From sequence record SRR20825010_5515: a DNA stretch of 51,817 nucleotides; one strand, written 5' to 3'. The translations under genes were made by a program, and so were the position numbers. Under the pieces are notes generated by a model that was not told the DNA's origin, ran no database searches, and worked only from the letters and a program-made list of their open reading frames with translations. Below, in pieces: positions 1 through 51,817 of this stretch. Every line of letters starts with the position of its first letter. The stretch's first letter is position 1.

Positions 1-87
1 CAATTCACACACAACTTTTAGGATTGATCCATTTAATTGTCTTCAGTTGGCAGTTGCAGTAGGCAGGGAGAAAGTTAAGTGTGCAAG

Positions 88-136
88 TCTTAATTCCAAT
101 ATCTAACTTCTAGTGTCTCACATCTAGTATCCAACT
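88..136. repeat. Degenerate heptamer tandem array (TCYnnnn)x7
   Basis: tcttaat tccaata tctaact tctagtg tctcaca tctagta tccaact, exact 7-bp period; a degenerate CAGTwGG array precedes it at 44-67. Confidence 0.55.
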
Positions 137-150
137 TTCCACGCCTATGC

Positions 151-1422
151 CTAATCATTACCATTTTCATGTTCCTCCAAATCTTTTCTCAGATCCAGTT
201 TTCTAAAAGTAGGGGAGATAGCACCAGTGAATATTACCGTAATTAAGGTCATACAGCCACCAAAAACGACCGCGGTGACCGTACCCATCAATTTGGCCGT
301 TAGTCCACTTTCAAAAGCTCCCAGCTCATTGGAAGATCCAACGAACATAGAATTCACAGAAGCTACCCTGCCACGCATATGATCTGGAGTCCTTAATTGT
401 AAAATAGTTTGTCTAATAATCATGGATATTCCATCGGTAACACCACTAAAAAAAAGTGCTATTACGGAAATCCAGAAAGAAGTGGAAAGTCCAAAGGCAA
501 TTATACAGAGGCCAAAACCAAAAATGGATCCCAGAAGTTTTAAACCTGCATGTTTATTTAACGGAAAATAGGCGGAGGTAAACATGATTATCAAGGCTCC
601 CACGGCCGGGGCTGCACGTAAAATTCCAAATCCCTCCGGACCCACTTTTAGTATATCCTGGGCATAAATGGGTAATAGGGCTATGGCCCCACCAAAAAGT
701 ACGGCAACCATATCCAAAGTGATGGCTCCCAGAATAATTTTGGTGCCAAATACAAATTTCACCCCCTCCTTTAAGCTTTTTATTACTGGTTCCCCGATAT
801 TGGGGTTCAAAATAGGTTTCTTTTTAATTTTGGACAAGATAAGGAGCGCCATTAAAGAAAAGGCAAAAATGAGGCACATGGACCAGTGCACTCCTATCAA
901 ATTTATGCTAAATCCTGCTAAAGCTGGTCCTAGAACAGCGGCCATCTGCCAAACGGAGCTACTCCAAGTAGCGGCATTGGGATATACTTTTTTGGGGACG
1001 ATCAATGCAAATAACGAAAATATGGTGGGCCCTAAAAATGACCTCACAATACCACCTAGAAACACTAAAAAATAAATGGAATACAAAATGGTGTTCTTGG
1101 ACCAATCTTGTACAATTTTGGGCCAAGTGAGCAAAAACAGTCCCAAGCTTATTATAGAAAAACCTAAAATGCATTTTAGGAGCAATCCCTTTTTTTCCTT
1201 TTGATCTACAATATGCCCAGCAAACAATGCCAACGATACTGCGGGAATAACCTCCATAAGTCCTATCATCCCCAAAGAAAGGGGGTTTTTGGTTAAAGAA
1301 TACACCTCCCATTCTATAACCACAAATTGCATGGACCAAGCAAAGACCATGGCAAACCTGACCAACAAAAAAACGTTGAATTCCTTATATCTCAGTGCGG
1401 CATAGGGGTCTCTATTTGCCAT
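151..1422 (-). CDS. MFS transporter (DHA3/EntS-like)
   Basis: 423 aa, about 12 hydrophobic helices, motif-A-like AGHIVDQKEKK, C-terminal TPDHMRGRV. Confidence 0.9.
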   Translation of the reverse strand: MANRDPYAALRYKEFNVFLLVRFAMVFAWSMQFVVIEWEVYSLTKNPLSLGMIGLMEVIPAVSLALFAGHIVDQKEKKGLLLKCILGFSIISLGLFLLTWPKIVQDWSKNTILYSIYFLVFLGGIVRSFLGPTIFSLFALIVPKKVYPNAATWSSSVWQMAAVLGPALAGFSINLIGVHWSMCLIFAFSLMALLILSKIKKKPILNPNIGEPVIKSLKEGVKFVFGTKIILGAITLDMVAVLFGGAIALLPIYAQDILKVGPEGFGILRAAPAVGALIIMFTSAYFPLNKHAGLKLLGSIFGFGLCIIAFGLSTSFWISVIALFFSGVTDGISMIIRQTILQLRTPDHMRGRVASVNSMFVGSSNELGAFESGLTAKLMGTVTAVVFGGCMTLITVIFTGAISPTFRKLDLRKDLEEHENGND

Positions 1423-1524
1423 GAACCATTTTATATTAGAAATCTAAAAGTATATTCCAGTGGTGGTCTTTAGGTAATATGATTGAGAATTAGGATGCAC
1501 AATTCATTTATTGGTAAGCAGGTA

Positions 1525-2103
1525 CTATATTTTCTTAACAAATTTTGTTAGGATAACAATTTGTTGGCCATCAACTTTTCCTTCTATGTATTCCGCATTT
1601 TCATGATCAAGGGAAACACGCCTTACGGCCGTACCTCTTTTGGCAACCATACTAGACCCTTTTACCGGTAGGTCCTTGATAAGGACAACACTATCACCTG
1701 CTTCAATAACGGCACCATTGCTGTCACGATGTATAATTTGATTCTCGGAAGGTGCACCTTCACCTGTGCCCTTGGCCCATTCCAAATCCTCTTCCCCCAA
1801 ATACATTATATCCAGCAGATCTTGAGGCCACCCTTCCTTTCTTAACCTGCTTAACATTCGCCAAGCGATAACTTTTACCGGCGTATGTTCACTCCACATA
1901 CTATCATTTAAACATCGCCAGTGGTTGGGATCTGTGTTATCCGGGTTTTCAATTTGATCCTTACAAACTTCACAAACCAAAAGATTAGCTTCCAAACCTT
2001 CTTTTTTTGGTGGTTGAACTTCAAATACACTTAATTTTTCAGTACTGGTACATAACTCACATTGGTGATTGCTTCTTTTGCCCAATTCCCTTTCAATATT
2101 CAT
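1525..2103 (-). CDS. PhnA/YjdM-family zinc-ribbon protein
   Basis: CELC and CEVC zinc pairs; C-terminal DSNGAVIEAGDSVVLIKDLPVKG PhnA domain; start moved to the ATG at 2103 (MNIERE). Confidence 0.85.
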   Translation of the reverse strand: MNIERELGKRSNHQCELCTSTEKLSVFEVQPPKKEGLEANLLVCEVCKDQIENPDNTDPNHWRCLNDSMWSEHTPVKVIAWRMLSRLRKEGWPQDLLDIMYLGEEDLEWAKGTGEGAPSENQIIHRDSNGAVIEAGDSVVLIKDLPVKGSSMVAKRGTAVRRVSLDHENAEYIEGKVDGQQIVILTKFVKKI

Positions 2104-2123
2104 TGTAATAGATTTTATAGGGA

Positions 2124-2131
2124 CAAATGTA
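2124..2131 (-). promoter_or_regulatory. Bacteroidetes sigma70 -7 element for the PhnA-family gene
   Basis: TACATTTG matches TAnnTTTG, 20 bp upstream of the ATG at 2103. Confidence 0.55.
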
Positions 2132-2305
2132 AACGAATTGAATAAATGGTTGCTATGGAAATGTAAAAAATGGGTCAAAGGATATAAGTGAAAAATCAAA
2201 TTATTATATATATCCAAGTATTGTCCTAATTAGGCATTGTTTATAAGTTCTGGTAGCTAAACTTTATTTAAGTGGGATAGACCTTTATTTTTGTTTCCTT
2301 TTTTT

Positions 2306-2659
2306 ATGGAAGATTTAAAGGTAGGGGATAAGTTATATAATGTAAGTCAAAACGGATTTGGTGATTTTTACAGGTATTCTTTTTCGGAAGTGGTACGACT
2401 TACCAAGACTTTGGCAGTCTTGGAAAATGGGGTTCGATTAAGAAATAAACCCGTAAAGTCTTTGATCAACGACGAGATAGGTTATTCTCTTGCCACAAAT
2501 AGATGGGTGTATTGGCATATTGTATCCGATGAGATTTTGCGTAGAGCTGAAAAGGAGAATGAAGTGATTGCCATACACGATTGGTTTAGAGATCGTTCCT
2601 TTAATTTTTTAGAAAAAACAATGATCTATAATTTATTTAAGGAAAAGGGAATACTTTAA
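2306..2659 (+). CDS. Hypothetical protein
   Basis: ORF from the ATG at 2306 (MEDLKVGDKLYNV); no motif recognised. Confidence 0.65.
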   Translation: MEDLKVGDKLYNVSQNGFGDFYRYSFSEVVRLTKTLAVLENGVRLRNKPVKSLINDEIGYSLATNRWVYWHIVSDEILRRAEKENEVIAIHDWFRDRSFNFLEKTMIYNLFKEKGIL

Positions 2660-2917
2660 GCAATCTTAGATTTTAGTTTTTTTTGGTACCTAATTACATA
2701 AAACAACATAAGCTATAAGTTATAAGGATTCCTATTGAAAAAATCCACAGTTTATAGAATTTCTCTTAAAGCTTGATTTCATTAAGAAGTCATAACTATC
2801 TCAATGTGGTACATCCAAAACATAGTTATTTAGCCAAGTATTCTTGATAAAGTTCAATTATTTTAAAGAATTTCGTAATATAGAATTACCGATAGAATAT
2901 AACCTAATCCAACTTTC

Positions 2918-5116
2918 TTATCCCACTACTTGTTTTTCGGTTACAAAGGGTTGATGATAGTGCCGCTGTCCCGTTGCTTTGTACAGGGCATTGGCCAAAG
3001 CCCCTATAGCAGGCGGCAGGCCAGGCTCTCCCAGTCCAGTTGGGTCTATTTCGTTTTCAACAAAGAACACCTCAATTTCCTTTGGTGCCTGTGAATGTCT
3101 GATCAACTGATATTTGTCAAAATTCATTTGGTTGGGTGCCCCATTTTCAAAGGTTAGTTGGCTATACATGGAATGTCCAATACCATCAATAACACCACCT
3201 TGAATCATATTCTTAGCTGCATCTTTATTTACCACAATACCGCAATCTACGGCACACCATACCTTTTCCACAATTGGCTGTCCATTGTTGAGGACCATAT
3301 CAAATACTTCGGCAACATAGGTAGAATGGCAAAAATAGGCAGCTACTCCACGATGAACATTGGGTTTTGTTGTTCCCCAATTGGCTTTTTCCTTGACTAG
3401 CTTCAATACTCCTGCATACCGCTCTGCTTCGTATTCATGTTTCTCCCCTACAGGGTCTTTTATGGCACGATCAAACAATTCCAAACGAAAATCTATAGGA
3501 TCTTTGCCTGCGGCTTCAGCCACTTCGTCAAGAAATGCTTGTTCGGCCCCCGCCGTAAAATTAGATCTTGGTGCCCGCCAGGCTCCTGTGGTAACATTGG
3601 TTGGCGCCTTGATTTTTTCGGCCGAATAATTTTCAACCGCCCCGGCAGGGAATCGGTTTGGAAATACAGGACCTTCTGGTAATCCGGCACCCTTTACGGT
3701 GAAAGCGATAAGATTATTGTTCTCATCGAGACCTGCTTTATAGACAGAACGATAGGTAGGGCGATAGGTTCCCTGCGTCATATCATCCTCCCTGCTATAT
3801 ATAAGTTTAACGGGAGCCCCTATTTTTTTGGAAATAGCAGCTGCTTCAACTCCAAAATGTACATAAAGCCTTCTGCCAAAACCGCCTCCTATACGGGTCA
3901 TGTTTACGGTAACATTTTCCAGGGGTAGGTTCAATAATTTGGAAACTGAACCTTCCAAGGCTTCAGGAGTCTGCGTTGGACCAATAAGTTCTGCCGAATC
4001 TGCCGTAACATTGGCAAAAAAGTTCATGGGTTCCAAGGTATTGTGGGCTATGAAAGGGGCACTATATGTTCGTTCTATAATTTTAGCGGCTTTTTTAAAG
4101 GCAGCATCCGGATTTCCATCCTTTCTACTTTCCATTACCTCCCCAGATACCAAGGCTTTTTCCAGTCTTTTTACATGTATTGCTGAACTTTCCAACTCTC
4201 CGGTAGTTTCCCAGTTAGCTTTCAGGGCCTTTTTGGCCTGCATTAATTCCCAGGTAGAATCGCCTACTATAGCAATTAATTGTTTAAAACCTTTTTCGTC
4301 GAACCCACCAGGTTCTTCAACAGTGGTATCAACAATAAAGGCATCCTTGACCCCAGGCATACTTTTTATCTCTGCTTCGTTAAAGTCTTTTATCGTCATG
4401 CCAAATGCCGGAGGGTGCTGTATCATGGCCAGTTGCATACCATCCCTATGGAAATCGAGTCCAAACAAAGGTTGGCCTGTAACTATTTTTTTGCCATCTA
4501 CATTCTTGATACTGCTGCCTATTAATTTGAAATCCTTGACTCCTTTTAGCTCCACTTCCTTTGGTACTTCAATTCCAACTGCCTTGGAGGCTATCTCCCC
4601 GTAGGTAACTGTTCGTTCTCCATTAATTTCTTTGATGACTCCTTCACTGGCGGTCAGATCTGACAACTGTACGCCCCATTCTTTTGCAGCTGCTTCCAAT
4701 AACATTCTTCTGCCAGTTGCGCCTGCCATGCGCAGTGCATTCCAGCTTAAACGAATTGACAAACTTCCGCCTGCAAATTGATTCTGGTACCATCCTGTGT
4801 TTAGGGGTGCTTGTTCAACCACGACATTTTCCCAAGGCACATCCAATTCTTCAGCCACTATCATCGGCATAGAGGTCCGCACATTTTGTCCTATTTCAGG
4901 ATTGGGCGAATAAATGGTAACTAAACCCGTATCCCCAATTTTGATATATCCGTTGATTTCGAACCATTCTTTAGGCATTGCCACTCCGGGCTCCGGTTCA
5001 GGTGTATTTGGCTTGCAGCCGTTAAGCCAACTAAAACCTATTAGCATACCACCACCGGCGGCGGCTGAAACCTTTATGAAGGAACGACGATTATATTGAG
5101 TTTTTATCCGTGTCAT
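2918..5116 (-). CDS. Xanthine dehydrogenase-family molybdopterin-binding subunit (IorB-like), Tat-exported
   Basis: Tat motif NRRSFIK; PEIGQNV, GGGFGRR, GAWRAP and GLGEPG Moco-binding motifs. Confidence 0.9.
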   Translation of the reverse strand: MTRIKTQYNRRSFIKVSAAAGGGMLIGFSWLNGCKPNTPEPEPGVAMPKEWFEINGYIKIGDTGLVTIYSPNPEIGQNVRTSMPMIVAEELDVPWENVVVEQAPLNTGWYQNQFAGGSLSIRLSWNALRMAGATGRRMLLEAAAKEWGVQLSDLTASEGVIKEINGERTVTYGEIASKAVGIEVPKEVELKGVKDFKLIGSSIKNVDGKKIVTGQPLFGLDFHRDGMQLAMIQHPPAFGMTIKDFNEAEIKSMPGVKDAFIVDTTVEEPGGFDEKGFKQLIAIVGDSTWELMQAKKALKANWETTGELESSAIHVKRLEKALVSGEVMESRKDGNPDAAFKKAAKIIERTYSAPFIAHNTLEPMNFFANVTADSAELIGPTQTPEALEGSVSKLLNLPLENVTVNMTRIGGGFGRRLYVHFGVEAAAISKKIGAPVKLIYSREDDMTQGTYRPTYRSVYKAGLDENNNLIAFTVKGAGLPEGPVFPNRFPAGAVENYSAEKIKAPTNVTTGAWRAPRSNFTAGAEQAFLDEVAEAAGKDPIDFRLELFDRAIKDPVGEKHEYEAERYAGVLKLVKEKANWGTTKPNVHRGVAAYFCHSTYVAEVFDMVLNNGQPIVEKVWCAVDCGIVVNKDAAKNMIQGGVIDGIGHSMYSQLTFENGAPNQMNFDKYQLIRHSQAPKEIEVFFVENEIDPTGLGEPGLPPAIGALANALYKATGQRHYHQPFVTEKQVVG

Positions 5117-5148
5117 GATTTTTCTTTTTTTGATGTACCTAGCAATTT

Positions 5149-5613
5149 TTAAGCGATTTTTGAATCTGCAGCAGTCTTGATAGCTTTCTTAATGCGGGTA
5201 TACGTGCCACAACGACAAATATTTCCGTTCATAGCTCCTTCGATTTCCTCATCGGTGGGATTCGGATTCTTTTTAAGGAAAGCACTAGCGTTCATGATTT
5301 GACCAGCTTGACAATATCCACATTGATACACATCTTCTTCCATCCATGCCAGTTGCACCGGATGGTCGCCATTTTCGGATAGGCCCTCGATGGTAGTAAT
5401 ATTTTGATCTCCTACTGCCGAAATGGGCAATTGGCAGGAGCGTACGGCATTATCATCAAGGTGTATGGTACATGCACCGCATTGTGAAATGCCGCAACCG
5501 TATTTTGTGCCGACCAATTTTAGATGGTCTCGCAATACCCAAAGCATGGGTGTAGTGGGGTCAACATCCAATTGCTCGGTTTTCCCGTTGATTTTAAGAT
5601 TGAAGTTTGCCAT
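5149..5613 (-). CDS. (2Fe-2S)-binding subunit (IorA/CoxS-like)
   Basis: [11 protein letters not shown] and QCGYC..CRC cluster motifs; directly upstream of the Moco subunit. Confidence 0.92.
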
Positions 5614-5648
5614 GATTTTAGTGTAAGAGAATGATTATGTTGAATTTA

Positions 5649-5656
5649 CAAAATTA
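5649..5656 (-). promoter_or_regulatory. -7 promoter element for the iorAB-like operon
   Basis: TAATTTTG on the minus strand, 35 bp upstream of the ATG at 5613. Confidence 0.5.
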
Positions 5657-5806
5657 TTGGATGTAATTTAGGGGGATATCCTATTTTTTATCAAGAATGT
5701 ATCGATGATTATGTTAAAATTCCTGGTTATACTTATTTCATCACCTGCTTTTTTGAGCTTATGAATTACATTTTCGTAAAAAATCAAACATCATACAGGA
5801 AAGTAT

Positions 5807-6403
5807 TTAAAACAAACGTTCGGTTTCGTAACCAAAAACGACCAGCATGATCACCTCATATTTCTTGCCCAATTTTTCCCTGAGAATACCAAATGCTTTG
5901 GTGATCTGGCCTTCTACCGTTTTTTTGGATACGTTGAGGTATTCCGATATTTCAATGTTGGTAAGGCCTTCTTTTTTACTCATAAGAAAAATCTGTTGGC
6001 ATTTTGGGGGCAACTCATTGATGGCATTAAAAAGTATTCCCAATATTCTTTGTTCCTGCAATTCGTCCTTTTCTTCAACCGCCAACTCCAAAGCTTCGAT
6101 ATACTTTTTTTCCAGGGCCATTACCGCCTTGCCCTTTCGGTACTGGTCAATAAACTTATTGTGAACGGATTTGTACAAATAATTTTCCAAGGAAAAATCA
6201 TGTTTCAGTTTGTGTCGCTTTTCCCAAACTTGTACAAATACATTTTGTACTATGTCTTCGGCCATAAGATCATCCTTAATTAGACTGTGGGCATAAACAC
6301 ATAGTCTGTTGTGATAATGTTCCACCAAATATTCATAGGCAGCTTCATTTCCCTTTTTTAAGTCTTCGATAAGAACGGATTGGTTCTCGAAATTCCCCTT
6401 CAT
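5807..6403 (-). CDS. ECF sigma-70 factor (Bacteroidetes expansion family)
   Basis: AEDIVQNVFVQVWEKR region 2; LPPKCQQIF..GLTNIEISEYLNVSKKTVEGQI region 4; divergent from fecR; likely start at the ATG at 6403. Confidence 0.92.
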   Translation of the reverse strand: MKGNFENQSVLIEDLKKGNEAAYEYLVEHYHNRLCVYAHSLIKDDLMAEDIVQNVFVQVWEKRHKLKHDFSLENYLYKSVHNKFIDQYRKGKAVMALEKKYIEALELAVEEKDELQEQRILGILFNAINELPPKCQQIFLMSKKEGLTNIEISEYLNVSKKTVEGQITKAFGILREKLGKKYEVIMLVVFGYETERLF

Positions 6404-6513
6404 TTTGCGATTTGGTTTTTTTTGGTTTGAAATTATGGTAAATATGAAAAAAAAATGTGAAAAAAATAAGGGTTTCTTAAAACGGCTTCGTATAAATGTC
6501 AATTGTGTAGCTT

Positions 6514-7680
6514 ATGAAACCAAAAAAGGTATATAAATTAATAGTAAAATATATTACGTCTTCGATCTCTGCCAAGGAGTTGGATCAATTGGAAATTGAA
6601 CTTAAGAAGCCTTCAAATGATCAGCTTTTTAACGATTATATAAAATTGAATTATAGAATTGACCGTAAAATGAAATCCTACGATACAGAGAAATCAAAAC
6701 GCCTTTTGCTGGATAAAATTAAGAAAGACAAAAGCAATCTTGAAAGATTCAAGTTAAGAAGTTTCCTAAAGTATGCCGCGATTGTAATTTTTTCAATGAC
6801 CTTGGGGTACTTTGTCAATGAAAATATAACTGAAGAGAATCCTGCCAAAGTATTTGCCCCAAAAGAGAATTTTATTACCCTGGAACGTGAGGATGGAAAT
6901 ATCCAAGTTATATCGGAAGATGGCACCTTAGAAGTAATCGACTCTGAAGGTAATGTAGTCGGCTCCCAAGTGGGTACCCAACTAGTTTATACCAATTCAA
7001 ACAAAACCGGGTCGGAAGAACCTATCTTCAATACACTCCATGTGCCATATGGCAAGCATTTTGAACTAAAGCTATCCGACGGTTCCGTGGCCTATTTAAA
7101 TTCGGGCTCATCCCTAAAGTATCCGGTGGAATTTATAGAAGGAAAAGAGCGAAGGGTATACTTGACCGGTGAGGCCTTTCTGGAAGTAGCGAGGGATACG
7201 GACCGGCCTTTTATTGTAAATGCTGCTGATTTGAATATTAAGGTTTTTGGAACCAAGTTCAATGTATCGGCTTATCCTGAAGATCAACTAAAGGAGGTGG
7301 TTTTGGTAGAGGGGTCTGTAGGGTTGTTCCCGGGAACGGAATTAACCGATGGTGGTGAAGGAACACTGCTTATTCCGGGCCATAAAGGGAGCTACGATAA
7401 TACAGAAGGTAATATTGCCACGGAAGAAGTGGTTACCAGTATATATACTTCTTGGGTGAACGGGGTATTGGTCTTCAGGAATATGACTTTCGAGAACATC
7501 CTAAAAAAACTGGAGAGACACTACGATGTAAAGATCGTTAACAAAAATTCGAAACTAGCGTCGGCCAAGTTCAATGCCAGTTTTGGGGACATGCCAATCA
7601 ATAAAATATTGGACTACTTTAAGAGTGAGTACAGTATTGATTATTCTGTAATTGATGACCATGAAATAATTGTAAACTAA
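6514..7680 (+). CDS. FecR-family anti-sigma factor
   Basis: One TM helix; LSDGSVAYLNSGSSLKYP, GEAFLEV and VFGTKFNVSAY FecR motifs. Confidence 0.92.
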   Translation: MKPKKVYKLIVKYITSSISAKELDQLEIELKKPSNDQLFNDYIKLNYRIDRKMKSYDTEKSKRLLLDKIKKDKSNLERFKLRSFLKYAAIVIFSMTLGYFVNENITEENPAKVFAPKENFITLEREDGNIQVISEDGTLEVIDSEGNVVGSQVGTQLVYTNSNKTGSEEPIFNTLHVPYGKHFELKLSDGSVAYLNSGSSLKYPVEFIEGKERRVYLTGEAFLEVARDTDRPFIVNAADLNIKVFGTKFNVSAYPEDQLKEVVLVEGSVGLFPGTELTDGGEGTLLIPGHKGSYDNTEGNIATEEVVTSIYTSWVNGVLVFRNMTFENILKKLERHYDVKIVNKNSKLASAKFNASFGDMPINKILDYFKSEYSIDYSVIDDHEIIVN

Positions 7681-7763
7681 TTAATTAAAATTAAAACATA
7701 TACCGCCAATGAAGAACTAAAAAAACCAAAAAATCCACTTTATACCACCCTGGGAAGGGTTCA

Positions 7764-7798
7764 TAAAAAAATCGGAAAATGCGTCACCATTTCCCGAT
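7764..7798 (-). terminator. Hairpin with a U-tract on the antisense strand between fecR and susC
   Basis: Minus strand reads ATCGGGAAATG-gtgacg-CATTTTCCGAT then a T-run; pairing is complete on the minus strand (G-U) and has an A-C mismatch on the plus strand. Confidence 0.6.
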
Positions 7799-7850
7799 CG
7801 GTAGAAGTGATTAACCATTAAGTATAACCACAATCAAACATTATAAAAGT

Positions 7851-10800
7851 ATGAAAAAAATTCTTGACCAAAAGAGAAGGTCGTACCCATTGCTTAAACT
7901 CAGTTTAAAGATGAAGATCAGTATGTTATTCATGTTTTTGGTACTGTTTACCATGCAGGCCAATTCATCCTATGCACAGCGTACAAAGATTACATTGGAC
8001 CTTAACAATGTAACGGTAGAAAGGCTGATTGATGAAATTGAAAGTAAAACAGATTTCCACTTTGTATACCAAATAAAAGAAGTTGATCTAAACCGTGTAG
8101 TAAGTGTAAAAGCCAATAAAGAGTTGGTGACTAAAATCCTTGAAAGGATATTTGGAAACACTAGGACCACGCATAATGTGGTAGACAAACAAATTTTCCT
8201 CAAAGAACGTGAGGCTAAGGCCAATACCTTCAAACAGGAGGTCCAAAACAGTCCAGTCAAGCTTCAGCAGTTGGTTTCTGGGGTTATTACGGATAGCGAC
8301 GGTATTCCTTTGGCAGGTGCCAATGTGGTAGAAAAAGGGACTACCAACGGCGTTACTGCCGATTTTGATGGTAATTTTTCTATTGAGGTGGCCAATGAAA
8401 GTGCAACTTTAGTGATTTCCTATATTGGGTACTCTACCAAGGAAGTTCCTCTTAATGGACAGGCCAGTGTTAATATTGTTCTGGAAGAAAGTGCTGCAGG
8501 ACTGGATGAGGTAGTAGTTGTGGGTTATGGTGTTCAAAAAAAGTCGGATATCACTGGAGCCGTGTCCAATATTTCCGAAGAAAAATTACAGAGCAGACCT
8601 ACAGCAAATTTTTCAGATGCTTTGCAAGGGCGCAGTAGCGGGGTTCAAATTAGACAATCTGGTGGAGATTTGGACGGTAAGTTTCAAATAGCTATCCGTG
8701 GCGTTGGATCGGTGACCGGAAGTAATGATCCATTGATCGTTGTAGATGGTGTTCCTTTGGTCAGCGCAAGTTTTTCCACTATAAACCCAAAGGATATTGC
8801 TTCAATAGACATTTTGAAGGATGCCTCTGCTACAGCCATCTATGGGGCAAGGGCCGCCAACGGTGTTGTAATTATCACCACCAAAAAAGGAACAGTTGGC
8901 AAACCCCAATTAACCTATAGTTCAGACGTGAGTATAGAACATATTTCTGAACGCTATGATGTTATGTCGACTGAGCAGCAGAGATTACTTTTTGTTGAGG
9001 CCTTTAAAAATTCCAATAGAAGTACTGCTGTATATGATGACCCAAATAACCCTATTTGGCAGGTAGATAACGATTGGCAGGATCTAGGTACGCGTGCAGG
9101 AATTCGTCAGATACATAATTTGAATTATTCTGGAGGTACCGAGAACACACAATATTCGGCTTCTGCCTCGTATCAGAACCGTACGGGTATTTTGCTGAAT
9201 ACGGATATAAAAACCTATTCCTTAAGAACCAATTTAAGCTCACAGGTTAATGATTGGCTTAAAATTAGTACTAATATAACCGGGAGCTACCAACCTCAAA
9301 ACTATTCTGATGGGGATGACTGGGGATCTACAGGTTATAGAGGTTTTGTTTACCAGCATAGTTACACTCCGGCCTATGATGAGAATGGCGAACTAGCCAA
9401 TATAGATACGGCATCGGCTCCGTATTTTGGTGCGAATACCAATCCACTGGTCCCACTTTTGTTACCTACCAAGGAATTGAACACTACAAGATTACTGGGC
9501 AATTTCCAAACGAATATCAGGCTTATGGATGGGCTTTTCTTTAACACCAATTTAGGTGGTGATTTAGTCCGTGTAGAGGGGTACACCTATAATCCTATTT
9601 ATTCAATTGGCAGAATGATCAACACTCAAGGTTCGGTAACAGTATCGAATAACAGTGATACCAACTGGGTGGCTGATGCCACTCTGGATTATACCAAGGA
9701 ATTTAATAAGCATGATTTAAAATTATTGGTAGGGGTATCGGCGCAACAGTTTCTATTGCGAAGAACTTCAGCATTTGGAACTGGGACCATTGATAATTCC
9801 TTGAATCAGTTATCAAATCAGACCAGTTTTAATAGTACTGGAAGTAATGTAAAAGGGGGACTGGCCTCTTCATTTGCAAGATTGAACTACGGGTTTGACG
9901 ATAGATATTTATTGACCGCTACGGTAAGGAGGGATGGATCTTCACGTTTCGGACCTGATAAGAGATATGGTGTATTTCCGTCTGCCTCACTGGCATGGAG
10001 AGTTTCTCAGGAAAATTTCCTCAAAAATAGTACTACTTTGAATGATTTGAAGTTTCGTGTGAGTTATGGACTTACAGGAAATCAGAATATTGGGAATTTC
10101 GAGTTTATTACAAGAGCCGCTTCTACACCCTATATATTTGGCAATACTGTGGTGGTCGGTAACTCGGCATCCAATATTGGAAATCCATCTTTACAGTGGG
10201 AGGCAAACAAGCAGTTGGATATTGGAGTGGATTTTGCCCTCTTCAAGAGCAGAATTAGTGGTACTATAGATTATTACGATAAAAAATCTGAAGACCTGTT
10301 GATCCAGAACCCAATTCCTTTGACAGCGGGCGTGCCCAATCCTCCTATTGTTAATATTGGTTCGGTGCGAAATTCGGGAATCGAATTTGCCATTTTTACG
10401 AGAAACCTTACAGGAAAATTTAAATGGTCTACCGATTTCAATATTTCCTACAATGAAAATGAAGTGTTGGACATAGGGAGCAATTCTGCGGGCGAGCCTT
10501 TGGAAATTCCGGGCCAGAATATCCCGTTATCCAATGTTCCAACGAATTTAACGGTAGCCGGACGACCAGTGGGCGCTTTTAATATGTACATATTTGACGG
10601 TATGTGGCAGTTGGGCGAAGAAGCAGAGGCTGCAACATGGTTTAATGCGGTACCAGGAGATCCAAAATACAGGGATCTTAACAACAATGGACTCTTAGAT
10701 GCCGGGGATAGGGCTTTTGTAGGCAACCCGCATCCAAAATTTATTGGAGGAATGGACAATACCTTTTCTTATAAGAATCTTTCATTATCTGTTTTTATGA

Positions 10801-11237
10801 ATTTTGCAACGGGAAATAAACTCTATAACACCGCTAGAAACCTATTCTCTAGAGGGGTTCCTTTTGTACAGAATTTTGCGGAAGCGGCCGATTTTTGGAC
10901 TCCTGATAATCCAAATGCAACTTCCCCAAGGCCTTCCCAAGGAGGTACTACCACCACCTTGGCCACTTTGGCCTCTACCCGATTTTTGGAAGATGCAAGC
11001 TTTTTAAGGGTCAAGAACGTTGCCCTAACGTATGACCTTCCCGGTAAAATATTTGAGACATCTTTTATTAGTAGTGCCCAATTCACACTATCTGCCACCA
11101 ATCTACTGACTTTTACAAAGTATACAGGTTTGGATCCTGAGGCATCAAGTAGGGAAAGCCTATTGTCTGCCGGTATAGACTATACACCTTACCCTAATAC
11201 CAAGCAATATAACTTAGGAGTGAAAATTGGTTTTTAA
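7851..11237 (+). CDS. susC: SusC/RagA TonB-dependent transducer with an N-terminal STN domain
   Basis: STN extension, LDEVVVVGYG, LKDASATAIYGARAANGVVIITTK plug, RRDGSSRFG, terminal Phe. Confidence 0.95.
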   Translation: MKKILDQKRRSYPLLKLSLKMKISMLFMFLVLFTMQANSSYAQRTKITLDLNNVTVERLIDEIESKTDFHFVYQIKEVDLNRVVSVKANKELVTKILERIFGNTRTTHNVVDKQIFLKEREAKANTFKQEVQNSPVKLQQLVSGVITDSDGIPLAGANVVEKGTTNGVTADFDGNFSIEVANESATLVISYIGYSTKEVPLNGQASVNIVLEESAAGLDEVVVVGYGVQKKSDITGAVSNISEEKLQSRPTANFSDALQGRSSGVQIRQSGGDLDGKFQIAIRGVGSVTGSNDPLIVVDGVPLVSASFSTINPKDIASIDILKDASATAIYGARAANGVVIITTKKGTVGKPQLTYSSDVSIEHISERYDVMSTEQQRLLFVEAFKNSNRSTAVYDDPNNPIWQVDNDWQDLGTRAGIRQIHNLNYSGGTENTQYSASASYQNRTGILLNTDIKTYSLRTNLSSQVNDWLKISTNITGSYQPQNYSDGDDWGSTGYRGFVYQHSYTPAYDENGELANIDTASAPYFGANTNPLVPLLLPTKELNTTRLLGNFQTNIRLMDGLFFNTNLGGDLVRVEGYTYNPIYSIGRMINTQGSVTVSNNSDTNWVADATLDYTKEFNKHDLKLLVGVSAQQFLLRRTSAFGTGTIDNSLNQLSNQTSFNSTGSNVKGGLASSFARLNYGFDDRYLLTATVRRDGSSRFGPDKRYGVFPSASLAWRVSQENFLKNSTTLNDLKFRVSYGLTGNQNIGNFEFITRAASTPYIFGNTVVVGNSASNIGNPSLQWEANKQLDIGVDFALFKSRISGTIDYYDKKSEDLLIQNPIPLTAGVPNPPIVNIGSVRNSGIEFAIFTRNLTGKFKWSTDFNISYNENEVLDIGSNSAGEPLEIPGQNIPLSNVPTNLTVAGRPVGAFNMYIFDGMWQLGEEAEAATWFNAVPGDPKYRDLNNNGLLDAGDRAFVGNPHPKFIGGMDNTFSYKNLSLSVFMNFATGNKLYNTARNLFSRGVPFVQNFAEAADFWTPDNPNATSPRPSQGGTTTTLATLASTRFLEDASFLRVKNVALTYDLPGKIFETSFISSAQFTLSATNLLTFTKYTGLDPEASSRESLLSAGIDYTPYPNTKQYNLGVKIGF

Positions 11238-11252
11238 CGTAAAAATGATAAC

Positions 11253-12758
11253 ATGAATAATTATATAAAATATATAGGTCTAGTATTAATTGGAATATTA
11301 TTCTACAACTGTAGTAAAATTTTGGAACCTGAGCCTGAAGGACAAGTAGCCCTTGATGCACTTCTATCTACGGAAGAAGGTCTTATTACGGGTGTCAATG
11401 GCATCTTCCAACCATTGCATAGCATTTATGGTGGTACCATGGTGCAGATGGCAGGAAGGTCAAGCGACGATACTTGGACATGGCGTAAAGAAACGGAATC
11501 TGATATTTTTAACATAGATGAAGCTTTCGGTCTTATTGAAACCACATGGGAGAATCATTATCGAGGAATTACCCGTGCCAATACAGTCTTGGAACGATTG
11601 CCGTTGGTTGAATCGTTTTCAAGTGATGAAATGAGGCGTTATATAGAGGGACAAAGCAAGTTTATGCGTGCATATTACTATTTTAATTTGGTTAGGTTCT
11701 ATGGCGGAGTACCTTTATTGGTAAATGAGATAAAAACACCTGCGGACGCCGAATTGCCCAGATCTTCCATTCAAGAGATTTATACCCAAATAAAATTGGA
11801 TTTAGGTGATGCTATAACACTTTTACCTACAGCTTATTCAGGTGGTAGCGGAAAGGAAGTAGGTAGGCCAACAAAATATGCCGCCTTGGCCCTAATGGCC
11901 ACTGTAAATCTGGAATTGGAAGAATGGGAAGGGGTAGTTTCAAATACAGCTGAAATCATAGGAAAGGGACGTCTTTTAGAGAACTATGCGGATAATTTTA
12001 ACGGCTCCCAGGAAAACGGTGCAGGTTCCATTTTTGAAGTGCAATATGGAGGAGAGACCGGGGCTACAACGATTAATTCCCGCGGTACATATTCTCCACC
12101 CGATTTGCAAGGCGGTGCAGCTAATTTGCCTACCGATGATACTTGGAACGGAGAAGGCGGTAGTTTATCATCCGGTAATGGCATTGTTCAAGAATATGAA
12201 CCGGGAGATAAACGTAAAGATGTTACCCTGGCAGGCTATGACTTGGATAATTTCTTGTTTCCCGACCAGCCAAAAGGGAGTCTTTTATATATTAACAAGT
12301 TTTTCAATGAAGTTGATCAGCCTATAACACAAAGTACATGGAACTTTCCAATTATACGATATGCGGATGTACTATTGATGCGGGCAGAAGCATTGAATGA
12401 GATTGGCTATACTCCCAATGGAGAGGCTTTTGATCTTTTGAACGAAGTAAGGGTCAATGCAGGTCTTGGCGGTCATGATGCTTTGTCGCTAACTACACAA
12501 CAAGAATTTAGGGAAGCACTTATAAAGGAACGAAGGATAGAGCTGGCCTTTGAAAGCAAACGCTATTTTGATTTGAACAGATGGGGTATTTTAAGGGACA
12601 AGATCCAATTTCAAATGGATATAAAAGGAGAGCTTACATTTCCAAGCAACAGGTTGATCCAACATCCAATTACAGGAAAGTCATATTTTTTATATCCAAT
12701 TCCGTTGGTGGAGTTTTCCAATAACGCCAATCTGCAAGAGCAGAATCCTGGGTATTGA
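11253..12758 (+). CDS. susD: SusD/RagB nutrient-binding lipoprotein
   Basis: Lipobox FYNC; RAYYYFNLVRFYGGVP, IRYADVLLMRAEALNE, ERRIELAFE, QNPGY. Confidence 0.95.
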   Translation: MNNYIKYIGLVLIGILFYNCSKILEPEPEGQVALDALLSTEEGLITGVNGIFQPLHSIYGGTMVQMAGRSSDDTWTWRKETESDIFNIDEAFGLIETTWENHYRGITRANTVLERLPLVESFSSDEMRRYIEGQSKFMRAYYYFNLVRFYGGVPLLVNEIKTPADAELPRSSIQEIYTQIKLDLGDAITLLPTAYSGGSGKEVGRPTKYAALALMATVNLELEEWEGVVSNTAEIIGKGRLLENYADNFNGSQENGAGSIFEVQYGGETGATTINSRGTYSPPDLQGGAANLPTDDTWNGEGGSLSSGNGIVQEYEPGDKRKDVTLAGYDLDNFLFPDQPKGSLLYINKFFNEVDQPITQSTWNFPIIRYADVLLMRAEALNEIGYTPNGEAFDLLNEVRVNAGLGGHDALSLTTQQEFREALIKERRIELAFESKRYFDLNRWGILRDKIQFQMDIKGELTFPSNRLIQHPITGKSYFLYPIPLVEFSNNANLQEQNPGY

Positions 12759-12794
12759 ATTAATATTTTAAAGACTCTACATGACTAAATTTTT

Positions 12795-12840
12795 ATGCCG
12801 ACGAGGGTTTCTAAATAATTTTAGGAACCTTTAGAGGCAT
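12795..12840 (+). terminator. Stem-loop after susD (terminator or mRNA stabiliser)
   Basis: GGTTTCTAAA/TTTAGGAACC stem extended by ATGCC/GGCAT. Confidence 0.45.
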
Positions 12841-12953
12841 ATTTTATATCGACAGGGCAGGTCCTAAATTGTCTTGGTCGTGGAAGAAATAGAGGAAGGA
12901 ATTTAGGATGTTAGAACAATGCGTATGTAAATTAAAATTTAGCCAATTGAATT

Positions 12954-14504
12954 ATGACAATTAATAAAAGAAAAAAAAGTTTTTCAGGTCCATGGTCATT
13001 TTTTGTGGCCTGCCTATTAATGGCAGTTGTTTCTTGTGGTTCAAACCCCTCCAAAAAATCTTTGGAAGAGGAGGAGATGCAGGACAATCGTCCAAATATC
13101 GTCTATATTTTAGCCGATGACATGGGGTATGGCGATTTATCATCGCTTAACCTAAATTCTGAAATTCAAACGCCATTTATGGATAGGATTGTTAAACAGG
13201 GAATGTATTTTACTGATGCGCATTCCAATTCAGCAGTTTGCACTCCTACACGATATGGAATACTTACTGGTCGCTACGCATGGAGAAGTAGATTAAAAGA
13301 AGGGGTTTTGTGGGGCTATGATCCGCCATTAATTGAATCCGATCGTACCACGGTGGCCTCCTTTCTAAAAGATAATGGTTACAATACGGCCTGTATTGGC
13401 AAATGGCATTTGGGGCTGGGTTGGCAAGCAAAAGATTCTGAAAGGCCCATTGCAAAATACGAGTGGGACAAGGTCTTTGAAGAAGGGGCCGACAGCAATG
13501 TAGATTTTAGTAAAAAGGTAAGCGGCCCAAATACACTGGGTTTTAATTATTCTTATATTATTCCGTCTTCCCTGGATATGACACCATACCTTTATTTGGA
13601 GAATGAAAAGGCAACCGAACTACCAACGGCCTACACGGAAGGTAAAAGTCAGGCCAAGGACGGAAGAGGAGTGTTTTGGAGACCAGGAGAAGTTGCCCCA
13701 AACTTCGACTTCAATAAGGTTATGGACCACCTTACTTTTAAGGCTACAACTTATATAGCTGAACAAGAAAAGGTAACAGAACCTTTCTTTCTTTATTTCC
13801 CGCTAACAGCTCCGCATACTCCTTGGCTACCTACAGAAGCGGTTAATGGAAAATCGAACGCAGGGCGTTATGGCGATTTTGTAACTCTTGTAGACAATAC
13901 TGTAGGGGCCATTTTACAAGCTTTGGAGGAATCCGGAAAAGCCGAAAATACCTTAATTATTGTTACCTCAGACAACGGTTCTAATTGGACGGAGGAAGAT
14001 AAGGCCGAATTTGAACACCGGGCCAATTATATTTACAGAGGCCAGAAGGCAGATATTTACGAAGGAGGACATCGTATCCCTTTTATTGCACGGTGGCCGG
14101 GAAAAATAAAACCAGGAAGTGTTTCTGATCAAGTACTATGTACCACCGATTTGTTGGCTACGCTAGCAGGTATAGTGGGTAAGGATTTACCGGCGGGAGC
14201 AGGAGAAGATAGTTACGATATGTTGCCGGTTTTTACCGGAGAGGCACAGGAGCAAATTCGGGATTATACAGTGCACCATTCCCTGAATGGTTTTTTTGCC
14301 ATTCGAAAGGGCGATTGGAAACTTACAACCTCTCTGGGGTCAGGAGGTTTTACCAAACCCGATGCAGTTCTGCCTGAAGTGGGACAACCAAACGCAACCT
14401 TGTATAATTTGAGAGAGGATCCAAGTGAAACCAATAATGTTTATGGGGAGCATCCTGAAGTTATAGAGGAGCTTTTGGCTCTGTTGGATGATGCGAAAAA
14501 ATGA
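12954..14504 (+). CDS. Cys-type S1 sulfatase, lipoprotein
   Basis: [39 protein letters not shown]; lipobox VVSC. Confidence 0.93.
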   Translation: MTINKRKKSFSGPWSFFVACLLMAVVSCGSNPSKKSLEEEEMQDNRPNIVYILADDMGYGDLSSLNLNSEIQTPFMDRIVKQGMYFTDAHSNSAVCTPTRYGILTGRYAWRSRLKEGVLWGYDPPLIESDRTTVASFLKDNGYNTACIGKWHLGLGWQAKDSERPIAKYEWDKVFEEGADSNVDFSKKVSGPNTLGFNYSYIIPSSLDMTPYLYLENEKATELPTAYTEGKSQAKDGRGVFWRPGEVAPNFDFNKVMDHLTFKATTYIAEQEKVTEPFFLYFPLTAPHTPWLPTEAVNGKSNAGRYGDFVTLVDNTVGAILQALEESGKAENTLIIVTSDNGSNWTEEDKAEFEHRANYIYRGQKADIYEGGHRIPFIARWPGKIKPGSVSDQVLCTTDLLATLAGIVGKDLPAGAGEDSYDMLPVFTGEAQEQIRDYTVHHSLNGFFAIRKGDWKLTTSLGSGGFTKPDAVLPEVGQPNATLYNLREDPSETNNVYGEHPEVIEELLALLDDAKK

Positions 14505-14579
14505 TGTTAAATGTCAGAGATAACCGGTATCCTCAAAAAAAAGTCCAATTAACTATTAATTAATAGTATAGTAAAACTA

Positions 14580-16154
14580 ATGAAAAAAATAATTGAACGT
14601 TCGGTAGCATTTTTTATTATTTTTCTTATTGCCTCATGTTGGGATAAAGAAAAGCCCAACAAAGAAGGGGCAGCGCAAAAAGTGGAATTGCCCAATATTG
14701 TTATTATTTATGCCGATGATATGGGCTATGGAGATCTTAATTATCAGAATCCGAATTCTAAAATACCTACTCCTAATCTTGATCAACTAGCTTCGGAAGG
14801 AATGCGTTTTACGGATGCCCACAGTTCTTCGGGAATTTGTTCCCCTAGTCGTTTCGCATTATTGACAGGGACATACCACTGGCGAAACCAACATGGAATA
14901 GTAAATTCATTTGGCAAACCCTTCTTCAAGGAATCCGATGTTACACTTCCACAGGTTTTACAAAAATCAGGCTACACTACGGCTTGTATCGGTAAGTGGC
15001 ATTTGGGATGGGATTGGAAATTTAAAAATGAGCCATCAGGAAAAACGGTGCAGGGGGAAAGAGTGGTAAACTACTACCTTCCTGAGGATTTAGATTGGAG
15101 TGCTCCAATTTCAGGCGGACCTTTAGATCGAGGTTTTGATTACTATTTTGGTGATGGAACCATAAATTTCCCACCCTATGCATGGATTGAAAACGATAAA
15201 TTTATAGAACTGCCAACAAAAGATCAAGACGTTGTTAAGAGAGGTTTTGAGACTAAGGAAGGGAATTGGGAATTTCGTCCGGGACCAATGGTAGAAGGAT
15301 GGGACCCTTATATGGTATTACCTACCCTTACCCAAAAAGCAGTGGAATACGTAAATAGACAAGAGAGGGACAACCCCTTTTTTCTATATTTTGCACTTCC
15401 CTCGCCGCATGCACCTATAATTCCTAACGATGAGTTTATTGGAACGTCTGAAGCAGGGGGTTATGGAGATTTTATGGTACAGACGGACTGGGTTGCCGGA
15501 CAGGTATTAAAAGCCTTGAAAGAAAAAGGTTTAGATAAGAATACCATTGTTATATTCAGTGCCGATAATGGTCCGGAAAAATATGCGTTTGAACGGGCAG
15601 ATAAATATGGCCACTTTAGTATGGGTGATTTTCGGGGTTTAAAACGGGATGTATGGGAAGGAGGCCACCACGTACCATTTATTGTAAAATGGCCAGGAAA
15701 GATCAGTGCCGGTTCTGTTTCCAGGGAGGTAATATCCCAGGTGGATATTATGGCCACATTGGCGGCAGCCACCAATACTCCCTTGGCAGAAGGAGCAGCT
15801 CCGGATAGCTATAATTTACTGCCGGTTTTTAAGGGGGAAAAATATACTTCACCCTTACGCGAAGCTACAGTTCACAACACCTTTGAAAAGGTATGGGGGT
15901 TGAGGCAGGGTAAGTGGCTTTATATCAATGCTCCTTCTGGCGAACATACAAAAATGCCGGATTCCTTTAAAAAGCTAAAGAATTATACTGACTTTGAAGG
16001 AGAAGGCCTATTGTTCGATATGGAGAAAGACCCTGAGCAACGCATCAATTTATTTGCTCAACATCCAGGGAAAATAGTTACGATGGACCAGCTTTTACAA
16101 AAATATAGGGAACAAGGATATTCTGTAGAACGGACCCCTGTAACTGCCAAATAA
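14580..16154 (+). CDS. Cys-type S1 sulfatase, lipoprotein
   Basis: [30 protein letters not shown]; lipobox IASC. Confidence 0.93.
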
Positions 16155-16167
16155 AAACTACACCAAT

Positions 16168-17571
16168 ATGCATGGAATCAAAATTGTCTTTGGAATGATG
16201 ATCAATAAAACACTTAATGCAGTATTTTTCTTTCTTGTCACTTTAATAACAATGAATTCGGTTTTCTCGCAGGAAAATAAAAGTAAAGATAACGATAGGA
16301 AAGTCCTTAAACCCAATTTTATTCTTATCATGGCCGATGATTTGGGTTATGGTGACATCTCCTGTTATGGCAATACTTAAATCAATACCCCAAATATTGA
16401 TAGGTTAGCTATGGAAGGAATTCGGTTTACGGACTTTCATTCAAATGGGGCAGTTTGTAGTCCCACACGAGCAGCACTATTAACAGGGAAATATCAGCAG
16501 CGGACTGGGGTAGGGGGCGTCATTACGGCAGCAAGCCACAGAGAAGTAGGCTTGGCTATTGAGGAGATAACCATTGCCGATGAACTTAAAAAACATGGTT
16601 ATAGCACAGGGATTTTCGGAAAATGGCATTTAGGGTATGACCCCAAGTTTAATCCCTCCCTACAGGGGTATGATGATTTTAGAGGTTTTGTGAGTGGGAA
16701 TGTAGATTACCACGCACATATAGACCAGGAAGGATATTTTGATTGGTGGAATAACACGGAAATTAAGGATGATAATGGCTATACGACCGACTTGATAACA
16801 GAATATGGTTTGGATTTTATAGAAAGGAATAACCCTAAAAAAACTGAAAAACCGTTTTTCTTATATCTTCCACATGAATCCCCTCATTACCCATATCAGC
16901 GAAGAACTGATAACGCCCTTCGCAGGGTTGGGGAAAGAGGCACCGATCCTGTACCGGAAGATAGTATACCTGGTATTTACAAGGAAATGATTGAGGTTTT
17001 GGATGAGGGTGTGGGACAGATCATGCAAAAACTTAAGGAAACAGGGTTGGATAAAAATACAATCGTAATTTTCTGTTCTGATAATGGAGCATCAAATAAT
17101 GGCAGTAATGGCGCATTAAGAGGTTTTAAGGCTGGTTTGTATGAAGGTGGACATCGTGTTCCGACAATCGCATGGTATCCAACAAAATTTAAGGCGGGAG
17201 AAGTAAGTGTAGAACCGGTATTGACAATGGATTTTCTTCCAACCTTTCTAGATTTTATAGGTGAAGTCCCGCAAAGTAATACCATAGATGGCATAAGTAT
17301 AATGAACCATCTACTTTCTGGTGAACCACTTCCTAAACGAGATTTGTTTTGGGGTTTTGGTAATAAAAATGCCGTTCGCTCTGATAATTGGAAACTCGTG
17401 GCCATTAAAGAAAAAGGCCAAGAAATTATAGAGTTATTTGATCTGTCCAAGGCTATTTCTGAAAAAAATGATATAGCTGAAGACCACCCCAAAATAGTTA
17501 AGCAATTAATTAGAAAACTTAAAAAATGGCGAAGAGATGTTTTTAATGGGGTAGCGTTGGTGTCGGAATAA
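16168..17571 (+). pseudogene. Cys-type S1 sulfatase interrupted by one in-frame TAA (16378-16380)
   Basis: ORFs 16168-16380 and 16411-17571 share a frame: [29 protein letters not shown]..CSPTR. Confidence 0.88.
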
Positions 17572-17633
17572 TAAAATTCCAACTTAATAGTTTTTGTTTT
17601 ACCGATATTACGATTGGAGTTAATTTAGTTACC

Positions 17634-17667
17634 AAAGGAACAATGAGAGACATTGTTCCTTTTTTTT
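17634..17667 (+). terminator. Intrinsic terminator ending the sulfatase locus
   Basis: AAAGGAACAATG-agaga-CATTGTTCCTTT followed by a T-run. Confidence 0.8.
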
Positions 17668-17906
17668 ATTCCGAGAAGGAAAAAAGAAAAACTTTTCTTT
17701 ATTGAATTCCATGGTAATAGAGAAAAGAAATGGAAGTAATATAAGATGCTTCAATGATATACAATACCCGGTAAGAAACCATTTAAGTAGGTAAATAATC
17801 CAAGAAAATAAAGTCAGATAATCTTTATACTACTAAATCAAATAATAGGTAGCCCAAATTTTTGGTAAGGACAATTTGAATCCTTGCCAATGGTTCAAAT
17901 ACTAAC

Positions 17907-18047
17907 TGGGGAAAATATCCCATTTGGGGAGAAATTCCCCAATTAAATTTTCAGACTCTACACTTTACGAATGTTGTTACTCCTTGTATTTCAGGTGTTT
18001 AGCATATGGGTTAAAAATGCGCCATTGCCCATGGCATAACCTTTGCT
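17907..18047 (+). promoter_or_regulatory. Sigma54-type promoter with candidate enhancer palindromes
   Basis: TGGCATAACCTTTGCT (18032-18047) fits GG-N10-GC; palindromes TGGGGAAAATATCCCA and TTGGGGAGAAATTCCCCAA at 17907-17942. Confidence 0.65.
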
Positions 18048-18172
18048 CCAGACCCATAAATATGCTATAAGCGTTTCATGATACTCTTTAATAAAACAAA
18101 CGGATATTAATGAAATTCTGAAGCTTTTATTAATAACGAAAAAATTGATTAAAAACCTTTAAAAACACAGTT

Positions 18173-18541
18173 ATGAAAAAATTATTTTTTGCAGTCTTAT
18201 TCATGGTGGCAACCCTAGGCATTAATGCGCAAAGTGGCAGTCCCGAAGTTCTAAAAGAAGTAAAGGAGGGAGATATACTTAGGATTGGGCGTCCGGACGC
18301 TCCTAGTTTTAAGCATATAGATTTTCCAAGAGCAAATACTATTATTAAAAACGGGGGTATTGCCAACTATAAAAAAATGGAAGGAATTAAAGTGGTAGTT
18401 ACGTCCATAAAGGAAAAAAAGGACGGTACCTTACAGGCTAAGATCAAAAGGACTGATGGTGGACGATTTTTTGGTCTCCATACCGCTGTATCTGCAGATT
18501 TAAGGGATGCACTTGAATCGGGAGAGCTTAGGGGAATTTAG
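18173..18541 (+). CDS. Small secreted hypothetical protein
   Basis: Signal peptide MKKLFFAVLFMVATLGINAQ; 122 aa. Confidence 0.8.
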   Translation: MKKLFFAVLFMVATLGINAQSGSPEVLKEVKEGDILRIGRPDAPSFKHIDFPRANTIIKNGGIANYKKMEGIKVVVTSIKEKKDGTLQAKIKRTDGGRFFGLHTAVSADLRDALESGELRGI

Positions 18542-18559
18542 TATTTAAATGGATGGTTT

Positions 18560-18622
18560 AATCCGTCCAGTTCCGAGTTGTTTTAGTGGCTCAAGTTAGT
18601 TAAGGACTGGACGGATTTTTTT
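18560..18622 (+). terminator. Long-loop hairpin terminator
   Basis: AATCCGTCCAGT ... ACTGGACGGATT followed by a T-run. Confidence 0.65.
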
Positions 18623-18686
18623 AATTCTAAGTGTACAACTTAATATGCATTTGATAATTTGATGTAAACCCTAATAAAACAAAAGA

Positions 18687-19322
18687 ATGTCTAAAAAACT
18701 GACCTTAAAACAGCGTCTTAATACTGGTTTTATCTTGGCAATAGCATTTTTATTGGTGCTTACATCCAATGTATTAAACAGTAGAAACTTCTCTACTGCG
18801 GACCATACCGTGAATTCAGTTTTTGAAGATAGGGTGGTCGCCCTTGAGTACATCTATAGACTTAACAACCTTTTTCACCAGAAAGAGTTGGAAATGACCT
18901 CAGCGGAAGGGAATGCAGCCCATGATGCTAATGGTAGAAGTATTACGGAACTTCTGGAGAATTTTTCTAAAACTAAATTAACGCCCAATGAAGCGGTCCA
19001 TTTTGAACTGCTTAAGGAAAACTATAATGAATTACAATCCTTGGAAAATGGATGGTCTAAGACACAAGCATCTGCGGAAATGGGACCTTCAAAAGAATTC
19101 AGTGCACTATTTACAAAAATTAGCAACAATCTTGATAAACTTTCCAAAGTGCAGCTTTCTGAAGGGCGTCAATTGACCTATTTGTCCAATAAGGCATTAA
19201 GTATGAACTTATTGCTTTCTAAACTTCAAGTTGCATTTTTAATTGTCATAGGTCTTCTGATGGTACTCATTATTTTTCACGGGGAAAAACCGTTTATTAG
19301 GATGATTGGTAAAGATGCTTAA
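18687..19322 (+). CDS. Stand-alone four-helix-bundle (4HB_MCP-like) sensory membrane protein
   Basis: Two TM helices flanking VNSVFEDRVVALEYIYRL..TKLTPNEAVHF; no cytoplasmic signalling domain. Confidence 0.7.
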   Translation: MSKKLTLKQRLNTGFILAIAFLLVLTSNVLNSRNFSTADHTVNSVFEDRVVALEYIYRLNNLFHQKELEMTSAEGNAAHDANGRSITELLENFSKTKLTPNEAVHFELLKENYNELQSLENGWSKTQASAEMGPSKEFSALFTKISNNLDKLSKVQLSEGRQLTYLSNKALSMNLLLSKLQVAFLIVIGLLMVLIIFHGEKPFIRMIGKDA

Positions 19323-19347
19323 AATATTCTGGCATCTTTGTTCAGCG

Positions 19348-19484
19348 TGGAGCTCATTCTCTGTCAATAGACCTGTTTGGGTAGGTTGTTTTTTTTTTGG
19401 AAGAAGTATTAAATACCCGTATTTATTGGGTTAGGTGTGAATTGAGGTACCAACAGTCGAGGAAAGTACACGGAAATTAGCATT
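19348..19484. repeat. att-junction copy A (mnmE core deleted)
   Basis: 19422-19482 matches 24388-24448 at 50/61 nt ungapped; the left flank also resembles 24273-24337. Confidence 0.75.
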
Positions 19485-19514
19485 AGTCCTTAAAAAGATA
19501 ATTGGCGTAGAAAA

Positions 19515-19811
19515 TCATTTAGCCAATCCTTTAATTTCGCTACCAAAGATAAGGAACATTATAATCTCATATTTTTTGCCTAATTTTTCCCTAAGGATTC
19601 CAAAGGCCTTAGTAATTTGAGCTTCAACAGTTTTTATAGAGACGTTTAGGTGTTCCGAAATTTCAATGTTGGTGAGTCCTTCTTTTTTGCTTAAGATAAA
19701 TATTCTCTGGCATTTGGGGGGGAGGTTTTTTATTTCAGTATTCACTATCGTAATTATGCGTTCAATAATATTCTCATCAGTTTCCTCTACGACTTCTCCC
19801 AGTGTCTCTAA
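19515..19811 (-). pseudogene. Truncated ECF sigma factor (region 4 only)
   Basis: LETLGEVVEETDENIIERIITIVNTEIKNLPPKCQRIF..KLGKKYE closely parallels the C-terminus of 5807-6403; TAA at 19812-19814 directly upstream; region 2 absent. Confidence 0.85.
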
Positions 19812-20103
19812 TTAATAAGAATGACTTTATTTTCATGATTTTCATGATGTAAATGTTTTAATTACTAATTCACCTGTTTCCAAAATTTCTAGAAAAACTT
19901 ATAATTAATTCAAAGTATAGTTTAAATATTAATGCGTAAGGAAGAATTGGATATTTGGTGGACATGGAATAAGTTTCGATTGACAAATGGAAATACCACT
20001 CAATTTTGATATTCCATCTACGAAAACTGGTTGTATGTCATCAAATTTCTTGATGTTAAGTATATTTCTTAATTTTAATAGAGACTTTTTGAAAACGGAA
20101 CTT

Positions 20104-21192
20104 ATGGCCACTCTGCGTCGATTCCAAGATTCCATCAGCCTGAAAACCATCGGGCTCCATATCCTTTTTTGGTTGTTTATAGTTATTTATTTTGCCTGGG
20201 GGTTTGGCTTTAATGTTGATCCAAAAAAGTCTTTTATCAACTCTTTATATTTTTTACCGGGACACATTATTATGGTGTATTCCCTGCTCTATTTTTTGGT
20301 ACCCAGATTCCTGCTCAAAAGCAAATTTTTGCATTTTTTTGTCGGGCTTTCCGTTGTAATGTTGTTCTGTGTTCTTTACACTATTTTGGCCCAACTACAA
20401 TTGTCGTCCAATATAGACGATTTTAAGGGAATGACAGTAACAGTAGGTAGGAACGTATTGCCTTTTTTACATGTTGGGGGAATCGCTTTGTCGATCAAGT
20501 TGTTGAAATACTGGTATTTGCAAAGGAAGCGGACTATTGAGGCTGAACAGCAGAAAACCGTTGCGGAATTAAAATTGTTGAAGGCGCAATTACATCCCCA
20601 TTTTTTATTCAATACACTTAACAATTTATATTCGCATACGTTGGAATCCTCTCCTAGATCGCCGGAGATTGTGATGAAACTTTCTGGACTTTTACGGTTT
20701 ATGATCTATGAAAGTAATGTACCAAAAATCTCCTTGGTGAAGGAGATCGAATTATTGCAAAACTATATCTCTCTCGAAAAGTTGCGTTATGGTGATAGGT
20801 TGGATCTGTCCTTAACCATTACAGGCGATATTGGGCAATATCAGATAGCTCCCTTGCTATTGCTGCCTTTTTTGGAAAACGCATTTAAACATGGGACCAG
20901 TAGGCAGATTGACACCTGTTGGATAAGCTTTTATCTTTCCATGAACGGTTCCACAATGTGCTTCAAATTGGTGAACAGTATAGATCCTTATGAGGCACAA
21001 ACCAGAATTGGGGGATTGGGCCTTCAAAATGTACGGCAACGACTGGAACTTCTATATAAACATAACCACAATTTGGAAACTGTGATGTTGGACGATGTTT
21101 TCGTTGTAAGCCTAGAAATCAATTTAGAAGTATTGGAGAAACAATATGAGGACGAACTGGTTTTAACCTTATCAAATCAATTGAAATTTTGA
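20104..21192 (+). CDS. LytS/YehU-type sensor histidine kinase
   Basis: TM N-terminus; LKAQLHPHFLFNTLNNLY, ENAFKHG, GLGLQNVRQRL; likely start at the ATG at 20104. Confidence 0.92.
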   Translation: MATLRRFQDSISLKTIGLHILFWLFIVIYFAWGFGFNVDPKKSFINSLYFLPGHIIMVYSLLYFLVPRFLLKSKFLHFFVGLSVVMLFCVLYTILAQLQLSSNIDDFKGMTVTVGRNVLPFLHVGGIALSIKLLKYWYLQRKRTIEAEQQKTVAELKLLKAQLHPHFLFNTLNNLYSHTLESSPRSPEIVMKLSGLLRFMIYESNVPKISLVKEIELLQNYISLEKLRYGDRLDLSLTITGDIGQYQIAPLLLLPFLENAFKHGTSRQIDTCWISFYLSMNGSTMCFKLVNSIDPYEAQTRIGGLGLQNVRQRLELLYKHNHNLETVMLDDVFVVSLEINLEVLEKQYEDELVLTLSNQLKF

Positions 21193-21300
21193 AATACGCC
21201 ATAACAATTATAGATGGTTACCTAACTAGAATTTAATGTTCTAGAGCACCTGAGCTATAGAAATTGCTGTTGCAATTATAAACTAACAACTATTTGACAG

Positions 21301-22020
21301 ATGAAATATAATTGTATTATTGTGGATGATGAACCCCATGCGATCAAGATCCTTGAAAGCTATATTAAGTCTCTAGATCAACTAAAGATAGTCGGAATCT
21401 GCAGTAACGGTTTCAAAGCAATCAATATTATGAACAACGAAAAGGTGGATCTTATATTTCTTGATATCAATATGCCAAAATTACTGGGTACTCAGTTATT
21501 AAAGACACTTCAATCTCCCCCTAAGGTTATTTTTACTACGGCCCATAAGGATTATGCTGTTGAGGCATTTGAACTGGATGCCGTTGATTATCTGTTAAAA
21601 CCTATTTCCTTTGAGCGGTTCTTAAAGGCGGTGAACAAGTTTTGCCACACCACCAATGTTGATGTGGCTCCTGTGGATCATGGCACAGGGTTTTTATATT
21701 TTAGGGCCGATCGGAAAATGGTAAAAGTTTTTTTAGAGGATATTCTTTATATAGAAAGTTATAAGGACTACATAGTGATCCATAAAAAAACTGATGTAGT
21801 CAAGGTCAAGCTTACGATCAGTGCCGTTGAAAAAATGTTGCCACAGAATTTATTTTTGCGGATCCACCGTTCCTTCCTGGTTGCTATTAACCAAGTAACG
21901 GCCTATACGAAATACGATGTTGAAATTGGGAAAATAGAACTGCCCATTGGTAGAAGCTTTTCCTGCGTAATCCAAAAGTTGACGGACAATAACTCTATCA
22001 TTTCAGGCTTTGAGGAATGA
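21301..22020 (+). CDS. LytTR-family response regulator
   Basis: IVDDEP, FLDINMP, FTTAH, DYLLKP receiver domain; FLRIHRSF LytTR domain. Confidence 0.95.
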   Translation: MKYNCIIVDDEPHAIKILESYIKSLDQLKIVGICSNGFKAINIMNNEKVDLIFLDINMPKLLGTQLLKTLQSPPKVIFTTAHKDYAVEAFELDAVDYLLKPISFERFLKAVNKFCHTTNVDVAPVDHGTGFLYFRADRKMVKVFLEDILYIESYKDYIVIHKKTDVVKVKLTISAVEKMLPQNLFLRIHRSFLVAINQVTAYTKYDVEIGKIELPIGRSFSCVIQKLTDNNSIISGFEE

Positions 22021-22021
22021 T

Positions 22022-22499
22022 CTAATAATTTAAAAGCAATAATTTCAGCTCCAGACCAAAAGTTGTTTTGGTAGGAGAACTGGCGACAAATTCGTAGTTC
22101 CATGTTCCCAAAATATTTTTGATGTAGATACCGATATAAAATACCTTGGAAAGTTGATAGTTTCCATTTACTAAGATAAGAACCTCTTAGGGGACCATAA
22201 TTGTATTGATCACCGACCCGTAGCACTTTATTGACCGGAGAGCCGTTATAAAAAATTCCGGGATTTGTATTGGCCGCAACATTCCTCCGCGAAAAGAAAT
22301 CATAGTTTTATATCCAACGGGAAATAAGGGTAGCATAAAATTTGTTGATCCCGATATTAAATGTGGTACTTAGTTTATTTTTTGGGGTATTTATTGAAAG
22401 ATCGTTGTTCGTAACCTTTCCGTCAAAATTTCCACCGTTTTTCAAATGGTTTTTGTCCAACGAATAATCATAGAAGGAATAGTAAAAGAAAAGCCATAT
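22022..22499 (-). pseudogene. Decayed C-terminal fragment of a TonB-dependent receptor
   Basis: YSFYDYSLDKNHLKNGGNFDGKVTNNDLSINTPKNK..RWI*NYDFFS..YNYGPL, a frameshift, then VNGNYQLSKVFYIGIYIKNILG..TTFGLELKL; barrel-end pattern. Confidence 0.6.
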
Positions 22500-22563
22500 A
22501 AAAAATTAAGCCATGGCCTTAATTAAAAGCCAGAGCTTAATGAATCCCATTTGAGAGTGGATT

Positions 22564-23946
22564 TTATTCTAATTCTCTTAGATTATTATGATAAACAAAT
22601 GCAGCTAATAGTCTCCCCATTTTTTCACCCTCAATTATATCTTGTCGGAAATGATAACCTATGTATATTCTGGAAAGTGAAATATCATGCGCAAGTTGGG
22701 AGAAACTTTCATAGCTTCTATTTGTCTCCGGAAGGCTAATACTTGCTATGGTAAATGATTTTTTATCCTTACCAAAGTACAATTTGAACAGTTCTGCGGC
22801 AGCTCCGCCATTCGCGGCGTGGGAGGATGGGTAAGAAGGTGTTGGTGGCGTTGTTCTTACTTCCTGACGTTGAGGTATAATCCAGTTGGGATCTCCAGCG
22901 GTATTATCGTTCCCATCGTTCTCTCCTTCCCTTATCGCCGTAATGGGTCTCCAGCTATTATAGAAATATTTGGCTTCAAAAACGCTGATATGGATATCTG
23001 CCTGTACCATGTGGGTAAGTGCAAGAAGCCTGGCAGTCTCATATCCGTTAAACTTTCCCTCGATAGCAAAAGTTCTGGCAATACGATTCATGGCACTTGG
23101 GGAATTCTCAATAAAGAACGCTCCCATGTCTAATTGCTCTTGGGTTCGATTGGGGCATTCGTTGCAGCCCAATAACTTAACTTCATCATAATCAGAAGCG
23201 TATTCTTGGGAATTGATCGGATATGGTGGACCAGGCCTAAACTGTTGTCCGGAAGTTATGCCGAATGGAACTACATTTCCCCAATCCGGGGCATAGACGG
23301 CATTTTCTGGCCAAGCGGGAGGATTCGCTAAAGTAAATGGTATATAAGATCTATATTCACCTGGCCCTGTACCTTGATCATAGGTAGTAAATTTGGGCCT
23401 TAGGTCATTTAGCCTTTTTTGCAAAATAGCGGCTGCCGCCTCCATACCTATCCCAATTCCTTTTTCTTTAAAATCCGAATCCTCCATTTTCGAGAGGCAT
23501 TCCACTAAAAGATCGTCAGCGCTCGACTTCCAACCTGGGGCCACAATAACAAGTACATCATGTGCAGCTTGTGCCACGGCCGCATCTGCGATTTTCGCTA
23601 CTTCTTCCTTTGAAACTCCCTCCGGGTTTGCCCTACTGTTATCAAGGGCGTATGTTTCAAACTTGGGAACAACATTATTCAATGCGTCGTGCATTGCCAA
23701 GGTTACCATGGCATATGCTCTGGATTCCGGAGGGGGTGGGCTTAAATTGTCAATAGCCAAACTAATTGCATTGTCCCACTTTAAAACCATTTCATTGTTA
23801 TAAGATTTTATCATTTCATTATACAATAATTTCGGATCTGGTACAGGAACAGGAATAGGGTCAGGATCTAGAGTATCCGTTTCGCAAGCACTTATTGCTA
23901 CCAACAAAATTACAGTGCAACCAAAAAGCTTAACATTTTTATTCAT
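22564..23946 (-). CDS. Vanadium-dependent haloperoxidase-like lipoprotein (PAP2 superfamily)
   Basis: Lipobox ISAC; vanadate motifs AKYFYNSWRP, YPSSH, SRIYIGYHF..D; MHDALN N-terminal helix. Confidence 0.88.
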   Translation of the reverse strand: MNKNVKLFGCTVILLVAISACETDTLDPDPIPVPVPDPKLLYNEMIKSYNNEMVLKWDNAISLAIDNLSPPPPESRAYAMVTLAMHDALNNVVPKFETYALDNSRANPEGVSKEEVAKIADAAVAQAAHDVLVIVAPGWKSSADDLLVECLSKMEDSDFKEKGIGIGMEAAAAILQKRLNDLRPKFTTYDQGTGPGEYRSYIPFTLANPPAWPENAVYAPDWGNVVPFGITSGQQFRPGPPYPINSQEYASDYDEVKLLGCNECPNRTQEQLDMGAFFIENSPSAMNRIARTFAIEGKFNGYETARLLALTHMVQADIHISVFEAKYFYNSWRPITAIREGENDGNDNTAGDPNWIIPQRQEVRTTPPTPSYPSSHAANGGAAAELFKLYFGKDKKSFTIASISLPETNRSYESFSQLAHDISLSRIYIGYHFRQDIIEGEKMGRLLAAFVYHNNLRELE

Positions 23947-24353
23947 GACAGTATATTTTTAAGATTACATGTTAAAAATATATCATTCCCTTATCCGGAA
24001 ATTTTAGCCATGATGTATAACCGATTTAACGGTAAGAAGGAAGTATTTTGATCGACAAACGGAATTTTTAATTTCATCTCAAATCAATATGATTTCAACG
24101 CAGCTGACCTAAAGTTTTATCCAAATGATGTATAACCAAGAGTATCGCCCAAAAACTTTATTTAATGTTATGCACAAGAATGAAAAGCAGATTGTTCCAA
24201 TAAAAATCTGGGGCTACTCGATAAATAAACTGGCCTAAAAGAGGTTTACTATTGTGTATACAATATAAATATTGGAGCAACATTTTCATAGCCTTGCAAA
24301 AGGAGGCGTTTTAGTAGGGTATTTGTTTTTCCTTTGGATATTAACTTTTTTAG

Positions 24354-24448
24354 TTACTTTCCGATACAGAAATATGAAAGGCCTATGTTTATTGGGTTAT
24401 ATTGAAATTGAGGTACAAAAAGTCGCTGAAAGTACAGGGAAATCAGCA
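24354..24448 (-). mobile_element. att-junction copy B: duplicated mnmE 3' end plus arm
   Basis: 24354-24371 reverse complement TTCTGTATCGGAAAGTAA = FCIGK*, next to ATTGAGGTAC (24407-24416). Confidence 0.8.
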
Positions 24449-24614
24449 ATATTTAATGAAATACAATTACGACAGACGGTCCTTATACCCCTCCTTTCGT
24501 TTCCCGATCAAAAAAAATATACAATAGCATTTTGTACTTTCATCCAAGTTTTTCCCTTAGAATATAAATGTCTTGGTTATTTGATTTTCAACAGTCTCTA
24601 AAACCATTACCTAC

Positions 24615-26870
24615 CTAAAAACGATAGGTATAAACCGCCTTCATCGCCGCTCCCTGTTGTGTTGTAAAAAGTCTTCTATTCAATGTTGGGTTGTTTAGCC
24701 AGTTGTGGTTGTACACAAAAAAAATGTCGGTACCAGGGGTAATTATCCATCTAAAACGGGTGTTGGTCCCAAGAATGTCGCTTATATCATCAAATTGAAT
24801 GTTGGACGAAAGTGAAATATCGGGTGTAAAATCAAGCCCAAGATCTACCTGGAATAAATTGGTGCTAAATCCACTGTTTTCAGCACTTACTTGGGCATGC
24901 GTGTACCCACTGCTTAGATTAATACCAAGTGCTGGTCGAATGGTTAGGCCCATAACCAGCCTTCTAATATTTCCGGTCCAAAATCCTCCGGCTTCATAAC
25001 CAATTGATCCGGATACCTTGCGAAAGGATGCAGAAGATGCCTGCAATTCGTAACCCCAATTAACGTATTTCCCTGGAGCTACAATAACCGTACTGTCACC
25101 AAGAATATCAAAGTCTTCATTAAGGAATTCAAAGCCCCTAGAGACTTCAACACCTAAATTATCACCAGATTCAAATCTGATCGTTCCCAAGTTAAACCGA
25201 AGATTTTCGGTAAGAAGTTTATTTTCCAATGAAGTGAGATACTCATAATAAACGCCCCATTCTATTTCTCTTATAAACTGACTCTTTTCAAATAGGGGAG
25301 CATAGTTAATTGCCGGTTGCAACCTTTTAAAACCGTTACGTTGGTTAAACCCGATTGCTGGATCATACTCATCTCCAAATTCCCTATATGAAACCCAAGC
25401 AGACCAGGGTTGGTTGGGAAAATTAAAACGAAAGCCCCGGACTGATCTATCAGATATGGAGGTGGAATCATTAGAGGGTAAAGCGGCGCTGTGCGCAACA
25501 AAAAAGGCTGAGAACTGTAGTGTGTTATCACCTAGAAATTCTGAAGTACTTAAGTTTAGATCGGTTCCCCATGTTTTTCTGTCTTGAATTGGGTTGCCCA
25601 ACAATATATCGTCTTCGGTGCTTCTATAGGTATATATTAGGCCGATAGAACTCTCCTTCCAGAAATTTCTTCTATATCTGGCCACTGAAAAATTTTCTGG
25701 ATTCAGTTCTCCTTCCCTTCCTGTACGTACATGCAATAGTGCAATGTTGCTCTTGCCTATATTTCCTATAAGACGACCTCCATACTTAATAGGAATAGGT
25801 ATCCCGTTCACCAGTCCGATTCTGCGACTAAAATAAGGGTCTACATTACTTGATGGCGCAAATTCCCAAATTGAGGATCCCTCAAGAAAAAAATCTCTTT
25901 TCTCTGGGAATCGCAAAGGAAAACGAGTAAGATTTATTTGTCGATTGTCCACCTCGGTCTGTGCAAAATCGGTATTGTAGGTAATCGATGCTTTCAATTG
26001 GGATGTAATATTGTAATTAAGGTCAAACCCAAGGTCCATGGAAGAAGCACTGCTGTACTCAGCCTTCTCCTCATCATATATTTTGCTGGACTGGGTAATG
26101 CCATAAGGGATAAATTCCAAACCTAATCCCTGCGAATGACCAACTAGCCCCGTAAGAATACCGGCATTCTGCGGTCGTAACAATCCCTGGTTACGGCGAT
26201 GACCTGTCCATAATTGTTCTTCGTTTTTACGGCGTATGGTCCTTTGAAAATTAATTCCCCAAACATCGCTTTTCGGATCAAAGTTTATGCTGCGAAAAGG
26301 GATTTTGATTTCTGCGGACCAACCAAAATCGCCAATATAAGTCCATGCATTCCATATACCATCCCAGTCTTTGTTCAAGGTTTGGCCCTGGCCAGAAGAA
26401 ATGAGACCGTCTCCGCGTAATCCCAAGGGATTTATTTCGAAAAAATAGGCACTTCGCTTGTCCATAAATGTATCAAAAATCCATCTGAAACGATCATCTG
26501 TCTCTAGGGATGCGTCCCTTTTCTTTTGAAAAGTCTTTATATCGGAAGGACTACTATCATAACAAACAACTGCGATATAAATATTTTGGCTATCAAAGGC
26601 AATTCGTATTTCCGTTTGCTCTGTTGGTTTAGCCCCTTCTTTGGGTTCTTGCATTAAGAAATTGCCATTACCCGGAATAGTAGTCCAAAATTCTTCATCC
26701 ACAATCCCGTCCAGACGAAGCTCAATACCATTAAGTGGATACCCAATTATTTGCTTTAAATCATTTTCATTATCCATGTCCTGACCAAACCCTAGAACAG
26801 GTATAAGGTATATGGGTAACTTATAAATGACATATATCAGAATTTTCTTAAAGTGGTTCTGGAAATTCAT
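24615..26870 (-). CDS. CBM9-like plus DUF5916 outer-membrane protein
   Basis: LDGIVDEEFW, AYFFEINPLG, WSAEIKIPF; NTDFAQTEVD..FPEKRDFFLEG; C-terminal YTYRF. Confidence 0.85.
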   Translation of the reverse strand: MNFQNHFKKILIYVIYKLPIYLIPVLGFGQDMDNENDLKQIIGYPLNGIELRLDGIVDEEFWTTIPGNGNFLMQEPKEGAKPTEQTEIRIAFDSQNIYIAVVCYDSSPSDIKTFQKKRDASLETDDRFRWIFDTFMDKRSAYFFEINPLGLRGDGLISSGQGQTLNKDWDGIWNAWTYIGDFGWSAEIKIPFRSINFDPKSDVWGINFQRTIRRKNEEQLWTGHRRNQGLLRPQNAGILTGLVGHSQGLGLEFIPYGITQSSKIYDEEKAEYSSASSMDLGFDLNYNITSQLKASITYNTDFAQTEVDNRQINLTRFPLRFPEKRDFFLEGSSIWEFAPSSNVDPYFSRRIGLVNGIPIPIKYGGRLIGNIGKSNIALLHVRTGREGELNPENFSVARYRRNFWKESSIGLIYTYRSTEDDILLGNPIQDRKTWGTDLNLSTSEFLGDNTLQFSAFFVAHSAALPSNDSTSISDRSVRGFRFNFPNQPWSAWVSYREFGDEYDPAIGFNQRNGFKRLQPAINYAPLFEKSQFIREIEWGVYYEYLTSLENKLLTENLRFNLGTIRFESGDNLGVEVSRGFEFLNEDFDILGDSTVIVAPGKYVNWGYELQASSASFRKVSGSIGYEAGGFWTGNIRRLVMGLTIRPALGINLSSGYTHAQVSAENSGFSTNLFQVDLGLDFTPDISLSSNIQFDDISDILGTNTRFRWIITPGTDIFFVYNHNWLNNPTLNRRLFTTQQGAAMKAVYTYRF

Positions 26871-27206
26871 GTGTTTTGCATCACATTTATTTTATCAATA
26901 ATGTCCGTCCTAATTTTCATTATAAATTCATTTGACCTTAATGTCCACAAGAATCATAATGATTGTGCCTTTTGGGAATACTTCCTAAAGATATATAGCG
27001 CCTTGGATTGATTATTCCCAACTTGGGTGACTATTGCATAAGTTAGTAAAAAATTCCGTCACGGCCATTATCAATGGGATGAGGTCACCTTAATGAAGTA
27101 TTGGAAAACAAAAACCGTTCTAATCAGGGAAGCCTAAAATTATTGATGATAAACCACTTATTTGGCTAAGCTAGTGCTACTTTATTATGGCTTTAATAAC
27201 AATAGG

Positions 27207-27584
27207 TTACATTACTTTATTGGCTAAATATTTTTGTACTTCATACACATCTATGCTTTTATTGAATTTCTTACTTACACTAGGTGTATCCTCACTGGAA
27301 ATCCAAATCTTTAGCTCTGCATCCAAATCGAATGTTCCGGATGTTTCCAAGGAGAAGCGAGAGATGTTTTTATAGGGTAGAGATTTATATTCTATTTTGC
27401 TTCCCGTAAGGCCCTGAATATCAACTAAAATCAACCTTTTGTTAGGGAACATAAATACATCCCTGAACAAGGTAAATCCGAGTTCTATCTGCTCATCGTT
27501 GATAAGTAACCTTGCGTATTTTTGGTTGAGTTTCTCGGATGAGACCTCACTCGCGTTTCCTAATATTTTGTTTAATAAACCCAT
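27207..27584 (-). CDS. Bacterial PH-domain protein (YvbH-like)
   Basis: RD.F.F..KRLILVDIQGLTGSKIEYKSLPY..ETSGTFDLDAELKIW. Confidence 0.88.
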   Translation of the reverse strand: MGLLNKILGNASEVSSEKLNQKYARLLINDEQIELGFTLFRDVFMFPNKRLILVDIQGLTGSKIEYKSLPYKNISRFSLETSGTFDLDAELKIWISSEDTPSVSKKFNKSIDVYEVQKYLANKVM

Positions 27585-27906
27585 ATGAAATTAAGTTTTT
27601 TCTAGTTGTATAAATGTATGACATTTGTTACTAATCAATCTTTAGATTGAGTACATGCTTCCTTCTTTTGCGGTATTTACACTTTCATCACCTGCTCTCT
27701 TTTCCACCTACGAATACATTAAAAAGAATGAAAATAGCTCGGATTCTCTAGTCATGAACGTCACCTAAATTTGGGAGGCCGTCAAAAAATGATAATATTG
27801 TACTAATAATCAGTTCTAATTAAAGGAAGCCCACCGATATAGTCAACGTTTTACCAAAATTAGAATTTGATTAATCTTAAAAACGATTGTGATAAATTAA
27901 AAACAA

Positions 27907-29697
27907 ATGATAAAAAATAAATCCATTGCAGTTTTACCATTTGTTAATTTGAGTAATAATATTGATAACGAATACTTCTGTGATGGTTTAACAGAAGAAA
28001 TTATTTATGCGCTCGCAAAAATTAAAGATTTAGTTGTAACCTCTCGCACATCCTCATTTTATTTTAAAAACAAAAAAGTAACTGCTAATGAGATAAGAGA
28101 GAAATTAAAGGTGGCTACATTTATTGAAGGCAGTGTAAGAGCATCAAAAAAGAAAATGCGTATTACGGTGCAAATGATTGATACATTAGAGGACTTTCAT
28201 TTTTGGTCAAAAACTTTTGATAGAAATCCAGATGATATTTTTGAAATTCAAGATGAAATAAGCTTGTTTATAGCAGAAAAATTACGTGAGCATGTGGGTC
28301 ATATTGAGATAGAAGATAAGCTAGTAGCACCTATTGATGTGCCTGTAAATATTTATAGGGAATATCTGAAAGGTAGATATTACTTAATGAAATTAGATTA
28401 TGATAGTTCATTAAAAGCTATCGAAATCTTTAAAAGTATTATAAAGAAATCACCAAAGTTTGCAAACCCTTATTTAGATATTAATCAAGCCTATACCTTT
28501 ATGGGAACTATGGGATTGTTGCCAGCATTTGAAGCTTTTCAAAAAGCACAACCGTTTTTTGAAAAAGCAATGTCTCTTAATCCAAATTCATCAAGAGTAC
28601 AATTAAATTTATCCTGGATAGAATGTTGGCAAAACTGGAATCTTAAGAAAGCTTACGAACATGCCAATAAGGCTTTGGAGATTCAACAAGCAGACGATAT
28701 TTATTTAACTATTTCTAATTTTTTAACAGTGGAAGGAAAATTAGATGCAGCACGTAATTATCTTGACAAAGCTTTGCAGTTAGACCCCTATGCCGCTATC
28801 AACCATCACTATAAGGGGTTTTTATATTACTTACAAGAAGATTACAGCACTGCAATACCTTTCTTAAAAAAGGCATTGGAGCTAGATCCAATGTTACCCT
28901 TTCCTCCAATTTATATAGGGATTTGTTTATTGATGTCGGGCAAACCAAATGAAGCTTTGACATATTTCAGTTCACTTGAAGGAGTTTCTGTGAAAGACCT
29001 CACCAAATTAGGAGGTAAAACTATGTGTTATGCAAAGCTCAATGAAACGGAAAAGTGCAATGATGGATTAAAAGAATTAGAAACCTATTTAACAACAGCA
29101 CTAGTAGATAAGGCATTTACATTTTTGATATTAGTTAATGCCTTATTAGGAAATAATGAGAAGGTAGTTGATTTAGTAACACAAGCATACCATAGCCGCT
29201 TACCTTTAATTTTATTATTAAATCCATCCCCAATTCTTAAACCTGTAAAAAATCACAAAGGGTTTAAAGAAATAATGTTGAAAGCAATTCCTGATAATGT
29301 AAACTATAAACAGAAAAAAAAGTATAAACAATCATTACTGGATACTGACGAAATTAAAAATTACAGCAAAGAACTAAAGCTGATTATGGAGGATTATAAA
29401 TTGTATTTAAATCCAGACTTATCATTAAAGGATTTAGCTTCCTACCTAGAACTTCCTGCCAATTATGTCTCACAATTATTGAACCTAGGATTTCAAAAAA
29501 ACTTCTCAGAATATGTGAATTCTTATAGAGTAAACGAATTTAAAGAACGTATTCTACTAGAAGAAAATAAAGGCTTGACCATAATGGCTGTAGCATACGA
29601 CAGTGGTTTTAATTCTAAAACCGTATTTAATACCTTTTTTAAAAAAATAGAATGTACAACGCCCAATAGCTACCTTAGGTCAAACCAAGCTAATTAG
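27907..29697 (+). CDS. TolB-like/TPR/AraC-HTH transcriptional regulator
   Basis: SIAVLPFVNLS..EYFCDGLTEE N-terminus, TPR repeats, C-terminal NFSEYVNSYRV..SGFNSKTVFNTFFKK. Confidence 0.9.
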   Translation: MIKNKSIAVLPFVNLSNNIDNEYFCDGLTEEIIYALAKIKDLVVTSRTSSFYFKNKKVTANEIREKLKVATFIEGSVRASKKKMRITVQMIDTLEDFHFWSKTFDRNPDDIFEIQDEISLFIAEKLREHVGHIEIEDKLVAPIDVPVNIYREYLKGRYYLMKLDYDSSLKAIEIFKSIIKKSPKFANPYLDINQAYTFMGTMGLLPAFEAFQKAQPFFEKAMSLNPNSSRVQLNLSWIECWQNWNLKKAYEHANKALEIQQADDIYLTISNFLTVEGKLDAARNYLDKALQLDPYAAINHHYKGFLYYLQEDYSTAIPFLKKALELDPMLPFPPIYIGICLLMSGKPNEALTYFSSLEGVSVKDLTKLGGKTMCYAKLNETEKCNDGLKELETYLTTALVDKAFTFLILVNALLGNNEKVVDLVTQAYHSRLPLILLLNPSPILKPVKNHKGFKEIMLKAIPDNVNYKQKKKYKQSLLDTDEIKNYSKELKLIMEDYKLYLNPDLSLKDLASYLELPANYVSQLLNLGFQKNFSEYVNSYRVNEFKERILLEENKGLTIMAVAYDSGFNSKTVFNTFFKKIECTTPNSYLRSNQAN

Positions 29698-29747
29698 TTC
29701 GGATTTAAAAAATAGAACTATTACGATCAGCCTTAGTGCTAGTTTTG
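29691..29747 (+). promoter_or_regulatory. Putative AraC-TPR box plus -7 element, copy 1
   Basis: TAATTAGTTC-N12-TAGAACT (29691-29719), then TAGTTTTG at 29740. Confidence 0.65.
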
Positions 29748-29776
29748 TCTCGTAACAAATTATTCAATTTAAGGAG

Positions 29777-30367
29777 ATGAAGATTTATATCAAATTATTC
29801 TTGGCATTAATGATGCTTAGTGGGTGTAATAATTGGACGAATCCTGATTTTACAAAACAGCCAACCATTTCAGATTACAAAGTAGGAGAAAAATGGATAT
29901 GGAAGTATAAAGGAGTAACCACCACAGGTGAGGTAAGGTCTGAAGGGAGAGATAAACGGGAAATAATAGAAGTTAAGGGTGAATTACTAATAACTATTGG
30001 TAAGGATACGACACCTGTCTCAGAAATTGTAAAACCCGAAGTAAGTAATACACCAAAATACGATTGGCCTCTTAAAGTAGGTAAAAAGTGGGTTTATGAA
30101 GAAAACTGGACAAGTCAAGATGGAACAACAGGAAAACAACGGCTAAATGCTGAAATTGTATCCTATAAAGAAGAAAAAGTAGAAGCAGGAAACTTTGTGG
30201 CCTACACGATTCATTATAATGGTAAAATCACAAATTCCAGAGGTTATAATGCAGTTGTAGATGAAGTTTGGCTTTATGCACCTAAGGTTAAAAACTTCAT
30301 TAAGCTAACTCAAAAGCAGGATGATTTTGTGTATAACGAGGAACTAGTTGAGTATTCAAACAAGTAA
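29777..30367 (+). CDS. Hypothetical lipoprotein
   Basis: Lipobox LSGC; internal repeat KVGEKW/KVGKKW; EKVEAGNF motif. Confidence 0.8.
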   Translation: MKIYIKLFLALMMLSGCNNWTNPDFTKQPTISDYKVGEKWIWKYKGVTTTGEVRSEGRDKREIIEVKGELLITIGKDTTPVSEIVKPEVSNTPKYDWPLKVGKKWVYEENWTSQDGTTGKQRLNAEIVSYKEEKVEAGNFVAYTIHYNGKITNSRGYNAVVDEVWLYAPKVKNFIKLTQKQDDFVYNEELVEYSNK

Positions 30368-30389
30368 TTTTTGTAATGTCCATTTGTAA

Positions 30390-30914
30390 ATGACACAGTT
30401 TAATTTAATCGATATTGATAATCCCTACTTCACATCAGCCTGGAAATTATATGAAGAAGCCTTTCCAGTATATGAGAGAAGAACATTAAAGGCCCAATCC
30501 CATCTATTAAAGAACCCTGTTTACAAGTTTGATGTATTTATTGAAAAGAATGTGTTTATAGGGTTCATTATGTGGTGGGATTTCAAAGATTTTCAATACA
30601 TAGATCACTTTGCTGTAACAAAATCTCAAAGAAATAAAGGTAATGGAGCCAAAATATTGGAAGATTTTATAAAAGGGAATTCTAAGCCCACGTTATTAGA
30701 AGTTGAATTACCAGATAGCTCAATTAATACAAAAAGAATTAAGTTTTATGAGCGATTAGGGTTTAAATTAAACCAGCATGAATATAAAGTGCCATCAAGT
30801 ATTGATGATCGTAAAATTGATTTATTGGTTATGACGCATCCTAGAATGATATCCAAAGAAAATCTGAGTGAGTTCGTTTCCAATAACCACCCTGTTATTT
30901 TTAAGTCATTTTGA
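30390..30914 (+). CDS. GNAT-family N-acetyltransferase
   Basis: YEEAFP..ERR, HFAVTKSQRNKGNG acetyl-CoA motif, RIKFYERLGF. Confidence 0.88.
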   Translation: MTQFNLIDIDNPYFTSAWKLYEEAFPVYERRTLKAQSHLLKNPVYKFDVFIEKNVFIGFIMWWDFKDFQYIDHFAVTKSQRNKGNGAKILEDFIKGNSKPTLLEVELPDSSINTKRIKFYERLGFKLNQHEYKVPSSIDDRKIDLLVMTHPRMISKENLSEFVSNNHPVIFKSF

Positions 30915-30920
30915 TAATTC

Positions 30921-30977
30921 TAATTAGTTCTGGTTTTTAAAGTAGAACTTTTTAGTTCCGAAATCTACTTAATTTTA
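30921..30977 (+). promoter_or_regulatory. Putative AraC-TPR box plus -7-like element, copy 2
   Basis: TAATTAGTTC-N12-TAGAACT (30921-30949), then TAATTTTA at 30970; spacing identical to copy 1. Confidence 0.65.
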
Positions 30978-31003
30978 TCAAAAATCAGATCAACATACAA
31001 ATA

Positions 31004-31162
31004 ATGGAAACTAAAAAAAGTAAAAAAGGTGTAAAACTGGGAATAGGAATTATTCTAGGTATGATAGTAGGATATTTAACCTCAAATATGCAGTTATGGT
31101 TTGTTTTAGGTATTGCCATAGGAGCGGCTTTAGAGTATGGTTCCTCAAAAAAATCATCCTAA
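31004..31162 (+). CDS. 52-aa glycine-zipper membrane microprotein (absent from the ORF track)
   Basis: METKKSKKGVKLGIGIILGMIVGYLTSNMQLWFVLGIAIGAALEYGSSKKSS*; two Gly-rich TM helices; promoter-like site upstream. Confidence 0.75.
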   Translation: METKKSKKGVKLGIGIILGMIVGYLTSNMQLWFVLGIAIGAALEYGSSKKSS

Positions 31163-31375
31163 ATCTACATTCTAGAAAGTTCAATAGTAATGTAAGTGAA
31201 GAATCCATCCAGTTTTACAATGTATAAAGGAGATTTATTTGTTGTTACTAAAGGAGTAAATCATATAGTGTCCTAAGATAAGGAATGAGTAATCTTATTA
31301 ATTGAAAGTAAAACAACACTACATACTGGAAATGTAATCAATGAGATTACGAAATCAATCAATCAATCAATCAAT
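31163..31375 (+). pseudogene. Cupin-domain gene remnant
   Basis: IYILESSIVM*VKNPSSFTMYKGDLFVVTKGVNHIVS*DKE*VILLIESKTTLHTGNV; cupin motif-2-like segment with three stops. Confidence 0.65.
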
Positions 31376-31384
31376 AATCAATCA
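31353..31384. repeat. (AATC)n simple sequence repeat
   Basis: (AATC)5 AAT (AATC)2 just upstream of the ATG at 31400. Confidence 0.8.
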
Positions 31385-31399
31385 AAAAACGAACAGTCT

Positions 31400-32257
31400 A
31401 TGTTTTTCAAATCAAAAGAAGGAAAAGAAAAAATCATAACCCTTTACAATCAAAAATTAAATGAGCTGAATATTGAATTTTCAGAAAAACCTGTAGAAAC
31501 AAAGTTAGGAGTCACCAATGTTATTTCTACTGGCGATACTAAAAACCCTCCTTTAGTACTGATTCACGGAACAGGTGGTTGTGCACCTCAAATTTTAGAT
31601 TCCTTCCCAAACCTAGTATCAAAATATTGTGTCTATGCAGTAGATGTGCTAGCACAACCCAATAAAAGTGCAGAGAATAGACTAGATATGAAATCCTTGG
31701 ATTATGGTAAATGGCTTATTGAAGTTATTATAAAACTAAGATTAAAAAATGTAACCCTAGTTGGTTTTTCCTTTGGGGGTTTAATTGGTTTAAAAGCTCT
31801 AGAATTTAATGAGACGCCTGTAAAACAGGTATTCTTAGTCTCCCCAGTGTATATCGTTAATGGTAACCCAATACTTAACGTATGGAAAATGTTTATACCA
31901 TTAAAAAAGTTTATAAAAACAAATAATCAAGAATACATTAAAAAAGTAATGGAAGTACTTTTTTCTGATTACGATGATTTTGCATTGGCCTACATGTCAA
32001 CTACATTTCAATACTGCAACATGGATTTTTCACCTCTTCCGGTAATTTCTAAAAACAGGGCCCAAAACATAAAAACACCCATCACCATTTTCGCTGCCGA
32101 AAAAGACATCATGTTTCCAGGTAAAAAAATGATAAAACGGGCAAAGCAAATATTTCCTTCTTCAAAAGAACTTCTTTTGTTAGAAGGGGCTAAACATGTA
32201 CCAAAAGCAACAGATTTTAAAAAAATAGAAGAATTAATACTAGATAAAAGTGAATAG
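31400..32257 (+). CDS. Alpha/beta hydrolase (Ser nucleophile)
   Basis: LIHGTGG, GFSFGG nucleophile elbow, AEKD, GAKH. Confidence 0.88.
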   Translation: MFFKSKEGKEKIITLYNQKLNELNIEFSEKPVETKLGVTNVISTGDTKNPPLVLIHGTGGCAPQILDSFPNLVSKYCVYAVDVLAQPNKSAENRLDMKSLDYGKWLIEVIIKLRLKNVTLVGFSFGGLIGLKALEFNETPVKQVFLVSPVYIVNGNPILNVWKMFIPLKKFIKTNNQEYIKKVMEVLFSDYDDFALAYMSTTFQYCNMDFSPLPVISKNRAQNIKTPITIFAAEKDIMFPGKKMIKRAKQIFPSSKELLLLEGAKHVPKATDFKKIEELILDKSE

Positions 32258-32261
32258 TAAA

Positions 32262-33224
32262 ATGAAAACTATAAAAGAAACAATAAGTTTTCCTGAGCCA
32301 ACTATAATCCCAATAAATGGAATTGAGCTAGAAGTTTTTGAAGCGGGTAATGAAAATATAGGAAATCCAATTGTATTGTGTCACGGTTTTCCTGAACATG
32401 CGTTTTCGTGGCGTTATCAAATTCCAGCATTAGTAGAGGCGGGTTACCATGTGATTGTTCCAAATCAAAGAGGTTATGGCAACTCTTCTCTTCCAACTGA
32501 AGTTACTGAATATGATATAATTAATTTAACAGATGATCTAGTGGCCTTACTAGAATATTATAATTATACAAAAGCAACATTCATTGGTCATGATTGGGGA
32601 GCAAATGTGGTTTGGCATCTAGCGTTATTGCACCCGGAACGTTTACATAAAGTGATAAATCTTGCCTTGCCTTATCAAGAGCGAGGAGAAAGACCATGGC
32701 TAGAGGTTATGGAAGCCATTTTTGGTGAAGATTTCTATTTTGTCCATTTTAACAAACAACCAGCTGTGGCAGATACCGTATTAGAGCAAAATACAGAGAA
32801 CTTTCTGCGAAATTTATTTCGTAAGAACGTACCTCTTGCTCCACCAGAGCCAGGAATGTTAATGATGAATCTTGCCAAAGCAAAAAAACCGCTTGGAGAG
32901 CCTATAATGAGCGACGCTGAAATAAAAGTATTTATAACATCTTTTAAATCATCTGGATTTTCTGGAGCAATTAATTGGTATAGAAACTTAGACAGAAATT
33001 GGCACATTATGGCCAATGTAAAACCAAGAATTGAACATCCTACTCTCATGATTTATGGGGAAAAAGATGTCATTCCAAAATCTCAAAATTTAAGGGATTT
33101 TGCACCAAATTTAGATGTAGTGAGTTTAAATTGTGGCCATCATATTCAACAAGAAACATTTGAGGAAACTAATGAGGCTATCTTAACATGGTTGGCAAAT
33201 CAAAGAAATAATAAGGTTTTGTAG
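32262..33224 (+). CDS. Epoxide hydrolase-like alpha/beta hydrolase
   Basis: HGFPE, NQRGYG, GHDWGA (Asp nucleophile), NWYRN, CGHH; likely start at the ATG at 32262. Confidence 0.88.
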   Translation: MKTIKETISFPEPTIIPINGIELEVFEAGNENIGNPIVLCHGFPEHAFSWRYQIPALVEAGYHVIVPNQRGYGNSSLPTEVTEYDIINLTDDLVALLEYYNYTKATFIGHDWGANVVWHLALLHPERLHKVINLALPYQERGERPWLEVMEAIFGEDFYFVHFNKQPAVADTVLEQNTENFLRNLFRKNVPLAPPEPGMLMMNLAKAKKPLGEPIMSDAEIKVFITSFKSSGFSGAINWYRNLDRNWHIMANVKPRIEHPTLMIYGEKDVIPKSQNLRDFAPNLDVVSLNCGHHIQQETFEETNEAILTWLANQRNNKVL

Positions 33225-33656
33225 CCATTCCCTACTTAGAAAAGGCTTCCATATTAAAAATCAAGGTAACGGGCAATAAGAATCGGTCTGGAAAAGAAAA
33301 ACGGTACGGAAAGATCAAAAACGAAACCGAGCAGACCTAGGAAAATGATTATTCATTGCTTGTAGGAACTTAAAAAGGGCTTCTATATGCATCCGGAAAA
33401 CTCCATTTAACCATAGAAAGTCCTTAGTAAGGGAAAACAGAACCCGGTACAATCAACACGGTCTTCATGTTTGGATCCTATTTATTCGCGTGACAGGCGG
33501 TTGCAGCCACAGGAAGACTTAGTTATTGGCACATGTTTTTATTTTCCCGTCACATATTGAGGTTAAGCAAAATCACCAACCTTTAATGAGGCGCAATTAA
33601 ATAGAAGTTTGAGCTTCCACCGTCATCATATGAGGAATATACTCCTGGCTGAATTG

Positions 33657-33730
33657 CTATTTTCCGACACAGAAAGTGACCAACCTATATTTTAAAGGGG
33701 TTCCCAAGCTTTGAGGTGCACATGAGGTAC
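33657..33730 (-). mobile_element. att-junction copy C: duplicated mnmE 3' end plus arm
   Basis: 33657-33674 reverse complement TTCTGTGTCGGAAAATAG = FCVGK*, next to TTGAGGTGCACATGAGGTAC (33711-33730). Confidence 0.75.
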
Positions 33731-33834
33731 AAAACTACATTTTTGGATATTGAACAATAAAGACATCTTAGTCGTGGTCAGTCTTTTAACTAAAAAAGAA
33801 GATTTAATTGATATAAATCATAGATTATGCCTTT

Positions 33835-33907
33835 TGAGCCGATTAAATATCTTAATCGGCTCATATTTTTACTATATTTGAGCCGATAATAACTTTTAAT
33901 AGGCTCA
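33835..33907. promoter_or_regulatory. Twin 29-bp palindromic operators flanking the fic -7 element
   Basis: TGAGCCGATTAA-atatc-TTAATCGGCTCA (33835-33863) and TGAGCCGATAAT-aactt-TTAATAGGCTCA (33879-33907); TATATTTG at 33873-33880. Confidence 0.8.
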
Positions 33908-35016
33908 TGCAATACAATTGGCAACATAAAAACTGGCCTAATTTCAACTATGATGCATCAAAAATTGATGAACTCGTTTTGGAGTTTGCTTTGGAAACTG
34001 GTGAAGTAAAAGGGTTGATAGATGGCTTAACCAAAGAAGAACAACAAGAGGCCATTATTCAATTTATGATAAATGAGGCCATAAAGACCTCGGAAATAGA
34101 AGGGGAGTATCATAGCCGCGAGGATGTGATGTCGTCCATCCAAAACCGTTTGGGGATTCATGCTATATCATCTAACATCAGAGATATTAAAGCCAAAGGT
34201 ATTGCAGAACTGATGGTTGAAGTTCGTGAAAATTATTCAACGGAGCTATCAGAAAACCTAATTATAAACTGGCACCAGATTTTATTTTCAAACTCTCGCA
34301 CTATAAAGGTTGGCACCTATAGAACAGGAACGGAACCTATGGTTATTATTTCTGGTAGTATTGGTAGAGAGGTTGTTCATTACAAAGCACCACCATCAGA
34401 ACTACTAAAAAAAGAAATGATTCAGTTTGTCAATTGGTACAACGCTTATAGTGTAGACTCCAATAACATTAAAGAGAGTTTAATCAAAACAGCTATTGCA
34501 CATTTGTACTTTGAGTCGATACACCCGTTTGAAGATGGTAATGGACGTATAGGTCGTGCAATAGCTGAAAAATGTCTCTCGGAATCATTAGGGCGACCGT
34601 TGATTTTGAGTATCTCCACCTCCATAGAGAAAGGTAAAATGGCCTATTATGATGCTCTTAAGCAGGCCCAAAGGACATTGGATATTACTGAGTGGATCTG
34701 TTATTTTTCTCAAACTATTTTGAATGCTCAAAAACAGGCCAAGACCATTATAAGGTTCACGCTGGAAAAGGCCAAGTTCCTAGATAAATATAAATCGAAG
34801 TTAAACGATCGTCAACTAAAGGTAATTATGAAAATGCTTGCCTTTGGCATCGAAGGATTTAAAGGGGGAATGACGGCTAAGAAATATATATCCATAGCCA
34901 ATACATCCAAGGCAACTGCTACCCGAGATTTGCAGGATTTGGTTGAAAAACAATGTTTACTCCCAATGGGTGCGGGACGTGGAATGCATTATGAGCTAAA
35001 TTTAGAAATATTTTAA
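33907..35016 (+). CDS. Fic-family protein with a DUF4172-type N-terminus and a C-terminal wHTH
   Basis: HPFEDGNGRIGR catalytic motif; TSEIEG inhibitory motif; SKATATRDLQDL HTH. Confidence 0.93.
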   Translation: MQYNWQHKNWPNFNYDASKIDELVLEFALETGEVKGLIDGLTKEEQQEAIIQFMINEAIKTSEIEGEYHSREDVMSSIQNRLGIHAISSNIRDIKAKGIAELMVEVRENYSTELSENLIINWHQILFSNSRTIKVGTYRTGTEPMVIISGSIGREVVHYKAPPSELLKKEMIQFVNWYNAYSVDSNNIKESLIKTAIAHLYFESIHPFEDGNGRIGRAIAEKCLSESLGRPLILSISTSIEKGKMAYYDALKQAQRTLDITEWICYFSQTILNAQKQAKTIIRFTLEKAKFLDKYKSKLNDRQLKVIMKMLAFGIEGFKGGMTAKKYISIANTSKATATRDLQDLVEKQCLLPMGAGRGMHYELNLEIF

Positions 35017-35179
35017 ACAGCCAAGGCTGCATTAACACTTTGAAAAAGATTCCTCCCCACCCCCCCCAAAAAAAATCTTACTCAATAACTTTGAGCATGG
35101 ATCCTAATTCGATTTTATAGTGTTCGCACGGATTGGCCTAATAGTAGGTTGTAGAAGCGTGGCGTTAAACGGACTTAGT

Positions 35180-36577
35180 TTATTTCCCAATACAAAAGTT
35201 AGCAAATATATTCCCCAGAAGCTCATCGTTGGTCACTTGCCCTGTGATTTCTCCTAGGTGGTATAGGGCTTCTTTTACATCAATAGCCAACAGGTCGCTA
35301 GGAGTGTCTTCCTCCATACCAAATTGTACCTTTTCTATTTCTTCCAAGGCCTTTAGAAGGGAACTATAATGTCTGGTATTGGTAACAATGGTTTCGCTAT
35401 TGCGCAACGCTCCCGTATTTACAAAATCCAATAAGCGCGACTTCAGTGTTTCGACCCCTTTTCCGGTTTTGGCGGATAGCAAGTGCAGTCCCGAAATGTG
35501 GGATTGTAGATTCTCAATTTGTTCCTTATCCAATCTATCCACCTTATTGGCAATCACCAACAAGGGTTTTTGGGGATATTTAGTTTTTATTTTGTCCAGT
35601 TCCTTTATACTTGTTTTCAACTTATCGGCATGGGTGGCCATTTCCCAGGCATCTACCAATAGCACCACCACCTGGGCCTGTTCTATTTTTTCAAAAGTCT
35701 TCTTAATACCGATACTTTCCACTACATCCTTGGTATCCCTAATTCCAGCAGTATCTATAAAGCGAAATCCTATGCCTCCTATTACAATTTCATCCTCAAT
35801 GGTATCCCTAGTGGTTCCTGCTATATCGCTTACAATGGCCCGCTCCTCATTCAAAAGGGCATTGAGCAGGGTAGATTTGCCTACGTTGGGTTCCCCTACA
35901 ATGGCTATGGGAATTCCGTTTTTGATCACATTGCCCACAGCAAAGGAATCGATCAAGCGTTTAAGAATGCGTTGTATTTTGGTCAAAAGTTTTTTAAACT
36001 GTGTACGGTCCGCAAATTCTACATCCTCCTCTGCGAAGTCGAGCTCCAATTCCATTAAAGAGGCAAAGTTGAGCAGTTGGTCCCTCAATTTTTTTATCTC
36101 ATTGCTAAATCCGCCACGCATTTGTTGCATCGCTATTTGGTGACTGGCCTCGTTATCCGAGGCGATAAGGTCCGCCACGGCCTCGGCCTGACTCAAGTCC
36201 ATTTTACCGTTTAAAAAAGCGCGTAGTGTAAATTCCCCTGCATTTGCCATTCGGCAACCGTTACGCAAAAACAACTGAATTATTTGTTGTTGGATATAGG
36301 GGGAACCGTGACATGATATCTCAACAACATCCTCACCGGTATAGGAATGGGGACCTTTAAAAAGGGATACCAGAACTTCATCCAACACTTTGTCGTTTTC
36401 GGTAATATGTCCCAAGTGAATGGTATGGCTCTTTTGTTTTTGTAAATCCTTGCCCCTGATCGATGTAAAAAAAGGATTGGCCAAGGCAATGGCATCCTTA
36501 CCGGAAATACGGATTACGGCTATTGCACCGGCCCCTGAGGGTGTGGCCAAGGCAATGATGTTGTCGTTGGTAATCAT
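35180..36577 (-). CDS. mnmE: tRNA modification GTPase MnmE
   Basis: GEPNVGKS, GTTRD, DTAG, NKVD, terminal FCIGK; start at the ATG at 36577. Confidence 0.98.
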   Translation of the reverse strand: MITNDNIIALATPSGAGAIAVIRISGKDAIALANPFFTSIRGKDLQKQKSHTIHLGHITENDKVLDEVLVSLFKGPHSYTGEDVVEISCHGSPYIQQQIIQLFLRNGCRMANAGEFTLRAFLNGKMDLSQAEAVADLIASDNEASHQIAMQQMRGGFSNEIKKLRDQLLNFASLMELELDFAEEDVEFADRTQFKKLLTKIQRILKRLIDSFAVGNVIKNGIPIAIVGEPNVGKSTLLNALLNEERAIVSDIAGTTRDTIEDEIVIGGIGFRFIDTAGIRDTKDVVESIGIKKTFEKIEQAQVVVLLVDAWEMATHADKLKTSIKELDKIKTKYPQKPLLVIANKVDRLDKEQIENLQSHISGLHLLSAKTGKGVETLKSRLLDFVNTGALRNSETIVTNTRHYSSLLKALEEIEKVQFGMEEDTPSDLLAIDVKEALYHLGEITGQVTNDELLGNIFANFCIGK

Positions 36578-36891
36578 AGATTTGTAATTGACCGTAAAAA
36601 TACAATATAAAATTTTCAAACCAGTTCCACTTTTCGATGGACAAATGCAATTGTCCAAATATTTGAAATGAAGTAAGTTAACTTTGAATCCTTTGTGAAT
36701 GGTCAGTAACCGACTTTACAATAACACTCTAAAACTTCTATTTTGGGAATAGTAAAGTTTAGCACAATGATTTTGGTCATGATTATTGCAGCAAATATTG
36801 CGTAATTTTGATAGTGATCCAGTACAGTATAAAAGAGCCAATAGGGCTTTATAATTTAGGTGTATCGGGACATTCAATTTAAAATTACAAT

Positions 36892-37344
36892 ATGAAAATG
36901 ATCAGAATTATTACATTATTGGCAGTTGGTTTATTCTGCCAAATTACCTTGGCACAAGAAACTCCGGATCCTGTTACGCCCTTGGAAAATACGGAACAAT
37001 TGAAGGAGGAAAAAATTCGGCAGGAAGCGAAAGAAGCCAAAGAAGCAATGAAAAGGATAGAAAAGGCGGAAAGGGAGGCCAAGAAGGCTGAAAAAGCGCA
37101 GAAGAAGGCAGAGCAGGAACTGAAAAAACGTGAAAAACTTTCTTCCGATATAGATTCCAAGCGGAGGTCTATTGCCAAGGATGAAAAGAAAATTTCCAAG
37201 ATTCAGGAAAAAATGATCAAGGATGAGAAAAAGGGTAAACTGTCACCTTTGGCCATAGAGAAACTGAATCAGAAAATCGATAAACTGAAAAAGGGCATAG
37301 AAAAGGATAGGGAAAAATTGACAAAACTGGAAAGCAATCAATAA
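36892..37344 (+). CDS. Secreted Lys/Glu-rich coiled-coil protein
   Basis: Signal peptide ending TLAQ; EKA/KKA repeats; TAATTTTG -7 element at 36803-36810. Confidence 0.8.
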   Translation: MKMIRIITLLAVGLFCQITLAQETPDPVTPLENTEQLKEEKIRQEAKEAKEAMKRIEKAEREAKKAEKAQKKAEQELKKREKLSSDIDSKRRSIAKDEKKISKIQEKMIKDEKKGKLSPLAIEKLNQKIDKLKKGIEKDREKLTKLESNQ

Positions 37345-37474
37345 GCCCTGACAGTTATTCTGAGCTGTCCGTGTAACATATTCATGATTTGCTCGTCCTA
37401 TTCATATAACAACTTGGTAATGGTAGAAATTTCGGTTAGGGGTTTCTCTATATGAGAACTAAGAAATATAAATT

Positions 37475-37813
37475 ATGAAGGCAGAAAACAGACAATTATT
37501 GGTGTGGACCCATTTAAGTCAATTATTGGATATAGTAACCGGATTTGGGGGATTTATAGTTCCTTTGGTCCTATGGTTAACACAAAGGGATACCATTATG
37601 AACATGGATGAAAATGGAAAGTCGATCATTAACTTCCAGATTAGCATGTTCTTATATATACTAATTTGCATCCCGATGATCTTACTTCTCGGTATTGGAA
37701 TATTAGGGATTATTGCCATAGCAGTGCTCTGTTTCGTTTTTCCTATTATCAATGCCATTAAGGTTTCCACCGGTGAAAAACCTCATTATCCCCTGAGCAT
37801 AAAGTTTGTGTAG
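37475..37813 (+). CDS. DUF4870-family membrane protein
   Basis: HLSQL..PLVLW..GKSIINFQIS..YPLSIKF. Confidence 0.85.
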   Translation: MKAENRQLLVWTHLSQLLDIVTGFGGFIVPLVLWLTQRDTIMNMDENGKSIINFQISMFLYILICIPMILLLGIGILGIIAIAVLCFVFPIINAIKVSTGEKPHYPLSIKFV

Positions 37814-37833
37814 TTAGTAAACATCTTTAGGAC

Positions 37834-37870
37834 AAAAAAGCCGTATTTCAAATGAGATACGGCTTTTTTT
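37834..37870. terminator. Bidirectional intrinsic terminator
   Basis: AAAAAAGCCGTATTTCA-aa-TGAGATACGGCTTTTTTT between convergent genes. Confidence 0.85.
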
Positions 37871-37925
37871 ATAGTGAAAGAGTGGGGTGTATTTTAAATT
37901 CAACAATTGTGTTGAATCTATATTT

Positions 37926-39044
37926 CTAACTGTTCAACATTACGGGCATTACCAGCATGGTCACATTTTCGCCTTCGTCCAAACCGTCAATCGGAGTTAG
38001 TATACCGGCCCTATTGGGAAGGCTCATTTCCAATTGCACGTCATCCGAAGTAAGGTTGTTCAACATTTCCACCAGGAACCTTGAGTTGAACCCTATCTGC
38101 ATATCATCACCTTGGTAGGAACAGGTCAACCTTTCCTCCGCCTTATTGCTGTAATCTATATCCTCGGCAGAAATATTAAGTTCCGCACCTGCAATTTTTA
38201 ATCTTATTTGATGGGTGGTCTTATTGGAGAATATGGAAACCCTTCTAACAGAACTTAACAGTTGGTTTCTGGCTATGGATAGCTTGTTAGGATTTTCCTT
38301 AGGAATAACTGCTTCATAATTCGGGTATTTACCGTCAATCAATCTACAGATGAGGATGGTGTTTTCAAAACTGAATTTAGCGTTGCTTTCATTGTATTCG
38401 ATCAGTACTTCCGTTTCACTGCCCGATAAGATCCCCTTCAATAAATTAAGAGGTTTTTTGGGCATTATAAATTCGGCCACTTTGGAAGCAGTAACATCGG
38501 TTCGTTGGTATTTCACCAATTTATGGGCATCGGTAGCTACGAAGGTTAGACTTTCCGGGGAAAATTGAAAAAAGACACCGCTCATTACAGGTCTTAGATC
38601 ATCGTTTCCGGCAGCGAATATGGTTTTGTTGATAGCTGTTGCCAATATATCCCCAAGTACTGTGGTAGAGGATGGGTTTGATAATTCAACCGATTTCGGA
38701 AATTCCGCACCGTCAGCATATGCCAAGGCATATTTACCGTGGTTAGAACTGATTTCCACTGTATTGTTGTCCTCAACAACAAAAGTCAAGGGCTGTTCAG
38801 GAAAGGTTTTTAAGATTTCCAACAACAGTTTTGCTGGAACCGCAATGGTTCCCTCATTGTCCGAATCTACCTCCAATACAGAGCTCATTGTAGTTTCCAG
38901 ATCGGAAGCCGAAACAGTGAGTTCTTTTTGATTTAAATCGAAGAGAAAATTGTCTAGAATAGGTAAGGTATTGCTGTTATTGATAACCCCACCTAAAACT
39001 TGGAGTTGTTTTAGTAAATAAGTGCTAGATACTATAAATTTCAT
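37926..39044 (-). CDS. dnaN: DNA polymerase III beta sliding clamp
   Basis: MKFIVSS, SDLET, VATDAHKL, LIDGKYPNY, LVMPV. Confidence 0.97.
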   Translation of the reverse strand: MKFIVSSTYLLKQLQVLGGVINNSNTLPILDNFLFDLNQKELTVSASDLETTMSSVLEVDSDNEGTIAVPAKLLLEILKTFPEQPLTFVVEDNNTVEISSNHGKYALAYADGAEFPKSVELSNPSSTTVLGDILATAINKTIFAAGNDDLRPVMSGVFFQFSPESLTFVATDAHKLVKYQRTDVTASKVAEFIMPKKPLNLLKGILSGSETEVLIEYNESNAKFSFENTILICRLIDGKYPNYEAVIPKENPNKLSIARNQLLSSVRRVSIFSNKTTHQIRLKIAGAELNISAEDIDYSNKAEERLTCSYQGDDMQIGFNSRFLVEMLNNLTSDDVQLEMSLPNRAGILTPIDGLDEGENVTMLVMPVMLNS

Positions 39045-39143
39045 TAGTTTATTTTTTTTTAAGGAATCTACATTATTGTACAACCTAAAACAGTGTTCGA
39101 ATTTCTGTTTGAATCCGTAATATTCCTTGAATCACGGTCAAAA

Positions 39144-39151
39144 CAAAGATA
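39144..39151 (-). promoter_or_regulatory. -7 promoter element for dnaN
   Basis: TATCTTTG on the minus strand in the gldG-dnaN spacer. Confidence 0.6.
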
Positions 39152-39190
39152 TTTTAAATGTCCTTTTTAAGGAAACAAACTTATCAACAC

Positions 39191-40855
39191 TTATACCCCA
39201 TATTTTTTCTTGCGAATGGTGTGTATTAGGAATCCAAAAATAAAGGTCAAACACAGGGGAAGGCCAATATTAATCAACTGCCATTTGGTTTTTTGGTCAT
39301 TGATTTTTTCTTCATCCAAGAAAGGGATAGTTACTTTTTTGTTGCGAATGTTTATAAGTCCGGTATCGTCCAAGAGGTAATTAAGGCAATTAATGAGAAA
39401 TTCTTTGTTGCCAAAAAAGTTGTTCGTCCATTTATCATAACCCAATTCCAAGGGTCGGCCGTTTCGGATCTGGTTTCTTATAAGATCACCGTCCGTAAGC
39501 ACTATCATTTTGTTTTCAGGGCCTTGATCCAAAATTTTGTCCAGCTTTAGCGGTTTAACCCGGTTCAGGAAAGTAGATTTGAAGGCGCCTTCGACCAATA
39601 CCCCCAATATCTTATTTCCATCATTATATAAGTCCTTATCCGGTGGTGTATTAATAATGTCCAACTGAATGGGTTTTGGTACTCCTTCGGTTTTGGATAA
39701 GGGCGAACTACTGAGTAAGATCTGCTTTTTGTAATCACTGGCCAGGGTATCCAAACTACCTGCGAACTGGAACCTTAGCGCTTCCAAATTGTTGTTTATA
39801 GGATGGTCGTTCTTGGAAAAGACCATTGGGTTGTAGTACCAGGGAACAGGGTTGTATTGGGAACTGTTTCCCTCACCGCTCGCCAGAACTATTTGGGTGA
39901 AATAAAGGTCGTTGACAAGATCCGTATTTAATCTAATCCCATATTTGAAGAAAAAATCGTTTAGGTTAAGATTTCGTGGCAGGGCCATGGCAGTACCTTC
40001 TTCGTTGAATAGGCTATCCAGTTCCATAGCTACCTGATCTATGAGCCAAAGCGATTTGCCTCCCCCGGTAATATATTGATCCAGAATAAATTTCTCTTCA
40101 TCGGAAAATGCCTCCGTAGGCTTTGCAATGAGGGCAAGATCAAAACCTTTTAGTTGTTCCAGGACCTTTTCTGGATTGGTTGCCACAGAATCCAAGGTTA
40201 TGGCTCCAATATTGTAATAATCCTTTATGGTGGTCAGATAATCTGCCATGTAAATATCACCCAACTCCCCATTGCCCTTAATGATGGCAATTTTTTTCTT
40301 TTCCTTGATGTTCAACTTTGTAAAGGCATCTGCAAAGGCATATTCCAAATGTTGAACGGAATTGTTTACACGCTCTTCAGTGGTGGCACCAAGTTTATTT
40401 TTTAACAGGGGTACCTTTACGGTGCTGTTGTTATAATTGACCATAGCCCATGGAAAGATAATCTCTTGGGAGACTTTTCCATTCTGTTCAACGGTAACGT
40501 TTGTGGGGGTAAGGCCCAAAGCCTGTAAATCTGTGATAACGCCATCAATTTGCGTGGCTCCTTCAAGCGGATTTACGAAATTGAACTTTATATTCTTATT
40601 TTCTGATGCAAATTCCTCTAATAGCTGCCTGGTTTCCAGCTTCAATTTTATAAATTCCGGTGGAAGATTTCCATCGAGAAGAATATCGATTATTACTGGG
40701 GCGTTAAAGTCCCCAACAGAATTTAATGCCGCCGTGGAAAGGGTATATCTATTGTCTTCGGTCAGATCTAATCTCGCGTAGAAAAAACTGGCCAGAATAT
40801 TTAGGATCAGCAATAAAACAACGGCCTTGATTATAGATAATAAACTTCTTTTCAT
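39191..40855 (-). CDS. gldG: Gliding motility ABC transporter auxiliary protein GldG
   Basis: RLDLTEDNRYTLS, LGYDKWT..GNKEFL; follows gldF. Confidence 0.93.
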   Translation of the reverse strand: MKRSLLSIIKAVVLLLILNILASFFYARLDLTEDNRYTLSTAALNSVGDFNAPVIIDILLDGNLPPEFIKLKLETRQLLEEFASENKNIKFNFVNPLEGATQIDGVITDLQALGLTPTNVTVEQNGKVSQEIIFPWAMVNYNNSTVKVPLLKNKLGATTEERVNNSVQHLEYAFADAFTKLNIKEKKKIAIIKGNGELGDIYMADYLTTIKDYYNIGAITLDSVATNPEKVLEQLKGFDLALIAKPTEAFSDEEKFILDQYITGGGKSLWLIDQVAMELDSLFNEEGTAMALPRNLNLNDFFFKYGIRLNTDLVNDLYFTQIVLASGEGNSSQYNPVPWYYNPMVFSKNDHPINNNLEALRFQFAGSLDTLASDYKKQILLSSSPLSKTEGVPKPIQLDIINTPPDKDLYNDGNKILGVLVEGAFKSTFLNRVKPLKLDKILDQGPENKMIVLTDGDLIRNQIRNGRPLELGYDKWTNNFFGNKEFLINCLNYLLDDTGLINIRNKKVTIPFLDEEKINDQKTKWQLINIGLPLCLTFIFGFLIHTIRKKKYGV

Positions 40856-41586
40856 TATCTATTCTGATTTTTTAGTTGATTAATGGTCAGGAAGAGAAAG
40901 AATAGGGTAAGGCTTGTGAAATAAATAATATCCCTAGTGTCCAAGACACCTCTGGCTATACTTTCAAAATGGGCCTTCATTCCTATTTGTTCCACAAAAA
41001 GTATCATGGGGCCAGTGGGCAATATCGTGGCCAGACTTTCAAATCCGAACAACATAATAAAGCATAGTACCATAGCAGTGATAAAGGCTACAATTTGGTT
41101 TTCGGACAGGGTAGAGGAAAATAATCCAATTGCGGTATAGCTTGCAATTAGAAATAAGAGCCCAAAATAAGAGCCCAGCACCATGCCCATATCCAAATTG
41201 CCTTTGGTTACACCCAATTGGGAAATGGTATATACATAAAGAAGTGTAGGCAATATAGCAATTAAGGCCAAGCAAAAGGTACCCAGAAACTTTCCTATAA
41301 CCGTTTCCCATAATGAGATGGGTTTTATAAAAAGAAGCTCCAAAGTGCCTAGTTTTTTTTCCTCCGAAAAACTTTTCATTGTAATGGCGGGAATCAGAAA
41401 AAGAAACACCCAAGGCGCAAGGAGAAAGAAATTGCCCAGATCGGCAAAGCCGTATTCAAAAATATTAAAAGGTCCCTTAAATACCCAAAGAAACAATCCG
41501 TTGAGCACTAAAAATAATCCTATGACCAGATAACCTATGGGTGAGGTAAAAAATGATTGTATTTCTCTTTTAAATATGGCAATCAT
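40855..41586 (-). CDS. gldF: Gliding motility ABC transporter permease GldF
   Basis: REIQSFFTSPIGY, PAITMKSFSEEKKLGTLELL, RGVLDTRD. Confidence 0.93.
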   Translation of the reverse strand: MIAIFKREIQSFFTSPIGYLVIGLFLVLNGLFLWVFKGPFNIFEYGFADLGNFFLLAPWVFLFLIPAITMKSFSEEKKLGTLELLFIKPISLWETVIGKFLGTFCLALIAILPTLLYVYTISQLGVTKGNLDMGMVLGSYFGLLFLIASYTAIGLFSSTLSENQIVAFITAMVLCFIMLFGFESLATILPTGPMILFVEQIGMKAHFESIARGVLDTRDIIYFTSLTLFFLFLTINQLKNQNR

Positions 41587-41591
41587 GTATG

Positions 41592-41888
41592 TTAGTTAAT
41601 CGTTTCCTTCTTTATTAGGCTCCAAGCTTCTGGTTTGTCTTCAAATAATTGTTTGGTCTTCCCCCAGACGCTCTTGAAAAATTCTGAATTTTTATAGTTT
41701 TTCAAATCGGTAGCGCTATTCCAATAACTGTATGTGAAAAATATATTATTATCTTCCTTGCTCTGCAACAGTTCTAAAAAGGTGCAGCCCTCCGCCTGTC
41801 GGATTTTCTTTTTATTGTTTTCAAAGATGGCCTCAAAACTAGCAATATTTTCCTTTTTGAAGGTTAATTTTACAATTCTTACCAACAT
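41592..41888 (-). CDS. ABM-family (putative quinol monooxygenase) protein
   Basis: MLVRIVKLTF..GC..LEL..FFTYSYW..Y..SEFF. Confidence 0.85.
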   Translation of the reverse strand: MLVRIVKLTFKKENIASFEAIFENNKKKIRQAEGCTFLELLQSKEDNNIFFTYSYWNSATDLKNYKNSEFFKSVWGKTKQLFEDKPEAWSLIKKETIN

Positions 41889-41901
41889 TTGTTCCTTGTA
41901 T

Positions 41902-42732
41902 TTAAGTAAAATTTATAATTACAGTATCCCTATAATCAAGACCCAATAGGGTAGAGGCCCCACCTACGGTATTAAGGTCGCTCTTATAAATTGCGATTTC
42001 TACATAGCCTGATGAGTTGAATAGAGCCAGTAATTCCCCCGGAGATTTACGCTGACTTTTGTCCAAACTGTAATTTATGATGTCACTGTATTTTTTGTGG
42101 ATCTCCTTTATTTTTTTATTACGGGCTTGTAGTTCAAAAGGTCTGCCCTTGCCTATGGTTTTGAAGGTACTTTGTTGAATGTTGGTTACCACATTGCCGT
42201 AGTTATCTATATAAATGACACTTCCGGATATCGTCTTGCCGTCATCGGAAATTCTTGGGTTGAACTCCCTTAGGTCCTTAAGATCTTTAAAGGGCTTGCC
42301 TATTACTTCCAATTTTCCACCTCTAGCAATATGGCTTGCCGCTTTTACAAAAACATCCATTTCAGGAAACGAACTATCAATGCTATTGGGCAATTGAATT
42401 TCTACCACTTTTTCCGGCACTATTTCGGAAATTATGAGCCCTATTACCCCATTGTTGGCCATTATAAAATAGTGGTTGTCCACCAATACGGCAATATGTT
42501 GGTTTTCTGGCGTCAATTCTGAGTCCACACCTACGATATGGATACTGCCATCAGGAAAATTTTTATATGAATTTTTGAGGATGTAGGCGCATTCCTGAAT
42601 ATTGAAAGGCGCAATGGAATGAGAAATATCAACAATTTTTGCATCTGACAATTCCTTGTAAATTGTCCCTTTTATGGCGCCTACAAAATGGTCTTTATGT
42701 CCAAAATCAGTAGTTAAAGTAATTATAGCCAT
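41902..42732 (-). CDS. SAM hydroxide adenosyltransferase/halogenase (DUF62) family protein
   Basis: ITLTTDFG..D, VDISH, YIDNYGNVVTN, NSSGYVEIA. Confidence 0.9.
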   Translation of the reverse strand: MAIITLTTDFGHKDHFVGAIKGTIYKELSDAKIVDISHSIAPFNIQECAYILKNSYKNFPDGSIHIVGVDSELTPENQHIAVLVDNHYFIMANNGVIGLIISEIVPEKVVEIQLPNSIDSSFPEMDVFVKAASHIARGGKLEVIGKPFKDLKDLREFNPRISDDGKTISGSVIYIDNYGNVVTNIQQSTFKTIGKGRPFELQARNKKIKEIHKKYSDIINYSLDKSQRKSPGELLALFNSSGYVEIAIYKSDLNTVGGASTLLGLDYRDTVIINFT

Positions 42733-42756
42733 ATAGGACTGTTGATATGTTTTTGG

Positions 42757-42821
42757 TTTGGTAAGTTGTTTTTTTACTTAAGTTTGTTAAACAAAATTAC
42801 ACAAAAAATCAGCGAACCAAA
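42757..42821. promoter_or_regulatory. Divergent sigma70 promoters (phoH on +, DUF62 operon on -)
   Basis: Plus strand TTTG(42757)-N18-TAAGTTTG(42779); minus strand TTTG(42818-42821)-N18-TAATTTTG(42792-42799). Confidence 0.55.
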
Positions 42822-42862
42822 ATATATATTTCATATCTAATCCTTTATAACACCTCTCTTCT

Positions 42863-43816
42863 TTGAACGAACTTATAATAGAACTTACAGACATTAGCCC
42901 AAGGGAATTTTTTGGACAGAATAATGAGAACATAGATTTACTTAAAAAGCATTTTCCGAAGCTTAAGATTGTTGCCCGAGGCAACAAAATTAAGGTTTAT
43001 GGAGACGAAGACCTATTGGACGAATTCGATAGAAGGTTCGATCTGCTTACCGCCCACTATGCCAAGTATAATAAGTTGGATGAAAATAGTATTGAGCGAC
43101 TCTTGGCCAGCAATGGACAGGAAATATTGGAGTCTTCAGAAATCAGTGGTGAAGTTTTGGTCCATGGCGTAAGTGGTAGACTTATCAAAGCACAAACGGT
43201 AAATCAGCGAAGATTGGTCGATGCCGCTAGGAACAATGATATGGTATTTGCCGTAGGACCGGCGGGAACCGGAAAAACTTATACGGGAGTGGCCTTGGCG
43301 GTAAAAGCTTTAAAGGAGAAACAGGTTAAACGTATTATATTGACCAGGCCCGCTGTGGAGGCCGGTGAGAATTTGGGCTTTTTGCCAGGAGATCTCAAGG
43401 AAAAGCTCGATCCCTATATGCAACCTTTATACGATGCCTTGCGGGATATGATTGCACCGGAAAAATTGGCCCATTATATTGAGAACGGTACCATTCAGAT
43501 AGCCCCTATGGCTTTTATGCGCGGTAGGACTTTGGACAATGCCTTTGTAATATTGGACGAGGCCCAGAACACTACCCATGCACAAATGAAAATGTTCCTA
43601 ACCAGAATGGGAAAAAATGCCAAATTTTTAATTAATGGGGACCCAGGTCAGATCGATTTGCCAAGACGCTTGATTTCGGGATTGAAAGAAGCCTTATTGG
43701 TGCTTCAGAACATTGAAGGGATAGAGGTTATTTATTTGGACGATAAGGATGTGATAAGGCATAAATTGGTTAAAAAGGTCATAGAGGCCTATAAGGGAAT
43801 TGAGCATAACAATTGA
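42863..43816 (+). CDS. phoH: PhoH-family ATPase (YbeZ-like)
   Basis: [37 protein letters not shown] start. Confidence 0.95.
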
Positions 43817-43826
43817 TAGTTGCAGC

Positions 43827-44783
43827 ATGGGTAATACAATAATTGATACAAATTTTAACTTTCCGGGACAACAAAGCTTGTACAAAGGAAAGGTAAGGGA
43901 GGTATATCATCTAGAAAATAATATTTTGGTAATGGTGGCCACTGATAGGCTTTCCGCTTTTGACGTGGTTATGCCAAAGGGAATTCCTTATAAAGGTCAA
44001 ATACTAAATCAGATCGCTACCAAGATGATGGCGGATACGGCCGATATAGTCCCCAATTGGCTAATGGCCACTCCAGATCCCAATGTTGCCGTTGGGTTTG
44101 CCTGCGAGCCCTTTAAGGTGGAAATGGTGATTAGAGGCTATTTATCTGGGCATGCTGCTAGGGAATACAAGTTGGGTAAAAGAATGTTATGTGGAGTTCC
44201 AATGCCCCACGGGATGTCGGAAAACGATAAGTTCCCATCTCCCATTATAACCCCTGCTACCAAGGCCGAGATGGGAGACCATGATGAGGATATTTCCAGA
44301 GAAGCCATTTTGGAAAGGGGAATAGTGAGCGAGGAAGATTATCTGGTTCTTGAAAAGTACACCAAGGCACTCTTTCAAAGAGGAACGGAAATCGCCGCCA
44401 AGAGAGGATTGATCTTAGTGGATACCAAATACGAATTTGGGAAAACCAAGGATGGAAAAATTGTACTTATAGATGAAATCCATACCCCTGATTCTTCACG
44501 TTATTTTTATGCCGAAGGCTATGGGGAAAGACAAAATAGGGGAGAGGCCCAGAAGCAATTGTCCAAGGAATTCGTTCGCCAATGGTTGATAAGCAATAAC
44601 TTTCAAGGGTTAAAAGGACAGGTTGTACCGGAAATGACTGATGATTATATACAGACCGTCTCTGAAAGGTATATTGAACTATACGAAAATATTACCGGAG
44701 AAAAGTTTATCAAGGCCGATATCTCGGATATACAGTCTAGAATCGAGAAAAATGTTTTGGGGTACCTGTCATCGATAAATTAG
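43827..44783 (+). CDS. purC: SAICAR synthase
   Basis: [33 protein letters not shown]; likely start at the ATG at 43827. Confidence 0.96.
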
Positions 44784-45449
44784 TTACCCCATTTTTAAAA
44801 GGTCTTTTAATCGTAGTTGTCCCTTGCCCTTCAATCGATTCCTTATTTTTAGGAATGCAATGGCAGTAATGTAGGCATCTCCCAAGGCGGTGTGCCTATC
44901 CTTTTTGGAGATATCAAACTTTTCCGCCAATTCGTCCAAGGAATAATGCTCTTTCTTTTTGAACACATTGGAGGTCAATAGCGTTTTTTTGTAAAGATGT
45001 GAAGTGTCCAATACTTTATTCTTTAACCTGGGAAGGCCGTTCCTTTCCAAGGCCCTGTTGATCATTGTAATGTCAAAAATGGCATGGTGGGCTACGATTA
45101 TGGCATTATTTAAGAATCCCAATAATTCTTCCATAGCTGCACTTTCACTTATGCAGGAGGCCCCACCATTTTTTAGGATACCATGAATTTTTGCAGTTTC
45201 CGCATTGTAATGCTCCTGCTTCAGAAAAATTTCCAAGCTTTGGTTGAGTGCAATATTTTTGTCGACCAAACTTAGGGCCCCAATACAGAGTATCCTGTCG
45301 TTTGAATAGTCGAATCCTGTAGTTTCCGTATCCAGGACCACGAATCTTACCAAGTTGAGGTCCTCAATTGGTTTTTTCTTAAAACTATTCTCATATTCCA
45401 ACCAATAATCGGGATAGTTGTTTACTTTTTTTTTAAAGAAATCTATCAT
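44784..45449 (-). CDS. DEDDh 3'-5' exonuclease (DnaQ-like)
   Basis: LDTETTG, AHHAIFD, RHTALGDA. Confidence 0.92.
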   Translation of the reverse strand: MIDFFKKKVNNYPDYWLEYENSFKKKPIEDLNLVRFVVLDTETTGFDYSNDRILCIGALSLVDKNIALNQSLEIFLKQEHYNAETAKIHGILKNGGASCISESAAMEELLGFLNNAIIVAHHAIFDITMINRALERNGLPRLKNKVLDTSHLYKKTLLTSNVFKKKEHYSLDELAEKFDISKKDRHTALGDAYITAIAFLKIRNRLKGKGQLRLKDLLKMG

Positions 45450-47368
45450 CGTAACAAGTTTGAAACCTTGAATCTAACACTTACCAATTCCTGAATTTCC
45501 TTTATGGTCTTAAAAGTTCTTTTCAGTTTAATTCTTTCTTCCTTGGTCAATTTGTCTATGGCAATATACCTCCCAGAATCATTGTGAAGCAGACCTTGTT
45601 TCGTCCTGAACTTTAAAAGTGCCCTTGTGGCATAGGAGCAGGCCATAAAGATTTCCTCGTTATTGGGTTCCAACTCTGCCAGTTTTTCAAATCGCTCTGC
45701 GGTACTGTTGATGGATTTGACCGAATGCGATAAAATCAGTACTCTTGCGGCATCGGTTAAAGGCATCAATGCCCGTCTTTTAAGATCGAAGGTATCTTTG
45801 TGCTCCCCATCTTCCTCAACCAACACTTGCCTAAAAAAGCCTGTTGGGGACGGGTTTTGTAGGGCCCCACTTGCCAAGTGCAAATAGAAAATGGGATATT
45901 TTTTTGTGGTTTCAAAAATGTGTTCCGATAATTCGTTTACCAAATTTACATCTCCATAGGTAATATTGTAATCGAAAAATATGGAGGAAAGCAATACCTC
46001 ATCGGTCCCTGGATTTATTATCCAATGGGAAATGGTTTTTTTCCATTCATCCAGGCTTAAGCACCAATTGGGATTGGAAGCCATCATTTCTGCAGGACAA
46101 TAATCGTAACCAATTTCAAACAATCCTTTGTTGATTAGTTTGGACAATTTCAAAAAATAGTCTGTTGTTTCTATGAGCTTTTCTTCAGGAACATTTTCGA
46201 AGACCATGGCGTTGTCCTGGTCGGTCTGAAGGAGTTGTTCGCTCCGTCCTTGGCTACCAAGAGCCAGCCATGCAAATTTTGCTGGAGGCTTTGTTGGCAT
46301 TTCCTCCAAGGATAGTTTAATAATTTGCTTAACGCAGGCATCGTTAAGTTCGGATATTATTTTGGTAGTCAATTTAATGGGGATATTTTGATCCAAGTAA
46401 TCCTGTAAAAGATGCGTTATACTCTTTCTTATTTGTTTTATCGATTTTATTTTCTTGGCCCTATTTATGGCCTTGATCAATACTGCCGGGTTATTTCCCA
46501 AAGCTACCATAACATCATGTTTGGATAGTATTCCAATAGCCTTGGAGTTGGGTGTGCCGTCCTTCGTGATGCATAAATGGCTAATATTACTTTTCATCAT
46601 GGCCATTTGTGCCTGGGTTATGGTGAGGTGTTTGTTATAGGTTATAACAGGAGAAACCATTATTTCCTTGGCCTTTGTGGTAATGGGATATTTTCCGGTT
46701 ACAATATTGTTCCGAAGATCTTTGTCCGTAATTATCCCAATTGGCATCTTATCCCTGACCACCAACATGGCCCCAACCTTTTTTTCGGTCATTCTTTTGG
46801 CTATTGTTTTGGCCGAGGTGGTTGCGGTACAGGTAACCAATTTTTTGGAATACTGTACAGATTGCAAATCCAATACGTGGGTATTGGGAGCCACGGGATT
46901 TATTTCGGGCACTTCATCATACAATTTACCACGATGACTTTTGGAATAGGGGTTTCTGGTATTGGAGGCAAAACTTTCTATTAAGAAATTTCCAACTGCA
47001 ATATTTTTTTGGGCGTATGGTTTAAAAATATTGATAGGTATGGCGTAAAGGATACTTTCTTCATGTGCTTTTGCAGTCATTTTGTAATTTTCTTGGGCCA
47101 TCAGGGGTCTAAGTCCAAATATATCACCCTCATCGCACATGTCCATGACACTTTTATCGGACCCTTTTTTAAGGGCAACAGCACCCTTGTTTACTACATA
47201 GAAGTAGGTATGGGGTTCGTCATTCTCGGCAAAAATAACGCTATCCTTTTCCTTGTAGACTATGGTAATTTCTTCGGCAAGGGTTTCAAGGTCAGACTGG
47301 CCCAGGACATTGAAAGGTGGGAAATTTTTCAAAAAATCGGCTACTCTATGCGAAATGGTATTTTTCAT
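45446..47368 (-). CDS. cNMP-binding/CBS/DUF294 nucleotidyltransferase-like protein
   Basis: cNMP domain, tandem CBS (GIITDKDLR), LGSQGRSEQLLQTDQDNA NTase motif. Confidence 0.92.
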   Translation of the reverse strand: MKNTISHRVADFLKNFPPFNVLGQSDLETLAEEITIVYKEKDSVIFAENDEPHTYFYVVNKGAVALKKGSDKSVMDMCDEGDIFGLRPLMAQENYKMTAKAHEESILYAIPINIFKPYAQKNIAVGNFLIESFASNTRNPYSKSHRGKLYDEVPEINPVAPNTHVLDLQSVQYSKKLVTCTATTSAKTIAKRMTEKKVGAMLVVRDKMPIGIITDKDLRNNIVTGKYPITTKAKEIMVSPVITYNKHLTITQAQMAMMKSNISHLCITKDGTPNSKAIGILSKHDVMVALGNNPAVLIKAINRAKKIKSIKQIRKSITHLLQDYLDQNIPIKLTTKIISELNDACVKQIIKLSLEEMPTKPPAKFAWLALGSQGRSEQLLQTDQDNAMVFENVPEEKLIETTDYFLKLSKLINKGLFEIGYDYCPAEMMASNPNWCLSLDEWKKTISHWIINPGTDEVLLSSIFFDYNITYGDVNLVNELSEHIFETTKKYPIFYLHLASGALQNPSPTGFFRQVLVEEDGEHKDTFDLKRRALMPLTDAARVLILSHSVKSINSTAERFEKLAELEPNNEEIFMACSYATRALLKFRTKQGLLHNDSGRYIAIDKLTKEERIKLKRTFKTIKEIQELVSVRFKVSNLLR

Positions 47369-47649
47369 CGAATATTATATGTTGATCCTTAGCTGTTACA
47401 AAATTTATTGTTCTTTTCCCATTTGAAGTTCGTTAAAAGTAATAAGAACACAATAGCTACTTATATTTTCCTCATAATAAATATGGGATAAAGTTAATTT
47501 TTATACGCCATCATCAAAAGAAAAGATGACACCATTTATTTTGTCTGTCCAGTTACCTTAATTGTCAATAACGATCACAATATATTGAATTGAGCTATTG
47601 CATTAAATGGTGTTGAATTAATTTAGGTATAACTTTAATTATTAATGCT

Positions 47650-47985
47650 ATGGAATCACCTTATTTGGATTGTATTGAAGCCTGTCGTAAATGTATGGCC
47701 GATTGTCAATATTGCCTACTTCAAATGTCGGGTAAGGATAGTAAAAATGACTGCCCACTTTGTTGTATCCTTTGTATTGAATCTTGTTCGGCGGCACTAC
47801 AATTTTTAATGGCAAATAGTCCATATGCCAAAGAGTATTGCAGCATCTGTGCTAAGGTATGTCAATGGTGCGCGGAACAATGCGCGCAGCATGACCATAA
47901 ACATTGTGAGGATTGCGCTAATTCTTGTGTAAAATGTATGGAGGAATGTCAAAAAGTAGTTATGACCTTATCCAGTGAAATTTAA
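47650..47985 (+). CDS. Cys-rich four-helix-bundle copper storage protein (Csp3/DUF326-like)
   Basis: 111 aa with 20 Cys in CxxxC/CxxC repeats, HDHKHC; no signal peptide. Confidence 0.88.
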   Translation: MESPYLDCIEACRKCMADCQYCLLQMSGKDSKNDCPLCCILCIESCSAALQFLMANSPYAKEYCSICAKVCQWCAEQCAQHDHKHCEDCANSCVKCMEECQKVVMTLSSEI

Positions 47986-48176
47986 ATTTCATCCATATTA
48001 AAACCACATTTGGGAATTTCAATTTTTCAATGGCTTGTGCTCCTGTTATAGGGGCATATTTAATATTATATGTAATTTGTAATGAGGTTTTGGGCATATG
48101 CTTAAAAGGGCAAGGAAGATTTTTTTTGTTTTTGGAGTGTAGATATTAAAGGAGGTCTTAATTTAATAGTTATGGG

Positions 48177-49994
48177 ATGACGTTCGAAATGGGATTGGTA
48201 TTTTTGGTATTGTTTATAACCATAATCTTATTTGCCCTGGAAGTTTTTCCGGTAGACAAGATTGCCTTTTTTATAATTGTTTCATTGACCTTACTTGGGC
48301 TGGTGAAACCGGAAGAGGCCATAAGCGGATTTTCCAATAGTGCTACTATAGCGGTTTTGGCATTGATGATCCTGGCCATAGCCATGGAGGAAAATGGGGT
48401 TATTACCTGGCTCACTTCCAGTTTGGGGAAAATAAGAGCCTTCCCGTTATTAATAATAGCTCCTGTTTTTATGATCGTAACCGCAAGTATTTCTGCATTT
48501 ATAAGTACTACAGCTGTCGTCATTGTCTTCATTAAGATTATTAATCAACTCTCTGATCGATTCAATATTTCCAAATCCAAATTATTATTACCCATTTCCT
48601 TTGCGGGCATATTGGGAGGGTCTTGCACCTTAATGGGTACCTCTACAAACCTTATTGTAAACTCCGTGGCACAAAACCTGGGAGCGCCGGCCCTGCGTTT
48701 TTTCGAATTTACTACCATAGGATTAATATTTTTGGCCGTGGCCATTGTCTATCTCACCCTAATGCTTAGATGGTTGCCTTGGAGCGGGAAAAGGGAATTG
48801 GGGACCGATTATAGTGTTTCGGATTATATTACCAGTGTCCGTATAAAGCCGGGGTCACAATTAGTCAACAAAAGGCTGGAGGAGACATTTTTATTCAATA
48901 ATCCAGAAATATCAATACTGAAATTGATAAGGGACAATAGGATTCATAATTCACCGGGAAAATATATTACCTTAAAGGAGAATGATCAGTTATTGTTAAT
49001 GTGCAACATTTTAAGCCTCTCCAAATTGAACGATTCCCAGAATTTGGGACTTAACGAACAAATTTTTTGGAAGGGGACGGACCACCATTCCACTGGTGAG
49101 GACAATGTAACCAAACTGGAGGAACGTGTGTTTGTTGAGCTTTTAATGCTTCCGGGAGCAGCGCTCTTGGGCAAGACCTTGGGGAATCTAAGGGGGTATA
49201 TGCAGCAGGATATTATACCCGTGGCCATTAAGAAGCGCAAGACCTTGACCAATATCAAGGAGCGATTGGTACGTAGCAGTTCGGATAAATTGGCGCTCAA
49301 AGCTGGTGATCGTCTACTGGTTGATGTAAGCAAGGAAAATATTAAGTCTTTGGAAGCCATTGAAAATATAGTACTATTACAGGAGTTTGATTCGCTTAAA
49401 ACCCATTCCAGATTCGGAAGAATTTTATCGCTGGCGGTTCTTGGTTTAGTGGTCGTTTTGGCAGCTACAGGGGTTCTTTCCATTATGGTAAGTGCCTTGG
49501 CAGGGGTTTCTATATTATTGCTTAGCAATAACCTAAATTTGGACAGTGTATACAAAAAGGTAAATTGGCAAATTTTCTTTTTGCTGGCAGGAATGATACC
49601 CTTGGGTATAGCAATGCACAACACTGGAGCGGATATGTGGATCTCGGAAAGATTATTGGGCTTATTGGTGGGCCAATCCAAAATGATAATTATTGGCAGT
49701 CTTTTTTTTGTCACCATGGTCATGAGCGGTGTGGTCAGCAATAATGCCACGGCCATTATTATGACCCCAATAGCAATGGCACTGGCAAGCGGACTAAATT
49801 TGGATTTTAAGCCATTTATACTAGCTGTAATGTTTGCCGCAAATTTCAGTTTTTTTACACCGGTAGGTTATCAAACCAATACCTTGATATACGGAATAGG
49901 CAACTACAAGTTCAAACATTTTTTTATTATAGGGGGAATTTTAAGCCTGGTCCTTTGGCTTTTGGCCACCTTTCTTTTAGTGAGGATGGCTTAG
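48177..49994 (+). CDS. SLC13/CitMHS permease with TrkA-C (RCK_C) domains
   Basis: LGGSCTLMGTSTNL, SNNAT, TPVGYQTN; central RCK_C region. Confidence 0.9.
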   Translation: MTFEMGLVFLVLFITIILFALEVFPVDKIAFFIIVSLTLLGLVKPEEAISGFSNSATIAVLALMILAIAMEENGVITWLTSSLGKIRAFPLLIIAPVFMIVTASISAFISTTAVVIVFIKIINQLSDRFNISKSKLLLPISFAGILGGSCTLMGTSTNLIVNSVAQNLGAPALRFFEFTTIGLIFLAVAIVYLTLMLRWLPWSGKRELGTDYSVSDYITSVRIKPGSQLVNKRLEETFLFNNPEISILKLIRDNRIHNSPGKYITLKENDQLLLMCNILSLSKLNDSQNLGLNEQIFWKGTDHHSTGEDNVTKLEERVFVELLMLPGAALLGKTLGNLRGYMQQDIIPVAIKKRKTLTNIKERLVRSSSDKLALKAGDRLLVDVSKENIKSLEAIENIVLLQEFDSLKTHSRFGRILSLAVLGLVVVLAATGVLSIMVSALAGVSILLLSNNLNLDSVYKKVNWQIFFLLAGMIPLGIAMHNTGADMWISERLLGLLVGQSKMIIIGSLFFVTMVMSGVVSNNATAIIMTPIAMALASGLNLDFKPFILAVMFAANFSFFTPVGYQTNTLIYGIGNYKFKHFFIIGGILSLVLWLLATFLLVRMA

Positions 49995-50159
49995 CTATTA
50001 TTACTGTCAATTGAGTTTTCTATTGTTTGATTTGCACTTTGAGCGATCATTGTATATGGGATATTTACATCTTACTTGAAAATTCGGCAGTATCTTCGTA
50101 GATTAGGTCACTATCAGGAGGACATTTTTTACCGAATTCCTATATTTATTTAATATCGC

Positions 50160-51737
50160 ATGAAGATTTTTTTTTCGCTGGCCCTCCTTATAGGATTGCT
50201 GATTTCTTGTTCCGGTAACAAAAAGGAATCGCAGACTTTGGAATATAAAGAGCCAACTGCTACCAATTTGCCTGGGAATCGCTTGGCAGAAATCCACTGT
50301 TCCGGTTGTCATCTCTTTGTTAAACCAGAATTGTTGCCAAGGTCCAGTTGGAAAAACGATGTACTTCCATCAATGGGTCATCGATTGGGGATGTACAAAG
50401 GTAATCTGCGCCCGGATAGTCTCTTTGACAATGGTAGGAGCGGAGAAGTGGTTAAAAAGGCCAATATCTTTCCAGAAAGACCTCTAATTGCCCGCGCAGA
50501 TTGGAACAAAATAGTAGACTATTACCTTAACAATGCACCGGATACCATTTTACCGCCTAAAAGGGCCAATAAAATTAAAATGGGCCTAAAGCATTTTAAA
50601 ATCAAGGAGTCTGGCTTTTCCCAGACTCCAGCCCTGACCACTATGGTGAAAATCCTTCCAGAAAATGGGGGAGTGGTATTTGCAGATAGTAAGCGGAATA
50701 TAAATAGCCTGACATTCCTGGACAAAGATCTTGAGAAGGATATAGTACTAGGACTTAAGACGGCCCCTATCCACTATTACGAAAAATACGACACCATTTA
50801 TTTGACAACCGCTGGCAAAAACATTTTCCCCAATGATGTGTCGGATGGGGCTTTACAAAAATTATTTTCTAAGGGAACTGCAGGTTCATACACTGCCAAG
50901 GAGGTGATTCCAAATTTACAAAGGCCGGTCAATATGGCTTATGGGGACTTAAGTAACGATGGGTTGGAAGACGTTGTAGCCTGTGAATACGGCAATGAAA
51001 CAGGGAAATTGGTTTGGTACGAAAACAAGGGGGGTGATAAATACACCATGAGGACGTTGGATAACAGACCAGGTGCCATTTCCGCAGTGATAAAGGATGC
51101 CAATGGGGATGGTCTACAAGATATTTTTGTGCTTATGGCTCAAGGGGATGAAGGTGTTTTTTATTATCAAAATCAGGGCGATGGCACGTTTACTACCAAA
51201 AGATTGCTCTCTTTTCTTCCACTTAATGGTTCCCAATATATAGAGTTGGTAGATTTTAATAAGGATGGCTTGGATGATATATTATATGTATGTGGGGATA
51301 ATGCGGACAAAACGCCCATATTAAAGGAATATCACGGTATCTATATATTTCTGAACGATGGAGATCTGAATTTTAAGAAATCCTATTTCTACCATTTAAA
51401 CGGGGCTTATAAAGCCATGCCCAGGGATTATGATTTGGATGGAGATCTGGATATTGCGGCAATTTCTTTTTTTCCTGATTATGTGGGTTCCCCAGAGGAA
51501 AGTTTTGTGTATCTGGAAAATAAAGGGGATATGAAATTTGAGGATTATTCCTTTTCGGAGTCGATCAATGGTCGATGGATCGTTATGGACGCGGAGGATA
51601 TGGATGCTGATGGCGACATTGACTTGGCTCTAGGATCTTTTGTGTATTTTCTTCCGTTAGGAGATACCACTGGTCTGGGCCAAAAATGGCTATCCGAAGG
51701 ACCGTCAATAATAGTATTGGAAAATACCACTAAGTAA
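50160..51737 (+). CDS. FG-GAP/VCBS repeat lipoprotein with an N-terminal CxxCH heme-c motif
   Basis: Lipobox LISC; CSGCH; DLSNDGLED, DANGDGLQD, DFNKDGLDD, DYDLDGDLD, DMDADGDID repeats. Confidence 0.85.
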   Translation: MKIFFSLALLIGLLISCSGNKKESQTLEYKEPTATNLPGNRLAEIHCSGCHLFVKPELLPRSSWKNDVLPSMGHRLGMYKGNLRPDSLFDNGRSGEVVKKANIFPERPLIARADWNKIVDYYLNNAPDTILPPKRANKIKMGLKHFKIKESGFSQTPALTTMVKILPENGGVVFADSKRNINSLTFLDKDLEKDIVLGLKTAPIHYYEKYDTIYLTTAGKNIFPNDVSDGALQKLFSKGTAGSYTAKEVIPNLQRPVNMAYGDLSNDGLEDVVACEYGNETGKLVWYENKGGDKYTMRTLDNRPGAISAVIKDANGDGLQDIFVLMAQGDEGVFYYQNQGDGTFTTKRLLSFLPLNGSQYIELVDFNKDGLDDILYVCGDNADKTPILKEYHGIYIFLNDGDLNFKKSYFYHLNGAYKAMPRDYDLDGDLDIAAISFFPDYVGSPEESFVYLENKGDMKFEDYSFSESINGRWIVMDAEDMDADGDIDLALGSFVYFLPLGDTTGLGQKWLSEGPSIIVLENTTK

Positions 51738-51788
51738 ATCAATTATATTAGGTCAGAATTGTAATATCCAATTCCATTTATTTTTTTT

Positions 51789-51817
51789 GACCACTGACCA
51801 CTGACCACTGACCACTG
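51789..51817. repeat. (GACCACT)n heptamer repeat running off the window edge
   Basis: Four perfect units plus a partial unit. Confidence 0.85.

Follow-up and report, generated by a model that had tools for sequence, protein, structure and literature searches.

A stack of probable leftover integrative-element ends behind mnmE in a marine Flavobacteriaceae genome

Accretion with decay of integrative elements is an established process. The backbone of SGI1 carries rep, traN/G/H and mpsAB under AcaCD control. A three-step CIME model was put forward for the ICESt1/ICESt3-related islands of Streptococcus thermophilus, in which a CIME is reported to keep both attL and attR (PMC5704250). The ssrA tandems of Dehalococcoides include 15 islands without an integration module (PMC3146451). 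No description of a Bacteroidota element at mnmE (trmE) was found in the literature, which was searched largely outside subscription journals. Here we present a stretch of 51,817 nucleotides (the window) from a marine Flavobacteriaceae genome; the best reading of the stack behind its mnmE gene is that of leftover element ends which were inserted successively and have lost the integrase. We consider it likely that the array consists of decayed integrative elements in tandem accretion, i.e. CIME-like relics reshuffled by homologous recombination, and is no working cassette system. It probably extends down to about position 5700. The features are listed from mnmE outwards.

35180..36658, minus strand: mnmE (trmE), tRNA-modification GTPase, the target gene (Pfam TrmE_N, MMR_HSR1, MnmE_helical)
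35180..35197, minus strand: core c1, the final 18 bp of mnmE (FCIGK*) and current integration site; no left arm after c1
35073..35139, no strand: short repeat with further copies in intergenic positions of class A elements and at several other G001 sites
33907..35016, plus strand: fic (DUF4172 + Fic), carried as distal cargo by mnmE elements
33833..33907, no strand: paired GAGCCGAT palindromes upstream of fic, putative operator
33675..33752, minus strand: attR arm of type A (predicted right end of a class A IME), two TG(T/C)ACCTC arm-type repeats, 85 bits
33657..33674, minus strand: core c2 (FCVGK*), with G in place of A at its position 7
33258..33474, no strand: remnant of a multi-copy repeat with 5-6 partial copies in G001
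27907..33224, plus strand: low-GC (32%) block with TPR-AraC regulator, 196-aa ORF, GNAT and two alpha/beta hydrolases
24615..27584, minus strand: genes for bPH_1 and DUF5916, making up the distal half of a class B relic
24372..24450, minus strand: attR arm of type B (predicted class B right end), 82 bits
24354..24371, minus strand: core c3 (FCIGK*), a single mismatch to c1 within the 8-bp exchange region
19987..23946, both strands: histidine kinase and LytTR regulator (plus), PAP2/vanadium-haloperoxidase-like gene (minus); homologues in G011
19524..19811, minus strand: C-terminal ECF sigma remnant, trace of a lost SusC/D locus, 94% nt identity to a G001 ECF gene
19389..19486, minus strand: c4, a type B arm with destroyed core (19389-19406), 78 bits, orthologue in G025
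18173..19322, plus strand: 122-aa ORF and 4HB sensor-domain gene
17665..17723, minus strand: c5, faint and degenerate type B site, 13 bits
17634..17662, no strand: terminator-like hairpin following c5, z -5.5, not specific to att sites
5807..17571, no strand: ECF sigma-FecR-SusC-SusD-3 sulfatase locus, probable oldest module

An earlier note on this DNA had reported three 18-mers in the same orientation, and all three were recovered on the minus strand as c1, c2 and c3. Its statement that they differ almost exclusively by synonymous changes also holds: c2 departs from the mnmE end at five positions, four of them synonymous, and c3 at four (4/4 synonymous). The chance expectation for the two additional FC[IV]GK* cores, calculated from base composition, is 0.003 per window. 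Core position 7, at which c2 is changed, is invariant in 20/20 attL/attR pairs, and within the 8-bp exchange region c2, c3 and c4 all carry a mismatch or have been destroyed. A decay gradient runs through the window, with c2 and c3 whole, c4 broken and c5 faint. The G025 orthologue of c4 is 91-96% identical and has kept TTCTGTATC. The score of c5 compares with a best value of 8.4 bits among 20 windows shuffled and searched with the same profile, which included c5 orthologues; those in G003, G019 and G024 are clearer (49-54 bits). That the hairpin beside c5 is an mnmE flank captured by an element was weighed and discarded, since copies far from mnmE are without an arm in 7/7 cases and only 8/28 copies within the compared genus regions follow an att site. 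An Rfam scan of 17000-36000 gave no match.

Arms of 70-100 bp precede the two extra cores, the degenerate third and the faint fourth. They carry direct arm-type repeats and reach 78-85 bits at c2, c3 and c4, against a shuffled maximum of 9.1. TGAGGTAC occurs three times in the 51.8 kb (19443, 24409 and 33723), each time within an arm. The same note had assumed one type of flank at every copy, but there are two arm types, the c2 arm being only 51-58% like those of c3 and c4, and the core at the mnmE end has no arm, in contrast to c2 and c3. A further arm copy postulated at 19422-19482 is real (19402-19485 and 24368-24451 at c3 share 77% identity) and is accompanied by the additional degenerate core at 19389-19406. 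In the window, none of c1-c5 is followed by a left arm of class A or class B. Five genomes (the window, G008, G014, G023 and G024) lack any left arm behind mnmE, which calls for either a deletion that reaches the core itself or some site-specific event.

Judged by comparison with relatives, each arm is the right end (attR) of an element that enters the final mnmE codons by means of a tyrosine integrase; there are two classes of such elements. The c2 arm matches attR of complete IMEs in G006, G011 and G025 at 85-87%, and the c3 arm that of complete class B elements (G201, G386 and G090) at 69-73%. Class A is a relaxase-bearing IME with a tyrosine integrase (PF00589+PF13102+PF17293), HTH_17 excisionase, primase, MbpA-like MobC and MobP relaxase (PF03432; MbpA scored above and MbpB/MobP below the cut-off), in which domain scans recognised no T4SS or mating-pore gene. 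Its integrase and excisionase are flanked by attL and attR in G001 and others and are absent from the window. Directly behind mnmE, the integrase is found as a single copy in 13/25 genomes of the genus, and 72/80 best homologues in named Bacteroidota records lie at most 600 nt from the mnmE end, with two more at 700 and 956 nt. Class B is an xis-int element whose integrase is 34% identical to that of class A and lies behind mnmE in 9/9 matches from 401 family genomes searched. No relaxase was found in the ORFs scanned of G201 and G386, and class B may be another kind of element than an IME. Its integrase was not found in the 25 genus genomes, and the class B parent is therefore known only from other genera. 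None of the solved structures is close to the integrase; matches in phages and plasmids reach at most about 38%, the nearest in plasmids being Bacteroidales integrases (32-38%). The tyrosine integrase that the earlier note proposed to look for in relatives does lie beside their mnmE, and site-specific integration at mnmE in Bacteroidota, tandem accretion and integrase-less relics, as proposed earlier, are supported by the relatives. The motif is almost confined to the region downstream of mnmE.

Arm type and class are not always matched, given that a class A element is closed by a type B arm in G005. G007 has two clear type B arms on contigs unlinked to mnmE, and its mnmE contig continues for 240 kb. 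Tandems of an IME and a relic are present in G001, G006, G011 and G025. In the relatives, attL is retained in relics of G003, G004, G013, G018 and G021: in G013, part of the left arm and the first portion of the integrase gene are fused to fic-attR, and the other four have a class B left arm but no integrase behind mnmE (16-31 bits with a profile built from other genera). A class A IME stands in front of this same left arm in G006. Relics with two arms are found in G003 (class B left arm, 21.9 kb, type B arm, matching TGTATCGG) and in the second module of G013.

Comparison shows that the 3'-terminal codons of mnmE are the insertion site for elements of two Bacteroidota tyrosine-integrase clades. 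The incoming element brings a synonymous FCIGK* end that leaves mnmE whole, and the old end is displaced to the far side, behind the right arm (attR). Strand exchange presumably takes place in about 8 bp at core positions 4-11, as the 20 attL/attR pairs suggest. Each newcomer would enter at mnmE ahead of the earlier resident, so that the age of a site should rise with distance from mnmE; against this order, c2 is nearer to mnmE than c3, yet its core is more damaged. Deletions, seen in G013 and assumed for the window, may strip the mnmE-proximal part (left arm, integrase and mob genes), with the distal cargo (fic, toxin-antitoxin genes and SusC/D loci) and attR surviving. Counting against this reading, intermediates of the deletions assumed for the window itself were not seen, and the first 40 bp 3' of the mnmE stop match none of the loci compared. 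The missing left arm behind mnmE in five genomes, the type B arm on a class A element in G005, the unlinked arms of G007 and a class B parent known only from other genera weigh on the same side. Cargo would be swapped, fused and deleted by homologous recombination between arm copies and between ECF sigma genes. The c3 arm is 83-85% identical to arms after ECF genes and 58-62% to arms after DUF5916 in G001, G006, G021 and G025, as expected from a fusion inside an arm. A class A IME would have left its tail as module 1, whereas modules 2 and 3, and probably 4 and 5 as well, would be tails of class B elements. The modules are most likely immobile, and none should be able to excise unaided. A Pfam scan of 39 window ORFs revealed no integrase, in agreement with the earlier note, and no mob gene, and tblastn of ten element proteins (both integrases and eight mob, xis and TA proteins) against the window gave no match at E<=0.01.

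The modules measure 1505, 9285 and 4947 bp, close to the 1.5, 9.3 and 5 kb given before. The fic gene has copies of 88-93% nt identity near attR in G005, G009, G013 and G018, and the GAGCCGAT palindrome pair persists beside two arms of G001 that have lost fic. The low-GC block is absent from the compared regions of 22 genus genomes and present in the X2, X6 and X13 strains. The bPH_1/DUF5916 relic still opens with a class B left arm in G003 and G018, and the G011 homologues of the kinase/LytTR and PAP2 genes have a TonB receptor between them. The flank of the 122-aa ORF and 4HB genes follows an att site in six relatives, with arms of A or B type. The ECF-FecR-SusC-SusD-sulfatase locus is missing in G001, G025 and G018 and is ended by a type B arm in G024. 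A complete class B element (G386) ends in fic ... SusD-SusC-FecR-ECF-attR, and an arm lies within 3 kb of 14/25 ECF copies in the genus regions (12% expected).

The cassette-like modules with clean core-to-core boundaries that had been suggested are not supported. In a test weakened by the kinship of the genomes and by shared arms, which pull block ends towards cores, 13/54 block ends and 4/21 breakpoint clusters fell in att spans (P about 0.08 for the clusters vs an intergenic null), and 6/21 clusters lay within 60 nt of them (P 0.18). Close strains diverge at 24440 (inside the arm) and 19733 (inside the ECF remnant), not at cores, left arms are missing, and no joint at a core was present in X1, X6 and X13 (contigs of four runs). 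A joint of 19339 and 24363 in X2, resting on one metagenome contig with a 30-nt side, was not accepted as an excision; it agrees with a c3-like arm lying next to 4HB, the arrangement of G003.

There is an outside chance that the modules are attR-only cassettes cycled by cis-mobilisation, with the array acting like an integron fed by visiting elements. An incoming IME would, on this doubtful account, lend left arm, integrase and relaxase and excise through the distal attR of a relic; the modules might in this way, improbable as it seems, reach the mnmE of a new host, where the IME excises alone and cargo plus attR stay. Such cycling predicts modules without a left arm that open at the core; the window, G008 and G024 show this pattern, and c3 has an entire arm and an FCIGK* core. 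The IME-relic tandems also speak for it, as do the identities of fic (88-93% nt where the mnmE 3' end has 77-85% in three genomes) and of a 13-kb SusC/D locus (82% between G001 and G013, against 71-72% for the mnmE 3' end and 4HB), and transfer of CIME-ICE tandems has been reported for another system (PMC5704250). However, breakpoints lie mostly inside modules or arms, and the sequence behind c1, c2 and c3 resembles none of the post-core flanks of relatives. Moreover, c2 and c4 carry changes within the exchange region, copies of the hairpin that follows several cores also lie far from mnmE without arms, and one visitor may not use both arm types, as these belong to integrases that are only 34% alike. 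A broad form, in which marine Flavobacteriaceae would have at the end of mnmE a platform resembling an integron but lacking a resident integrase, appears equally doubtful; that visitors of two clades recombine with relic attR and carry whole SusC/D loci to this site in other species is a tentative idea, and we are similarly sceptical of attR-only cassettes being left behind in arrival order.

It is very unlikely that the modules are complete non-autonomous cassettes (attL-cargo-attR) with integrase and relaxase supplied in trans. The two-armed relics of G003 and G013 would fit, but left arms of both classes and mob genes are missing from the window, and in the 25 genus genomes the integrase was not found away from mnmE. 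For mobilisation in trans, one of two options in the earlier note, no source was found, since the 13 genomes possessing the integrase have it only at mnmE. Chance matches or local mnmE-end duplications unrelated to mobile elements can practically be dismissed: 4-5/18 bases separate the cores from the end of mnmE, as they do many unrelated 18-mers, but reading frame and orientation are kept against the low expectation given above, and the arms score far above shuffled sequence. The reading is refuted by the complete integrase-bearing elements that end in such arms and by the integrase beside mnmE in relatives.

Accretion and decay at mnmE would extend the trmE/mnmE hotspot, known in Gammaproteobacteria, to Bacteroidota, with two integrase clades for which no description was found in the literature searched. 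A highly variable stack of polysaccharide-utilisation loci is linked to a defined recombination site, providing a testable route by which marine flavobacteria may exchange such loci. As a widespread enzyme whose action leaves the end of a conserved gene restored, the integrase might in addition be used for site-specific integration in Flavobacteriaceae.

Unlike in an integron, there is no IntI beside an attI and no integrase in the window, the integrases of the source elements reach 62 bits where the integron-integrase cut-off is 265, and the modules, other than integron cassettes, do not end exactly at the recombination site (see the clusters and divergence points above). Class A resembles the canonical Bacteroidetes IMEs NBU1, NBU2, Tn4555 and Tn4399 in its integrase, excisionase, primase, MobC and MobP relaxase; it combines integrase and excisionase with attL and attR, and MobP with no mating-pore gene. 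In contrast to these, its target is mnmE, and the window holds tails alone. SGI1 backbone genes were not named in Pfam/NCBIfam scans of the G001 and G025 elements, as far as profile names tell. SGI1-related elements differ from ours, which have a Bacteroidota host, integrases with Bacteroidota-type domains and, in class A, a MobP relaxase of their own. Nevertheless, attB is the last 18 bp of trmE/mnmE here as well, and the same FCIGK* site, tandems of unrelated islands on it and mosaic exchange by homologous recombination are reported for SGI1-related elements and other trmE islands of Gammaproteobacteria (PMC9035990). The Dehalococcoides ssrA islands share multiple direct repeats less than 100 kb from the target, strain variability and metabolic cargo with the window, whereas they use a serine recombinase and tmRNA (PMC3146451) instead of tyrosine integrases and a protein-coding target. 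Compared with the CIMEs, the window modules keep attR only (arm and core at c2 and c3, the arm at c4) and no attL, and belong to another phylum with another target gene and other integrases; what they have in common is integration at a 3' end, loss of integration and transfer genes, and a tandem of related elements at the target site in which the newcomer inserts ahead of the relic (PMC5704250).

The last 18 bp of mnmE (FCIGK*) recur in the window, whose sites are numbered c1 to c5 with increasing distance from the gene:

35180-36658, - strand: mnmE, with core c1 at its end (35180-35197)
33657-33674, - strand, same orientation as the mnmE end: c2 core (FCVGK*), repeat of the last 18 bp of mnmE
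24354-24371, - strand, same orientation as the mnmE end: c3 core (FCIGK*), repeat of the last 18 bp of mnmE
19402-19485 (arm) and 19389-19406 (broken core): c4, with the third TGAGGTAC copy
17665-17723: c5, recognized with the type B profile

Such FC[IV]GK* sites are expected by chance 0.003 times per window. An arm with the 8-mer TGAGGTAC lies on the mnmE side of the c2 and c3 cores, and the 8-mer occurs three times in the window, in the c2, c3 and c4 arms. Using profiles of 13 type A and 17 type B arms from relatives (the right ends, attR, of class A and class B elements), c2, c3 and c4 scored 85, 82 and 78 bits and c5 13 bits, the maximum in 20 shuffled windows being 9.1 bits. Since the type B profile included orthologues of c5, as well as of c4, the c5 call is partly orthology-based. 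The c4 orthologue in the relative G025 (91-96% identity) has a better kept core than the window.

Comparison with the genomes of relatives showed the target, both element classes and the identity of the arms. In G001, the genome nearest to the window (98-99% identity around mnmE), a tyrosine integrase (PF00589, PF13102, PF17293) begins 190 bp past the mnmE stop; after it come cargo, an HTH_17 excisionase, a toprim primase, MobC, a PF03432 relaxase, HigBA, an arm and finally a YCIGK* core. Class A fits canonical Bacteroidetes IMEs. Its integrase is present in 13 of 25 genus genomes, as a single copy that is always located behind mnmE and in one case carries a stop. Among the best 80 of at least 359 homologues in named genomes (Flavobacteriaceae, Chryseobacterium, Dysgonomonas and others, with four Arenibacter records possibly shared with the genus set), 72 sit no more than 600 nt from the mnmE end and two at 700 and 956 nt; in three the upstream DNA was too short to judge, two have the core with mnmE absent within 10 kb, and the last lacks both. 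Loci L078 and L093, with a core just upstream of the integrase (upstream of 10001) and no mnmE within 10 kb, may be either the second members of tandems or insertions at secondary sites. Complete elements in G006, G011 and G025 have right ends that match the c2 arm at 85-87% identity; fic is found close to the right end in G005, G009, G013 and G018. Just within a class A right end, beside HigBA, L050 (G002:C51) carries a bPH_1 gene (95% to the array gene), possibly captured by the IME.

When 301 genomes of the family were searched with the c3 arm, five matches lay outside the genus, every one tied to mnmE: two were the gene end itself and three lay 6-29 kb downstream on the mnmE strand. A complete class B element in G201, bounded by 26-bp direct repeats, comprises an HTH_17 gene, an integrase (34% to that of class A), a second HTH_17 gene, cargo, type B arm and core. 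This integrase was found behind mnmE in 9/9 cases among 401 family genomes and in none of the 25 genus genomes. The right arms of G201, G386 and G090 share 69-73% identity with the c3 arm; the G386 element ends with fic, two GDPD genes, SusD, SusC, FecR, ECF sigma, arm and core, its ECF gene being oppositely oriented and only ~30% like the genus copies. Class B elements (G201:C31:563200-588100 and eight other family genomes, L166-L174) contain, besides xis-int and the second HTH_17 gene, putative replication genes, with relaxase absent among the ORFs scanned, and may be phage-satellite-like. Among the genes they carry are defence-type ones (Schlafen, DndB-like, ABC-3C CTD4) and one for an eCIS-core protein.

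The mnmE-stop flank was compared in 22 genus genomes, the other three of the 25 having no usable gene end or flank. A class A left arm with integrase follows mnmE in 13 (12 of which served for the left-arm profile), a class B left arm with no integrase in four (G003, G004, G018, G021), and neither in four; in G013 a partial class A left arm and the first integrase codons are fused to a fic-attR. Comparison of the genomes showed decay by internal deletion (G013) and tandems of an IME with a relic. In G006 a class A element stands in front of a class B left arm, which corresponds to the IME-CIME tandem in the three-step model (PMC5704250). The first 4.2 kb behind mnmE in G013:C15 (L035) hold two tiny tandem relics, the first retaining an integrase stub and the second beginning at a hybrid right-arm/core/left-arm junction. 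As a true CIME, the strongest candidate is G003:C6:339500-361420, 21.9 kb without integrase, with a class B left arm, a whole type B right arm, matching exchange regions and a SusC/D locus aboard.

The earlier note would have been refuted had the motif been common away from mnmE; instead, with G007 as an exception, the motif is largely confined to mnmE. Of 30 matches in a two-arm search of the genus, 17 lay downstream of mnmE on the same contig and strand, and 10 came from genomes in which the contig with mnmE stops within 14 kb, lying there on separate contigs with gene content fitting a continuation; three were unlinked, namely a weak partial match in G009 and a pair of clear type B arms in G007. 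Every match in the near-complete G001 and G005 was inside the array. The G007 arms (C37:18785-18875 and C30:18098-18161) lie behind SusC/D-ECF loci and could reflect rearrangement or secondary sites.

The note's further claim that modules are bounded by the cores was only partly borne out: the distal ends are att sites, but the content is mosaic, many ends being internal (e.g. 27586, 22490, 19810). Counting homology blocks (at least 250 bp and 78%; ends within 17000-35150), 13/54 ends fell in att spans, as did 4/21 end clusters, att spans making up 7.9% of intergenic DNA (P ~0.08); c2, c3 and c4 are each a block end for several genomes. Two further strains (contigs of runs X6 and X13; ~98% identity) share 24440-35194 and mnmE with the window and part from it at two points, 24440 within the c3 arm and 19733 within an ECF-sigma remnant. 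Since the c3 arm resembles arms after ECF genes (83-85%) more than those after DUF5916 (58-62%, four relatives), its sequence suggests fusion through homologous recombination within an arm.

The array probably spans ~5700-35197, because the sulfatase locus (5807-17571) is variable, being missing from G001, G025 and G018, and is closed by a type B arm in G024. Judged by sequence identity, array cargo moves sideways, since fic (88-93% versus 77-85% for the mnmE end in the same comparisons) and a 13-kb SusC/D locus (82% between G001 and G013; neighbours 71-72%) are more alike than their surroundings. ECF copies had an arm within 3 kb in 14/25 cases in the fetched regions (12% expected). In G001 the 659-bp ends of two tandem SusC/D modules (C1:1917819-1918700 and 1937840-1938700), containing an ECF end, a fic operator without fic and an arm, are 89% identical. 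A C/A homopolymer tract behind fic (35054-35070; 7 bases shorter in X13) and an (AATC)8.5 repeat at 31353-31385, a short way before the first hydrolase gene, are possible slippage sites, and a 33-bp imperfect palindrome, repeated behind the AraC gene (29690-29722) and the GNAT gene (30920-30952), is a possible regulator site. A PAP2 protein (22564-23946) weakly matches the vanadium chloroperoxidase N-domain; in G011 a TonB receptor, absent from the window, follows its gene.

Strand exchange appears to occur within core positions 4-11: in 20 attL/attR pairs, positions 4, 5, 7, 8, 10 and 11 were identical in all, wobble positions 6 and 9 in 18, and positions 2, 3, 12, 15 and 18 in just 9-13. The differences among cores are almost all synonymous because the FCIGK motif, conserved and functionally important in MnmE (10.1101/2024.11.29.625835), must be restored. 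Within positions 4-11, one base separates c3 from c1 and two separate c2 from it, one of these at a position invariant in 20/20 pairs; in c4 the region is destroyed. The window yielded no gene for an integrase, excisionase, primase, relaxase or HigBA, and none of its five sites is followed by a class A or B left arm. We consider it quite likely that the modules are immobile relics; that they are attR-only cassettes, cycled by visiting elements, seems rather improbable, and mobilisation in trans, which the earlier note had also offered, is very doubtful. We infer the order of element arrival at mnmE, the deletions in the window's own modules and homologous exchange.

The observation is real, and the accretion is of a known type, while no description of mnmE-targeted elements in Bacteroidota was found in the literature searched. 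CIME accretion has reportedly been studied by Pavlovic (2004) and Bellanger (2011). The window modules differ from CIMEs as defined in that attL is missing. In its working, the array nevertheless resembles CIME accretion (PMC5704250), the Dehalococcoides ssrA tandems (PMC3146451) and the Gammaproteobacteria trmE tandems, including SGI1-related elements (PMC9035990), a likeness of mechanism and not a claim of membership in the latter family.
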